Below are positions 1 to 64,000 of a stretch of DNA of 64,000 nt, in pieces. The DNA is from a virus (taxonomy: Duplodnaviria; Caudoviricetes): IMG/VR virus record IMGVR_UViG_2832702071_000001, positions 1 through 64,000 of that record, one strand, 5' to 3'. Both the position numbers and the translations under genes were made by a program. Positions within the stretch are counted from its first letter, which is position 1, and every line of letters starts with the position of its first letter. A model generated the notes under the pieces. The model was not told the origin of the DNA, ran no database searches, and worked only from the letters and a program-made list of their open reading frames with translations.

Positions 1-1497
1 TTATTTAAAATATATTTTTACATTAATATTATCCTTATCTTTTCTCAACCACTCCACTTTATCTATTACAGTCTTATACAACTTGTTTATATCCGATGGA
101 TTACTTGCTTGGTCAATTTCAGAATAAAACTTTTCAATCGCTTTAATTTTATTTTCTTTTTTATTGCTTTTTTTCTTTTTAGATAGTAGATATTTTTTCT
201 GATCTTCTAATTCCGATATTTTATTCCTTCTTTTCATTAATTTTTCTTTTGTTTTCTCTACATCATATAAACCATCTTCAAAAGCTTCTTCTATATTTTC
301 AATAGCTTGTTGTTGTTTTTTTATCTGGGTATTAATACTCTCAACTTGTGAATCTATGTTATTAGAAAGATTATCACTTTTTTGTTTCTTTTTCTTCTCA
401 ACTAGAACTTTTTTCACCATTTTTAATTGGTGTTTTATTAGGTCTTCGACTAGATAGGCTTCTCCACCCATATTTCCACAGTTACTACATTTCTTTAACA
501 AGATAGAGCTTTTATTTTTTTGTATGGTCAGTGTTTTCTCACATTTAGCACATTTTACAATGCCGGATAGACTATTAACGTTATTCCCACTTCTATGTCT
601 TGTTTTTTGACTTAATATATATTTAACTTCATTTATTTCATCCTCAGTCATTAATGGTTCATGGCAATTTTTAACAATAATCCACTCATCTCTTGGGTGT
701 TCTTTAAACGGTTTTTTTATCTTATCTGGATTTTGGCTATCCCTTACTCCGCTTGTTTTATTAGATACTATCCATCCAAGATAAGACTCATTTGTTAATA
801 TATTTTTAATAGTATTACCGTTCCATATTTTACCTCGTGGTGACGGTATATTGTCAGTATTTAAGTCTGTTGCGATTTTATTTAGTGAATCACCACTTAT
901 GTAAGCATCAAGCATTCTTCTAAAAATATTAGACTCCTCTTGGTTTATAACCAAACCTTTCAGTTCTGGATTGTAATCATACCCATATGGTGTAGTAGAG
1001 AATACCCAATTACCCATTCTAGCTCCGATTTTTTTACCCATTTGAAGCCTTTTCGATATTAACTTGTATTCTCTTCTAGCTAAGAAACCTTTGAAATCAA
1101 TCATTTCTTCATCAGACTCATTGTTGAAATCGTATAGCTCAAATGGATTCATTGAAATAACAATTGTGTCGGACAGCCTAAATGTTTTTTGTATTGTTTC
1201 TTCGTCTGTGGCGCTACCTCTTCCCAATCGGTCATAATCAAAAACTATTACAGCATCGAAAAGACCTTCTTCAACATCTTTCAATAATTGTTTTATTTCA
1301 ATTCTCTCGGATATTGAGCTACCAGTACCGATCTCTTTATATTCAACAAACTTCCACTTTCTCTCTGCGACAAACTCATCTATTACTTTTTTATGTTTTA
1401 CTAAATCTTCTTCTATGTCTCCCCTCGATCTTCTTATATATATTCCTACATTCTTTATATAATTCAAGACGTCATATTTGTTGTGTTGTTTAATCAT
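1..1497 (-). CDS. Large serine recombinase (resolvase, recombinase, Zn-ribbon and coiled-coil domains)
   Basis: Motifs YIRRSR, DRLGR, TPYGY and a CAKC..CSNC zinc ribbon. Likely ATG at 1497 after GGAGGG; the ORF track starts at 1515. Confidence 0.92.
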   Translation of the reverse strand: MIKQHNKYDVLNYIKNVGIYIRRSRGDIEEDLVKHKKVIDEFVAERKWKFVEYKEIGTGSSISERIEIKQLLKDVEEGLFDAVIVFDYDRLGRGSATDEETIQKTFRLSDTIVISMNPFELYDFNNESDEEMIDFKGFLARREYKLISKRLQMGKKIGARMGNWVFSTTPYGYDYNPELKGLVINQEESNIFRRMLDAYISGDSLNKIATDLNTDNIPSPRGKIWNGNTIKNILTNESYLGWIVSNKTSGVRDSQNPDKIKKPFKEHPRDEWIIVKNCHEPLMTEDEINEVKYILSQKTRHRSGNNVNSLSGIVKCAKCEKTLTIQKNKSSILLKKCSNCGNMGGEAYLVEDLIKHQLKMVKKVLVEKKKKQKSDNLSNNIDSQVESINTQIKKQQQAIENIEEAFEDGLYDVEKTKEKLMKRRNKISELEDQKKYLLSKKKKSNKKENKIKAIEKFYSEIDQASNPSDINKLYKTVIDKVEWLRKDKDNINVKIYFK

Positions 1498-1942
1498 TAT
1501 TCTTTCTCCCTCCACCCTCTATATCTACATCTAAAACAATTTGGCTATTTTCCTCATATGTACGTATGTTTGTAACAGTCCAAAATTTTGAATTTTTATT
1601 TTCCTTTGTTATTCCCATACGATTTGCTATTTTTGTGATGTGATCTATAGATCGATATTTTTCTAGTCTGCTTTGCACGCCATAAGCGCCTTCTGTTCCA
1701 TAGTAATCTATGATTATCTGCTTTTCATCATCCGTCCATAGATCCTTTCTAGCTGCTAAAGATTTTTCTAGTCTTGATTTCTTTCTTATTTCATCCTTCT
1801 TTCTTAATCCTAAATATTTTGCCCTCCTATTAATCTGTCTATTTGTAAAATTAGGTAGAAACTCAATTATTTCAGTAGAAGTTTTTATTGGGTAATATTT
1901 ACGTAATATCTTATCATTTTCATCAGACCATATCCTATTCAT
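1490..1942 (-). CDS. Putative DNA-binding protein with two W[ST]D.E/N..I (Myb/SANT-like) repeats
   Basis: Repeats WSDENDKILRKYY and WTDDEKQIIIDYY. Its stop overlaps the recombinase start. Confidence 0.5.
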   Translation of the reverse strand: MNRIWSDENDKILRKYYPIKTSTEIIEFLPNFTNRQINRRAKYLGLRKKDEIRKKSRLEKSLAARKDLWTDDEKQIIIDYYGTEGAYGVQSRLEKYRSIDHITKIANRMGITKENKNSKFWTVTNIRTYEENSQIVLDVDIEGGGRKNND

Positions 1943-2118
1943 GTAAAAGTATCCTTTCTAAATTTTACTATTAAACATATAATATCAAAAACCCCGAATT
2001 TAAACAATCCGAGGTTCGATAGTTATTCATATAATTCAATAATTTTATGTAAAAGTTCTTCAGTAGATTCTTCAGATATTAATAATGGTATTTCAACATT
2101 ATCGGGAATGTTTAACAA

Positions 2119-2673
2119 TTAATCACCACCGTTATGATTTTCAATAAGTTCATCAAATAGTTTGTTTAAGTAGTACGTATATCTACTTCTAGGTTTATAA
2201 TGTTTTATCTCTATACCGATCTCTTCACATATACCAACTGGGATAGAAGATTCATTCACCCTAGAAGTGTAATCATGTTTTAAATTGTTTTCTGCTATAT
2301 TTTTGTATTTATTGAAATTTGATATATGTATAAAAAAAGTTCTATTATCTGGTTCTCTAAAATTAAAAATAAATCCTGGGATAACACCTTTGTAACTTGT
2401 TGCATCTGTCAAACTTTTAATTTGGTATTCTTTTATTATTTTTTCAGAGAAAGATATTGACTTCTGTTTTGTTGATTTAAGCTCCATAGGGAATAAGAAT
2501 CCCTTATGGTAAAATAAGAAATCAAATTTGTTCTTAGGAATTGACCAATTCCCTTTTTTAAATGCCATTGGATTTACATCTCTTACTCGAAAACAAAAAA
2601 TGTTTTGATTTTTTGCTGATTGATCCAGTGATTCTTCAAATTTTTTGCCATCCTCTTTACTCAATTTAATCAA
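2119..2673 (-). CDS. recU: RecU-like Holliday junction resolvase
   Basis: GKKFEESL...FDF...ELKST, a PD-(D/E)xK pattern typical of RecU. Confidence 0.8.
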   Translation of the reverse strand: MIKLSKEDGKKFEESLDQSAKNQNIFCFRVRDVNPMAFKKGNWSIPKNKFDFLFYHKGFLFPMELKSTKQKSISFSEKIIKEYQIKSLTDATSYKGVIPGFIFNFREPDNRTFFIHISNFNKYKNIAENNLKHDYTSRVNESSIPVGICEEIGIEIKHYKPRSRYTYYLNKLFDELIENHNGGD

Positions 2674-2991
2674 TCACCTCTAATTTATATTAAATTATAA
2701 TTATTTATGATAAAGGAATAATGTAGTAATCAAAATACTCTTTAATATTTAATGATGCCAACAAGCTTGCTTCTGGGAATTGCTCTGTGGTTGTGTCTTG
2801 ATATTCTTTGTATTTTAAAATTAAATCAATCAATTCTTGTCTTGACATAAATTCTAATTCTTTCTTTAAAGTGTTATTTTCCATTCTTATTCTCCTTTTT
2901 AACTTCTGTTTTCTTTAATTTACTTCGATTTCCTACCCTGTTTGATTAAAATAATCGGATAAAACCTGAATTTTATCTTATAATATTAAAA

Positions 2992-5900
2992 CTACTTAAT
3001 ATGCCTTATTTTGCTTATGAATAATTCTTTTACTGACTTATCTTGTTCAAATTTATCTCCAACTTTGCGCCACTTGTAGTCTGTGAATGAGTTAAGTATC
3101 TCTATATAATCACCTACTTTGCACATCTCACCATTAGATGAATAAAAAGTTCTACTTTTAACTTTAGCTTTGATCTCTCTCCCTGTCTTTAATTGATATA
3201 ATGTTAAAACAGGATTTTTAAATTTGGCAAAAACATCAACCACAATTGCGTGTGAATTTGGAACGTTAAAGGTTAAATCTGAATAACCAAGATGTTCTTT
3301 TTGAAAAGAAATCCTTTCATAAACGGGAAAACTTAAAGTATCATTTGATTCTTCCTCCCATTTAATTAATTCAGGAATTCTTTTTTGTTTAGTTTTTTCT
3401 ACATATGTTTTTTTATAGCAAACTTTACTATTAAAAAAGTAATTTTGTATAGCCAGCAGCCTTTCAACATCTCCAAACTTTTTAAAAAAGTCTAATCGAA
3501 TTAAGATGTCTAGCTGCTTAGTATTGACAGATGTTTTTTCTACTATATTAATTAGAAGTTCAGTGAAAGTTTTATATTCATTTTTACTTAATTCAAATAG
3601 CTCATCCGCAATCTTATGGTTTAGGTATTTTATTGAGCCTAATCCTTTATAAACAGTTTTTTCGTCTTTGTTTAAAGCATATTTTCCTTTAGATTTACCA
3701 AATTCAATTGAATTAATTTTAATATTATTTCTCTTAGCGTAATCGGTAATTGCTGCAATTTTCTCGGATTTCTTCTCACGAACGTTGATAAATGCAGTTA
3801 CAAACTCTAATGGATAGTAATATCTAAGCCATGCGTTAGCGTAGCCAATCATGGAATAAGGATACGAGTGATTAGATGAAAACCCATAACCACTTGCATT
3901 TTTAATTACTATTAAAAACTTTTCAATAAGATGTTCGGCGTGTTCCTTTGATTCTCCATACTTTTGAACCATTGTGTTTATAAAGCTCTCTTTAATCTTA
4001 GGAATAAATTCCTCAGTACCTGTCTTTTTAGCTAACCCCCTTCGTACAAGATCACTTTCCCCCATCGTAAAACCACAGAATTTTACAAGAAACTCCATTA
4101 TTTGTTCCTGATAAATACACTGCCCTAATGTGTTTTCAAGAAAATTGTTTAAAACTTCATGCTCATTATCCTCTGATATGCCTTGCGATAACTTATCCCT
4201 ATAGCTGTCTCCAGCAGGTCTGATCGCTCCATTACCAATTGATAAAAGGTCTAAAAAGGTTGATTCTATGCCGCTTTTCTTTATATTATCTAATGTTTCT
4301 TCTGAAAACATCTGTTTAATAAATCTACTAGCAGAATCAGATTCCCATTGAAACACACCAACAGTATCATCTTTCATCGCTTTCCAAACATTTTCGTCTT
4401 CAAAATCTATATTGTCTGGTGTCAACCTTTCTATATTAGCTAACTCGCAAGTTTCATTGATGATTTCCATATTATCTAATCCAAGGACATCTAGCTTCAG
4501 AAATTTTAACGCTTCTAGTTCTTTCATATTTATTTGGCTTACTGCGTACTTTGATTCTTTTGTTTTACACAGACCAAAAAACTCAGAAATATTAACAGGT
4601 GAAACAACAAATCCAGACGGATGACTTCCTATGCTCTCATAGACTCCATTCATGATTTTGGTGTGCTTTTCAACTTCCGGGTATTTTTTCTTAAATTTTT
4701 CATAATCAGCATCTGCTAATTCTTTTATTTTATCAACCTCTGGTAGTGGAATCTTTAACGCTCTACCAATATTTTCGATAGCTCCTCTTAGTGCCATTGT
4801 GTTAAATGTTATAATTTCACAAAAGTCGATTCCTTTTATCCCAGCTATATAATCGATAACATCTTGCCTTCTTGATGGAGGGAAGTCTACATCAATATCA
4901 GCAAGTGTTACCCTGTCTTTATTCATAAATCTAGTAAAGTTCATATTCCACTTAATACTATCAACATCCGTTATTCCTAAAAGATAGGCGATAATTGATC
5001 CACTTACACTTCCACGAGAATAACCTTGATAGATATCATTCTTATGACACCACTTGATAATATCATCTTGTAGTAGCATATAATCAACGGCATCCAATTT
5101 TTTGAACGTATTAAACTCTTCATTTATTCTTTTAAAATAATCATTTTTTTTATTTTTGGGTAATTTGTGAACATTTCTATTTTTAACGCCTACTCTAATT
5201 CTCTCTTTGAACTCCTTCTCGGAATCATCATATAACCTTGGATACTTAGGTTCGTCGTTTAATGTGAATTCTTCCACCATGTCTGCCATCACATTTGTAT
5301 TATGAATAGCCTCTAAATATATGTTTCTAGGAAGTGCATTTTGTTTTTCAAACATTCCAACGAATTCATCAAAAGACTTAAATGTTAAATCAAATGTGTC
5401 TTCATCCCCATAACTAGCGCCTTTTGACTTCAAGAACACCTCTCTGGTATCAGCGTGTTCTTGATTTAGAGAGTGTGTGTCTCCTGCTGCAATTAAAGGG
5501 ATATCCATTTCTTTAGACCATCTTAGTAACATCTGGTTGAATGCAATTTGGTCAGGATGATTATGATATTGAATCTCAAAAAACATTCTATGTTTGTTGT
5601 CTTCCATAAAATTCAGCATATCAGTTAATTCCTTTTCGAACTCCTTATTAACTTCATATTGATTTGGATATGCTTTTTTATACATTCTCCATAATGGTGA
5701 GGCTAAACAGGCGGATGTCATCAAGATATTATCCGACGTAGCCTTTAATTCATCAAAGGTAATTCTTGGATTATAATAAAAGTGCCCATCGTCTTTATTA
5801 AACGATTTGGACGTCAGAGTATTCAATTCTTTCATGCCGTCCCAATTCTTAGCTAAAAGCATATAATGATAATTATCTCTAATTAATCCCTTCTCTTTAT

Positions 5901-6147
5901 CGTTATGCTGTGTTAGATATACTTCATTAGCACCGATAAATTTCATGCCTCTTTTTTCTATTTCAGCCTTCTTTTTTGTCCACTCAAACTGGTTTCCATG
6001 TTCCGAAAACGAAAAGGCTTCCATCCCATATGATTGCGCCTTGTCTAGATAGTCAATAAATTTTGTTACCGAGTCTGCTCCTGTCCCTGCTGTCGGATTT
6101 GAGTTTGCACTATGTAGATGGTATGGAACGTAATTGTGCAAATACAT
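2992..6147 (-). CDS. dnaE: DNA polymerase III alpha subunit (YorL-like)
   Basis: PHP domain HLHS..SEHG; motifs SRGSVSGS, ADIDVDF, KLDVLGL, YQEQIM, GYGFSSNHS. Confidence 0.95.
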   Translation of the reverse strand: MYLHNYVPYHLHSANSNPTAGTGADSVTKFIDYLDKAQSYGMEAFSFSEHGNQFEWTKKKAEIEKRGMKFIGANEVYLTQHNDKEKGLIRDNYHYMLLAKNWDGMKELNTLTSKSFNKDDGHFYYNPRITFDELKATSDNILMTSACLASPLWRMYKKAYPNQYEVNKEFEKELTDMLNFMEDNKHRMFFEIQYHNHPDQIAFNQMLLRWSKEMDIPLIAAGDTHSLNQEHADTREVFLKSKGASYGDEDTFDLTFKSFDEFVGMFEKQNALPRNIYLEAIHNTNVMADMVEEFTLNDEPKYPRLYDDSEKEFKERIRVGVKNRNVHKLPKNKKNDYFKRINEEFNTFKKLDAVDYMLLQDDIIKWCHKNDIYQGYSRGSVSGSIIAYLLGITDVDSIKWNMNFTRFMNKDRVTLADIDVDFPPSRRQDVIDYIAGIKGIDFCEIITFNTMALRGAIENIGRALKIPLPEVDKIKELADADYEKFKKKYPEVEKHTKIMNGVYESIGSHPSGFVVSPVNISEFFGLCKTKESKYAVSQINMKELEALKFLKLDVLGLDNMEIINETCELANIERLTPDNIDFEDENVWKAMKDDTVGVFQWESDSASRFIKQMFSEETLDNIKKSGIESTFLDLLSIGNGAIRPAGDSYRDKLSQGISEDNEHEVLNNFLENTLGQCIYQEQIMEFLVKFCGFTMGESDLVRRGLAKKTGTEEFIPKIKESFINTMVQKYGESKEHAEHLIEKFLIVIKNASGYGFSSNHSYPYSMIGYANAWLRYYYPLEFVTAFINVREKKSEKIAAITDYAKRNNIKINSIEFGKSKGKYALNKDEKTVYKGLGSIKYLNHKIADELFELSKNEYKTFTELLINIVEKTSVNTKQLDILIRLDFFKKFGDVERLLAIQNYFFNSKVCYKKTYVEKTKQKRIPELIKWEEESNDTLSFPVYERISFQKEHLGYSDLTFNVPNSHAIVVDVFAKFKNPVLTLYQLKTGREIKAKVKSRTFYSSNGEMCKVGDYIEILNSFTDYKWRKVGDKFEQDKSVKELFISKIRHIK

Positions 6148-6245
6148 CTCTCCTTTCCTTATGTAAACAGGAGTGAAAGAATTCTCACCCCTATTTAGTT
6201 TATATTTCTATATTAAATTATAATTATTAAATTGTCAAGATAAAA

Positions 6246-6737
6246 TCACTCTTTTAATGGTTTTTTATAAATATTAAACTCATAGTTGAATCCATTCTGA
6301 TTAGACCCCTCACGATGAAAATATTTAAACCAATCATCCCAATTAATATTGGGCATATAACTATCCGCATTAAATTTGTGCTTTACTTTTGTCAAATAGA
6401 TCCTATTACAATAAGGTAGAAACTGTTTATAGATTGAGCTTCCACCCAAGACCATAACTTCTCTTTCATTGGAAAATTCAAATAAAACATCATTAATATT
6501 ATTTCTGACTATTACGTTGGGATGTGGGTTGTAGGAATTATCTTTAGTTAACACCACGTTGATTCGTTTGGGCAATGGTTTGCCTATTGATTCATAAGTC
6601 TTTCTCCCCAGTATACATACCTTATGATAGGTGTGATGTTTAAACCATTCAAAGTCTTCAGGTATGTGCCATAATAATTTATTATTGCTTCCAATTTCAC
6701 CATTTAGACCTGTTGCGGCTATTATTGAAAAAGACAT
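6246..6737 (-). CDS. dfrA: Dihydrofolate reductase
   Basis: Motifs IGSNNKLLWHIPEDF, LGRKTYESIGKPLPKR, GGSSIY. Confidence 0.95.
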   Translation of the reverse strand: MSFSIIAATGLNGEIGSNNKLLWHIPEDFEWFKHHTYHKVCILGRKTYESIGKPLPKRINVVLTKDNSYNPHPNVIVRNNINDVLFEFSNEREVMVLGGSSIYKQFLPYCNRIYLTKVKHKFNADSYMPNINWDDWFKYFHREGSNQNGFNYEFNIYKKPLKE

Positions 6738-8071
6738 TATATAGCCACTTCATATGTAATTTTATCACCATGTTTGTAATTAATTAACTCAAAATCATCA
6801 ATGGTAAAATCATAAAAATTAGTTATATCAGGGTTAATCCATAGTTTTGGAGCCTTATAGTGTTCCCTAGTTATTTGTTCTGTTATGTTGTCTATATGTT
6901 TATCATAGATGTGTGCGTCTCCGATGTGATAAATATATTCTCCAACCTCGTAACCTGTAACTTGGGCAATCATTCTTTGCAGCACATTGTACTGAAAAAC
7001 ATTAAATGGGTTGCCTACAATTTGTTCAATCGGATTCGCTAGATCCAATCAGTTCTCTTATGAACTTCTATATGTTGCCATATAGTTCAGACTATATCAT
7101 CATCTTTCTCAGTAAACGTTGAGTTAAGATGCTTCTGCTTTTCCATTTAAGGGGTTTTCACCCACTCCAAACACTTGAGCCGTACTCCTATTGTGTATGT
7201 GTAATCACCTAGGGATAGTCGTTGGACATTTATCAAACTAATTTAACCCAATCTTTAAAGTTTGATTGTTCAAGTGATAGTGAAAAGTACTGGTTTTTAT
7301 ACCGCCCCCCCTTTTTTAACATTCGGTAAATTAGTTTGATTTTAGTAACAGATTGTCTTGATGCCCGTCAAGAGTTCCCCGTTTTAACAGAAGTTTTTCG
7401 ACTATCATTTCTGACAGAAGGCACTAGTGTGTCAATGCCATATCGTTGCTGCGAGAACGAACCTCAAGGTGTAATTTATTATTTTTTACGTGCCATTGAG
7501 TTTCATATACACAAGGGGTTAGCGACATGTCATCTAGATCGTCGGGGTTCCATAGTGTAGTAATATGTCTTCTCGATGATGGATTATTTTTTAATTCATG
7601 TATCAGATAATCAACTTGATCAGCCATCACTGTATTTGATATAGGAAATTCGTGATAATCCAGCCCTTTATCCTTGTAATACTCAATAGTATGTTTATCC
7701 CAATGAATAGGTGCTTGAATTTTTCTGTTTATTTTACCTAATTGATACCCATATGATTTACCGATTGTGCCATCTTCTTGTTCCCATTCATTCCAAATAT
7801 TAACTCCTAAATCACGCAAGTCTTGTACTTTATTTGATTTCATTTGCCAAATCCATAACAATTCTTTAATTGCAGACTTCCAAGCAACTTTTTTTGTTGT
7901 TAATATAGGTATTTCGCTATTATCAAACTCCATATGGTAATTAAACCAAGATGTAGTATATGCAGGTGTTCCATCTTTATATTCTGTTCTAACTTTTGAA
8001 CCAATATTACTTTCGCCTTTGTCTAAAATGCTACTAATAACTTCATTATATTTAATATCAGCAACTCCCAA
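6737..8071 (-). CDS. thyA: Thymidylate synthase, two exons (8071..7435 and 7017..6737)
   Basis: Exon 1 has ELLW, SRRH, LTPC, RSNDMA. Exon 2 has GNPFN and GDAHIY. Splicing restores RSNDMALGNPFN. Confidence 0.93.
7018..7434 (-). ncRNA. Group I intron in thyA (417 nt, no endonuclease ORF)
   Basis: The 5' exon ends in U, and P1 pairs GGCAU with GUGCC (U.G at the splice site). R-like element GUCCAACGACUAUC and S-like element GAUGAUAUAGUCUG are present, and the intron ends in G. Removal restores the frame and motif. Confidence 0.9.
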
Positions 8072-8083
8072 TATAACAGCTCC

Positions 8084-8611
8084 TTACTTTACATCATATT
8101 CTTCTGGTTTCACTTCGATTGAAACAAATTTACTTATATCTTCGCCTGTTTCTGTATAATAGACTTTCCCATCTTTTTCTTGTAATTTATCCTTCAAGTC
8201 TTTCCATTTCAATTTCTTTACAGTCTCATGCTCCACTAATTCAGGATACTCCTCTTCAATCTGATCAATAGTATCATTCTTAGGTTTAGAGAAATTTTGT
8301 TTCGACTTTTTAATAATAATGTCACCATTTAGTGAAGTCCATTTCATTTGTGACTTTTGATTTTTAGTATCTTTTTGTAGTTTTGCAAATTCAGCTAAAG
8401 TGGATAGCAAAAATGAGTTTTGTTTTAATAATTTATCTTTTTTAGTTTGCAAAGTATGTTTGATTTCTTCAATATGTTGATTTGCTATTTCCTCTAGTTT
8501 TGCGATTTCTTCTTTATTATCTTTTACTTCTTTAATCATACTGTCAATTTTCCAAGTCTCAATACTGTTAACATCGATTGTTTCTTGTTTTAATTCATGA
8601 ATTTCTTCCAT
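8084..8611 (-). CDS. Host-nuclease inhibitor Gam (Mu Gam-like) family protein
   Basis: Long N-terminal coiled coil, then SLNGDIIIKK and KLKWKDLK motifs; size matches the family. Confidence 0.6.
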   Translation of the reverse strand: MEEIHELKQETIDVNSIETWKIDSMIKEVKDNKEEIAKLEEIANQHIEEIKHTLQTKKDKLLKQNSFLLSTLAEFAKLQKDTKNQKSQMKWTSLNGDIIIKKSKQNFSKPKNDTIDQIEEEYPELVEHETVKKLKWKDLKDKLQEKDGKVYYTETGEDISKFVSIEVKPEEYDVK

Positions 8612-11518
8612 AGTTTTACGTTAACATCCTTTCCGATTTCATTAATTTTTGTCTCTAATTCATTAAGCCTACTATTTAGGCTAGATAGGTTTTGGTTTTC
8701 ATTATTTTGCAAATTTAAATGGAAATATTTTTTAAGTAGATTCGCAAGGTTACCATAATATCCAATATCATCGTAAAATACTTCTCCTTCTGATTTCCCC
8801 GACTTAGCAACCCTCTTCTTTTTTAAAATAAATTGATATCTATCTATATCAATAGTGTAATTTTCATCGATTTTGTATGACATTATTTCTCCTTTCTAGA
8901 CGTTAAAAACTTCATAATATTATCTTCTAAATCTTTGACTCTAGTGTCTTTTTCATCTTCAAAGTCGCTATACCCATCTATTTTGGTTCTTAATATTTTT
9001 ACCTCTTTTTTTAATTCGATGTTTTCTACTTCATAGAATTCACAAAGCTTAACAAGGCTAATTATCCATCTTAAAAGTAATTTATTTCCCATATATTAGC
9101 CTAACGTTTAAACTTACTTCCATCTTCGTATCCCCAACTATAGCCAATCATAATGATTAAGCCTATGAGAACTGTAAAAAACACGAGTGACATGCTAATA
9201 ATCATTTAACCCCTCCTTAATTTTTAAATTAAAACTAATCTTTTATTTGATAGGTTTAATCGTCCAGATACTCCCCCTCTTCTAATATCTCGAAAGCCAT
9301 GTTTCCATCATCGTTTTCTGTTTCTCCTAAAGGTTCATCATCTAACATCGCAAAATATCCAGTAGGATAAAGTGTTACACAATCTTTGTGATAGAATTCG
9401 CCATTTACTTCTACTACATCATCATCCCAATTAAATTCTTCGTTACATGCTCCGCACTTCTTCAGACTGTTTTTCATTTATTCTGGGAATTCTGACGGAC
9501 TGTAGTACGCCAATTCCGAACGTTTAAAACGATCTTTGTAATACCTATACACGTACGTTTCGTAAGGATTTACGTCTATGCTCATTTCATTATCGAACAA
9601 TATTTCGTTGTTTTTTGTAATTCCGATTACTTTCGCGTTAACTAACTTAGATAGTTCATCCATGTTCCGACCCCTTTCCGTGACATTATTTGATAATTCG
9701 TAATCTGTACGAGGTCTACTCCACGCTGATTTCCAATAAGTTTCTCAAACTCGGAAATCAAGCGAGGATTGGGTCGCTTAAACCCGGTTACTAAGGAGCC
9801 GTTTATCGTGCGTGCTTTTCCGTCTACCACATACGTAATATACATACGAAAAGTAGGTTGGCGATGACTTCTGCGTTTTCTCACTCCGATTCCTCCCCCG
9901 GCATGCATATTCTAGTTGCTAAAATTTTCATGTCAGCAATGTTAACTCCGATTGAATGCGCTAATTCTCCAAATTTACCTGCATATGATCCGATTTCTTT
10001 ATTGAGGTCTTTATTTCTCTTTTCAAGTTCTTCTACACGATTAATAAGTTGTTCGATAAGTATTACTTCTTCAGATGTAACATCCGCAAAACCACCATCT
10101 TTTAAAATTGTTTTCCAAGTACTAACAATCCCTTTTAATTCCTCCATCGTTAGACCTCCTAAAATTGTTTAATTCGTATTTTAATCGGATTACGCATTAA
10201 TCTAAATTTTCAATTTTTGTAATATCACTTAGAGGTCTTAGTGCGTTAAATATTCTTCTTGCATCTGATTCCGTATCAGCGCTTATATTCATTGATTCGT
10301 TTGTTCCCATGTAAGATTCATATTCGATATAAAAGTTTTGCAAATTATTTCACCTCACTCCTTAATACATTTTTCTGTCAACTCCGCATCAAATTTTTTT
10401 CTGCGGTAGTCGTTACCGTTTAATTGAATTACTTTGACAAACATATTTTGAGTAAATTTTAAGCCACCACATAATATAACCTTTCAACACTACTAATACT
10501 GCTAATCAATATTAAACTTACTTCGTATATCTTGTATAAAGTTTCCTAATCTATCCCAAAAACAAAATTCCTTATTTGCACCTCTTTCAAAGCAAAGCTC
10601 CTGAAGTTTTCTGAGCATTTTCATTCTCCTTTCCTTATTAGCATTTTATTATCCTCGCTTAAATCAACCTCTGCTCTATGTGTTATCCCCCTAAATTGTC
10701 GGTTTTTGTTCGAACTATGCACTAATCTTCATCCAACTCAGACAAGCAAACTCTAACAACCGTCCCGCAAAATAGTAACTCTGCATTATTAACTGCTTCC
10801 CTTACTGTTTCTGCTTCTACTTGATAACCAAACATTGTCTTTTCACTTTTTAATATAGACACATTCCAAATCATTTCTTATCACTTCCTTACTGGTGTTT
10901 TTGTGTCTACTCCACCACCACAACGCCATGCTTTTTAGTGTAAATATTTTTCTGCTTGATCTGTTCTTTCTTAAATCCTTGCTCATATACCGTAAATACG
11001 ATTAACTGATCACGTTTGGTATTAACTGCTTTGTGTTCGGTGGTTCTGCGTATCATGAAATCACCTACGCTTCTTCAAAAAACATAAGGAAAATTTCTGC
11101 ATAGAATTCCTTTATGTTTTTTATCCAACTCTTAAAATTATTACTGAAGCAAATTTGCACTAGCGCTACTATAGGAAAAGCAACAATAAAAACAGAGTAG
11201 ACAAATCCTACAATCATATATTTAATTAAATTGAATAATAATTTCACTTCACGCCCTCCAATACCTTAATCATTAATTCGTTTAGCCTTGTTAAATCTAT
11301 CTCTAAATCGATCTAATACCCATTCCTTTTCATAATGGTTTTTGTCTGCGACTTCATCGCAAGTCTGTATAACATCTTGCACAAGTTCGTCGATCCGTTC
11401 TATAGCTTCATCATATAGATTACTTTCGTCTGACATATCATTCTCCTTTCATTTATATTTTTATATTAAATTATAATTAAAATGATATAAAATCATTGTT
11501 TTATTAGGTTGCTATTTT

Positions 11519-11992
11519 TTAATCTAATCTAGCTAAATTCATTAATAAATCTTCTTCATTACCCACAAATTCTCCCCACTCCTCGATAGCACCAAGAGTT
11601 AAATGGTTGGCGCTTGCCGAAGGTATACCTTTATATAATTGTGGTTGAAGTAAACGGGCATTTGATGTATAGGCGATGATGTCTATAACGCCGCCGTCAA
11701 TTGTCATTAATTCTGATTCATTCCACCCTGCAACTATACCGATTTCAGTAATAGTCCCATCAGCACTTCCACCAGTTAAATTTACAACGACAATATCGCT
11801 ACTTATTAGCTCTGATACATCTGCCCTGTAAATATCCTGTGGTGTAGGATTATTACTTTTATTATTGATACTGGCGTTTTCTGCTGCTGCATACACTTGG
11901 TATCCTAATTTTCGAATTTCATTTGCCACTCTTTTTGAATCTTCAAACTCACCTTTTGTACTGATTGGATGAGCTAAATAAACCTTTGTCAT
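11519..11992 (-). CDS. Nucleoside 2-deoxyribosyltransferase-like protein
   Basis: KVYLAHP...D..SDIVVV...DGTITEIG family pattern. Confidence 0.8.
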   Translation of the reverse strand: MTKVYLAHPISTKGEFEDSKRVANEIRKLGYQVYAAAENASINNKSNNPTPQDIYRADVSELISSDIVVVNLTGGSADGTITEIGIVAGWNESELMTIDGGVIDIIAYTSNARLLQPQLYKGIPSASANHLTLGAIEEWGEFVGNEEDLLMNLARLD

Positions 11993-13656
11993 TCATTAAC
12001 TTCCTCCTCATTTACTCCTCAATGCTATTCTTGCCTTTTCCCCGTACTCATCCTCGACAACTGTAAGAACGCCGCTTTGGTCTGCCATCTCACGATATAT
12101 TCCCTTGTCAGCATAAAATTCTAATGCTATCTCATACCGTTTGTTTTGTTTTTCTAAGTCGTTTACGTAGCCCATAACAACTTCAACAACGTGTCTACCA
12201 AGCGTGTTCGGAGATAACTTTCTCTTTTGTAGAAACTCATTAAGTTCTCCGTTATATTTTGAAGCGTACTCTAGCTCTTTGGTACGTCGTTCTAACTTCT
12301 GCTTTTCTTCCGCTTGTTGGATAATCCATTCATAATGTGATCTAGTTAGCGTAATTCCTGCATATTCTGCTATTTCTAAATCATCGTTGTGTATTCTTTT
12401 TATTGATTCCAAACGTTCTTGGTTTGTCATTCATCAAATTCCTCCTGCTCATTGTACTTTTAATTTTGGTTTTACGGTGTTAATCTTACTTTCAAGATCT
12501 TTTCTTACTCTACAGCGATAACGCCTAATCTCTTTTAGTTTCTTAGTCTTATGGATATTACCAATTATCACCTCTAATTGTTGAAGTCTATCTCTCCAAC
12601 TGCTTAATACAGGTTTTAAATATGCTAGTTGCTCATTTTGATCTTTGATCTGTCTTCTTTCTCTTTGCAAAACTTGCATTTCTTTCGATATTTTATAACC
12701 GTCTCTAGCGTTAAACTCTGTTAGTTCTAAGAGGTGCAACAAGTCTTGGCATTCCATATCAATTTCACTCAATCTTTCATTATTCTCTTGAAATAGTTCA
12801 GGCAGATCTCTTATTGCATCTCTGATTGTTATTGCGATTTCTTCTAAATCCATGATTATACCTCATTTCATAATTTTATTTATCACTTGTTTAGATATAA
12901 ATTTAGCTAGCCCATCACTTGAATTGTCTCGGATGTGTATCAAGGCTTCTCTGAATTGATTTCTTTGTTTAAATAGTTCTTTATTTTGTTGAATCAACCA
13001 ATCAACATGTCCTTGAATAATTGAAACAGCTAAGTCTGTTTGTTCAAAAAAGTCGTCAGAGTTATAATAACTACTAAGTAATTCATTTAAATTTTCTAAA
13101 CGTTCTTGCTTATCCATTATATATACCACCCCATTTTATTGTCTTATTTGATTCATCAGATAAAAAATTAATTTTATTCCACCAATTATTTATTAATACC
13201 TTCAATTTTAATTCCAAGAGTGTTTAACGTATACTTGATCCCATATTGTTCGATTTTAGTCATACTATCCCTCTGATGATCTTCTTGATTTAAATAATAT
13301 TCACGCCTAGTTTGTAATTTTTTATAATGTTCAAGCAATTTATCTTTAGGTGTTTTCTCTATTTTATAACCATTGATTAATGCGGTAAAGTATTTCTCGT
13401 AACCAGCTTCACTAACATAGTCCACGATATCCCCTGCTAAATCGTTACCTTCGGAGGCATTACTTTCTAATATTTGAATATCAAACAATGGTTTCTTTCC
13501 GTCTACGTTTGTTATTCTGTCAATAGCATTTGCTACTTCTTTTGGCAATTTTACTTTTTCGCTCATTTATTCACCCTTCTTTCAGATAAAATTTAACTTT
13601 TATTTCGTACTTTTATATTAAATTATAATTATATTTTTGTCAACATTAAAATGAAA

Positions 13657-13690
13657 AAAGTTGCAGACATTTTATTTTGCCTACAACTTT
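13657..13690 (-). terminator. Intrinsic terminator downstream of the dUTPase gene
   Basis: Inverted repeat aaagttgcagaca...tgcctacaacttt, followed by a T-run on the minus strand. Confidence 0.6.
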
Positions 13691-13703
13691 AAATATTAGT
13701 TAC

Positions 13704-14138
13704 TTATTGGTGACCGGTGCTTCCAAAACCATTTCTATCTTTATTATTTAGTGCTTCAACTTCAATCAAATCAACATTTTCCATCTTCTTCATAATTCTA
13801 AATTGACAGATACGATCATTCTTTTTGATTTCAGTATCCCTCATGGCATAAGCAGGAAATAGCCATTGATCGTTATCACCTTTGTATGACTCATCAACAA
13901 CACCCATCGAATTTGTTTCAATAATTCCCCACTTTTTAAATGTACTTGATCGTGGTACAATATGTGCTTCATATCCGTCTGGTAATTCCATAGCCACGCC
14001 AAGTGGTATTAATTTAAATTCATCTTTGCATAGTTTAACATCTTCTGCTGCACGAAGATCAATCCAGTCACCCTGATCGATTTTATTTAACTTGATAATA
14101 TCCTTATTAAAATATTTAATTCTAATCTGTAAGCTCAA
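13704..14138 (-). CDS. dut: dUTPase (trimeric; YosS/YncF-like)
   Basis: Motifs [33 protein letters not shown]. Likely TTG start at 14138 (ORF track starts at 14255). Confidence 0.93.
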
Positions 14139-14157
14139 ATTATTCATCTCCCAATTA

Positions 14158-14676
14158 TTATTTATGTGTCTCTGGTGCTTTAACGACAACATTATCTCGC
14201 AAACTAGCTTTAACATCAATAATTCTTTGATTAGTTGAACCATATTTATGACCATCTACATGTAATTCTTTAATATATTTCCCATCTATAAGAATATCGA
14301 TATAAGGCAAAGCTCTGTTTAATATCTTACTGTTGGTAATTTGTTCCCACGTATACCCAGTCCAACAAAGAACTTTTGTTGATGGTCTCTTCTTAAGAAT
14401 GCTCTCAAGTATCTCTTTTGTGTCGTTTACGTTATAAGGGGCTAATGGGTCTCCGCCAAGTAATGATAGATCTTTTGGAAAATATTCATCCAAAGCAACC
14501 AATGTCTCATTAATAACAGACTGATTATCAATTTCTAACGAGTAATCTCTTTCCCAAGTTTCGCTATTCCAACATCCATCACATCTATGGCTGCAACCAT
14601 TGAACCAAAGGCTTGTTGCATACCCCCAATATGTATTTTCGATATCTATATGTTTAATTTGATGTAATCTTGCCAT
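14158..14676 (-). CDS. nrdG: Anaerobic RNR activating enzyme (radical SAM)
   Basis: [11 protein letters not shown] (CxxxCxxC), LLGGDPL, GSTNQR. Confidence 0.93.
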
Positions 14677-17600
14677 TATTTAACCCTTCTGTTTTATGTT
14701 TTATTCTGTCTCTTATCTCTGCTTGCTTGCCAATGTTGTATCTACTATCCCCTTTAATTTTGCCAAAAGATAAATATCCACACACCCTTGAAACAGATGT
14801 TATATTTTCACTTCCACATTTGGGGCAAGTTTCAAAGTCTCCTTGATGTTGACAATCATTACATGTTGCCGATACTACATTAACTCCGTAGTATAAGCCC
14901 TGTTTCATTGCATAGTCTACTGATTGTTTCAATATATTGTTGTCTACTCCATATGGGAACTCACAATAAGAAATTCTTCCCCCAGTAGCTATGTAATGGA
15001 ATGGTGATTCTAAGTATATTTTTTCAGGAACGGAAATATCTTCAGTGACGTGCTGATGGAAAGAATTGGTCATATACTCACGATCAGTTACATTTTTTAT
15101 TTCTCCATATTGTTTTTTATTTAGCTTATTAAACCTATAAATCAATGATTCCCCCGGAGTGCTGTAAACTGAAAAAAGCTTGTTGTATTTAACGCTATTT
15201 TCATCTGTGATTTTTTTCAGATGTTTCACCACTTCTAACGCAAAATCAGTATGATGTTTTAAACTTTCTTTAAAGAAAGATTGACATACTTCCTCTAACC
15301 CTATATATCCTAATGACATAGTTGATGCTTCAATGATTGGTTTGATTGGCTCATCGTAACCAACACTCATCCATGCCCCACCTTCACAGAACATCAACGG
15401 ATTAGTAGACCCTTTTATTTTTGACATTTCCTTAAATGTATCTAAATGTATATCAATTATCATTTTTGAATAATGATCGATTAAATTATAAAATTTATAT
15501 ACATCTCCATTTGATTCGATAGCCATTTTAGGCAAATTCAATGTAACGACACCTAAATTGCTACGACCAGTATATACCTCTTCTTCTGTTTCTGGGTGAT
15601 AGAACGGTGATAAATACGATCTACACCCCATTCCAGTTACAACCTTGCCAGATCTTTCATATATTGTTGCCAAATTATTATTTTCTGAATTGTTTAAGCT
15701 TAAATAATCTGGATAAAGTCTTTTCTTACTACACTCTATTGACTCTAAATATAAATCATAGTTAGGAGATCCTTTGACACCATTTACCTCATCTCTATGC
15801 GTGAAAACAAGTTTTGGGAAAACGGCGGTTATTCTATTTGACCCCATTCCCTCTTTCCTTGTTTTTAATATTGTAGAAGTAACGGTTCTTCCCCAATGAC
15901 TTGTGTTTAAGCCAAAACTTATTGTTACAAACGGAATTTGCATTCCTAATTTACATTTCTGTAAGTGTAGACTATATCTTTACCATACATTATAAAATGC
16001 TTAGGTAGACGGCGCTTCCCTATTAGGATTTTCACCTAATAAGTACGGATTTCATATGCCCTGACAGGCTCGTATATCCTAGTCGTTACACCTTCTAAAA
16101 AATCTCTTCTTTAGCTTGGCACGATATTGTCATTGAGCAGGTTGACAACTATTTATTAAAGTAAGAAAACATATAACCCTTAAAAACACACTTTCCGTTA
16201 TTTTCACGCAACTTAAGTGCTAAATTTGAGTAAGATTTATAATTTATATCTAAACAAGCCTGCTTGATTGATGGATATTTTTTATTTAATGTTTCATTTA
16301 AAATAATAATTCCTTTTTTATTAGAGTCGTAATCAATATCAAAAACTTTATCTTTATTTTCAAATGGGACTAAAAAGAATTTGTCAGTTTTATAATATCC
16401 ATATTTGATCAAGTAGTTATTGATGGTTGATACCTCTAATTTAAAATAATCACGAGCTTCTACATATGAGTTAAAAACAATGCCTGATTTTTTGTCTATC
16501 ATCTTTTTTGTTCGGTTGCGGAATCGTTTTTTATCTATACTACCATCAACATAATCAAAAATATATCCACCAGTAGATCCTCTGTCACCCCTGCATACAG
16601 CAGCTATTTTTGATATACTTAAACCAAGATCGCTAGATGCATCAGTAACGCTTTTATATGTTTTATTATTATTAATACACCTAACTTGCTTTCTACGAGC
16701 GCTTGGTTTCCCATAAGAGTGATTTAGCTTTCCTTTCTGAGATCTACTTATCTTCATTTTTATCATATCTGGAAGTTTCTCTTTCGCCCCACCATACTTG
16801 ATGTTATACCCTTTCTGTGAGCATAGAGATTTGAATTTTTTAATATAAAAAGCCTCTTTTTTATTTAAATCTTCCCTTGATTTTGCAGTATCAATTATTT
16901 CCCACTCAAAATTATCAACACCATATTTTGCGATTGCTTTATGTATAGGGTATTTAATGGCAGATTTATATTCTCCTAAAGCAGTTGCAATATGAGATTT
17001 TTTTCTTTTATGAAAATCACTCGTTGTTTGACCTATATAAATTCTACCATTGATTTTATTTTTAATTTGATAAATTACCATTTAATCATCCTGCTCTTTA
17101 GATTTCATCGTTAGCGTGCTATTTGAGCACACACCTTATATTTATAAGTTCACCATCTTTAACTTAAAAAGTTTCCTAATTAAGTGAGCCAAAATTAACC
17201 CAAACTATTACTAACGCTGTTGAGCTTAGTTTCAAATCCTTGATAACCTTGCTCTATTTCTCTTGTGGTCATTTCTTGTGCCATTTCATCTGCCTGTTCA
17301 CCGACAATGCCTTTGTTTTGTAGGTAACTTAGATACTTTTCATAAGACATTTGTGCATATTTAGTTAATACTGAATCGATAGCTGGTATTGAAAAGCCGC
17401 CATATTGCTGGCTTGACACACTTAAGGTAATATCACCTATAACAGACCACGCTGTATCTACTGACTTAGGCTCAATATATCTAGATCCATTCATTTCAAA
17501 TCCGCCATCCAATAAGTTTTCCATATCAAATAAACAACAATTTAACTGATTTAAATACCTATTCGGCAAATCATGTATATGTATCCAACCTTGATCATGT

Positions 17601-18046
17601 GCTTCAACCCACTCAGGTTTCAATTCAAACTGTCTCATAAACTCACGCATTATACTTTCCGATATTAAGGCTTGCTTAGTTGAATTTAAAGAAGAATCCT
17701 TGTTTGCATTCTCTTTATCTCCATCATAAACAATACGATTAGAATTACTCGCTGCGTTTTTAAATGATTCGCTGTATCTTTTCTTATAATTTCTAAAAGA
17801 TTTATACTCTAATGCAACAGAAGAGTTGTAGAGAGATAAACCCTCTATAACTAAATCATGTATTTTGTTTGTTGATATTTTTTCTTCTTTTACCTTATCT
17901 TCTACATATTCAATTACAAGATTAATTTGTTCGTCTGTAATTGAAGAGTTTTTACACCTGTTACTTGATTTATGTATAGCATTGATAATCTTACTTCTAT
18001 CCCAAGGAATTTCATTGCCATCTTTTTTTATTACAGTTGTAATAAT
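14654..18046 (-). CDS. nrdD: Class III anaerobic ribonucleotide reductase, two exons (about 18046..17198 and 15940..14654)
   Basis: Frame continues upstream of the track ORF to an ATP cone (TVIKKDG..PWDRSKI), with ENANKDS, IHIHDL and LNCC. Spliced junction SLG|QIPFVT; MGCRS, a Zn site and the RVCGYL glycyl-radical motif. Start appears to be ATT. Confidence 0.92.
15941..17197 (-). ncRNA. Group I intron in nrdD (1257 nt) carrying a homing endonuclease
   Basis: Exon ends GGU; P1 pairs UGGGU with GCUCA. R-like GUAACGACUAGG and S-like AAGAUAUAGUCU elements are present, with a terminal G before CAA (Gln). Confidence 0.9.
16149..17081 (-). CDS. Intron-encoded GIY-YIG homing endonuclease with NUMOD repeats
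   Basis: VIY..KNKINGRIYIG and GYN motifs; NUMOD3-like ISRSQKGKLNHSYGK and NUMOD1-like YKSVTDAS repeats. Confidence 0.9.
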   Translation of the reverse strand: MVIYQIKNKINGRIYIGQTTSDFHKRKKSHIATALGEYKSAIKYPIHKAIAKYGVDNFEWEIIDTAKSREDLNKKEAFYIKKFKSLCSQKGYNIKYGGAKEKLPDMIKMKISRSQKGKLNHSYGKPSARRKQVRCINNNKTYKSVTDASSDLGLSISKIAAVCRGDRGSTGGYIFDYVDGSIDKKRFRNRTKKMIDKKSGIVFNSYVEARDYFKLEVSTINNYLIKYGYYKTDKFFLVPFENKDKVFDIDYDSNKKGIIILNETLNKKYPSIKQACLDINYKSYSNLALKLRENNGKCVFKGYMFSYFNK

Positions 18047-18081
18047 ACCACTTCCTCTTGATTATTTTATTTATAAGGAAA

Positions 18082-19053
18082 CTACATTACTTCATAGTCA
18101 TAGTCTTCATCACTCATAGATTCAACTAGAGATAATAAATATCCATTGCCAACTTGCGAGAAAAAATCTTGATTGGCTGTTCCTGTTGATAAGCCATTTA
18201 ATACTATTGGGTTAACATCTTCTTGATTAACATCAAATAAAGGATCTAAACCAAGATTCATTAGTGCTTTATTCATATTGTATTGGACAAATACTTTAAC
18301 ATCTTCTGTCCATCCAATCTCGTCGTATAACATTTCAGTGTACTTAACTTCATTGCTATATAATTCATAAAGATATTTATACACCCATGACTTAAACTCA
18401 GTTTTCTCAAGTTCACTTAATTCATTGAATGCTAACTTGAATTTATAACCAATATATGTACCATGTACAGATTCATCTCGTAAAATTAATTTAATAACCT
18501 CTGCTACATTAATTAACTTGGAATTTCCTAAATAATATAATGGGGTATAGAAACCAGAATAAAACAACCCACTTTCTAAAAAAACAGAGGCAACTTTCTT
18601 CTGTAAAGACGTTCCGTTTTCGTATACCTCGCCAATTAATTTTGCTTTCTTCTGCATAAACTTATTTGTTTTAGTCCAGTGAAATATTTCTTCAATTTCT
18701 CTTGGAGTGTTTAACGTACTAAAGATAGAACTATAGCTTCTAGCATGTTCAGATTCCATGAATTGAATGTTATTTAAAACATCAATCTCAATATCTGTTC
18801 TAGTATCACCTCTGATGGCATCAATGCCACTTCGAGATTGTAGGGTATCCAATAGTGTTAAACCACCAAACACTTTCTCAACTAGTCTTTTCTCTTTATC
18901 GGGTAAATTTCTCCAATCATCTAAATCTTTAGATACTGGCATTCGAGTCGCCAACCAAAATTGGCTAGTTAATTTTTCATATGTTATTTTGTCTACCATG
19001 TCCTCAATCGAGTTCCAGTTAATTGCTTCAAAATTATTCAAATAGGCACTCAC
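18082..19053 (-). CDS. nrdF: Class Ib RNR beta subunit
   Basis: Motifs GLTLLDTLQ, ESEHARSYS, FYSGF, DESVHG. Confidence 0.96.
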   Translation of the reverse strand: MSAYLNNFEAINWNSIEDMVDKITYEKLTSQFWLATRMPVSKDLDDWRNLPDKEKRLVEKVFGGLTLLDTLQSRSGIDAIRGDTRTDIEIDVLNNIQFMESEHARSYSSIFSTLNTPREIEEIFHWTKTNKFMQKKAKLIGEVYENGTSLQKKVASVFLESGLFYSGFYTPLYYLGNSKLINVAEVIKLILRDESVHGTYIGYKFKLAFNELSELEKTEFKSWVYKYLYELYSNEVKYTEMLYDEIGWTEDVKVFVQYNMNKALMNLGLDPLFDVNQEDVNPIVLNGLSTGTANQDFFSQVGNGYLLSLVESMSDEDYDYEVM

Positions 19054-19060
19054 CTTTCAC

Positions 19061-21253
19061 TTATATACTACAAGACTCACATTGATTCACGCCTACTTCG
19101 TCACCATCGTCAGTATATGTTCTAACATAATATATAGATTTAATACCTTTAGACCAAGCATAGTTACGTAATTTGTTTAAGTCCCTAGTTGTTTTTTTAG
19201 TTTTGTGTTTACTATTTTCTTTCCAATCGTATAGACCATCTGGTATTTCAGACTGTATAAATAACGTCATACTTAATCCTTGATCTACATGTCGAGTTGC
19301 GGCAGCGTAGACATCAATCATCTTGCGCATGTCAATATCATACGCAGATTTGTAGTAAGGAAGTGTTTCATCTGATAAATAAGGCGCTGGATAATAAACT
19401 TTTCCTGTCTTGCCTTCTAAACGTTCTTCAATCCTACTTATAATAGGGTGAATACTAGCTGTAGCTTCATTAATATAACTAATGCTCCCAGTAGGTGCTG
19501 TGGCAAGTCTGTATGAATTATAAAGACCATAATGTTGAATGTTTTCTTTCAACTCAACCCAATCTTTTTGCGATGGGATAAAGATGTTTTTGAACAATTC
19601 TTTCACCTTGTCTAATTTTGGCTTCCAATCCTTATTGATATATTCATCAAAATACTTACCATTAGCATAATCAGATTTATCAAATTCAAAGAAAGAAGTC
19701 CTCCTTTCTTTAGCTATCTTATTACTTTCATACAAAGTCCAATAATTTAATAATAAAAAATAAATACTGGTAAATTCTATAGACTCAGGTGATCCGTATT
19801 CAATCCTGTTCTTAGCCAAGAAACCGTGAAGATTCATCGCCCCTAGACCAACAGAGTGGTATAGATCATTACCATTCTTAACAGATGATACCGTATCTAT
19901 AGATGAACTGTCAGAGATTTGATTTAATGCTCGTAACATAACTCGTACAGACCTGCCAAAATCGGGTGACCCCATAAGATTTGCTATATTAGTAGATCCT
20001 AAATTGCAACTAATATCGTTTCCTAAAAAATCATAAGTTTGGTCATTATTAATTTTCGATTCTTTTTGCACTTGGAATATTTCGGTACACAAGTTGCTCA
20101 TGATAATATCACCATGAACAGGATTAGCGTTATTTGCATGGTCAATATTTATAACATAAGGATATCCAGATTCGTCTTGTAGCTTACTAATCTCTGTTTC
20201 CAAGTCTCTTGCGTGTATTTTTGATTTTTTAATATTTGGATTATTGACCATATTTTCATATTCTTTTGTAATATTCACATGTGAAAAAGGTTTCCCATAT
20301 TCTCTCTCTACATCATAAGGGCTGAACAGATACATCCAGTTATTGTATTTGATTAATTCGTAAAATTTATCTGGTACAACGATTCCTAAAGATAATGTTT
20401 TTATCCTGATCTTTTCATCTGCATTTTCTTTACGAACAGATAAAAAATTCACAATGTCGGGGTGAAAAACATTTAGGTATACAACACCAGCACCATCCCT
20501 TTGACCTAGTTGGTTGGAATATGTAAAAGCATCTTCGAACATTTTCATCACAGGGACTACACCGCTTGCAGAATTATCAATCCCTTTAATTGGATCACCA
20601 CTACAACGTAAATTAGATAGGTTTAATCCTACACCACCACCTAATTTAGACAATTGCAAAGCAGAGTTAACAGTTCTCCCGATAGAATTCATATCATCAG
20701 AGATAGATAATAAAAAGCAACTGACCATCTCTCCTCTTCGTTTTTTACCTGAGTTAAGAATTGTTGGTGTTGCTGGCACATATCGCTGTGTTATTAGTTC
20801 CTCTGCTAAATCCATCGCCATTTCTTTATTACCATCTGCTATATAGAGTGCGTTAAATGCTAGTCTATCTTCAAACCTTTCTAAATAACGTTTTTTGTCT
20901 GTGGTTCTTAAGGCATATCTATTATAAAATTTATAAGCCCCCATAAAAGATCGAAATCTAAAATCTTTGTCGTATATATGTTTAAAAACCTTCTTAATAA
21001 ATTTCATGTCGTACTTATTGAGAAACTCTTCTTCTATGTATCCATTCTCAATAAGATACTCTAATTTCTCCTCCAGTGAGTGAAAGAATACAGTGTTTGG
21101 ATTAACGTGCTCTAAAAAATATGCTTTGGCTGCCTCTTCGTCTTTGCCTAACTGTATCTTACCGTCCTTGGGTATATTCAGTTCATTATTTAATCTAAAG
21201 TAAGTATCGTCTTGTTGCTTTCTTTGCAATTCAGGTTGTTGCAATAATATCAA
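19061..21253 (-). CDS. nrdE: Class Ib RNR alpha subunit (uninterrupted)
   Basis: Motifs PATPT, VSCFL, SNLCTE, APTGSISY and C-terminal CESC. Confidence 0.96.
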   Translation of the reverse strand: MILLQQPELQRKQQDDTYFRLNNELNIPKDGKIQLGKDEEAAKAYFLEHVNPNTVFFHSLEEKLEYLIENGYIEEEFLNKYDMKFIKKVFKHIYDKDFRFRSFMGAYKFYNRYALRTTDKKRYLERFEDRLAFNALYIADGNKEMAMDLAEELITQRYVPATPTILNSGKKRRGEMVSCFLLSISDDMNSIGRTVNSALQLSKLGGGVGLNLSNLRCSGDPIKGIDNSASGVVPVMKMFEDAFTYSNQLGQRDGAGVVYLNVFHPDIVNFLSVRKENADEKIRIKTLSLGIVVPDKFYELIKYNNWMYLFSPYDVEREYGKPFSHVNITKEYENMVNNPNIKKSKIHARDLETEISKLQDESGYPYVINIDHANNANPVHGDIIMSNLCTEIFQVQKESKINNDQTYDFLGNDISCNLGSTNIANLMGSPDFGRSVRVMLRALNQISDSSSIDTVSSVKNGNDLYHSVGLGAMNLHGFLAKNRIEYGSPESIEFTSIYFLLLNYWTLYESNKIAKERRTSFFEFDKSDYANGKYFDEYINKDWKPKLDKVKELFKNIFIPSQKDWVELKENIQHYGLYNSYRLATAPTGSISYINEATASIHPIISRIEERLEGKTGKVYYPAPYLSDETLPYYKSAYDIDMRKMIDVYAAATRHVDQGLSMTLFIQSEIPDGLYDWKENSKHKTKKTTRDLNKLRNYAWSKGIKSIYYVRTYTDDGDEVGVNQCESCSI

Positions 21254-21599
21254 TCTCCCTTATTATTTTTGATACATCGTTAGCACTTCCATTTTTCTCG
21301 AAATCAGCTAATAAAGGTACATTATATCTTTTAGATATATCTTTTGCGGTGAATATATAATCTTCATTAAAATTAAACTCACCGCTACCTATAACGCCTT
21401 TAAAGTTCGCTATGTCGTTACACTCTATAAATTCATACATAGGTTCAGTTGCCTCATATTCATATGTAGGGGCTATCAATACGTAGTTTCGATGTATTCT
21501 CTTAAAAGGATTTGTACTATTGATCTCTAAAGATTCATATTTCAACTTTGACACAAATTCTTTTACGTTTCCTGTAAGCGAATAATAAACAACTAGCAT
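21231..21599 (-). CDS. nrdI: NrdI flavodoxin
   Basis: Motifs YYSLTGNV, PTY, GVIGSG; lies upstream of nrdE. Confidence 0.9.
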   Translation of the reverse strand: MLVVYYSLTGNVKEFVSKLKYESLEINSTNPFKRIHRNYVLIAPTYEYEATEPMYEFIECNDIANFKGVIGSGEFNFNEDYIFTAKDISKRYNVPLLADFEKNGSANDVSKIIREIDIIATT

Positions 21600-21832
21600 C
21601 TTAAGTTAATCATTTCTTTTAACTTATCTAGGTTAAACCCTGAAAATGGTTCATACCCTTGTTTCGTTATAACGGGTGTTGATGTAAATCCTAGTGATTT
21701 AATATACTCTAATGCGTCTGCATCATCTTCTACATTGACAGACTCGTATTCTGCACCTTCCCCATCTAACATTGTTTTTGTTACTTCACATTTAGGGCAG
21801 TTGTATTTAGTGTAAACAGTAATTTTCGACAA
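21593..21832 (-). CDS. nrdH: NrdH-like glutaredoxin
   Basis: YTKYNCPKC (CxxC), TPV, SGF. Confidence 0.9.
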   Translation of the reverse strand: MSKITVYTKYNCPKCEVTKTMLDGEGAEYESVNVEDDADALEYIKSLGFTSTPVITKQGYEPFSGFNLDKLKEMINLRC

Positions 21833-21846
21833 TGTATCTCCTCCTT

Positions 21847-23442
21847 TTATATTAATTTATAATCATTAACAAATAGCTGTATTGTTTTCTTTTTATTCCA
21901 TTCATTAATATTCAATGTTCCTATAATGCTCACTACATCAAACTCTCCCACTTCTTCTGCATAAATCGGATCATTAAACTTCATAATTTCCAGTTTATCT
22001 GACTTTAATTTAACATGTTTTTCTCTATCTTTAGGGAATAAACCTCTTTCATGAATAAAAATATCATCAATTTTTACTGTAATTTGTGGGCTACCATTCC
22101 CATAAATTAAGTCAAATTTCATGACATCCTCTACTAAATTAGTAGTAATATCTTCTTCATTTAATGATAAATCATAATGAATAGTTGGTTTAAATAATTC
22201 TCTATCAATATTTTCATTAATGTATTTTTTAAATTTATCCCAATTCTCATGTGTTATCTTGCATCCACCTGCTGGACTATGACCTTCTGCATACTCGACA
22301 TATGGGCATTCTCGTAGGAATGTTTGTAAGTCAAAATTATTGTACGATCTATAACTACCCTGATAAGATTCGCCATCATCCTTTAAAATTAACGATGGTT
22401 TCATATACTCTGAAGCAAACTTTTGAGCAACTAGACCATTATAATTTTTCTTAGCATCGTTTTTGGTCACTAAAACAAATGCCTCATCTTGCATAATACT
22501 TTCATATTCTTCAAACAAATGTTTAACTTTCTCTTTTCTCTCTTCATTCTCTTTGACTAGCCACTCAGCCATTTTTTTAGCTTTGAAATAATCTTCTTCA
22601 CGTAATATTCTAAAAGCCTTATGCATCTCATTGTTTCTTGTTGTTGTGTTTAAAATTGGAATAATACTATAATTCATAATAGAAGCATTCAATTCTTTAT
22701 TGCTATTTTTAGTTGCGTTAATCAAAGCTAATAGCCCTACATTGCAAATATTAGATAAACCTTTTTTAACAAAATACCTATTCTCCATGCTATCCATTCT
22801 CATCTGGTCACTAAGTAAGCTTGTTGCAACTAAATCTAAATAATTATTAATTCTTACTTTTTTATAGTTGTAATCAAGCAGCTCAATAAATCTAAATACC
22901 ACACCTGAACCAGATATATATTTATTCTTATATTTACACCCTTCTTGGTTTGGGTTTACCAATATGGCATTTAATTTCTTATCCGTTTTAGCAACATTGT
23001 GGTGGTCAAGAATGACAACATCCATATCTTCAGCTAGTGTATTTACATTACTAACTTCTGATGAAGAAGAATCAACGATTATTAATAGATCTACATTTTT
23101 ATCGATATCATCTTTATCAATCCCATGACCAGTTGACCTCTCACGATAAGTAAACGATACGTTTTCTGTTAATTTTCTTAAGTAATCATAAATTAAGATT
23201 GTAGCAATAATTCCATCTGATTACGGATCAGGGTCGGCAAATATAACAATCTTTTCACCATCCCTGATAGCTTGCATCACCCTCTCTTTGGCTTTTTTAA
23301 TATTAAGTAATTTTAAAGGTGATTCTACGTGGCTACTGCTGGGTGACAAAAAATCGCCAACATCTTTAATGTTTCTGATATTAGCGATATATTTAAGCAA
23401 GTCGCCATCATAAGCAAGATTACTTCTTTTTATCCATTCTAT
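21847..23442 (-). CDS. recJ: RecJ-like DHH ssDNA exonuclease (YorK-like), interrupted by one in-frame TAA at 23221-23223
   Basis: One frame runs from ATA 23442: IVIFADPDP*SDGII, GHG, LLIIVD, ILDHH, GSYRS, GHSPAGG. The stop-containing 6-nt insert is the only lesion seen. Confidence 0.85.
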
Positions 23443-25536
23443 ATAAAATCAATCCTCCTTATATTTATAGTGAGTTTTATTTTAATGATATGTAGTAACG
23501 CCATAGACATCTGCTCGAGAGCGTTGAGCGTAGATGTCTGTACTACTAGTATCAAAATAATATAAGTGTTCTTTTTCAACTAATTTAATAATTTTTCCAG
23601 TATCTTCACCCAGAGACTTTAATACAGCAATCAACTTACCAATATCTTTGTTAAATTTGTCTCCCACGCTACACTTCGACACACCTACCTTAGCTTTACC
23701 ACCCAGCACTCCCGCAAAAATAATTTGTTTTGAATTTTTATCAATGTTAAATTTAAAATCAGAAAACTCACTAAGCTTAATTCCTAATTGCTTTTTAACA
23801 TATTTTAAATCTTCTCGCCGCTGCTCATATTGTTCCTTTACTTTCAATGCTTCCTCATATTGTTTTTGATTAGGTATTTTCATTAATTATCGATCTCCTT
23901 TTTTAATTTATTAAATAGTTAAGTTATAAAATGTCCCTTGATCATTATATGGTAGAATTTGAAAGATAATATCGAATTCTGATGGGTCAACTCCGTTAAG
24001 TGAAAAATCGTGCTTGTTTACTATTTGTGCCACAGGAATATCAACCATAAACTCTACATCTGCTTCGCACTCATACATTCTTGCTAATCCGTACCCTACA
24101 ATCTTGCATGGTATAATACCGTTTCCGCCTATCTCAACTGTCTCCTTATTCTTGCTTAGTGCTACTTCATAATCTGAACGTGTAGAATCTTGTTTACTCA
24201 TAAACTTCAGCAAATCAATATCCAATAGAGCATCTTTGACCATTAGATATGAGGTATTTCTATCGCTATCTTGTACTAGCTTGTTTTCAACAGATGAATG
24301 TATTTTTGTAATCAGATCTCCATTTTCATTAAATACGTGAAAATCAATTACATCTTTTATTCCATATTTCATTAATTATCGAACTCCTTTTAATTTAAAA
24401 TCCAGATTTTATTGCAAAATAAATTAATGTGATTTGTATAAGTCCACCAACTAGGGTTGACCAAAAATTGTACTTGTCGTCTCGTGGCTCACCATGTTTA
24501 GCTAAATGAATACCCAGACTAAGCAAATATAAGGCTATGACTGCCAAGAACCATCCGTTCAATTGCTTCACCTCCTTTTAAAATAAGCTTAATCTTAGCC
24601 TTCGTTATACACTTCATTTAAATCTTGAGAGATACTAATTGCGCCATCTAACAATTCATCTAGAAGTAATCCCACTTCTGCTGCACTCATCCCTTCCTCT
24701 AGTTGTTTGTCATAGAGGAATTCACCAATTCTTTTAATAGCTTCGATATCTGAATTAATCAATTTATTTATTTCATATGAATACAAATTTTAACCTCCTA
24801 TCCTATTCCATCTCAAACTTGGCTTTCCATAATGATTTAAATCTAAAATATCCTCTAAAGATTGAATTTCTGATATTAGAGCAGCTTCTTTTTTTAGTGA
24901 AGCAACTTCTTCTTCTTTTGTTTGACTACTGTTAAGTCTTTCATTTTGAATCTTATGTAGTTCGTTTTCATATTCAACTAATAGTTGACCATAGTTTTTC
25001 ATAAAACAATTCCTTTTACATATTCATCTAACTCTTGATCGGTTTCAACTTGTTTGATAAACATAAACTTGGGTGAATATAAATCAATCTTATTATTAGA
25101 CAATACCTCTAGCCCATAGCCGAGTTGTTGTAGGGTTTTAATATTTTCATCTCTTGTTGACATTTAAAACACTCCTTTCATATTTGTACTTCTAATTCTT
25201 TCTGTGAGACCTTTTATATTGCTCAAAGGAACAATTGTTAAAAATATTTGTTTTAACGTCCATTCGAAGGTTTAAGGCTAAATTAAAAGCCATCTGCCTC
25301 AAGATGTACAATATATAACCAAATAAAATCACGATTTTATCTCTTCCCATCTATTATTTACTTGATCTAATTTATGTAATTTTTTAAAAGGATCGACTTG
25401 AAACATTAACCTGTAAAAATGGAAAGCATCTTCAACCGAGTGACAACTTGTGTGACCATCTGCATAAGTTAACATGTATTTTTCCAATTAAACTTCTCCT
25501 TTTATATTAAATTATAATTATATTTATGTCAAGAAA

Positions 25537-27462
25537 TTATTTTAATCCTTTTAATATATGTGCTATTACATCTACCGTCCAACCGTCTCCCAACATATTG
25601 TATCTATGTGAATCAGCCACACCTTCTGTATATCCTTCTGGAACAGTCTGTAGCCTTTCATATTCTAATGGCGTTAATTTTCTAGGCTTGCCGTTTTGGA
25701 ATACTTTCTTTTGTAAGTTCCCACCTCTACAAGCTGTCAATGTAGGTGACTTTTGATCTAACCCATAAACCCTTTTCAGAATATCATGACCGTTAATATG
25801 TAATGTAACAACAGGTCTTTTTTCTTCTCCGTGGTAAGTAAATTCTTGTTCATACCAATACTTGTCTTCTACATCATCTTTGTTTTGTACTATGTCTCTT
25901 AAGAATAGATTTTTATCGTTTGGCTGCGTAACATTCGGTATATTAGTCCAGTAATATCTCTTTCTGTCTTGTGCAGAAACCAATGCTGAATTAATCATAA
26001 CTGGCTCAACATTCAACGTCTCAGTGATAATATCTCTATCTTCATTTTTCATACTTTCAACATTTTCAAATAAGAAATACTGTGGCTTTGTTATTTCTAG
26101 CACTCTTACATATTCATAAAATAAACTAGACTTTTCTCCCTTCAACCCTTGATTATGCTTAATGTTGTTGATGACAGACCTACTTAAATTTTGACAGTTA
26201 TGCACCGCTGTAATCGGTAAACAATACGAATTATCTTCTTCTACTTCAAAATTATAAACATCTAAGTTTTTTATGCTTTCTTTATTTATTTTTCTAAGTT
26301 TATAAAAGACGTAGTCATTAGTAAAATAAGCATATTTGTTGTCAGTTTTCTTTTTATACAACGCATAAGATGCCAACGCATTAACTTCTCTTCCCTCTAT
26401 TGTGCATATTCTTTCATAGTCCGATTGTGACAAAGAATACAATTTCTTTTCAGTCTTTAATAATAGACGCTGCAATCCTTCTAGTAGCGTTTTTGAAGTT
26501 GATGAGTATCTGATTTTTTCATCATTATCTTCGCCATCTCCATTTTTATATCCGTCTACAAAAGACTTAGCCAAGTTAATAGGAAGATTTTGAACAAATT
26601 CTGGTATAAATTTTTCACTTGCCCTTGTCCCATTAGTAAACTTCTTTACAAACATCCAATATTCTTTCGAACCAAAGGTAATCTTATTGCATGTTTTATA
26701 TTTTTCGATTCTATAATGAATACCTAACGATTTTAACACTGGAATTATAAATTTTGATTTCTTATCTGTGACGGCAAGAAAAATTCTATATGTGTTTCTG
26801 CTATTCTTCCCATTTCTTTTATCTCTAGTCCATCCTTCTGCCAACCAATATCCAATCAATTTCCAAAAACACTCTTTATCTAACGGAAGATTTGTGGTTG
26901 CAGTTTCACTAATATATTGATTAATTATTTTCTTATAAGTAATCTGGTTGGGTATTAAAGATTCTTTATTTAAAGGCATAGACAGATAATCGTTAACCGT
27001 TAGCTCTTTTGCTTGAACCCAACCTCTTTGTGTATAAAATGGATGTTCATCTGTTGCCTCTATTTCAAAGTTATAGTAAGTTGGTCTAATTTTATATAAT
27101 TCACCACTGTATATTCGTCGCATTGGTGTGACGACTTTTTTGTATCTTCCTTTATGAGTTAATACAAGTTCTCCCCTTTTAACTTCTTCAATATTTTTTA
27201 ATCCATTATAAGAGATTATTTTCTGACCTTTAGGAAAACAAGGCGAGCCTCCCATCAACAATCCAATATTGGCAGACTCGAGATGTTTATCTTTAACTTC
27301 TCGTACATCTCCAATTTGGATTGTGTTGGGGTAATTTTTCTGTGTGACTTTAATACTATTCTTATTTATCTCACTAGCGTAGTAATTATCTACTTTTATT
27401 CCCGCTCTCTCCAATGCTATTTGACCACAACTCATCCCATCAAATAAACTTAAAACGTTCAT
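25537..27462 (-). CDS. DNA (cytosine-5)-methyltransferase with an intein
   Basis: Motif I LSLFDGMSCG, motif IV GGSP|CQ, FENV, QDRKR, LTPLEYERLQ, GDGW. Confidence 0.92.
   Translation of the reverse strand: MNVLSLFDGMSCGQIALERAGIKVDNYYASEINKNSIKVTQKNYPNTIQIGDVREVKDKHLESANIGLLMGGSPCFPKGQKIISYNGLKNIEEVKRGELVLTHKGRYKKVVTPMRRIYSGELYKIRPTYYNFEIEATDEHPFYTQRGWVQAKELTVNDYLSMPLNKESLIPNQITYKKIINQYISETATTNLPLDKECFWKLIGYWLAEGWTRDKRNGKNSRNTYRIFLAVTDKKSKFIIPVLKSLGIHYRIEKYKTCNKITFGSKEYWMFVKKFTNGTRASEKFIPEFVQNLPINLAKSFVDGYKNGDGEDNDEKIRYSSTSKTLLEGLQRLLLKTEKKLYSLSQSDYERICTIEGREVNALASYALYKKKTDNKYAYFTNDYVFYKLRKINKESIKNLDVYNFEVEEDNSYCLPITAVHNCQNLSRSVINNIKHNQGLKGEKSSLFYEYVRVLEITKPQYFLFENVESMKNEDRDIITETLNVEPVMINSALVSAQDRKRYYWTNIPNVTQPNDKNLFLRDIVQNKDDVEDKYWYEQEFTYHGEEKRPVVTLHINGHDILKRVYGLDQKSPTLTACRGGNLQKKVFQNGKPRKLTPLEYERLQTVPEGYTEGVADSHRYNMLGDGWTVDVIAHILKGLK
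26197..27240 (-). mobile_element. Intein (348 aa) with LAGLIDADG endonuclease
   Basis: Starts CFPKG; block B ATDEHPF; LIGYWLAEG and FVDGYKNGDG; ends VYNFEVEEDNSY...VHN followed by Cys+1. Confidence 0.93.
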
Positions 27463-27502
27463 TTAATTCCACCTTTTATATTAAATTATAATTATATTTA
27501 TG

Positions 27503-28564
27503 TCAAGGAAATACGGGGAAACAATATTTATTATATAACTGTTCCCATATTTCTCGTGTTTGATCAACGGGCGAGTTTTTCCCGACTAATAAATCATTTT
27601 TATCGTAAATGGCATACACATTACTACTCATACCAAAAACTTTTGCCATCTGCTTGATTTCACTCACCTTAATTCCTTTGTCATAAGCTAAAATAATTTT
27701 TAAATCAGGCATAATTCTTTTTACAATTTCCGCCTGAACCTTTGTAATATCTAATCCCATTTGAGACACAGTGTTGTTTATCCCAAACTGCCACGCCTTA
27801 ATTGGTGATTTTTCCGACTCAAATAATATTATTTCTTTATCCCTTTTTATATAAGGAAGTGATCTATGTAAATTATACAATTCCTTTGATTTTTGGAACG
27901 CATATATTGGTAGATATTTGTAGTTTCCCATATCCTCTTCTTTTGTCGCTCTACCTTTAACCCCTACTAACATACCTGCTTTATCTCGAATGGGTATAGT
28001 TATTCTTTCTGTTTGTACATCAAAACCTATTTCAAACTCTTTATTTGCAACGGTAGTTATGCCATCATCCACAAATATTTGATGTGGTTCATTTACAAAT
28101 TGATCAAGTACCGATTCAGGCAATATAGGATTGGGTTCAATTTCATCTAAATTTATCTGGTTGTTTCTTTTCTTTTGAATTTTTTTTAACCATGCGTTAG
28201 GATCATTCCTTGTTCGAACATTATCGCCTTTAAAATTATCTAAATTTAAGGTTTTAATTATGTATTGCTTAGATAACCCTAATATCTGGTTAAATTCTTC
28301 CGTTGTTTTTTTGCCATATTTTATATAGCTAACTAGATCAAATATATCTCTAATTGGTATATGCATTTTTGATCTAACTACCGCCGATAGCCCTTCACTC
28401 AACTTGACTTGTACAGCCCTGTTATTGTCTCCATCAGGTCTTCTAGCTTCAACTCTATCGTTGCTAGATGTTGAATAGTTGACCTCACACCCGATGCTCT
28501 CTAAAAGTTGAGGTACTAAACCGCAATTATATATTTCTTCTTTGATTGCTTCTAAGTCATTCAA
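27503..28564 (-). CDS. DnaG-type primase (YorJ-like)
   Basis: RITIPIRD..G.LVGVKGR and a TOPRIM-like FESEKS...AYD. Confidence 0.85.
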   Translation of the reverse strand: MNDLEAIKEEIYNCGLVPQLLESIGCEVNYSTSSNDRVEARRPDGDNNRAVQVKLSEGLSAVVRSKMHIPIRDIFDLVSYIKYGKKTTEEFNQILGLSKQYIIKTLNLDNFKGDNVRTRNDPNAWLKKIQKKRNNQINLDEIEPNPILPESVLDQFVNEPHQIFVDDGITTVANKEFEIGFDVQTERITIPIRDKAGMLVGVKGRATKEEDMGNYKYLPIYAFQKSKELYNLHRSLPYIKRDKEIILFESEKSPIKAWQFGINNTVSQMGLDITKVQAEIVKRIMPDLKIILAYDKGIKVSEIKQMAKVFGMSSNVYAIYDKNDLLVGKNSPVDQTREIWEQLYNKYCFPVFP

Positions 28565-28580
28565 TTAACATCCCCTTCCT

Positions 28581-30065
28581 CTACATACCAGAAGGTGCGA
28601 TTGGTTTCATTTCAGCATATGCAACTTCTTTTATTTCATTAAAGTCATAATTAATCTCAAAGATAATTTGTTTAGATGCAGATCCCAATCTGTTTTTACC
28701 AAAAAACAGGATTAGATATTCTTTCTTGGGATCTAATGTGTATTCTTTTTCATCCCATTTCCCAAAAGGATTTTTAGCATAATTAAACGCTCTGATTGAA
28801 TTTTTTCCACCTTCATATTCATCAGCAAATAACAATCTCCCTAGCATTGTATAGTCGGCAACTTCTACAACCTCTTTTGATTTACCAACAGAGTCGTGAT
28901 CAAGAAACCTTCCTATTCTCCCGATCTTTAATTGAAGAGTGGCTAATGTTCCAATATTTAAATTTTCTTCTTTTACTAAGTCATACAAATCTTGTGCGTT
29001 TGAACCAAAAACTTGCCAACGTGCCATGTCCGTTTCAGATCCATCAGGTTTAAATGTATCGAGAATCATATGTGTTATTCCATGCGCTTTATAATATTCG
29101 ACCCAATTTAATACATCTTCAAATCGAAACTTTTTCAATATTGCCAATTTGAGCATATTAGGTCTGTGTTCCAACAGCCAATCAGCAGCCTCATTAAGTA
29201 CGCTATCTACATAGTCATCCCAATTACCTTCAAATATTTTGTCTCTACTAATTCTCTTATCTAATACATATGTTGCAACGACAGATAATAAAGATAAACG
29301 CCATGCTGATTTAGACTCTTCATTTATAAAAACTAACCCCTTCTTATTTTGGGTTATAAGCGTCATGACAAATAGTGCTCTTGCTATAGTTGATTTACCA
29401 ACACCACTTGGAAGCACTAAGTAGCCCATCTTTCCTTCTTTCCAGCCTTTCAAGGTTTTGGTTAATCTCGGTGCATGGAAGATTGGAACACCCATATTAA
29501 CACCTTTTCTAGCTTCTTTAATATCTTCGTATATATCATCATCTACCAAATCAACAAATTCAATTTGACCAGAGTTAACATTTTTAAAGCCGTGCTTAAA
29601 CTTATGATTAAAGAAAGTTTGCACGTTTTTTAGTGATCCCTTGGCTAGTTTCTCAACTAACTTCTCGTTAGACGTATCAATCAAGCCTTCACTTTCTAAA
29701 CTTCTTAATGATTCGTATTTTTGAATTTCGCTCAGGTGGTATTCTTCATTATTCTTTTCTGATTCACACCATTCTTTAACATATCCGACAGTATCATATC
29801 CGCCATATTCATCAAATTTACTTTTAACCTTTCCATTCGCCTGTGATGTAATAAACGATATAGTAGTCTCTTCATCAAATGTTCTTACCCCTGAGTTCCA
29901 CATTGTTTCACCGAGTCTATAGTAAAAATACCATAGTTTACTAGTGAACGTTTTAGATGTAATATCATGTGCTTTGTATTTTCGATACAAAACAGGATTA
30001 TTCCACATAAATCCAACCAACAATTGTTCATGTGTTTCAGAAGGTTCAATAAATTCTTTAATTAT
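28581..30065 (-). CDS. DnaB-like replicative helicase (YorI-like)
   Basis: Walker A PSGVGKST, Walker B ILD, KNRLG. The frame extends to an ATA 7 nt after GAGGTG. Confidence 0.85.
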   Translation of the reverse strand: MIKEFIEPSETHEQLLVGFMWNNPVLYRKYKAHDITSKTFTSKLWYFYYRLGETMWNSGVRTFDEETTISFITSQANGKVKSKFDEYGGYDTVGYVKEWCESEKNNEEYHLSEIQKYESLRSLESEGLIDTSNEKLVEKLAKGSLKNVQTFFNHKFKHGFKNVNSGQIEFVDLVDDDIYEDIKEARKGVNMGVPIFHAPRLTKTLKGWKEGKMGYLVLPSGVGKSTIARALFVMTLITQNKKGLVFINEESKSAWRLSLLSVVATYVLDKRISRDKIFEGNWDDYVDSVLNEAADWLLEHRPNMLKLAILKKFRFEDVLNWVEYYKAHGITHMILDTFKPDGSETDMARWQVFGSNAQDLYDLVKEENLNIGTLATLQLKIGRIGRFLDHDSVGKSKEVVEVADYTMLGRLLFADEYEGGKNSIRAFNYAKNPFGKWDEKEYTLDPKKEYLILFFGKNRLGSASKQIIFEINYDFNEIKEVAYAEMKPIAPSGM

Positions 30066-30076
30066 AACTAATCACC

Positions 30077-30697
30077 TCATAACATATCTGAAATGTCTTG
30101 TTCGTCCTCTTTTTCCTTATAAGCAAATGAATCAAAACTGTAATCTTGCGTTTGTGTTACATCTTTCTTCATTCTTTTTTGTGATTCTTTTCGAAGATAT
30201 CTTTTATACACATCTTCTATAACGTCCGCTATGTAGTAGTGTAAAACAAAAGATAGGAATCTTCCCGTCGTTCCGTCCCATTGTTGACTCTTCCACCTAA
30301 TCATGTTTTCTCTTTCTAAGTATGCGTCCCTAATAACTAGATATGGATAACCTTGCCTAGATTTTTTTGCATCTCGTTTTTTATATCCAATTGCTGCATT
30401 GCCATTTCTAATTCTTTGAATCAATCCCATAAACGACTCTGGTATTTTATCTACATCAAATATCCTTTTCATTTCATCATATAGAGCATCTAAGTCTCTA
30501 TTCTCTTGTTGAATTTTGTCATAGCAAGATTTGTGATATCTGACATTAACGTTATAAACATCTCCTTTTTTCCACTTTCCATCTTTGTGATTAGATTTTC
30601 TCGTGTACTCCTTCTTCTCTAAAACTAAATTTTCAGGATCTTCTTTAACTCCACAATATTTACATTTAAATTTTTGAGCCATTCTTCGTACCACCAC
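30077..30697 (-). CDS. Zn-finger replication-associated protein (YorH-position gene)
   Basis: CKYC...YHKSC; directly upstream of the helicase gene. Confidence 0.45.
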   Translation of the reverse strand: MVVRRMAQKFKCKYCGVKEDPENLVLEKKEYTRKSNHKDGKWKKGDVYNVNVRYHKSCYDKIQQENRDLDALYDEMKRIFDVDKIPESFMGLIQRIRNGNAAIGYKKRDAKKSRQGYPYLVIRDAYLERENMIRWKSQQWDGTTGRFLSFVLHYYIADVIEDVYKRYLRKESQKRMKKDVTQTQDYSFDSFAYKEKEDEQDISDML

Positions 30698-30714
30698 CTC
30701 AAATCTATCCGATA

Positions 30715-31320
30715 TTATATAATTTCTTGAATTTTTTTGATTGACTTGTTGTATCTTTTTCTTGCTGCTACCTTTGAAACCCCAAGCTTTTCCCCAATTT
30801 CTTCATATGTGTAATAATTACACCTCATATTTACGACGAGTTTAGATTTACTATCTAAGCATCGCATCAAGTCATTCGCAAAAATGAGATCATCTTTATT
30901 ATCATGTGTTTTATAATTTAAGGACAACACATCTCCAAATGTTTTATTGCTCGATCTGTTCCGTCTTTCGTTGGTGCTTTTAATTTTCTTCTGTGTTCGT
31001 ATCCTATCTTCGGTTGTAAACTCACATGGATACTTAATAATCTGATTCCTGCCAAGAGCATTAAGCATGGCAAATTTAATATTGTTATACGCATATGTAG
31101 AAAATTTAGTATTCATATTACTTTTATATTTTAAATACGAACTATATAAAGCAAGCATACCTTCTTGCAACATATCCTCTTCTGTTAAGCCAGACAAGGC
31201 GTTTTTCTTATCTTGTAACCTTTTGTCACCACGTTGAAACTCTTTATTGTAAACATGGTAAACTAAGTTTTTGTATTTCTTAATAAATTCATTTTTATTT
31301 AACTCATTCATATAATTCAA
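30715..31320 (-). CDS. Sigma-70 family sigma factor-like protein
   Basis: Region 2-like EDMLQEGMLAL...KFSTYAY and region 4 HTH TYEEIGEKLGVS. Confidence 0.8.
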   Translation of the reverse strand: MNYMNELNKNEFIKKYKNLVYHVYNKEFQRGDKRLQDKKNALSGLTEEDMLQEGMLALYSSYLKYKSNMNTKFSTYAYNNIKFAMLNALGRNQIIKYPCEFTTEDRIRTQKKIKSTNERRNRSSNKTFGDVLSLNYKTHDNKDDLIFANDLMRCLDSKSKLVVNMRCNYYTYEEIGEKLGVSKVAARKRYNKSIKKIQEII

Positions 31321-31702
31321 ATCCTTTATAAATTATGAAAAACAGTATTATCATTAACTATCAACAACCGTAATTATACACAGTCCTTCCCAACTCTCTT
31401 ACAGTGATCATATCCGCCTTTTTACTAATCAGAAATCCAAAAGTATCATCAATCTCTGAATCAAATATAAATGCGTAACCGCTATAATCTTCCCAATTCT
31501 CCATTTTTGAAAAAACGACAACATGAGATTTTTGCTTACATCGTTCTCTATTGGTTAGGAATTGTTTAGCGGCAGCCCTTTCACTACGCAAGTAATTAAC
31601 TAACTCTTCTTGTAGATTCATACATCATCTTCTTTCTAAGTTATTATTTAAATCGTTTTTATATTAAATTATAATTATTAAATTGTCAAGAGATTTTTTG
31701 TT

Positions 31703-32104
31703 TTATTTACTTGTTTGTAACTCAACATCGGGAATAATCGACTCAGGTCTAAATAACACCTTATAGTGAAAAGGGTCTTCGTATTTTGCATCAGTTTGTT
31801 CTACAAAATAACTAACGTTGTCACTTAATCCTAAATAGTGCTTTTTATATTTCTCATCTCCAGTTTTGCAAGTAACAGAAATCTCTTCTTTGCTGTCTAT
31901 GTTTATTGAACACAATCCCTCCACAGTTAATAGGTACTTATCCGTAATACCATTAAAGAAAACCACTCTTCTTTGCACATCAAATGAGTCTGCCGATTTT
32001 GACAAGTTGTGAGACACAGTATCAGCTTCTGTACACGCTGATAAGACAGTCACCATTATGATTAAAATAATAAATAAATATCCTTTTTTCAATTTTACAT
32101 CCAC
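31703..32104 (-). CDS. Phage lipoprotein
   Basis: Signal peptide with LSAC lipobox; RRVVFFNGITDKYLL segment typical of a widespread phage family. Confidence 0.7.
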   Translation of the reverse strand: MDVKLKKGYLFIILIIMVTVLSACTEADTVSHNLSKSADSFDVQRRVVFFNGITDKYLLTVEGLCSINIDSKEEISVTCKTGDEKYKKHYLGLSDNVSYFVEQTDAKYEDPFHYKVLFRPESIIPDVELQTSK

Positions 32105-32140
32105 CTTTTTAATATTTTATTTTCGATTGCAATGTTAAGT

Positions 32141-32551
32141 CTAACTATTGTCATCCTCATAATTATCATTGCCGACAATCTCTATCTCTTGGTGAACTTC
32201 CGAAAGGTCTTCACAAATGTTGTCCCATTCGTAAACAAATTTACCCTCATCAAACTTAACAACTCCGTAAATCTCGTTATGATCATCCCATCCGATATCT
32301 GATTCATAAATCTCTGTTCCGTTCTTATCTTTTAATCCTGTACATTGACCGACAGATTCAGGCACAACAGGCATCCAAAATTCATGAACAATATATTCTG
32401 GGTCTGTTTCAACTAAATCACCAACAACGTAAGGTTTACTTCCGTTTTGGATTAAATTGCCGACAAACCACCCGTTATCATGCTCAAAGTGTTCATTGTC
32501 CAAATCACTGATCGTCATTTTTGACTTACCTCTAAACTTAATCTCTCTCAT
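32141..32551 (-). CDS. yopX: YopX family protein
   Basis: MREIKFRG...VGQCTGLKDKNGTEIYESD...EIVGN. Confidence 0.88.
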   Translation of the reverse strand: MREIKFRGKSKMTISDLDNEHFEHDNGWFVGNLIQNGSKPYVVGDLVETDPEYIVHEFWMPVVPESVGQCTGLKDKNGTEIYESDIGWDDHNEIYGVVKFDEGKFVYEWDNICEDLSEVHQEIEIVGNDNYEDDNS

Positions 32552-33505
32552 TCCGTTTCCTCCTATTTTCCATCCTACTCTAATATTTTTCGTGATCACA
32601 ATGCAATACAAATTGTATAAAGCTGATTAGTATTATCGCTAGATAATCCTAATGGGATTTAGTCTGTATGCTCCATAACTACTTTTAAATAATCCTTATA
32701 ATTCATCTTTTCTACCTCTTTTCCGACAACTTCTGATTCATTTTTAACACTGAAGAACCACCGATCACCTAACCACTGTGACCCTTTTGCATTATTCATC
32801 CCTAGTACATCCATTCTTTTAAAAGGATCGTTATTTTTTTCAACTTCTTTCAATATTTCACTAAAAATATCAAAATATTTAGATCGCTTTTTGAAAATAT
32901 AAACACCATTTTTATCAGAGTTCTTTTTCAACTCATCTTTGTATGCTTCGTAATCATCCGATTCTCCTTGAACACCAAAATGTTCATCGTGATAATAAGC
33001 AAATCCATTATCTTTGAAATAAGTAGAGTTAATTTTCTTAAAAAACTCTTTTCTTTTTCTTTCTCTCTCAATCGTATTTTTATACCACTTAGAATCTTGT
33101 TTTACTTCAAAAACTGGTGAATCTAATGTTTGCATTTTCAATTCCTCCTAAAATTGCTTAACTCATATTTTAATTGCCTTCTTCTTAAATTGTTATTTAT
33201 TTCGTACTTTTATATTAAATTATAATTATATTTTTGTCAAGATAAAAAGAATATTTTATTTTGTGTTATTTTGAGAATACTTATAAATTTCCTTCTTATA
33301 ATCCTCAATAATTTCTTCCCAATATTTAATATGCCATAGATGCAGGTTTAACTTAGTTGTTTTCTTGGTATACTTTGCCAACATCTTATAATAATTTAGA
33401 TTGTTTTCCATATTATCTAAAACTCTTCGCTGTAAATCACTCATCTTTCCTCTCATTTCTCACCAAACCTTATTAAATAATTTTTAATATAGGATACACC
33501 TTATA

Positions 33506-34084
33506 CTAAATTACTTGTAATTGCGTAAAGTCGATCTTCTTTCCTTTTTGAAATACAAAATGAGCGTATTCAATTGAGTCGGTCTTTCCGTTATCAGTAA
33601 AACTCATTCTTCGGTTATGTACAAAACAATATTTTGGCAGTCCGATCTCATTCCACAACTTCATTCTTTTCTTGTTACCAAAGAAGTTTAATCTTAACAG
33701 CATAATCACAAATCCTTCATTTTGAACGTCATTTAATGCTTTTCTAATAAATTGCTCGGCTAACAAAAATGGTGGATTACTTATAATTGCCCTAGGCTTT
33801 TTTGGCAATTTTGTCTCTAGATAATCGCATTTAAACTCTGCCAATGAATCCTCTCGAATATCAAAAGTATTTATATCCAATCCATCTACACCAACTTGTT
33901 TCAGTGCCTCTGGATAACTCATTAGATGATCTTTGTCACCACCTGAACATGGGTCAATAATTAATCCATCAAATGCATCCGGTTCATGTTTAATGAATTC
34001 TTTTAAAAAATCATCAATTTTCTCAATAGGTGTTACATAATAGTCTGAAACGTGTCTGTCATATCCTCTACTTGTACTACTCAA
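33506..34084 (-). CDS. Orphan amino (N6-adenine/N4-cytosine) DNA methyltransferase
   Basis: Motifs DYYVTP, IDPCSGG, ISNPPF, MLLRLNF. Confidence 0.8.
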   Translation of the reverse strand: MSSTSRGYDRHVSDYYVTPIEKIDDFLKEFIKHEPDAFDGLIIDPCSGGDKDHLMSYPEALKQVGVDGLDINTFDIREDSLAEFKCDYLETKLPKKPRAIISNPPFLLAEQFIRKALNDVQNEGFVIMLLRLNFFGNKKRMKLWNEIGLPKYCFVHNRRMSFTDNGKTDSIEYAHFVFQKGKKIDFTQLQVI

Positions 34085-37000
34085 TTAATCACTTCCTTAT
34101 GTTATAATTTTATTTATCAACCTGAATACTTTGATACTTCAATATAAGTTGTTTCACCACATTCATGACAGGCAAAATCCATTCCGTCAATGAAGTCAAC
34201 AATAATATCATTTTCACCTGTCATGTTACCTGTTCTAATTCACGTCCGCAGTTTGAACATTCGGTTTTAAATATTTGAATAATCATTTATTTTCCTCCTT
34301 TAATTAATTAAAATTCTTGTTTTATTTATCTACCACATCTTCATAGAATGCTATTTTTTGAATCAAGTGATTTCTATTTATATTATTAAAGTGATTAGCC
34401 GATAGCTCGATACCTTCAACCTCGTTAACTAGTTGCACTAGAGCAACTTGTAAGTATTCGATAGGACAATTAGGATTCTCCCAATAATTAACTCCCTCTT
34501 TAATCCATTCCATTTATTACCGTCCTTCCATTAAAATCTTGTTATTATCTTATATTGCTTAGCTGTGTTCTTTCTAATTGTTCTTGAAGTTGTTTACGTT
34601 CTTTGACAAACTCATCCTCAATTTCCTTTATTATTCTTATTTCACGACTTTGATCATGGTTGTCTAATCTCATTGATGCCGAGGTTAGTGCACTAATTTT
34701 ATTGTCTAATTCATTAATTTTGTCAAACGCTTGCATGACATTCACTTATAAAATCTCTCCTTCCGTTTAAATGTTACTTTTATAACAGCTCATCTTCGTA
34801 TTGGATTGAACCATTTTTATCGATATAGATACCTTTTTGCTTAACTAGATTTACGAATTTATCTTTAAAGATTATACCTGAATTAACTTCATCAAAAATT
34901 ATTTTTTGTGGACGGTTTCTCTCAATTAATTCAGCCAACACTTCAATTTGATCATCTAATGAACCTCGAACCGTTTTTTGCCCTAAATCTTTTCCATTTG
35001 CAATATCTAAACAACGAACCCTACTTTCCTCTCTTCCCCAATCAAAATAAAATACCTTCATTTAAATCTCCTCCTGATTTTTTATTTCCTTTTAAAATGC
35101 CATCATTATTTAATTACAACCCTCTATTTCTTAACGGTGTCTGTAGAAAGGTGTCTACAAGATATAACGATTTTTTAATTTGTTCACCTGTAAATAATGG
35201 GGCATTAATTGATTTAATACTAATTGTCCCATGATAATCTTCTTTTTTAGTGTAGGCATTAAACCACAATAACGGGTTAGCAAATGATGGATTTCCAATA
35301 GATACATTTTTGTCATCAGCATCCCAAACTGTTCCCAATCCTAATTTACCAAGCTCATCATATAATTTGTTTATGTCCATTTTATTTCCTCCTTTATTTA
35401 TATCAAATAAAATGTCACTTTTATTCATTTAATACTCTCTTCAGGTAGCCATACCTCTTTTCGTGTAATATTAACTTTTTTCTTGATTTCTTTATGATGC
35501 CATTCTCCACACCAATTGCATCTTCTTGTATTATTTACGTGTGTAAATCTATTTTTTGCACCCAACATCCAACCATTATGACTCCTATCAAAAATACATC
35601 TGCCGTCTCGCTCATAAGTTTCAAAAAACCAATCAGTTATATCTGTCAATTCCCAATTTGGCAATGCAAACCTATCAGATCTATTTCTGGTTAATATAGA
35701 ATCTACACTATGAAATGATCTTCCGTTTTTTAAACCTAATGGCAAGATAATAAGTTGTCTTGGATTTAAACTTTTATTTTTATCAAATTCTAAATACTTG
35801 CTATCGAACCATGAGTTGTGTACAAAATGTACCTCTAATTGATTTTTAACATACTTTCCTTCATCTCTATTTGAAATTATTTTGTGTAAAAATCTATATA
35901 AGTTCCAGCTATATTTATCTGACTCTCCTTTTGTTTTTGGTTTTATCCTTTTTATATCTATCATTTTTTACCTCCATTCTATTATAACGTCAATTTTATC
36001 TAGTCTTTTTTAAACATTTTTAAAATGTAATCATTGGCTTTATACAACTTTACATCTTCCTTTTTGGATACTTCACGCTTCAATGAATATAAATCATAAT
36101 AAGCAAGGAAGCTGTCTGATTGACCATCTAGACCCAATAATAATGTGTCTGTGCATACTCCATAATTCTTTTCAGTCGTGTCAAGATAAGCAACATTGTC
36201 AATTACGACAATATCACCGTATTCAATTTCTAAATCTTTAGCGTTATCAGTTATATGCAACTCCATTTAAATTCCTCCTTTCCGATGAAAGAAACATTTT
36301 ATTCTGTTAATCAACATCTGGTTGAAGCATACTGTTAAGTAATTGCTTAGACTCTTCTGCTAACTTATAATTTTTATTTGCTATATTAAATAAACGATTC
36401 GAATATTTTCCTATTTCTTGATTCAGTTTTATATTATTTAATTGTTTTCGTTCTACCTCATCTTCTAGTTGTCTAACGTAGTCAAATAAATTCAATAATG
36501 CATTTCTTTCCATATGTGCGCCCTCAGTTGTTTCAATATCTGTCATTAAGTCATGAATACCACTTGTGTCCCAATTATCCACTCAAATCATCTCTCCTCT
36601 ATTAAAATATAAGTTTTATCCTACAATTCTTTCAATGACCGCAATTATTACAACCACCCATAGCGAGAAACTACACTTATTTGCATCCATAATTCCTTGA
36701 TCTATATCACCTTTGAAGTCATCTATCCAAGTTTTAAAGTAGTAAATAACTGCTACCACTAAAAAAAGACCAAAATAATGTATTCAATATACTAGGATTA
36801 CCCGATTTTCTCATCTAGGTATGTAAATAATTCTTGCAATTCTTCTAATATCTCCGCTTTGTCTAAATCACTGTACGCATACACAATATCTGTAATTTGT
36901 TCTTGGTCGAGTGCATGATATTTATTTAATAATAATTGTAATTTTGTCATTTTTACCACCCTTTATATTATAATGTTATTTGTTAATACAAACTTTCTTC

Positions 37001-37948
37001 TTTATTTTCAGATCAATTTATATCATATCTTTTTCCTACTCTTGTATGATCTTATTAGACTAATGACCCATCAACTAACAAGGCTGTGTTCTCACATTCA
37101 AAAAACTCTTTCATAAATTCATTAAATGTAATATCCCTACCGTATTTGGAATTTGCCAGTTTCCAAAAAGCATATTCTCTTGTTACCAATTCTGGTTCTC
37201 CTTCAGATAAAACTTCTTCTGGGGTTTCTCCGCCTACTGTCTCAGAATAAACTTTTGCAGCATCATATACACAATCTCTCGTTAAATCTGTGCTAACTGT
37301 GATTAAACCATAATATTCTTGTTTACTAAATTCATAATATAATCTTACTTTCTTATTTATCATTTTTTTATTCCATCCTTTTTATATTATTTTATAAATT
37401 AAAACGAAGATTTTATTAATTACATTTCATATTCGATTTCTAAGTTAAACTCTTTTTGGCAATTGGGACACTTACAGTCATAAACTTCAACACACCAACC
37501 GTCTTCCTCGTATTCTCGTTTATGGTCATACACTCTATAAAAGTTTCTTTCGCTACAATGGGGGCATTTTTCAGACGTTGTTGTGTTTCCAGATGTAAAG
37601 CCTGTTGGATTGTCGTTATTGACAGCATAGATTGTTCTAACCTCCCCACAAAATTCTCCTTCAAATGGTACTACGAAAGTCATCTTATCACTTCCTTTAT
37701 AAGCTAAAATTTCCGGTTTATTTGATTATTTAAAACTTTTATTAATCTTTTTATGTGTTCTTCTGAAAATCAAACCTACAAACACGAACCAAATAATATA
37801 AATAGATACTGATATGATTGTCGGCAGCAACACTAACCACCAGCTCCAACTAATAATTCCAATAAGTTTTAATACAACAAATATAATAGTTAATGTTTCT
37901 AATACTCCCATTTTTCATTCTCCTTTTTTATCAGTTAAAATAAATGTT

Positions 37949-38305
37949 TTATTTAGTGTGAGTCCCTTCAACACCACGCTGTTCTCTACTCATTGTTCGC
38001 TTTCTTAACCATAATAATGCTTCCTCTAATTTTGTTATAGCCATTGAATTTTCTTTACACTTAAAATCAGACTGATTAAAATGCTCTAACCTTGAGATAA
38101 CCATAACAATCAGGTCTTCGTTCATTACACCATTAACGCCATATTCCTTAATAGCTCCTTCTTGAAAGTGAATTGTTTGTAATATCTCGTCATTGGCAGG
38201 CTGAACAACCTCAAAATAGTGTGGTGCATTAAATTGAAAATTTTCTTCATGATATACTTTTGTATATTTATTGATTAATAAATCGTGTTTTAATTCCTCC
38301 ATCAT
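37949..38305 (-). CDS. tad1: Tad1-like immune-signal sponge (Thoeris anti-defence 1)
   Basis: [13 protein letters not shown]...RLEHF...[31 protein letters not shown] matches the Tad1 family signature as I recall it. Confidence 0.85.
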
Positions 38306-39192
38306 CTTCTCCTTAATGTTTATCTTAAGTTATATATTTATATTAAATTATAATTATTAAAAAGTCAACAAATTACTCACCAATTAATAATCTATTTGGA
38401 TGGTATTTTTTAATCTTTTTATTTAAGAAGTCAGTATTTATAAAACCAGCGAACTTAACCATATCCTCATATGATGTAACCATAAACTCATCCCATTCGC
38501 CTGTTTTCTTCCAGTGATCGAATAGTAGTTGATGCTCTTTACTTTGATCTTCTATTAACGAAAATGAATTATCTAATTTAAACCCACTAGGAACATATTT
38601 AAACGTTTTAACAAGATCGACCAAACAGTCTTCGCATAAGTCAAAGCTCCATTGCTCCATATCAAAATTGCTATGATAACCAAATGATGTCGAAAACTCA
38701 TGAAACAAATCTAAATTATGATCTTTTTTTTCATTTTTGTATGCTTTCCCACACTTATTGCAGCTAATCATAGTCAACTCATCTTTATCAACCTTAACCT
38801 TTTTAAACTTTTTCACCATGTATTCCCCCTAGTGCGCTTTATAAGTTTTCATTTAAATAAACTAGTAGTTTTTCTAACTCATCAACTTTCTCTTTATCAG
38901 TTAAAACTGTGTCCATTTCTATAAGTTGTTTGTTTAGATTAAAACCTTCCGTGTGATAAAATTTATTCATTAATACTTCTAATTTAGTCATTCCAATTCC
39001 TCCTCTTGAATTTCATACATTATTTTCGCACTTATAATCTCATCTATATCTGTCTTTGAATTAATAAAATCCTGTGTAGATATATATTTACTATCAAACC
39101 TTAATCCCTCATATGTTTTCAAATACATCAATATTAGATGCTTATCTGTTTTTAGACTATCACCATATTTTTCAAATAGTGATTTAACATTT

Positions 39193-39501
39193 TCAATTGT
39201 CTTTTGCATATTCTTCTAAACTCTTAATAGCAAACTCAAGATATTTTTTAGCTTTTTTTAAGTCTGTCAATCCTTTATCTTGATGTTTTAGTGGCGCTCT
39301 TGATAGATATTTTATTGCATTACCTACACACATACCCAAATACCCATTATCATAATTTTTTGTAACCTCTTCGATCATCTCAATAGTTTCAAACTTACCA
39401 CTAGTATAGTGGTCAGGTGAATTAACCTCTTCTTTTTTATTAATAACGTTATCAACCGCTATTGATTGAAAATTCATATCTGTTTTATCTATTTTAAACA
39501 C
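39193..39501 (-). CDS. DUF3310 family protein
   Basis: VNSPDHY, GNAIKYLSRA..K, DLKKA..YL. Confidence 0.85.
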   Translation of the reverse strand: MFKIDKTDMNFQSIAVDNVINKKEEVNSPDHYTSGKFETIEMIEEVTKNYDNGYLGMCVGNAIKYLSRAPLKHQDKGLTDLKKAKKYLEFAIKSLEEYAKDN

Positions 39502-39507
39502 ACCTTT

Positions 39508-40149
39508 CTACTGAATAATTCTCAACTCTACTGTTTGGACACCAAAATTATATGCTTCATTTTTACTAGAAACCAATATATCTATATCATTCCCGTTTAT
39601 AGCCCCGCCAATGTCCATAGCCCTAGCCTTAAATCTTACGTCTTTATATCTAATTTCAACTAAGCTTCCCAATTTGATAAAGTTTGGGTCTACAGCAATA
39701 ACTCTATACCCATTTGGTGAATATATCGTGTTTCTTACATCCCAACCTTTATAATTCGTGTATCCAGTGCATCCTTTACAATTAGCCACGTAATTAGTAG
39801 CATTCATTGTTATCCAGCTATTACCTTCTTGTTCTTCTCTTATCTTTTCTTTCTTGATCTCCGCTTCTTTCTCTCTCTTTTCTTTCGCTGCTATAATTTC
39901 TTTTTCATTCGCTTTATAATAAACAGAAGGTTGCAACCTCACTGGAATCAATGGTTTTATATTTACATCATAATCATCCGTCTTCTTTCCATCTTCTAAA
40001 AGTCTATCAGCCATCTTAGAAAAAGAAGGGGAAAGGTATTTATCCTCTCCCCCATAAATTAAAATGCCAATAAAACTAGAAATGATTATGAGTGTTAAGA
40101 TAGAATAAAAGACGTTTTTTATTTTATTTTTATTTTCTTTTTTACTCAT
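39508..40149 (-). CDS. Membrane-anchored 3D-domain protein (YorM-like)
   Basis: N-terminal TM helix; IAVDP, DIGGAING..IDI. Confidence 0.85.
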   Translation of the reverse strand: MSKKENKNKIKNVFYSILTLIIISSFIGILIYGGEDKYLSPSFSKMADRLLEDGKKTDDYDVNIKPLIPVRLQPSVYYKANEKEIIAAKEKREKEAEIKKEKIREEQEGNSWITMNATNYVANCKGCTGYTNYKGWDVRNTIYSPNGYRVIAVDPNFIKLGSLVEIRYKDVRFKARAMDIGGAINGNDIDILVSSKNEAYNFGVQTVELRIIQ

Positions 40150-40161
40150 AAGACCTCCATT

Positions 40162-41298
40162 TTATTTAATTGATTTTGCAAATTCTAACGCTTTGGCTAA
40201 ATTATTTTCATCGACTGATTCTTTATATCCCATAGCGCTACCAAATAATTTATTAAATTCCTTAACTAACTCTTTTTGTTTCTTTATTTTTTTCAATCGG
40301 ATAATCTCGTTATCAATTTGCTCAACCAGCTCACCTGAAGATAATTTACTCTCTTCTTGTTCAGCAAATTCTTTTGTATTATCTTCACGTTTTTTAGCCT
40401 GATCTTTTTTGATATCCTCAACACTTTGTTTTGTCTTCTTAAGTTGTCCTTTTACTGCCTCTTCAAATACACGTAGGAAATTTTCGGCGCTATATGTTTC
40501 TTTGTCTGGCAGATTAGTAAATCGTCCTCCTGCAATCTCAATAAAGTTGCTAGGTCGGAAATACATATTAATTTCTGTTTCGTGGAAGTTGGATGCAACC
40601 TCTTTGTTTTTCTTGGTTTTCAAGTTTTCATCTAACTCGTTTCCATCTTTGTCAGTTACAACAACATCACCATACAGACAGCAAATCAAATCTGCTTGTG
40701 ATTTAAATATTTTTTGACCTGTCGTGTTCATCATTAATTCAACAGAGTTGTATTTTAATCCGTCAATTGTTGTTGTCTCTTTAACTTTAGTCCATGCTAA
40801 CCAAAAGAAACCGTAACCAGCATTTTTAAGTTTATCAATCTGTGTCCAAATTTCATCTTTCAGTGCAATCCATACATTTTCAGTATTAATATTTTCATTA
40901 TGCTCTTGAATTGATTCATATTGAACACCATATTTTTTATTCCATTTTTTGATTAGCCATTCGGATGCAGAATCAATCAGTTTATCTACGGTATCTACAC
41001 CGATAACTTTGGTAATACGACCATCTTTTGCCTCCTGAACTAAATCAGGAACAACTTCTGAGCGAAAGAATTCCCAACCCTTATTGTGCATATCAACAAC
41101 AGACTCTAACTCCCATGTGTTATAACCTTCTTCAAAAGCAAAAAGAGTGGCTGCATCTGGATCGTCAGGAAAAAATAACTCCATTACCTCTTTCCATAGT
41201 CGTGTTTTACCACTCTTGTAATCACCAGCTACCAATACGTTGTAATCTTGTAAATCTACTTTAGGAATGTTTTTCTTAACTGAACTTCTAAATCCCAT
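40162..41298 (-). CDS. AAA/RecA-like ATPase (YorG/Sak4-like)
   Basis: Walker A GDYKSGKT, Walker B GVDTVD; adjacent to the SSB-like gene. Confidence 0.75.
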   Translation of the reverse strand: MGFRSSVKKNIPKVDLQDYNVLVAGDYKSGKTRLWKEVMELFFPDDPDAATLFAFEEGYNTWELESVVDMHNKGWEFFRSEVVPDLVQEAKDGRITKVIGVDTVDKLIDSASEWLIKKWNKKYGVQYESIQEHNENINTENVWIALKDEIWTQIDKLKNAGYGFFWLAWTKVKETTTIDGLKYNSVELMMNTTGQKIFKSQADLICCLYGDVVVTDKDGNELDENLKTKKNKEVASNFHETEINMYFRPSNFIEIAGGRFTNLPDKETYSAENFLRVFEEAVKGQLKKTKQSVEDIKKDQAKKREDNTKEFAEQEESKLSSGELVEQIDNEIIRLKKIKKQKELVKEFNKLFGSAMGYKESVDENNLAKALEFAKSIK

Positions 41299-41334
41299 TG
41301 AATCTCTCCTTTTATATTAAATTATAATTATATA

Positions 41335-42519
41335 TTACATGCCTTTAAATGGGTCATCTTCATCAGCAAAAGGATCTTCGTTTTTATTTTCCTCAAATGG
41401 ATTACCCGATTTATTATCATCATTGTTTTCTTTATTGTCTTCTTTATCTTTTTTATCGTCTTCTTTGAAAGGATTATTTTCACTATTGTTTTTAGGTTTT
41501 TCTGTGACCTCTTCTTCTGTTAATAGGTCTTTCATATATGTTCCATTAACAATAGAATGAACTTTAACACCTTTGTCAGTACCAGTGATTGTTCTGTTAG
41601 TTCTAGAGACTGTATTTTCCTCTCCTACGGATGCAAATGGATCATCTTCAACATCTGTTTCTTCTTCCACCTCAGAAAAAATTGCCCGATTGTTGTCTCG
41701 ACCTTGTACCTCTACGAAATCAAATTTATTAAGTTTGGTAAACGCATCTGCTAAAGAAATGTTGTCACCTTCAGGCTCAACATACGGAACATCTAGTTCC
41801 ACTTCATAAGGGGTGCTTTTTTCCTTACCATAGTCAAGAAAATATGCATTAATTTTTGTCTCTCTTCCCTCTTCTTCTTGATATGTAGAATTAATACCAA
41901 TTTGCATAGAAACAAAATTTACCTCTTTGAATTCTTCAGACTCAAAATCTGTAACATATTTGTCTACGATAGTTGCTTTGCCAGCTTTAATTTCTTGCCC
42001 GTTTTCAATCGGTTCTGCGTCATTTACAATTCGCCGCTTAAAGTTGATTTTCCCTTTTTCTGAATCAATAAGTGAGCCAAATTCATATTTACCTTTCACT
42101 TCCATCCACTTACCATCTTTAAGTATACTTCCGATTCGCTCTGCTTTATCCCAATCAGTTTCAATTAAGTGGTAAGTATCATTAGGGTATTTGTCTTTGT
42201 TCGTTCGATCTTTCCAGTCAATAGCGTATGATTTCCCTTCACTTTGACTATATAGGTATGCTTTATCTTGTGGAAATCCAATTAATTGAATCTCTAAATC
42301 ATTATGATCAGCAGTTTCAATAACAAATAACAATTTTCTCATTGTATTTCCGTTAGACGTTTCACGTTCTTCTAAGTATGGTTGATTGACACGTATATTA
42401 TTTTCAAAACGTGTTGCAGGCTTAATTTTTCCTACAAAATGAAAGAAACTTTTAAATTCCTTTCCATTATGTTTTTTGTTTAATTTGATAATCTGTTTCT
42501 TTTTAGCCAAACTTATCAT
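41335..42519 (-). CDS. YorF-like putative ssDNA-binding protein
   Basis: Beta-rich body with an acidic tail containing DDPF repeats; position matches SPbeta yorF. Confidence 0.55.
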   Translation of the reverse strand: MISLAKKKQIIKLNKKHNGKEFKSFFHFVGKIKPATRFENNIRVNQPYLEERETSNGNTMRKLLFVIETADHNDLEIQLIGFPQDKAYLYSQSEGKSYAIDWKDRTNKDKYPNDTYHLIETDWDKAERIGSILKDGKWMEVKGKYEFGSLIDSEKGKINFKRRIVNDAEPIENGQEIKAGKATIVDKYVTDFESEEFKEVNFVSMQIGINSTYQEEEGRETKINAYFLDYGKEKSTPYEVELDVPYVEPEGDNISLADAFTKLNKFDFVEVQGRDNNRAIFSEVEEETDVEDDPFASVGEENTVSRTNRTITGTDKGVKVHSIVNGTYMKDLLTEEEVTEKPKNNSENNPFKEDDKKDKEDNKENNDDNKSGNPFEENKNEDPFADEDDPFKGM

Positions 42520-44420
42520 TCTCCTTTTATATTAAATTATAATTATATAGTTTAAAAATATACTACTAGATCATAAATCACCACCTTAAATGTTAAATAT
42601 CTTTTATTTTCTCTTTAAACACATTTATATCACTAGACAATATACTTGTCATTTCAACCATTATTTGCTTTAAATTATTAATCTTACTAGATAAATCTTG
42701 GACAACTTTGAACATATCTTCTTTATTAATAATTTCCACATGGTCTAATGGTAATGTCCTCTTGTTGCCTAAGTCATCAATGAATGTAACGGCATCACTA
42801 TAATTTTCAATAACAACATATATTGGTTGGCTTGTGCTAGGTGACACCTTCTTTGGTTTAATCATCTTTATATCCTTATGATTATCTAATGCATTCTTTA
42901 TAAGCAATGATTGACTAGGATTAATAGTATAATAGTTATTATTTTTGTCAACCATCTCTAGAATTAATGGGTTACCAATGTAGTCAACTTTTACACTTAC
43001 TACTCTCATTTGAACAGAAACTAAGCCCAGTTTAGTGTCTGTGACTAGATACTCCTCATTAACTTTAAAATCTCTATTCATTATAACTCACCTTCCTTTA
43101 ATTAGTCAACACATTTTTATATTAAATTATAATTAATTTCAACCTTCTAAACAAAATTCATCGAAGTCTGAAGTATGTAACGTATATTGTTTACTGTTAT
43201 CTCCAAATTCAAAATTAATGATATCAACATTGAATTTAATCATATCAAGCGCCATTTTATTAACAAACTCTTGAATCCCCTCGTGATCGTTTTCTAATCC
43301 AAACATATTTACATGCGCCATTATATTTTCCTCCTATAAAGTCTCTTTTTATAATTATATACATTCAACTCAATATTAGCTCCCGTCCCAAAGATTGACG
43401 GTCAATCGATTTTTTATAAATGAGCTTAACTTTTTACCATAAAATTTAACAATATGAATTCCTCATTTAAATTTAAAAATCCCTTTTTCTTTCTTTTTTT
43501 GATTTTTATTGGAATCACGAACATTTTGATTTTCATTTAAGTCGTGAACGGTTTCTCGCAATTCACGTATTTCTTTCCTTTGCTCATAATTTTCCCATTC
43601 TAGATCATGAAGTTTTTCTCTCAACTTCGCCACACTTGCATCCTTAATGTCTTTGATTAACTTTTCTTTTTGCCGATCCTCATAATCACCAACAATATAA
43701 TCAATATAAATTTCTTCTACATTATCGTCGATGTTAAAGCTTTTCTTTTCGACAGAATACTCTTTTCCTTCATATTTAATAATATTATAATCTTTCCATT
43801 TTTCATTAACGTAGTTAAGCTTGTTTAAATAAATATACTCTACAAACTCTTCTTTTTTTTCTATATATTTTTCAGGATCAGAAATCTTGTTTAAAAGCTC
43901 AGTTTCAGGGTTATACGAAATCATTCCAGCCCATCCTCCCATAGTAAGGTGAGATCGTTGATCCATCTCTTTATAAGTATATTTAACCTTTTTTCCATAA
44001 ATTTTTAACATTATAAAAATCCTCCTTGTTTTTATATATTAACTTCATTCTACCTCATCACTAGTAAACCTTCTCCTATAACTCCACTTCACCCCAGAGC
44101 GATCTTTTACCCTTTTCTTTACGAGCCTTTTCCTGTGCACCTCTGATGTTAAAGACACTATATGATTTGTGTTATAAGCAGTATCTTCTACAATAATTGT
44201 TTTATCTAGTAATTCCAACTCTTTAAATGATTCCAATCCCCTCATCAACGAATCTAATTTGTAAAATGTAATATATGACACTTTTTCTCCTAAAACTGTT
44301 TGGAAAGTTGAGTGTATTTCGTATACTTCTCTGTCTTTTTTTTATCATCTTTCACACGACTCTCTTTACTTTTAAATAGATTTAATATCTCAAACAACTC
44401 CTACCAAAACAAGGATTTTA

Positions 44421-45164
44421 TTATAAAATATATTCTTCACCTTGCCTAACAAAATTACAATTATTGATTTTCTCCATCAGTTCTACATCTGTGTCATCCT
44501 GATAGTGCATCATATAAATCCTCTCCATCAATTCATGACCGTAATAAGATCTTATCTCATTAATAGAAGCGTGAACTGGATTACTCACAATAGAACAGTC
44601 ATGAAATATCATGGCAGTCTTATCATCTATATGCCAGATCAATCCTTTTTCATATATTTTTGCGATATCTCCTGTAAATAGGATAGAAGAATTATTAGGT
44701 TGGATCACTTTAAACCCAAATGACTTCATTCCTTTTGCGTGATAATGGTCTGTTCTTATTGTTACAATCTTGTATTTATCAATATTAAATCCTTCTTCGA
44801 TATTAAATAAGCAGACATTAAAATAGCTCAAAAGGGTAAATCCATCTGTTTCCAAACCTCGGTTTAATGATCTTCTAAATTCCCTATATTGATCTTCCCT
44901 TATCCACAAATTAGGCTTATGGTTTAATATGAATTTGCAACGCTGCCCAATTTCCTCCAATCCCCCTACATGATCTGAATGTAAGTGTGTAATAAGAATA
45001 TCCGTTATGCTATTTAATTCATAATCAGACTCTTTCAAACTATAACGAATTGTTGTTCCTGCATCAACTAACATTCTTCTTTCACCAAAATCAAAAATAT
45101 AATTATTATGATAATACTTTTCTGTAAAAGCACCACCCACACCTAATGCTGTAATCTTAATCAT
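44421..45164 (-). CDS. apyc1: Apyc1-like MBL-fold cNMP phosphodiesterase (anti-Pycsar)
   Basis: G.GGAF..KYYHNN, THLHSDHVGGLEE, FHDC..VHAS..E, MHY.D and C-terminal QG..YIL match Apyc1 as I recall it. Confidence 0.8.
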   Translation of the reverse strand: MIKITALGVGGAFTEKYYHNNYIFDFGERRMLVDAGTTIRYSLKESDYELNSITDILITHLHSDHVGGLEEIGQRCKFILNHKPNLWIREDQYREFRRSLNRGLETDGFTLLSYFNVCLFNIEEGFNIDKYKIVTIRTDHYHAKGMKSFGFKVIQPNNSSILFTGDIAKIYEKGLIWHIDDKTAMIFHDCSIVSNPVHASINEIRSYYGHELMERIYMMHYQDDTDVELMEKINNCNFVRQGEEYIL

Positions 45165-45982
45165 GCTACACGTCCTTTTTAAATAAAATTATGATTTTAT
45201 CTCAACCTGTAAATTAATCTTAACATGTGTAATATATAAAATCAACAACTTTTTATATTAAATTATAATTATTTTGTTTTCTAATGAGCAAACTCATTGT
45301 TAATTGTATACCCAGCCATCACCATCTGCCATATCGCTAAGTATAAGAGTTCTTATTTCATCATCATTGAACCATCTTAAATATTTATAATTATCATGGT
45401 ACTTTACTAAATGGTTATCACATAATAATTTTCTCCTATACATTTTCAATTCTTGTTTGCTATCTATTGAAATTATCTTTGGGTAACTAATTTTGTGAAA
45501 AATTGCTTTTGATTCTTTTTGTAGAGCTTCTTTATATCGCTTATTATGAACAACTAAGGGGATTTTGTGAAAAGCAGCTAACCTAATATAGTAAAAAGTC
45601 TTGCTATTTAACTTGTCACTGCTGTCTAAAAACATCTGTAATTGACCATCTATCATTTCATAATCCCCCCTTATTTTTGTTCATATACATAATTAACATT
45701 GCCAGTCAGATAAACAGTACCGTTCTCAACCCAACTAATAAACATGTCTAAATCACCAGAAATTACATTTCCGCTATCGTCTGTTAGCTGCATAACAATT
45801 TTTTGATTCATTAATTTTTCCTTTGAATTTAATTGATTGTAATTTTCAACTTCATTATTCAACTCTTCTGTTAATTGTCTAACAGACAACGCTTCTTTGC
45901 TCGCTTCTTCACCAAACTTCAGTTGAATATTTTTGCTCTTCATTTTTATCTCCTTGTTTTTAAATATATTGTTATATCTTGT

Positions 45983-46555
45983 TTAGTTGTCTAGAGCGTA
46001 TGCGATATCTGAAGCATAATTCCAATCTAGTATTTGTGGTTGTGCTAATATTTGCATGAACGCTTTTGCCATTTGATATGCAACATCTTTTGCATGAACT
46101 CTTCCAGCCCCATGACCGAAGGCAGGAATAGCCACCGTATTAATATTTTTATGTCGCTCTGTCTCAATCAAAGTGGCTCTCATTGCACTATAGACATTTT
46201 CCGTCTTAGATATATCTTGCGGAATCCTCATTGTTGGGGTATGGGCTAAATATGGAATATTCTCATTTTGTGTATTAATAATAAAAGATGTCCCAACAGG
46301 CTGCTCGCTATAAAATTCTTTCATAATATATTCCTGTACACGTTCTTGTAATTGATTACCAAAATACCTAGTTATTGCTGCGTCCATACCTCCATTCATT
46401 AATCCGAAAGAATTAGCTGGTGACACTAAACAGTCAATATTGTCTAAGTTTTCAAATATTCCAGCGTGAATTTCAACATTATCAAACTTGTTGAACTCTG
46501 TTTTAAGTCTGTCATAAATAAATTCATCTGTGGCTATTAGAATATATTTTTTCAT
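45983..46555 (-). CDS. Macrodomain protein (ADP-ribose processing)
   Basis: VSPANSFGLMNGGMDAAI, HTPTMR, AFGHGAG. Confidence 0.9.
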   Translation of the reverse strand: MKKYILIATDEFIYDRLKTEFNKFDNVEIHAGIFENLDNIDCLVSPANSFGLMNGGMDAAITRYFGNQLQERVQEYIMKEFYSEQPVGTSFIINTQNENIPYLAHTPTMRIPQDISKTENVYSAMRATLIETERHKNINTVAIPAFGHGAGRVHAKDVAYQMAKAFMQILAQPQILDWNYASDIAYALDN

Positions 46556-46631
46556 TTTTACCTCCGCTTTCCTCTTGTTTTCTTTGATTTACTGCCCCAT
46601 TCTACTTAAATTTTCTAATAAAATCAGTATT

Positions 46632-47204
<573 letters not shown>

Positions 47205-49355
47205 TCAGTTACCGTTCAATCACAGCAGATACATCAAAAATATTAATTATGCCCTTATCCCATTCCAATACTTCATTGCCATTTTTCAAAGCTCTCTTGT
47301 AAGATTCGATTAGATTGTATTCTGTTTTAGCTGTTGTCATCAAGCCATATGTTCCCCAAATGTCATAATTTCTTTCTTTGATTTCCATTTAATTTCCTCC
47401 TATAAAACCAGAATTTCATCTCATATATTTTGCTGCACAAAAACCACCTATATACATTAATATTAATGGCACAAAATGAAACCATTCTAAATTTTTATTT
47501 ATTAATCCTACAATAAATCCAGCAGATAGCAGACAAATTCCACTAGTTAAAGAAAGTAGTTTATTTTGGTTTTCTTTCAGCATCTTTCTTAAATCAACGC
47601 TCATCATTCATGACACCTCTCACTCTAATAAAAAATATATTTTAACCAAAGTTCAACATTTGGTATTAATGTTTAATCTAATATATCCATCTGCATATTT
47701 GAGTTTAATTTGATTTCGGACTTCCATGCCATCGTTATCAGTGATCATAAGCCCTAGATTATTATATAATGAGTAACCTTCTTCTTTTAAAGCTTTGTGA
47801 ATCAACCTTTCTATAAATAAAGCTTCTGAGATCTCAGTTTTTTGATTATCTATTCTAATCACCCTTTTCTCCTTCTAATGAAGTTTTCGTTTTATTTTGA
47901 CACACAATCGTCTTTGACAACGACGAGTTTCTTATTGCCTCTTGTTAGTAAAAAATTTTCTAATCTATGTTCATAAATACTATACCAAACCATTTTTTTC
48001 TCATCGAGGCTATCAACACTCATTGTTGCATCACCATCATATATTAAGAAATTTAAAATTTGTTGAGTTGTATTACCTTTTCCTACCCCAAGGTCTCTTT
48101 CTGGTTTAAGATTAAATTCTTTCATTTTAATTTCCTCCTAATTTTATAATAGTTTTTCATTTTATTTGTTAGTTTGAATATCTTCTAATTTGCTCAACTC
48201 ATCAAAAAGATCCTTGCTAATTAGTTTCCAACTCATATCTCCATCAGTTCTAAGACCTATCGAATAGCTGTTCGTTATTGTATCATAAGCAACTTTAACA
48301 GCCCCGTTTTTGTTCTGCAAAACCTTTACACTTTTAAATTCAAGCATTTAATCCACTCCCCTTTCTGATAAAACATTCCTTTTATCGCATTATAATATCA
48401 TTTTTATTGCCTGTATTTTTCTATTTTTACGTCGAGACAACACTCTCCTACACACCATATTTCTGCATATATTTTAACAGTATGTTTATATGCGATCTTT
48501 TTATTTTTAGCCTTCACTATTCCGCCGAATAAATCACTACTACCTATCACATTTACACTTGTACGATATACATTCAACAACAGACCACCTTTTAATTTGT
48601 TGATTATCTTATACCTTTTATTATAATGTTATTTATGTCAACTGTTATTTTTATATTTTTCCTTTATTTCTTGCTTAGCCCTGATTCTTTCCCATTCCTT
48701 CTTGAAAACCAAATCCTCCTTGTCGCATTTTGGACAATAAATATAGCAAGCACGTTCAATTTCAATATATATTGGATCAGTTGTAATATATCCATCTTTC
48801 ACGTAATGCCAAATATGATTACAAGTATGTCTAGGTTTATTTTTGAAAATATTTAGTAAACCCACGCCCTCACTCCTTCCGTTAAAAGATCAGTTTTATT
48901 AAAGCTTTAAAAACCGCAGTGGACTATCAATTGACCTATTTGTTCTTTCAAATTGTTTTAGAAAGCTGTGAACTGATCTCATATCTTGATTAGATAGATC
49001 AATAAATTTAACATATTCTGGTTTCCCTTGAATTGAAATTATCGCCCAACTATGATTTTCGTAGTGGTTAATGTCTGCTGAAATATTGAATTGTTTCATC
49101 AGAATATTGTTTTCTTCGATTATTTTCTGATTTTGGTCTTGTAATTGATTCAATCTTGAGAATAATGTTGAGAATTTTTGTTCATTCCTAACGATGTCAT
49201 CCTGTCTTTTTTCTTTTAATTCAGTAATACCAATGTGTTTTTGAATTTTTAATTTAAACCATTCTATGATTTTCATGTTTTCTCCTTTAAATTTATAATT
49301 TTATATTAAATTATAATTATATATTTGTCAACAATAAAATGATCTTTTTATTTGG

Positions 49356-50630
49356 TTAAATAAATGGCAAATCTTCATCATCTTGATTTGGTTTGCCTAA
49401 AACCTCTAATGGCACACACTTTGTAAACGTAGGATAACCATTGTGTAATCCATTAAAATATTCTGGTTGAACCTTTGCTTTTAACAAAACAGACTTATCA
49501 TTACTCTTATAAAACTCTTTGATCTCTTTTTCTCGTCCTAAAAATAACCCATATCTATGCTTTGCTTCAACCTCTTCATTCAACTTATATTCAAATGCTT
49601 CTGTGTGAAAACTTGTTAGACGCCCGTCTTCATGTTGCTTAACATATTTATAGACAATGCCATCTTTAATCCACTCGGAAATATTTACTTCTTCTGCGTC
49701 ATCTTTTAAATGTCCACAATCATCTATTACGCCATCCCACGACAATTTATATTTTTCATTATTATGAATAAAATATCTCTGCTTTAATCCTAATGCGTTC
49801 TCAATTAAGTCATCGATGCTATTAAAAGATATGTCTTCTGGTTTTATAAAATAAGTCTCATCTAGATGTAGATTTGCTAGTTTATCCACTGCTTTTTCCA
49901 AGTCAAAAGCTTCTGTCTTGTCATCTGGAAGAACTTTATCTAGATTGACTCCATACATCCCACCGAGCTGATCTTTTAGTTCCTCATAAGAATTGATCTG
50001 TAAGTTCATACAAGTCATAACAATTCTGAATAGCTCTTGCTTGGATATTGTAAAACCTTTATCCTCATACTTATGTGTTCTAATTAAACTCATTAATGGG
50101 AAAGAAGTGCCTTTGTTGAATTTTAAGATACGCTGCGAATTATTTTTTAAGAAATCTCTATGTAAAATAAACTCTTCGCTAATAAAATCATATGCACCCA
50201 TACAAACCGTAAAGTCAAAAGAATTAAAAATATCTCTAGCAGAATTAAATAAATCATAGTGAATTGCCTGAATATGCAAAATTACCTCTTTGTTATTTAT
50301 AATCCTACTTCTACCGAAAAGGGTTGCTTTTTTTGTGTGTGATATAATATGATAGCTATACATCTCAGCCAAAAATTTAGCAATATCATCTTTTGTTCTA
50401 AAGTAAACATCGATATCATTAATTTCGTTATTAGTAAAGAGGCTTGTAATAGCTCCACCGGCAATGATTGCATTTGTATCCTTTAAAATATTATAAATAT
50501 CGTCTCCTAAAAAGTGCTTTAATTTTTTCTTTTCAAAGTCTGTATTAAGTTTCTGTTCGTTGATAATATTTTGATAAGATTTAATCTCTTTCCCTAATCC
50601 ATCAATATGCTCTTCTAATTTTTCTAACAT
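49356..50630 (-). CDS. Nucleotidyltransferase-fold protein
   Basis: AGGAITS...NDIDVYF and FDFTVC motifs. Confidence 0.7.
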   Translation of the reverse strand: MLEKLEEHIDGLGKEIKSYQNIINEQKLNTDFEKKKLKHFLGDDIYNILKDTNAIIAGGAITSLFTNNEINDIDVYFRTKDDIAKFLAEMYSYHIISHTKKATLFGRSRIINNKEVILHIQAIHYDLFNSARDIFNSFDFTVCMGAYDFISEEFILHRDFLKNNSQRILKFNKGTSFPLMSLIRTHKYEDKGFTISKQELFRIVMTCMNLQINSYEELKDQLGGMYGVNLDKVLPDDKTEAFDLEKAVDKLANLHLDETYFIKPEDISFNSIDDLIENALGLKQRYFIHNNEKYKLSWDGVIDDCGHLKDDAEEVNISEWIKDGIVYKYVKQHEDGRLTSFHTEAFEYKLNEEVEAKHRYGLFLGREKEIKEFYKSNDKSVLLKAKVQPEYFNGLHNGYPTFTKCVPLEVLGKPNQDDEDLPFI

Positions 50631-53581
50631 TTTATCTCCTCCATATATTTTTCTAATAAAATAGTTGTTTTATTATCAATTTTAATTAATTAAACTAACA
50701 AAAATTTTTATCTTTTTGCAAAACACGATCTACTATATTTATATACCTCTTTGGCTTAACCCAATAATACGTCACAACAACAAAATTGCCGTCATCATCA
50801 ACTTTATATATAACTTCTATATTTTTCAGTGTCTTCTTGTAACTGCCATGCGCTGCTATTCCATATTGACCCTTAGCTATCGTTTGAACAATCTTATATC
50901 TTGGTATTCTTGTTCTGTCTTTGCCGTCATATCTTGTGCCATTCTTATTATCATGAGCATGATATGTAAAAACCAATCTCTTGTCTACATATCTACAGTT
51001 ATACATTTCACCACCCCTCTTTCTATTAGTCCGACTTTCTCATTCTAATGTAATATCTTTTTCGCATACTCCCGTAATTTCGACTATCATATGTAGATGT
51101 AGATCCAAGAGGAGTATCGGTAATTTCTTTATATTTCCCCACTGCTTCCCAACCTCTCTTACTCAATTCCCAGATAGCTAAAGATAAATCACGCTTATTA
51201 CTTCTTTTTATAATCGTTTCCATACAACCACTCCCTTTTTATATTAAATTATAATTATATATTATAAAATTTTTAGCGATATTTCTTCGCTGCTGTTATA
51301 TTGCTTACCATTTATATTAAATTATAATTATAAATAAGTCAATAGAATAAAACAATCTTTTTATTTGTTTATCCTTCTTTTGTAAGCATTCCACAACAAA
51401 TCAATTAATTCAGATCCAGTATATTCAATGTTTTCTGCTGTTTTCACAGTCCATTCATCCTTAAATAAATGTCTGAGTATTGAAATACTATCTAATAATT
51501 CAATCAATTTGCCTATCGTCACCTTCTTATGATGGTATTTGTACCAATCCTCTCTTGGTACGATGTCATCGAACATATTATAAAATTGATCTTCCGTTAT
51601 TTCTTTTGCCCGCTTTGGTGTAATGTGCTGTTTCACTTTTAATTCTCCTTTTTATACATATCTTTCAACAATTTACTTTTAATTTCATTATACTCTTCAC
51701 TTGTAGCGCCAAATCTAAGTTGAATTTCTGCTTCACTGCTAAATTTATTTTCTCGTCTTGAATGTAAAAAATCAAAAATGCTTCTATAAATTACTGATTG
51801 CATCATTGGTGAAAATTTATTAACCCAGCCCTCATTTTCTCGATAATCTAATTTACCTCTGTATATTTCCTCTGAAGTATCGAAAGAAACATTTAATCCT
51901 GAACAATCAGTTGTTAATCCCCCTTCAAATAGTCCACATACCTTACAGACAGATAGTTCATGATCCTCATCCCAGACATGTTCCATATAATCAATCTACC
52001 TCCTCTAAACAATCAACTGAAAATCCACCGCTTTTACCTTTTAATAAAACAACCTTTTCACCATGTCCTAACTCCCACGGTTCACTTCTTGTAATCCACA
52101 CTTTATCGGGATTCTTTCTTGCTTCGTAGCAATTGATCATTTTTACCTTTGTTCCAATTTCCATTCTCTATCATCCTTTTCCATTAAAATTGTCATTTTA
52201 ATTCTTGTTATGAATATCACCAGACCAGACTCGTTCTTTGTTACAATTTACACATCTATGAAAACTTTTGTATATTCCTGCATGATAGCAAACATAATGG
52301 TGCAATCCTATTTTACACCATTTACCTTTGTTTACACTTCCTATATAAGCTAATTTCTTAATTGTTTTCGCATATTGCTTTGCTTCTTTCTTATCGGTAA
52401 ATTGAATACCTGTTCTTATTATTGAATTATTCTCATAAATAAAATACCGTTTCGAACTTCTGTCATATTTAACCTTCAATCTACTCAATCAACCACATCC
52501 TTTAAAGTGCGTCTTTTACTCGATATCAATCTCGTCTTTATATGAATCGTTTAATCTTGCAACATATTTATTTTTCTCGATATCCCAACTTATATAATAT
52601 TGGTCTTTTTCAAAATCACAGTATTCTTCTAACCTAACTAAATATGGATCATAAAATTCATCGCCAAAGTTTTCTAATATTATTCCAGTCTCTTGTGTTA
52701 CTTTTGTCATCTTTTCTAAAAATTCTTTCACTTGCTTTTCCATTTTAATACCTCCTCTAATTAGTAACGTTATACTCCTGTTTAATTTTTTGCTTAGTTT
52801 TAATTTTTTCCCACTCTTCTACATAAACTAATTTTTCTGTGTTACATTTAGGACAAAATACACAGCAACCTCTTTCTAATATTACGTATATCGGATCTTC
52901 TGTTATATAATCATCTTTGATATAATGCCAGTCATGTTCACATTTGTTTTTAGACTTTTTGAAAAACCCCAGCAATATTTATCACCTCCTGTTATTTTAA
53001 TCAGTTAAAAGGAAAATTTTATCTTAATATCATATTATTATTTTTGATCTTGTTCACAATTGTCGCCTTTCTAGATTCTCCACACCATGCATAAGGATAA
53101 GTGTTTTCAGAATCCTTACCCTTAACCTTATCTATAAAATCATTAAATGCTTCTCGATTAATTCTTTCCCAAAAGAATATTTTAGTAGACTCTGGTTGCT
53201 CATCAAATGATAAAGTTTCATCCTTAAAAGCATCAACACAAGTATCTATAATTCCATCATAAATTTTAAAACTTTCATGAGGATTATCATCACTAATCCA
53301 TTCTTGACCTATTTTTAATTCCAGTGATCTCACACCTTTCCTGTTATAGTTAATTATCTTAATTTATATCTTGCCATACCCCTATCAAATGCATCTTTTA
53401 GACTTATAGATCTAGGAAATTCTCTTTTTAACCATTCTTCAGACGGATAATATAAACTGTGTCGGTCATATGGTTGCGCCTCATCTTCAACAAATTCAAT
53501 ACTTCCTAAATACCATCCGGCAGCAGATTCCATTCTTACACGATTAATAATCAATCTTATACCTCCCATAAAAGAAACGTT

Positions 53582-54037
53582 TTATTGTATAAATTTAACC
53601 AAAGTAACCTCATAATCTTTAAAAGCACTGTCTATCAAGTCATAGACAATCTCCCAATCTCCTCCTGCTAAACCGCAACCTATACCATGTGGTAAAGCAA
53701 CACTTAAATTCAGAGATTTTGCCATTGATGATAACCTATTCAATGATTCACTAAGAGCTAAATAATCAGTCTGCTGCTTTTGAGTTCCTATTGATTCTTG
53801 ACCAAATAAATTGCTTACATATTTATTTTTATCGACAATTACAATTTGATGTTTGCCTAATAATTTGCGCTTTTCTATATGACTATCCACTAAACCTTTG
53901 TATTGCTCGAAAGCAATAGGATATTTATTTTTAATCTGTTTTGCTAAACCTGCACCCATAACACCGATACAATTAACTTGATGTCCAATGATATTTTTAT
54001 CTGTATTCAGAATATTACCTTCAACTATTTTTATCAT
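53582..54037 (-). CDS. Macrodomain protein (TARG1/DarG-like class)
   Basis: GNIL, HQVNCIGVMGAGLA, PHGIGCGLAGGDW. Confidence 0.88.
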   Translation of the reverse strand: MIKIVEGNILNTDKNIIGHQVNCIGVMGAGLAKQIKNKYPIAFEQYKGLVDSHIEKRKLLGKHQIVIVDKNKYVSNLFGQESIGTQKQQTDYLALSESLNRLSSMAKSLNLSVALPHGIGCGLAGGDWEIVYDLIDSAFKDYEVTLVKFIQ

Positions 54038-55134
54038 TTTATCATCTCCTTTAAAATGTGCATTTCAATCTAATATTAAAATATATACTCTACTTTTACT
54101 GGAATACTAATTGTATCTTTTACACCTGTTCCGAAACTAGCCTTAACTCCATACTCTGATTCTAGCTCGATATCACCTATAACATAATTTACATCTTTTA
54201 AGCTCATCAATTCTTCTTCTGAGATAGAGTCTTTGAAGTATAGATGCTTATTAATAAGAGGTAATAAAGCTTCACCTATAAGATTGGCAGTAAAAAGAAT
54301 TGTTCCATCATGTGTTGATTCTTTGATTATTTGGTGATGGAATTCTTTATTTGTACTTTTATCATATTCTATATGTCCTACTTCTAATCCTGATCCATAA
54401 CCACTGCTTTCTAATATTGATGAGATGTATTCCATGGGATTTATAATATCTATTTTACTCATTATTTTTTCTCCTTTTTAATTAATTAAAATCTGCATTT
54501 TACACTAGAACCCAGTTACCTTCCTTGATTGCTGATTCAACTTTTTCTTTTGTATATGTTAAAATGTCATCTGAATCAATGACATAGCAACTTTTATCGT
54601 AGTCCCATCTCCCCGTATGAATTTCTTCTTTATCTAACAATGGTATTATAAAAGTAAATTGCAAAGAATTCATTGTTCAATCTCCCTCTTTAATATAAAA
54701 TTCGTATTTTATTGAATTATATTGGATTCCATTTGTACCTTGTTTTCCGATAGATATCTAACATCTACAATCACCATGTCTAACTCTTCTGATGGAATAG
54801 ATAACCCATAATCAAATTGAAATATAAAAGACTTGTCAACTAAAGACTTTTTAAAAAGACTTAAAATTTCTCCATTGTTTTTGTCTTCATATATACTGTG
54901 GTTAAAATTAAGGCTGAATCCAATCACCATTTGATTTTCATTTTTATAAAAATTTGCATTACTAAAATACAAAGTAGGTAAACCTTTTTTGTTTTGCACA
55001 GTCTTTTCATAAACTATTACGTTCATTTATTTTATCACCATCCCATCGGTTAAAACCCATCTTTTAACGCATTTGCTTATTCCAGCTGTAATGTCATTCT
55101 GATACTAAGATTTCTTTATATTTTATTAATCATA

Positions 55135-55530
55135 TTAAACTACTACTAAACATTTAGTCTTCATAAACTCTTCATAGTCCATATCACCCTTATCTTCATT
55201 ACATTTGGCGCAACTACACACTAGGTTGAAAGGAGTAGAGCATCCCCCTTTAGATTTTGGAGTTTTGTGGTCTATTGTGTCTCCATATCCGCCACAATAA
55301 TGACATGTATAGTTATCTCTTTTTTTTATATATTTTTTCATCTGTTTATTGCTTCTAAACTTCTCAACAGTATGATCATCTATAACCCTACAACTACCTT
55401 CTCTTACATGTATCAACGCCTTTTCATAAGACAAAAAACTTATAAATCTATGTTTGTTCTTAGTGCTGGACTTAACAACCACCACACCATCCTCGTTTGG
55501 TTTTAAATGTTTTAATTTTACTTTAACCAC
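55135..55530 (-). CDS. HNH endonuclease
   Basis: RDNYTCHYCG..TIDH..PKSKGG...NLVCSCAKCN. Confidence 0.9.
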   Translation of the reverse strand: MVKVKLKHLKPNEDGVVVVKSSTKNKHRFISFLSYEKALIHVREGSCRVIDDHTVEKFRSNKQMKKYIKKRDNYTCHYCGGYGDTIDHKTPKSKGGCSTPFNLVCSCAKCNEDKGDMDYEEFMKTKCLVVV

Positions 55531-58138
55531 CTTCTTTTCATAATAATCCTACTAAAACTCATATTTCATTCTATATTTTTCAAATTATCTTTATGAATAA
55601 ACCATCCATAATTAGGTACTAACAACGTACCATCTTCTAGCTCGCATTTGTGAGCATCTTCAAATTCAAAAGAAAAATTAACTGCTACCATCCCATCGTC
55701 TAATATATCTGAAACGACCTCCCCATGATCTCCTTTTTGTAGAAATGAACCATCTGGATTGTCAATCAAAACTTCCACTATACATCCCTTTTTAACTATT
55801 CTATTTGTCAATCTTATTCATCCCTTTCTCAATGAAAGTCACATTTTAATCAATTGCTACCTCTTTTGCTATACTGATAATCTCTTTCATTTCGTCTTTT
55901 GGAATCTCATTAAAGTAAACATCATGGAAATCCTCTTTGACAAACTCATTAATTTTATTTTTTAAACTTACAAATTCAAAATCTTTTTCAATAATTTCTC
56001 CTTTAAAAACCAGCTCAACAACATCACAACCTAACATGCTAATAAACCCCAGTGATTTCTTGACATCGCTGTTATAGTTCTTTAATCTATAGGCTACCGT
56101 TTTGTCTTCGCCTGTGAAAAATTTTACATAATACACGCCTATCTTCCTTTCTCAATGAAATCATTCTTTTATTCAATGAATTGCTAACCTATTATTTACA
56201 TGACCACATATTTTGCATTTTTTCTCATGTGTAAACCACCCATGATCTATTTTTACCAATTCATACTCGTGTTTGTGATCACTTTTCTTTGAAGATTTAC
56301 TCATTAATATTCACTCCTAGATAACTCTTTAAATATTTTATATCTTTTTCAACATTTTTAATTTGGTTATCAATAATTTTTTGTGCTAATTCAAAATCAA
56401 CTATCTTTTCATGAGCCATATCTGATACATTTCTAATTAGCTGCGCTTTGTCATTAATATTTCTTGAAAAATCTACTATAGAGTTAATTTGTAGTTTACT
56501 TGGTGACAATTTATTGTTAATCTTATCTCGTTCCTCAAATACATTATCAATCACTTTAGACCATTTCTCAATATGATTCCTATTACTCTTTGTCATCATC
56601 ATTACCTCCTAAAATATCCGAAAATAGATCTTCTAACTCAATTTTCCTATTATTAATATAAAATCCAGCCCTATCTGCTGTCGCTTTAGTTACCTTTAGT
56701 CCATTTTCTTCAGCTATTCTTCTTATTCTGTCTTCCGATAAATCCCAGCTCAAATTATCAACTCCTGTTATGATAAAATTCATGCTTTATTCCTTATCAT
56801 CCCAACTACAATTGTCTCCAATAAATTCCCATATCCAATCTTTAAAATCCTCTTCAATTTCATCGTCCGTTGTTTCTTCCTCGTATTCAAATTCTTCTGT
56901 AATTTCGTCTCCCCATCCTCTTTGAAACCTAAATATGACTGATCTCATATTAATTCCTCCTATAAAATTGATATTTTAACTCAATAGCTTCTTTCTGGAC
57001 AAATGTTTTTCCAATCCATTTCAATAATATTTCCTTTATCATCTGTCACCCATTCATCTGTATAGAAACACCTACTCATCACTCTCTTAATATCATCTAG
57101 CGTATCAAATTTAGTTGAATGTGGAATGCCTCTATCTTGCGACCATCCTGTAGGCTTCCAATGCAAATTGTAATGCTTACTCATCTAATTCCTCCCAATG
57201 ACCGTCAATATTTTCAGTAACCCAATCCTTATAATATTCTTCGACAACCTCTTCTTTCTCCATTTCATCTAATCCCTCAAGAAAATTGTCCGCGATCTCA
57301 ACTTCCTCCTCTACTTTTGACCCAACATAACGTGTACTTACTGTAAATAAGAATTTTGCCACTTACATTCCTTCCTTTCCAACAAATTTATTATTTTAAT
57401 CTATAGCTTAGCAGCTAACTCGTATACCAACTCTTTAATTTTAGCCGATTTGTTTTGCTCCTCATTGATCATATCAATAACTTTGCTCAATTCCTTTTCT
57501 AAGTCAGACCCACTCTCAGCATGTTCTCGTAAAATCATCATCATATTTTGCTGAATCCGTGAAAAATCAACTTTTTCAACATTATTAGTTTCCATTATTA
57601 AATTCTCCTTTTATAATTATTTTTTAAACTGCTAAATGGTTGATTGAGAATATTTTGTTGCCTTTGACATAATATTCAATTATATCTCCTGATGGTTTGT
57701 ATTCCGTTTCTTCGAGTTTATATCCTTTCTTCAACAATTCTTTTATCTTTTTGTTATATCTCAACCCATCTTCGTCTGTGTAGCCAACTATGAGATCTTC
57801 TCTAATGATATTTAAATGCATTTTAGTTCCTCTTCCAACTCATCTATCTCTTTTTGAACATTTTCTTTTGTCAATTTTATCACCCTCTTTTTTTATTTAA
57901 TCCCTTGAATATTTATTCTTCTTCATAATGTTCTTCTTCAAGCCTTTGATCCATTTGTTTTGTCATTTCCTTTGTAATCTTGTTATCTCTTTCCCACTCA
58001 ACCAATTCTAAATAAACATTTGCATTGTCAATTATCCCATCTTCATTTGCCATTCTCTCTAAAATATCACTATATTCCTTATATTGTTTTTCATTATACA
58101 ATTTCTTCATTTTAATCACTCCTAACAAATTTATTATC

Positions 58139-58729
58139 TCACAACTTCTTTATTTCTTCCCACACTACCTTTATGGCATTTTGCTTGTCTTCGTCTGCTT
58201 CTGCTATCTCAAGCAACCAACCCTCTGACACAAGCCTGAGTAAGTCAATATCCTTGTTGTTACTAACACCTTTTTTTGTTCCAAGTAAATCATCTAATGA
58301 CACGTCAAAATAATCCGCCAAAATAACCAATGAATTCAGATTTGGTTCTCTACCACCAATTTCGTATTTTGAGTAACCCGACCTGCTTATGTTAATTATT
58401 TTTGATAAATCATCCATTGTTTTTTTCTTATTTTTTCTTAATAATCTTAACTTCTTCCCAAATTCTGTTTGAGCCCTTTCTGAAACTTCTTTTTCGTCTA
58501 CGTGATAAGAAAAATCATCGTCGGTCTTTGTCAGCCATCGACTATCTACGTCAAAAATTTCTGCCAATTTGTCTAGTTGCTCAGGAGTTGGTCTTGCATA
58601 GCCTGTTTCATAATTTGTTATAGTTGTTCTTGTTACTCCTGCCTTCATAGCTAATTGTGATTGAGTTAGCGCCTTTGTGTGACGTAAATATTTTATTTTT
58701 TTTGCCAATACTCTGTCTGTCATTATCAA
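58139..58729 (-). CDS. XRE-family regulator with two HTH domains
   Basis: LTQSQLA..GVTRTTITNYETG and TMDDLS..ISRSGYSKYEIG. Confidence 0.9.
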   Translation of the reverse strand: MIMTDRVLAKKIKYLRHTKALTQSQLAMKAGVTRTTITNYETGYARPTPEQLDKLAEIFDVDSRWLTKTDDDFSYHVDEKEVSERAQTEFGKKLRLLRKNKKKTMDDLSKIINISRSGYSKYEIGGREPNLNSLVILADYFDVSLDDLLGTKKGVSNNKDIDLLRLVSEGWLLEIAEADEDKQNAIKVVWEEIKKL

Positions 58730-59372
58730 ACAACTCCCGCTATAAAATGTTTATTTTAACCTATACTTTAAAACTCTACCCCGATGATTTTTCATCTCTA
58801 AATAAATTGAATCAAAGTCTAATATATTTTTAACCTCATCGACTTTAATTGTTCTTGTTAGATTTAATTCAAAAATTGTTTTTGGTGGGGTATTTATTAT
58901 GTTTATATCATCGATTCCATAGGAAATTTTCCCATTTCTTTCGGTAGATTTGTCATATAACTTATCTTTTAACAATAATTCTTTATTCTTATAGATGCAT
59001 AAAGATAAGTCACGAAAAACTTTAGGTACTTCGGAACTATTGTATACTTCTAATGTCGTTTGAATTTGAATCTCACTTGCTTTGTTCTTTTCCGCTGCTC
59101 CTAGCTTTTGGTATGATCCCCATCCTTCGTCAACATTATTTCGGAACTCTAAATCAAACAATCTAACATATATTCTCAAGCTACCAACATTCTTTAGCAA
59201 CTGAGATGATGTAAGTGTTACAACAACTCCTAACAATGTTCCTATGATGGATTGATACTCTAAAAAAACTTCCTTTAACTGATCCACACCCTTTATCCCC
59301 TTTGTAATAAGATAAAACATATATTTTATTGATTAATTCTATTTTAAATTATAATTATATAGAAGTCAATAA

Positions 59373-59405
59373 AAAAAGACATCTTTTTTATTTAGATGCC
59401 TTTTT
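59373..59405 (-). terminator. Intrinsic terminator at the end of the YopR-like gene
   Basis: Inverted repeat aaaaagacatct...agatgccttttt. Confidence 0.55.
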
Positions 59406-60413
59406 CAGTAGATCTGTATATTCTGGGTATATTTTTAATAAATCCTTCTTGATACTTATTAATGACTGATACATACGGTCATCATCATTTGTATTTATAG
59501 AGAACCTTTTGAACAAACCATTTACAACGGCTTCTGAGTGTATGCTGATTTTATATCCTCTGTCTATTATCAACTTCAAAAAGTATGCTTTCCCAGATTT
59601 TTCAACATTTTTTAAACTTAAATTCAAACCTGTATATTTACTGAAAGCTTTGGCACGCATAGATAGCGTTGGACTACTTACACGAGTATTCCCGACATTT
59701 ACTCCGACAATGGTTGGTTTGAATATATAATCAGTACCAACAACGTCATAATATGTTCTAAAGTTTTTCGTTTTATTTCTATTTTCAACCGAATTTAAAT
59801 CCATATATCTATTATAAATGTTTGTATTCTTGACTTTATCAACAAGATACAAACAATAGTCATCAACAATAATATCATTGTAATAATTATTTATTTGGCT
59901 CATTCTTAAAATTTTGTTATCAAAATCAAAATGATCATGTTTAATTTCAGTCAACACACTTGTTTTATTGCTTGCTGCACCCAAAAAAGCCAAATATACC
60001 AACAGCATGTCTTGATAATTTAAAAGAGGCTGTATTTCAACCATGTCATGTGATTTACCAATTGCATTGTATACAGAGTTGAAGCTCAACAAATCTTTGT
60101 CCTTAATAGTAATACCTTCTAACTCATCCTCAGTAACGGTGGATGCTTCAATTATATTTAAACGCTTCTCTCCTTGTTGTAAACCCCATTCTTGATACAT
60201 TTTAAGCCAATCAAGATAGCTCTTAGCGCTCCCTTTGGTTATCTTCTTATCTTTTAACCAACTAATAATTTCTTCTTTGTTAAAGTCTAAAATATCCTTA
60301 TTTAGTTTCTGTTCATAAGAAAATGTATTTGCAAAAAACCATCTCCAATGATTTTCATTGTTTATAAATTTATTAATAAATTCATTTTTGTTTTTAGCCT
60401 GGTAAATCCCCAT
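59388..60413 (-). CDS. YopR/MrpR-like tyrosine-recombinase-fold protein, probably a catalytically inactive repressor
   Basis: YEQKLNKDILDFNKEEI N-terminal domain and LLVYLAFLG. KNVEKSG replaces the HxxR motif. Lies downstream of the arbitrium module. Likely ATG at 60413. Confidence 0.7.
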   Translation of the reverse strand: MGIYQAKNKNEFINKFINNENHWRWFFANTFSYEQKLNKDILDFNKEEIISWLKDKKITKGSAKSYLDWLKMYQEWGLQQGEKRLNIIEASTVTEDELEGITIKDKDLLSFNSVYNAIGKSHDMVEIQPLLNYQDMLLVYLAFLGAASNKTSVLTEIKHDHFDFDNKILRMSQINNYYNDIIVDDYCLYLVDKVKNTNIYNRYMDLNSVENRNKTKNFRTYYDVVGTDYIFKPTIVGVNVGNTRVSSPTLSMRAKAFSKYTGLNLSLKNVEKSGKAYFLKLIIDRGYKISIHSEAVVNGLFKRFSINTNDDDRMYQSLISIKKDLLKIYPEYTDLLKKASK

Positions 60414-60562
60414 AATTTTCACCCTTTCATTTTTACTATGATACCACATTACACTTGTTTTTAAACAATTATGTTTGATTACCACAAAAATATTATATAA
60501 TTATAAAAAAATATTGTAAAGCCTGATTATGAACTTATTGGTTAATGTAACACAAATGTAAT

Positions 60563-60588
60563 AAAGCCCACTATCGCAAGTGGACTTT
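60563..60588 (-). terminator. Intrinsic terminator after the aimX-position gene
   Basis: Inverted repeat aaagcccact-atcgca-agtggacttt. Confidence 0.6.
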
Positions 60589-60593
60589 AGATG

Positions 60594-61007
60594 TTATATT
60601 AAAAAATAATCATTGTTTTTCGTTGGAGCATCCCATAATTGTAATATAGATAGTAATGATGACGATTTTCGATTTAAATACTTTTCAAATAGTTCCTCAT
60701 ATGTTATACTAAGGTCATTAAGTAATTGAATATGAATATGCTCGACTGGTTCTTGAAATAGCCCTTCAAGAGCCAGTTTTTCGTTTTCTCTACACTTATT
60801 ACTAAAGTCTTCTTTGTTTGTCATACTCTTCTCTCGTTTGTAACTTTGAAAATGCAGAATATCAAAAGGAAAATTACCAGTGTTGTGAAAATCATCATAT
60901 ACCATCAAATCTTTATCGTCAGAAATCAAAAAACAAAATAATTCAACGTGTTTCAACAGTTTCGCCCCATATTTTTTAGCCATATTGATTTTATATTGTT
61001 CTAACAT
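60594..61007 (-). CDS. Hypothetical protein at the aimX position
   Basis: Strong RBS GAGGAGGAG, own promoter and terminator; directly downstream of aimP. Confidence 0.6.
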   Translation of the reverse strand: MLEQYKINMAKKYGAKLLKHVELFCFLISDDKDLMVYDDFHNTGNFPFDILHFQSYKREKSMTNKEDFSNKCRENEKLALEGLFQEPVEHIHIQLLNDLSITYEELFEKYLNRKSSSLLSILQLWDAPTKNNDYFLI

Positions 61008-61053
61008 ATATTTCTCCTCCTCGATGTTTTCATTATACTATAACCCACAAATA

Positions 61054-61067
61054 AGAACAAGTGTTCC
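61054..61067. promoter_or_regulatory. LexA (SOS/Cheo) box
   Basis: AGAACAAGTGTTCC fits GAAC-N4-GTTC and overlaps the -35 zone of a minus-strand promoter with -10 TATAAT at 61032-61037. Confidence 0.75.
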
Positions 61068-61129
61068 TATATACATTTATTATTCATTTTTTTATTTTTT
61101 ATAAAATTTTATAAATGTATTTTTTAGAT

Positions 61130-61164
61130 AACAAAAGCGCTACTATTAAAGTAACGCTTTTGTT
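61130..61164 (-). terminator. Terminator after aimP
   Basis: Inverted repeat aacaaaagcgctac...gtaacgcttttgtt. Confidence 0.7.
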
Positions 61165-61170
61165 GTGTTT

Positions 61171-61359
61171 CTAGCCTGGAGTTGGATCGGGATCAACATT
61201 CATTAAAATTTCGTAGTCCGTGCTATCATCTACTGCCATTGAAAATGTTTCGTGGTGTTCCTGGTCATATGTTTGATAAGATAATTGCGTATCATCTTGA
61301 CTTGCAACACCAAAAGATAGACCAACTACAATCAATAGTGCTAAAATAACTCTTTTCAA
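61171..61359 (-). CDS. aimP: AimP-like secreted arbitrium pro-peptide
   Basis: TTG start after GGGGGTGAG; signal peptide MKRVILALLIVVGLSFGVAS; ends MNVDPDPTPG; immediately follows the receptor gene. Confidence 0.75.
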   Translation of the reverse strand: MKRVILALLIVVGLSFGVASQDDTQLSYQTYDQEHHETFSMAVDDSTDYEILMNVDPDPTPG

Positions 61360-61392
61360 CTTCTCACCCCCTTTCAAAGTTAAGATATGTGT

Positions 61393-62442
61393 TTAATTGG
61401 CTTTTTTAATTGCTTCAATCAACCGATTGGATGAGTAGTGTTCTATTAATTTTTGTTCAGGTATTTTCGCTAAAAAATAATCTCCATCATTAACAAATCT
61501 AGTAAAAGACTCTAATATTCTTTCTTTATCTCCTTTTATTATTCCGTTGATATAAACATCTAAGTAATCTTTCTCATCGCAAATAAATATTTGATTAATT
61601 TTATTTTTTTTAATCGCATTAATTTTGTCAAACCTTGATGCAATCCCTTTTACATTCTGTTCTCCTACAATTTTAAAATATTCAATAGCTTTATTTTTAT
61701 ATAAATTCATCTTTTCTAATGATTCATCCATATAAGAAAGCGCAATGCTATTGTAGGCAAAACCCAAAAAACTATTAGAGATATTTAAAGATATAATTTC
61801 ACTACATATTTCTCTAGATTTTTCAATGTCCATTTTGTATCTAAGTTCTACGTGAGATTTTATTTGTAAAAATCGAGCTTTATAGTATTGAAATAAATTT
61901 GATCCCTCTATTTCATTTATCTTCTTAGATAGTAAAAGACAAATGCTATCGGTAGCTCTAAAGTTTTTTTCAATATAGAAATAATACATTTCCATTATTT
62001 TCAAAAAAACTTTGAATTCGGATTTATTGATTTTTAGATCCTCAATTGCCAGATACATATCCAAAGCTGAAATAAATCCTTGTTTCCAGTCTAAAAATAC
62101 ACTATACACCTCAGTAGCTTCTTTGACATCTTGATTTTTAAAACTCTTTGACCTTTCAACAATTTCTCTAGCCGAATCAAATTGATGATTAATTGCCATA
62201 TACTCCAACGCTACTAAAATATGGCTTGGTTTAGTGATAGATTGGCAATATTCTCTTAACAATTCTATCTCTTTTTCTGGGTCTAAAAACTTGACTAGCG
62301 ACAAAACAATATCGAATCTAATAGATTCATTTGACGTTAAGAATTTATGGATAATCCCTTCAGAGCAATTAATTTGTTTACTTATATGGTTATAAGTGTA
62401 CCCCTTTACTTCCATTGTGTTTAACAGTTGTTGTCTAATCAT
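61393..62442 (-). CDS. aimR: AimR-like HTH-TPR peptide receptor
   Basis: N-terminal HTH, ALEYM motif, helical TPR-like body and C-terminal S..F...GDYFLAKIP; about 350 aa. Confidence 0.8.
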   Translation of the reverse strand: MIRQQLLNTMEVKGYTYNHISKQINCSEGIIHKFLTSNESIRFDIVLSLVKFLDPEKEIELLREYCQSITKPSHILVALEYMAINHQFDSAREIVERSKSFKNQDVKEATEVYSVFLDWKQGFISALDMYLAIEDLKINKSEFKVFLKIMEMYYFYIEKNFRATDSICLLLSKKINEIEGSNLFQYYKARFLQIKSHVELRYKMDIEKSREICSEIISLNISNSFLGFAYNSIALSYMDESLEKMNLYKNKAIEYFKIVGEQNVKGIASRFDKINAIKKNKINQIFICDEKDYLDVYINGIIKGDKERILESFTRFVNDGDYFLAKIPEQKLIEHYSSNRLIEAIKKAN

Positions 62443-62591
62443 GCCTAAGTCACCCTCGCTGATATTGGTATGAACCAATAATACCATTTTTGTTTCATAT
62501 TTGCAACGATTTTTTCCCAATATTTTCATTGTTTTTACTACTTATTTCATATATACTTTCCATATACATATAATAGAGGTGGTAAACGGAT

Positions 62592-62891
62592 ATGAATTTT
62601 ATTATCGCAGAAAACTTAAAATTAATACGCTCCACAAATGGCTACTCACTAAGTCTTGTTAGCGAAGGAACGGGTATCACAAAATCAACCTTATCTAGAA
62701 TAGAAAATGGTAAATCACCTATAACGGTTGACCACCTAGATAGTTTAACCTCATTTTACAACATTGATATTAAATTGCTATTCATTAAAATTAAAAATGA
62801 AAACAAACGTGAATACATAAATTTATTAGAAAAAATTAAACGAACACCGATTGAAAATGTAAGCATCGAAATGTTGAGAAAATTTGTTTAA
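62592..62891 (+). CDS. XRE-family HTH regulator, divergent from aimR
   Basis: ENLKLIR..GYSLSLVS..TGITKSTLSRIENG; RBS GAGGTGG. Confidence 0.88.
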   Translation: MNFIIAENLKLIRSTNGYSLSLVSEGTGITKSTLSRIENGKSPITVDHLDSLTSFYNIDIKLLFIKIKNENKREYINLLEKIKRTPIENVSIEMLRKFV

Positions 62892-62967
62892 CTTTAAATA
62901 TATTATAATACATTTTCTCAACATTTGTACGACTAATCGTTCGACACTTATCGACTAAATGCGATTT

Positions 62968-63870
62968 TTATTCATTCTTGCCAACTAACAATTCTACGTG
63001 GTAAGCGTCATCGTCGTCAATTAATTGCGCTATCGCCCGTAGTTTATTGGCAAGTACCGAACCTGTATCTTCATTTTTTAACTCAAATAAAAAACTAAAG
63101 TCGTCATTTAATTCATGACTAAATTTATCGATATTATCCTGTTTGATTTCAGTGTTTTCTGGACTAGATATTTTATTTTCCTCGCCACTATCACCCTGAC
63201 TGTAACTACTACCAACACCTAGCATATCGTAGTCTGACTCTTCCTTATTTTCTTGATTATATATAAAAGCTTCATCTTCAATAGTTTCTTGTTCGTTTCT
63301 AGCAGCCTTTCTCCATTGGGATCTACTTGATTTCAGACTAGATGAAGATTTATATCCCCAATAATCCGCCAATTCTTCATAAGTAAACCCATCATCATTT
63401 AAATACTTATCAAGTAAATTATTTTTTTCTTTTGGACTTAGCTTATTAAATTCTTTTCTATTAATAATTTTATCAGCCACAACAGATGCACCCTTTTCTT
63501 CATTTATTAATTTATTTTTAATATTATAAAAAGATGTTTCACTAATACCCATAGATTCTGCGATATGTCTATTTGTATTATTTTTCATCCATCTTAATAA
63601 TAGTTCTTTTTGTCTTCCTCGATTTAAATTTTTAAAATCCCTGTAATTCATTATATCAATATATAAGTTAGACACTTTAGTCTTAGAATTTTTTTTATTA
63701 GGCTGACCTTTAAAATTCGACAATCCCCTCCAATAGCCACTTGATTTTGCTTTTTCACCTCTACTCACCTTATTGTGAGAACCCCTACCGATGCGCTTTT
63801 GAGTGCTTATCTCTTTGTTAAACATCCGAGTAATTTCTTCTGAACTTTCTAATTTAACCATAATTAGCAC
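62968..63870 (-). CDS. Hypothetical protein with two HTH-like repeats
   Basis: TNRHIAESMGIS and TYEELADYWG segments, each preceded by a similar F..L...Q/K..LL motif. Confidence 0.5.
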   Translation of the reverse strand: MLIMVKLESSEEITRMFNKEISTQKRIGRGSHNKVSRGEKAKSSGYWRGLSNFKGQPNKKNSKTKVSNLYIDIMNYRDFKNLNRGRQKELLLRWMKNNTNRHIAESMGISETSFYNIKNKLINEEKGASVVADKIINRKEFNKLSPKEKNNLLDKYLNDDGFTYEELADYWGYKSSSSLKSSRSQWRKAARNEQETIEDEAFIYNQENKEESDYDMLGVGSSYSQGDSGEENKISSPENTEIKQDNIDKFSHELNDDFSFLFELKNEDTGSVLANKLRAIAQLIDDDDAYHVELLVGKNE

Positions 63871-64000
63871 CTCCCATCTTAACCCTATTATACCTTAATT
63901 TTTAACTTTTTAAAACTGTTTAATTAGTTTTCCGGTAAAAAATTCTTCAGTCTTCCCATCCATGATTAAACTTGAATCATTTAATTTATCTTCTAACATT

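Follow-up and report, generated by a model that had tools for sequence, protein, structure and literature searches.

TAAAA-N6-TTTTA sites at gene junctions of an SPbeta-like provirus are candidate position-specific crossover points

In dif/pdif and in heterospecific lox sites, exchange requires matching centres, and in mycobacteriophages stoperators act as roadblocks that silence read-through in the lysogen. Further systems are described in the excerpts of the literature on which we draw: in known single-recombinase Xer sites A-tracts adjoin the centre (PMC5357621), in SPbeta-like phages MrpR is a recombinase fold turned repressor (PMC10516654; bioRxiv 10.1101/2025.11.27.690993), and T4-type phages form mini-circles between repeated PeSL elements (PMC2839356). 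The sites analysed here lie in a window of 64,000 nt, which represents the early arm of an SPbeta-like provirus of 116 kb, and, like the Xer sites in the excerpted description, have A-tracts beside the centre (PMC5357621). No paper describing the TAAAA-N6-TTTTA motif was found in the literature. We give a probability of about 0.5 to the reading that these sites are dif/lox-like, position-specific ('addressed') crossover points for gene exchange between related phages, while the integron analogy of the original prediction is only partly supported.

Number, architecture and placement of the sites

The exact motif occurs 33 times in the window, as compared to a mean of 1.65 in 100 dinucleotide shuffles of the same stretch, among which the maximum was 6 copies and 0/100 reached 33. 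The original prediction had listed 29 exact sites and estimated about 2 chance matches in 64 kb; all 29 were found at their coordinates, the shuffle mean agrees with the estimate, and four sites (3205, 35408, 40106 and 59313) were added. A spacer scan, suggested along with the prediction, found the enrichment to be N6-specific: among spacers of 0-14, every other length gave 0-4 copies in the window, and in the whole genome (115,935 bp) N6 occurs 45 times and each of the remaining spacers from N3 to N9 1-4 times. Thus, the observation from which the prediction started is real and confirmed. The exact copies and recurrent variants are as follows, the strand being given as '.' for each.

2960..2975: exact site, stop codon 16 nt upstream
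3205..3220: exact match within DnaE-like polymerase gene, probably chance
6241..6256: exact site immediately 5' of TTGACA promoter with SPBRE-like box
9230..9245: exact site, stop 10 nt upstream
11488..11503: exact site, stop 15 nt upstream, SPBRE-like box next
13161..13176: exact site, stop 9 nt upstream
13587..13602: exact site, promoter on one side, next RBS on the other, start 20 nt away
24396..24411: exact site, start codon 23 nt downstream
25324..25339: exact match of uncertain status, overlaps dubious small ORFs
33243..33258: exact site, arm is TAA stop, TTGACA promoter immediately downstream
34309..34324: exact site, arm is TAA stop
35408..35423: exact site, stop 1 nt upstream, newly added
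36603..36618: exact site, start 20 nt downstream, overlaps doubtful small ORF
37400..37415: exact site, stop 4 nt upstream
37936..37951: exact site, arm is TAA stop
40106..40121: exact match within 5' part of ORF 39508-40149, probably chance
45184..45199: exact site, start 19 nt downstream
46619..46634: exact site, arm is TAA stop
47629..47644: exact site, stop 8 nt upstream
48369..48384: exact site, stop 19 nt upstream
48883..48898: exact site adjoining stop codon
49335..49350: exact site, stop 5 nt upstream, TTGACA promoter immediately downstream
50657..50672: exact site, start 26 nt downstream
51348..51363: exact site, arm is TAA stop, TTGACT promoter downstream
52185..52200: exact site, arm is TAA stop
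53006..53021: exact site, arm is TAA stop
53569..53584: exact site, arm is TAA stop of macro-domain gene
54487..54502: exact site, arm is TAA stop
54696..54711: exact site, arm is TAA stop
55051..55066: exact site, start 24 nt downstream
56963..56978: exact site, stop 2 nt upstream, start 14 nt downstream
58743..58758: exact site, start 13 nt downstream
59313..59328: exact site between promoter 3' of MrpR-like gene and next RBS, newly added
47403..47418: recurrent one-mismatch variant TGAAA-N6-TTTTA, provides TGA stop
25165, 54052, 55553: further TGAAA-N6-TTTTA variants
36286, 55833, 56156: mirror variant TTTCA

With gene boundaries taken from crude ORF calls made in the present analysis, 29/33 exact sites in the window lie outside called genes, in agreement with the predicted position at gene junctions; the copies at 3205 and 40106, inside long genes, may be chance matches. 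An arm furnishes the upstream TAA stop at 10/29 intergenic sites and the variant at 47403 supplies a TGA, as expected from the claim that an arm often serves as the stop, and 18/29 lie at most 10 nt from a stop codon. The next ribosome-binding site had been said to follow shortly, and indeed the core of 17/29 intergenic sites ends 13-30 nt 5' of the next start codon. At four promoters (6241, 33243, 49335, 51348) the site is immediately 5' of the -35. The sites mostly reside within long co-directional gene arrays, and the absence of exact copies from 16001-24000 of the window and from the stretch between 25324 and 33243 matches the assertion that core operons are site-free. The 16 near-matches listed earlier were borne out in part: twelve have one mismatch and are located at junctions, while four (35093, 47185, 47879 and 57383) have two mismatches. 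As a class, one-mismatch sites are unenriched (25 intergenic for N6 vs 8-26 for other spacers), and the single symmetric variant TGAAA/TTTCA makes up 8/25 of the intergenic N6 cases.

The enrichment is conserved across the phage family and absent from host-type chromosomes. With the reversed pattern as control (exact sites/control), it is of similar strength in SPbeta (34/2) and eight other large Bacillales siphophages (phi3T 30/2, Goe11 34/1, Goe14 31/2, SPR 35/0, phi127 37/3, Tsamsa 23/3, FADO 33/1 and Geobacillus E3 30/7); three Bacillales chromosomes (51/79, 51/64 and 8/16) and the control phages phiNIT1 (1/1), pW4 (2/1) and Flasso (0/0) are unenriched. In SPbeta, the conserved dyad spans about 11+6+11 bp, which fits the tyrosine-recombinase-site geometry proposed originally; no more than 10 positions are invariant, with degenerate outer arms, and symmetric flank preferences extend into the last codons of the upstream gene. 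Symmetric and duplicated centres are avoided: palindromic centres number 0/202 vs 5.8 expected (P 0.003), and centres duplicated within a genome 0 vs 4.3-5.2 expected (P 0.015 and 0.0065).

Breakpoints coincide with collinear sites in the SPbeta clade

The breakpoint data come from five whole SPbeta-clade genomes, and the genome of the present phage contributes none; since the sampled genomes include none that is closely related to this phage, the recombination evidence bears on it by analogy. The five genomes are related, and the following counts are therefore not independent. Unique HSP ends lie at most 20 nt from a site core in 118/733 cases vs 10.4 expected, although a conserved island beside unrelated DNA terminates BLAST matches at its edge by itself. 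The ends gather at the sites, clustering just outside the core (1-10 nt 5' and 0-9 nt 3' of it). A breakpoint is present in 64/96 site-bearing vs 146/643 site-free junctions (OR 6.8), an effect that persists in each genome and after junction-length matching, and at 90/164 sites vs 23/200 AAGGAGG and 6/54 cores of the SPBRE promoter boxes, which are longer and more similar to each other than the sites are. The claim that the sites are recombination junctions is supported by this coincidence in the sampled relatives, but it covers the smaller part of the replaced segments: among 193, three have a site at both ends, 37 at one end and 153 at neither, so most mosaicism arises elsewhere. A cross-family test of genes retaining their neighbouring site was not significant (4/26 vs 8/107, p 0.25). 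In laboratory phi3Ts x SPbeta hybrids the crossovers fall inside identical blocks of 1.4-18 kb, a pattern that ordinary homologous recombination accounts for and that does not narrow down to a site.

Individual sites retain their own spacer at their position while the flanking modules vary. At least two genomes share 40/52 distinct 16-mers; with flank (module) classes assigned by ungapped comparison, in only 9/40 of these is each side occupied by a single module, and 19/40 have at least two modules on both sides, in recombinant combinations. The order of the sites is collinear, with 22-26 common 16-mers per genome pair and 0, 0, 0 and 1 order breaks. As the same sites mark gene-swap points in the better-sampled relatives, they are probably fixed, individually numbered exchange joints. 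We propose that they are double-stranded DNA elements recognised by a symmetric protein, in which two invariant 5-bp arms within a weaker dyad of ~11 bp enclose an asymmetric 6-bp centre unique to each position, and which lie in the brief interval that separates a stop codon from the following ribosome-binding site or promoter. On an encounter between two related phages or prophages, exchange would take place at sites that share a centre and would unite the left portion of one genome with the right portion of its partner, so that gene modules would be swapped and gene order would remain unscrambled. The likeliest chemistry would be that of an Xer-like tyrosine recombinase demanding matching centres, comparable to dif/pdif or heterospecific lox sites. 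Binding by a protein, the involvement and identity of a recombinase, and the need for the centres to match are what we infer, as is, by analogy, the crossover role in the present phage, for which a close relative has not been sampled.

Alternative explanations

It is possible, with a clearly lower probability, that the sites are operators or landmarks for a DNA-binding protein that acts as a dimer in regulation or in DNA architecture, for example as a roadblock to read-through in the lysogen, in anti-termination or insulation, or in organising the nucleoid. The breakpoints would then merely reflect a conserved island of 16-28 bp, the sole homology between unrelated neighbours, occasionally exploited by relaxed homologous recombination, e.g. 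through a Sak4-like annealing protein. A 5+6+5 dyad with strict arms suits many helix-turn-helix dimers, a position just 5' of the RBS or of the -35 at four promoters suits an operator or landmark, and MrpR, as excerpted, exemplifies a recombinase fold made repressor in such phages (PMC10516654; bioRxiv 10.1101/2025.11.27.690993); likewise, the majority of replaced segments do not use a site, and ordinary homology suffices for the laboratory hybrids. However, the SPBRE boxes, although the longer and more uniform elements, coincide with breakpoints far less often than the sites do; nor does this explanation account for centres kept at their position while both neighbours vary, or for the lack of palindromic or repeated centres within a genome.

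Improbable, in our view, is a phage nuclease with the interrupted palindrome as its target and a cut inside N6, the overhangs being ligated or annealed and addressed exchange thus proceeding via breaks. Unique asymmetric centres and the exact breakpoint coincidence would fit a nuclease no worse than a recombinase, and SPbeta is annotated with a ligase-like gene, a RecJ-like exonuclease and a Sak4-like annealing protein; yet the presence/absence profile across genomes yielded no candidate nuclease (nor an exclusive DNA-binding candidate), and cuts at 30-45 places of a genome would be hazardous.

The original prediction of an integron-like platform, in which one- or two-gene cassettes between two sites are excised as circles and reinserted elsewhere, shuffling the array, appears quite improbable. 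Most small genes in 33-59 kb do have a site after them, three replaced segments are site-bounded at both ends (e.g. the yoqD slot, Goe11 vs Goe14), and the mini-circles between PeSL repeats described in the excerpt on T4-type phages are a precedent (PMC2839356). Insertion, excision and shuffling are nevertheless left unsupported by the collinear order in relatives, by the rarity of segments bounded on both sides (3/193), by the unlike centres of neighbouring sites, and by the lack of cassette duplications in the present genome, in which the one pair of paralogues has no relation to the sites; moreover, the sites form no attC-like hairpin, and the gene at the head of the array is a repressor homologue.

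An RNA-level element (a site of RNA processing, a hairpin bound by protein or an intercistronic translation signal) would suit the location between stop codon and next RBS, often as part of the stop, in co-directional arrays, but it is very improbable given a median MFE of -1.1 kcal/mol for a stem built from five A-U pairs, no covariation beyond the 5-bp arms, no compensatory arm variants, no Rfam match, flank symmetry that would be senseless for RNA, and some sites 5' of promoters that are outside the downstream transcript.

Second repeat and recombinase genes

An identity of the motif with the SPBRE/MrpR operator was rejected; the likely counterpart of SPBRE is a separate second repeat in the genome, (T)AATTATAATTTAATATA. 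The gene at the head of the array, which has an integrase fold, was likewise rejected as an integron integrase and belongs to the MrpR-type repressor family.

33211..33230, minus strand: one copy of the second repeat, (T)AATTATAATTTAATATA, between -35 and -10, distinct from TAAAA-N6-TTTTA
59388..60485, minus strand: MrpR/SroF-type repressor homologue with tyrosine-recombinase fold
1..1515, minus strand: large serine recombinase (SprA-like integrase), truncated by the window edge

A search of the rest of the genome for a tyrosine recombinase, also suggested with the original prediction, returned two proteins with a Phage_integrase domain encoded outside the window, one of which has the complete R-K-HxxR-H-Y set. 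The best-conserved recombinase is YomM-like, with 60% identity to that of SPbeta and HxxK in place of HxxR; in tyroviruses, according to the excerpted report, a YomM-like orthologue owns a different 11-6-11 site immediately 3' of its stop (PMC9703825).

Anatomy of the site and its carriers

The sequence TAAAA-N6-TTTTA, two 5-bp arms around a six-base centre, occurs 33 times in the window compared to 1.65 copies expected, a count that was reached in none of 100 shuffles. All 29 exact copies named in the original prediction, which regarded them as delimiters of an integron-like array of gene cassettes, are present, and four more begin at 3205, 35408, 40106 and 59313. The predicted dependence on a spacer of six also holds: other spacers within 0-14 give 0-4 copies in the window, and genome-wide 45 copies with N6 compare to 1-4 for the other spacers of N3-N9. 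When all inverted pairs of 5-mers were scanned without bias, TAAAA/TTTTA was among the top two, the other pair being part of a promoter box. The motif is strict, as one-mismatch copies with N6 are no commoner than those with other spacers, both genome-wide (62 versus 43-67) and between genes (25 versus 8-26); the exception is the symmetric variant TGAAA/TTTCA, which accounts for 8 of the 25 intergenic one-mismatch N6 copies. The list of 16 near-matches that accompanied the exact sites stands in part, since four of these carry two mismatches.

Based on our own, crude gene calls, 29 of the 33 sites are located outside genes, in agreement with their proposed placement at gene junctions. An arm of the site supplies the upstream TAA stop codon in 10 of these 29 intergenic cases, a stop codon is found within 10 nt in 18, and the next start codon follows 13-30 nt past the end of the core in 17, which positions the core just before the ribosome-binding site. 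As had been noted for core operons, the nrd and replication blocks are free of sites. The -35 element of a promoter is abutted by four sites (6241, 33243, 49335 and 51348); the 16-mer itself contains no promoter hexamers; where there is a promoter, it stands alongside as an element of its own.

The window makes up the initial 64 kb of a provirus record of 115,935 bp, in which genes are directed leftward up to about 79 kb and rightward beyond. The provirus is a distant SPbeta-like phage, and tblastn returned an SPbeta match for only 29 of 206 crudely called genes. Its main features are the following.

Features of the provirus
Left edge of the window: large serine recombinase
In the window: DnaE-like polymerase; nrdE/F; nrdD
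25537-27462, minus strand: C5 cytosine methyltransferase split by an intein with a LAGLIDADG domain
59388-60485: homologue of MrpR-type repressors at the head of the array, matching MrpR_N_CB
61393-62529: AimR homologue
Genome 77215-78252, outside the window: 345-aa recombinase with a Phage_integrase domain
Genome 96598-97605, plus strand, outside the window: YomM-type recombinase with a Phage_integrase domain, 60% identical to that of SPbeta
Outside the window: YonO-type RNA polymerase, 54% identical to that of SPbeta

The flanks of the core show symmetric preferences, with A before it, T or A after it and a further T...A pair outside. In SPbeta, where the order of stop codon, site and ribosome-binding site is the same as in the provirus, symmetric preferences extend from -5 to +22 around the 16-mer and thus describe a dyad of about 11+6+11 bp; in the provirus the outer arm is less pronounced and displaced by 1 bp. 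The SPbeta plan bears out the geometry of a tyrosine-recombinase site that had been proposed, and corresponds to the inverted arms of about 11 bp around a 6-8 bp centre of Xer/dif sites. A hairpin or structured RNA element was rejected: base-pairing beyond the five A-T pairs is not in excess over the marginals, neither outward nor within the spacer, the 24-nt RNA around each site has a median minimum free energy of -1.1 kcal/mol, and no Rfam family matches the site. By these features, the site is a sequence on double-stranded DNA that would be read by something symmetric, not a hairpin.

Exact sites in phage genomes and Bacillales chromosomes; the control is the same pattern read backwards
SPbeta: 34 sites, 2 control (2.35 expected)
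phi3T: 30 sites, 2 control
Goe11: 34 sites, 1 control
Goe14: 31 sites, 2 control
SPR: 35 sites, 0 control
Mammaliicoccus phi127: 37 sites, 3 control
Tsamsa: 23 sites, 3 control
FADO: 33 sites, 1 control
Geobacillus E3: 30 sites, 7 control
Staphylococcus SPbeta-like: 17 sites, 8 control (weak)
Lactococcus phiL47: 7 sites, 3 control (weak)
phiNIT1: 1 site, 1 control
pW4: 2 sites, 1 control
Flasso: 0 sites, 0 control
Bacillales chromosome 1: 51 sites, 79 control
Bacillales chromosome 2: 51 sites, 64 control
Bacillales chromosome 3: 8 sites, 16 control

TAAAA-N6-TTTTA is a phage-specific family trait. In six mutually distant carriers the enrichment is specific to N6, and 61%-91% of the sites fall between genes, in genomes that are each about 88-90% coding. 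The idea that the site belongs to a host factor and is common in host genomes was rejected for the three Bacillales chromosomes, which show no enrichment. Our literature search, within its coverage, turned up no description of the motif; the 1999 SPbeta genome paper and the supplements of papers lie outside this coverage and may hold an earlier mention. The motif is not described in the available parts of PMC10516654, PMC8270828, PMC9703825 and the bioRxiv preprints 10.1101/2021.11.22.469490 and 10.1101/2025.11.27.690993.

The centres look as if they were under selection. Among the 202 spacers of the six distant carriers there is not a single palindrome, compared to 5.8 expected (P 0.003), and the class in which two of three positions are complementary is not depleted (45 versus 37). 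Within any one genome no spacer is seen twice, whether in the same or in inverted orientation, the expected number being 4.3 under a positional null (P 0.015) and 5.2 under a half-shuffle null (P 0.0065). Asymmetric centres that are not repeated are what a recombination site would need in order to fix polarity and avoid internal deletions, a need that an operator would not have.

Recombination junctions in the SPbeta clade

Close relatives of the provirus were not recovered from the collections searched: megablast of the 45-56 kb region against the phage collection gave no match, and in distant mode only fragments of 2-6% of the query were matched. A 394-aa protein of the provirus had no match in viral contigs, a 23-mer promoter box had a single, unrelated one there, a 20-mer box gave 52 single matches in genome contigs that are attributable to chance, and a search for homologues of the MrpR-like protein returned only itself. 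As the provirus thus has no near relative in these collections, the breakpoint test was made on five whole genomes of the SPbeta clade (SPbeta, phi3T, Goe11, Goe14 and SPR), the breakpoints being the unique match ends of an all-against-all BLAST. In this clade, 118 of 733 match ends are located within 20 nt of a core, compared to 10.4 expected, in counts that are not independent events because the five genomes are related. The starts of matches cluster in a sharp peak 1-10 nt ahead of the core, and their ends do so 0-9 nt past it. By our crude gene calls, a breakpoint is present at 64 of 96 co-directional junctions that bear a site and at 146 of 643 that do not (odds ratio 6.8, p 4e-17); within the early arm, a comparison genome by genome at matched junction length gives odds ratios of 4.7-16. 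A breakpoint lies near 90 of 164 sites, in contrast to 6 of 54 cores of SPBRE, the known operator box of the MrpR/YopR/SroF repressors, and 23 of 200 AAGGAGG words.

In alignments anchored at the site, homology stops at the edge of the 16-mer and the spacer is identical in both partners; by our own count from these alignments, the centres of partner sites agree in 20 of 22 pairs that share one flank. From phage to phage, one and the same 16-mer has other modules on its left and on its right; around a single site, for example, the combinations A|X, A|Y, B|Y and B|Z are found. Forty of 52 distinct 16-mers are present in at least two genomes, and among these 40, by ungapped and therefore crude flank classes, 9 have a single type of neighbour on the left and on the right and 19 have at least two on both sides. 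With SPbeta the other genomes share 22, 26, 24 and 23 of the 16-mers, with 0, 0, 0 and 1 breaks in order, the single break fitting a permuted record. Of the non-redundant segments replaced between collinear matches, 153 of 193 have no end at a site, 37 have one and 3 have both; sites are hot spots and do not, in general, border cassettes.

In laboratory hybrids of phi3Ts and SPbeta (MT366946-8, PP526179), painting against the two parental genomes puts every true switch inside an identical block of 1.4-18 kb. The switches are explained by ordinary homologous recombination, and the identity of the blocks makes it impossible to place them more closely. The edges of these identical blocks again coincide with sites. 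Among distant phages, the homologue of a gene next to a site is not significantly more likely to lie next to a site itself (4 of 26 versus 8 of 107, p 0.25).

Accordingly, one part of the original interpretation stands, as the sites do coincide with recombination junctions in the SPbeta clade, and the other part, that they delimit shuffled integron-like cassettes, is not supported. The sites are probably recombination joints of the phage family which are fixed and addressed rather than integron-like; we infer the mechanism, and for the provirus we do so by analogy with its relatives. It might be speculated, at a probability of roughly one in three, that SPbeta-like phages, tyroviruses and their kin possess a built-in system of 25-45 heterospecific sites at which exchange occurs between equal addresses and order is preserved. 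The arms would be the same everywhere and each gene junction would have a six-base address of its own, and DNA would be exchanged only at the same address, by an Xer-like recombinase that the phage encodes or by a nuclease that cuts inside the centre. Co-resident phages and prophages could in this way swap accessory modules at high frequency with gene order kept.

Phage genomes are mosaics, and how unrelated genes are swapped cleanly at gene boundaries is a long-standing question, commonly answered by rare illegitimate events followed by selection or by homology in neighbouring genes. Here, a short, strictly conserved and phage-specific site with a position-specific centre coincides with such boundaries, in SPbeta as well as in several other groups of large Bacillales phages. 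Should it be a true recombination site, it would offer a directly testable mechanism for the ordered exchange of modules. A system of addressed sites would further be a naturally occurring equivalent of recombinase-mediated cassette exchange. It would put the old 'linker' idea of modular phage evolution on a molecular footing and supply genome engineering with dozens of natural, orthogonal sites. If the site is a regulatory landmark instead, it would still be an undescribed regulon-scale element of the well-studied model phage SPbeta.

Operator boxes and candidate recombinases

According to the available part of PMC10516654, SPBRE is a repeat of the phage family which was found by an in-silico repeat search and serves as the operator to which the recombinase-fold repressor MrpR/YopR/SroF binds. 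Monomeric SroF binds an asymmetric box of 26 bp, as stated in the accessible text of bioRxiv 10.1101/2025.11.27.690993. We took from the SPbeta record the ten ChAP-seq target regions named in that part of PMC10516654. A AATATGTATA-type box is located between -35 and -10 in nine of the ten, compared to a TAAAA site nearby in three, and the site was rejected on these grounds as the SPBRE/MrpR operator. Both are repeated cis elements of one phage family, and SPBRE is bound by a protein of recombinase fold; however, as far as the available descriptions go, SPBRE is asymmetric, lies inside about ten promoters and is bound by a monomer, and it is no breakpoint hot spot.

The provirus has a second repeat, (T)AATTATAATTTAATATA, with 26 exact 17-mers that are co-oriented with transcription in both arms of the genome.

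Copies of (T)AATTATAATTTAATATA
Window examples: 6209-6228, 13614-13633, 33211-33230, 49302-49321, 51313-51332, 59340-59359
Late copies: genome 78-108 kb, plus strand

In the early arm this repeat is usually found 17 nt after TTGACA, and in the late arm it lacks a -35 element and directly precedes ribosome-binding sites. It looks like the counterpart of SPBRE, and the late copies without -35 might instead serve the YonO-type polymerase.

A search for a tyrosine recombinase in the rest of the genome had been proposed, and two genes with a Phage_integrase domain do lie outside the window, but neither is linked to the sites. The 345-aa protein has an intact R-K-HxxR-H-Y set, no SPbeta counterpart at E 1e-5 and no match in a PDB sequence search. 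The YomM family, known as gp50 in tyroviruses, has HxxK in the provirus and SPbeta alike, with Lys replacing the second catalytic Arg, a substitution also seen in SPbeta YopP. Homologues of YomM are found in 192 phage records; every motif carrier tested is among them, and so are phiL47 and pW4. In the provirus the stop codon of the gp50/YomM homologue is itself part of a TAAAA site (genome position 97603). For tyrovirus gp50, the available text of PMC9703825 describes a putative attP immediately following the stop codon, in which two 11-bp inverted repeats enclose a 6-bp core. In Tsamsa and FADO we found this element as a single 11-6-11 repeat after the gp50/YomM-type stop, with arms ...TAATC-N6-GATTA... 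instead of TAAAA; this TAATC-type element is absent at that place in SPbeta, and the provirus has its TAAAA site there. As far as this attP is described, it shares the 11+6+11 plan with our sites and is present in phages which also carry TAAAA sites (Tsamsa 23, FADO 33), and it differs in being a single copy with TAATC-N6-GATTA arms. That Tsamsa and FADO have this different site of their own weakens YomM as reader of the dispersed sites. A comparison of protein presence and absence between six motif phages and three that lack or nearly lack the motif gave no DNA-binding candidate, only portal-region genes being exclusive.

Known systems and the gene content of the array

Judged by likeness of site and arrangement, the closest systems are the pdif/dif modules of Acinetobacter, followed by difH and difSL; lox/FRT are also close. 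Heterospecific lox/FRT sites, which serve recombinase-mediated cassette exchange, have identical arms and differing asymmetric spacers, and only matching spacers recombine, so that a segment is exchanged without deletion. The site resembles them in its identical arms and in asymmetric spacers that differ. Unlike the site, heterospecific lox/FRT are an engineered use of Cre and Flp and have 13-bp arms and 8-bp spacers; spacer matching in the phages is putative. In Acinetobacter plasmids, dispersed Xer-type pdif sites are found on either side of adaptive genes, and a role in moving modules from one replicon to another has been proposed for them (Mindlin et al. 2019, PMC6449649, available part). 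So far as described there, pdif sites are likewise numerous and dispersed in accessory regions of a mobile replicon. They are, however, copies of the host dif and thought to use host XerC/XerD, whereas the arms described here are phage-specific and unenriched in host-type chromosomes; pdif modules are bounded on both sides, in contrast to mostly one end in the phages, where the order of sites is fixed and the centres are position-specific. The single-recombinase Xer sites difH/XerH and difSL/XerS have inverted arms of about 10-11 bp that end in an A-tract beside the exchange region, about 28 bp in all (PMC5357621, accessible text). By that account they resemble the extended SPbeta dyad in overall length (about 28 bp) and in the A-tract next to the centre, but each is a single chromosomal site for dimer resolution beside the recombinase gene, not one of 30-45 copies per phage genome with different centres.

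Among phages, the closest precedent for repeat-mediated modular exchange is the promoter-early stem-loop (PeSL) cassettes of T4-type phages, units of promoter and terminator in which homology between copies gives rise to mini-circles (Arbiol et al. 2010, PMC2839356, available text). On that description the two have in common a repeated intergenic element in the hyperplastic early region of a large phage, and modular replacement between relatives. PeSL units differ in that each repeat carries a sigma-70-type promoter and a terminator stem-loop; the site has neither promoter nor stable stem-loop, its copies share 10 bases, and exchange appears to take place between equivalent positions, not between neighbours.

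The stoperators of mycobacteriophage L5 are about 30 short sites in short intergenic gaps across the genome; the immunity repressor binds them, and they are asymmetric and follow the direction of transcription. Number, short gaps and frequent contact with stop codons are shared with our sites, which are in contrast dyad-symmetric, and the repressor of the family binds another box.

An integron, finally, has IntI, attI and Pc at its head and attC sites, imperfect inverted repeats which vary in sequence but keep their structure and act as a folded single strand, and its cassettes are excised and inserted. The array is similar in having a site after each small, often promoterless accessory gene, all co-directional. 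The integron-like reading fails on all three counts: there is neither an IntI-type integrase nor an attI-Pc head, as the gene at the head of the array (59388-60485) encodes a homologue of MrpR-family repressors, and the Phage_integrase genes are located at 77.2-78.3 and 96.6-97.6 kb; it is sequence that is conserved and not the structure of a folded single-strand site; and the shared order is collinear in the SPbeta-clade relatives, with just 3 of 193 replaced segments bounded by sites at both sides. Duplicated cassettes were not found in the provirus genome.

Most genes of the 33-59 kb array are without a detectable homologue in eight compared phages, and the few that match do so each in different phages (Tsamsa, FADO, E3, pW4, Flasso, SPbeta), a pattern to be expected where an accessory region has been put together horizontally. 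The protein of a small gene just outside (31703-32092, minus strand) is 73% identical to that of a Tsamsa gene, far above the genome-wide similarity, which suggests recent exchange between distant phage groups. An intergenic stretch of about 100 nt (56190-56290) shares 84% identity with B. cereus phage pW4 and 77% with phage Thrax1; a 43-aa open reading frame called there (56173-56304) has a FADO match at 66%, and the stretch could be a small conserved gene or RNA.
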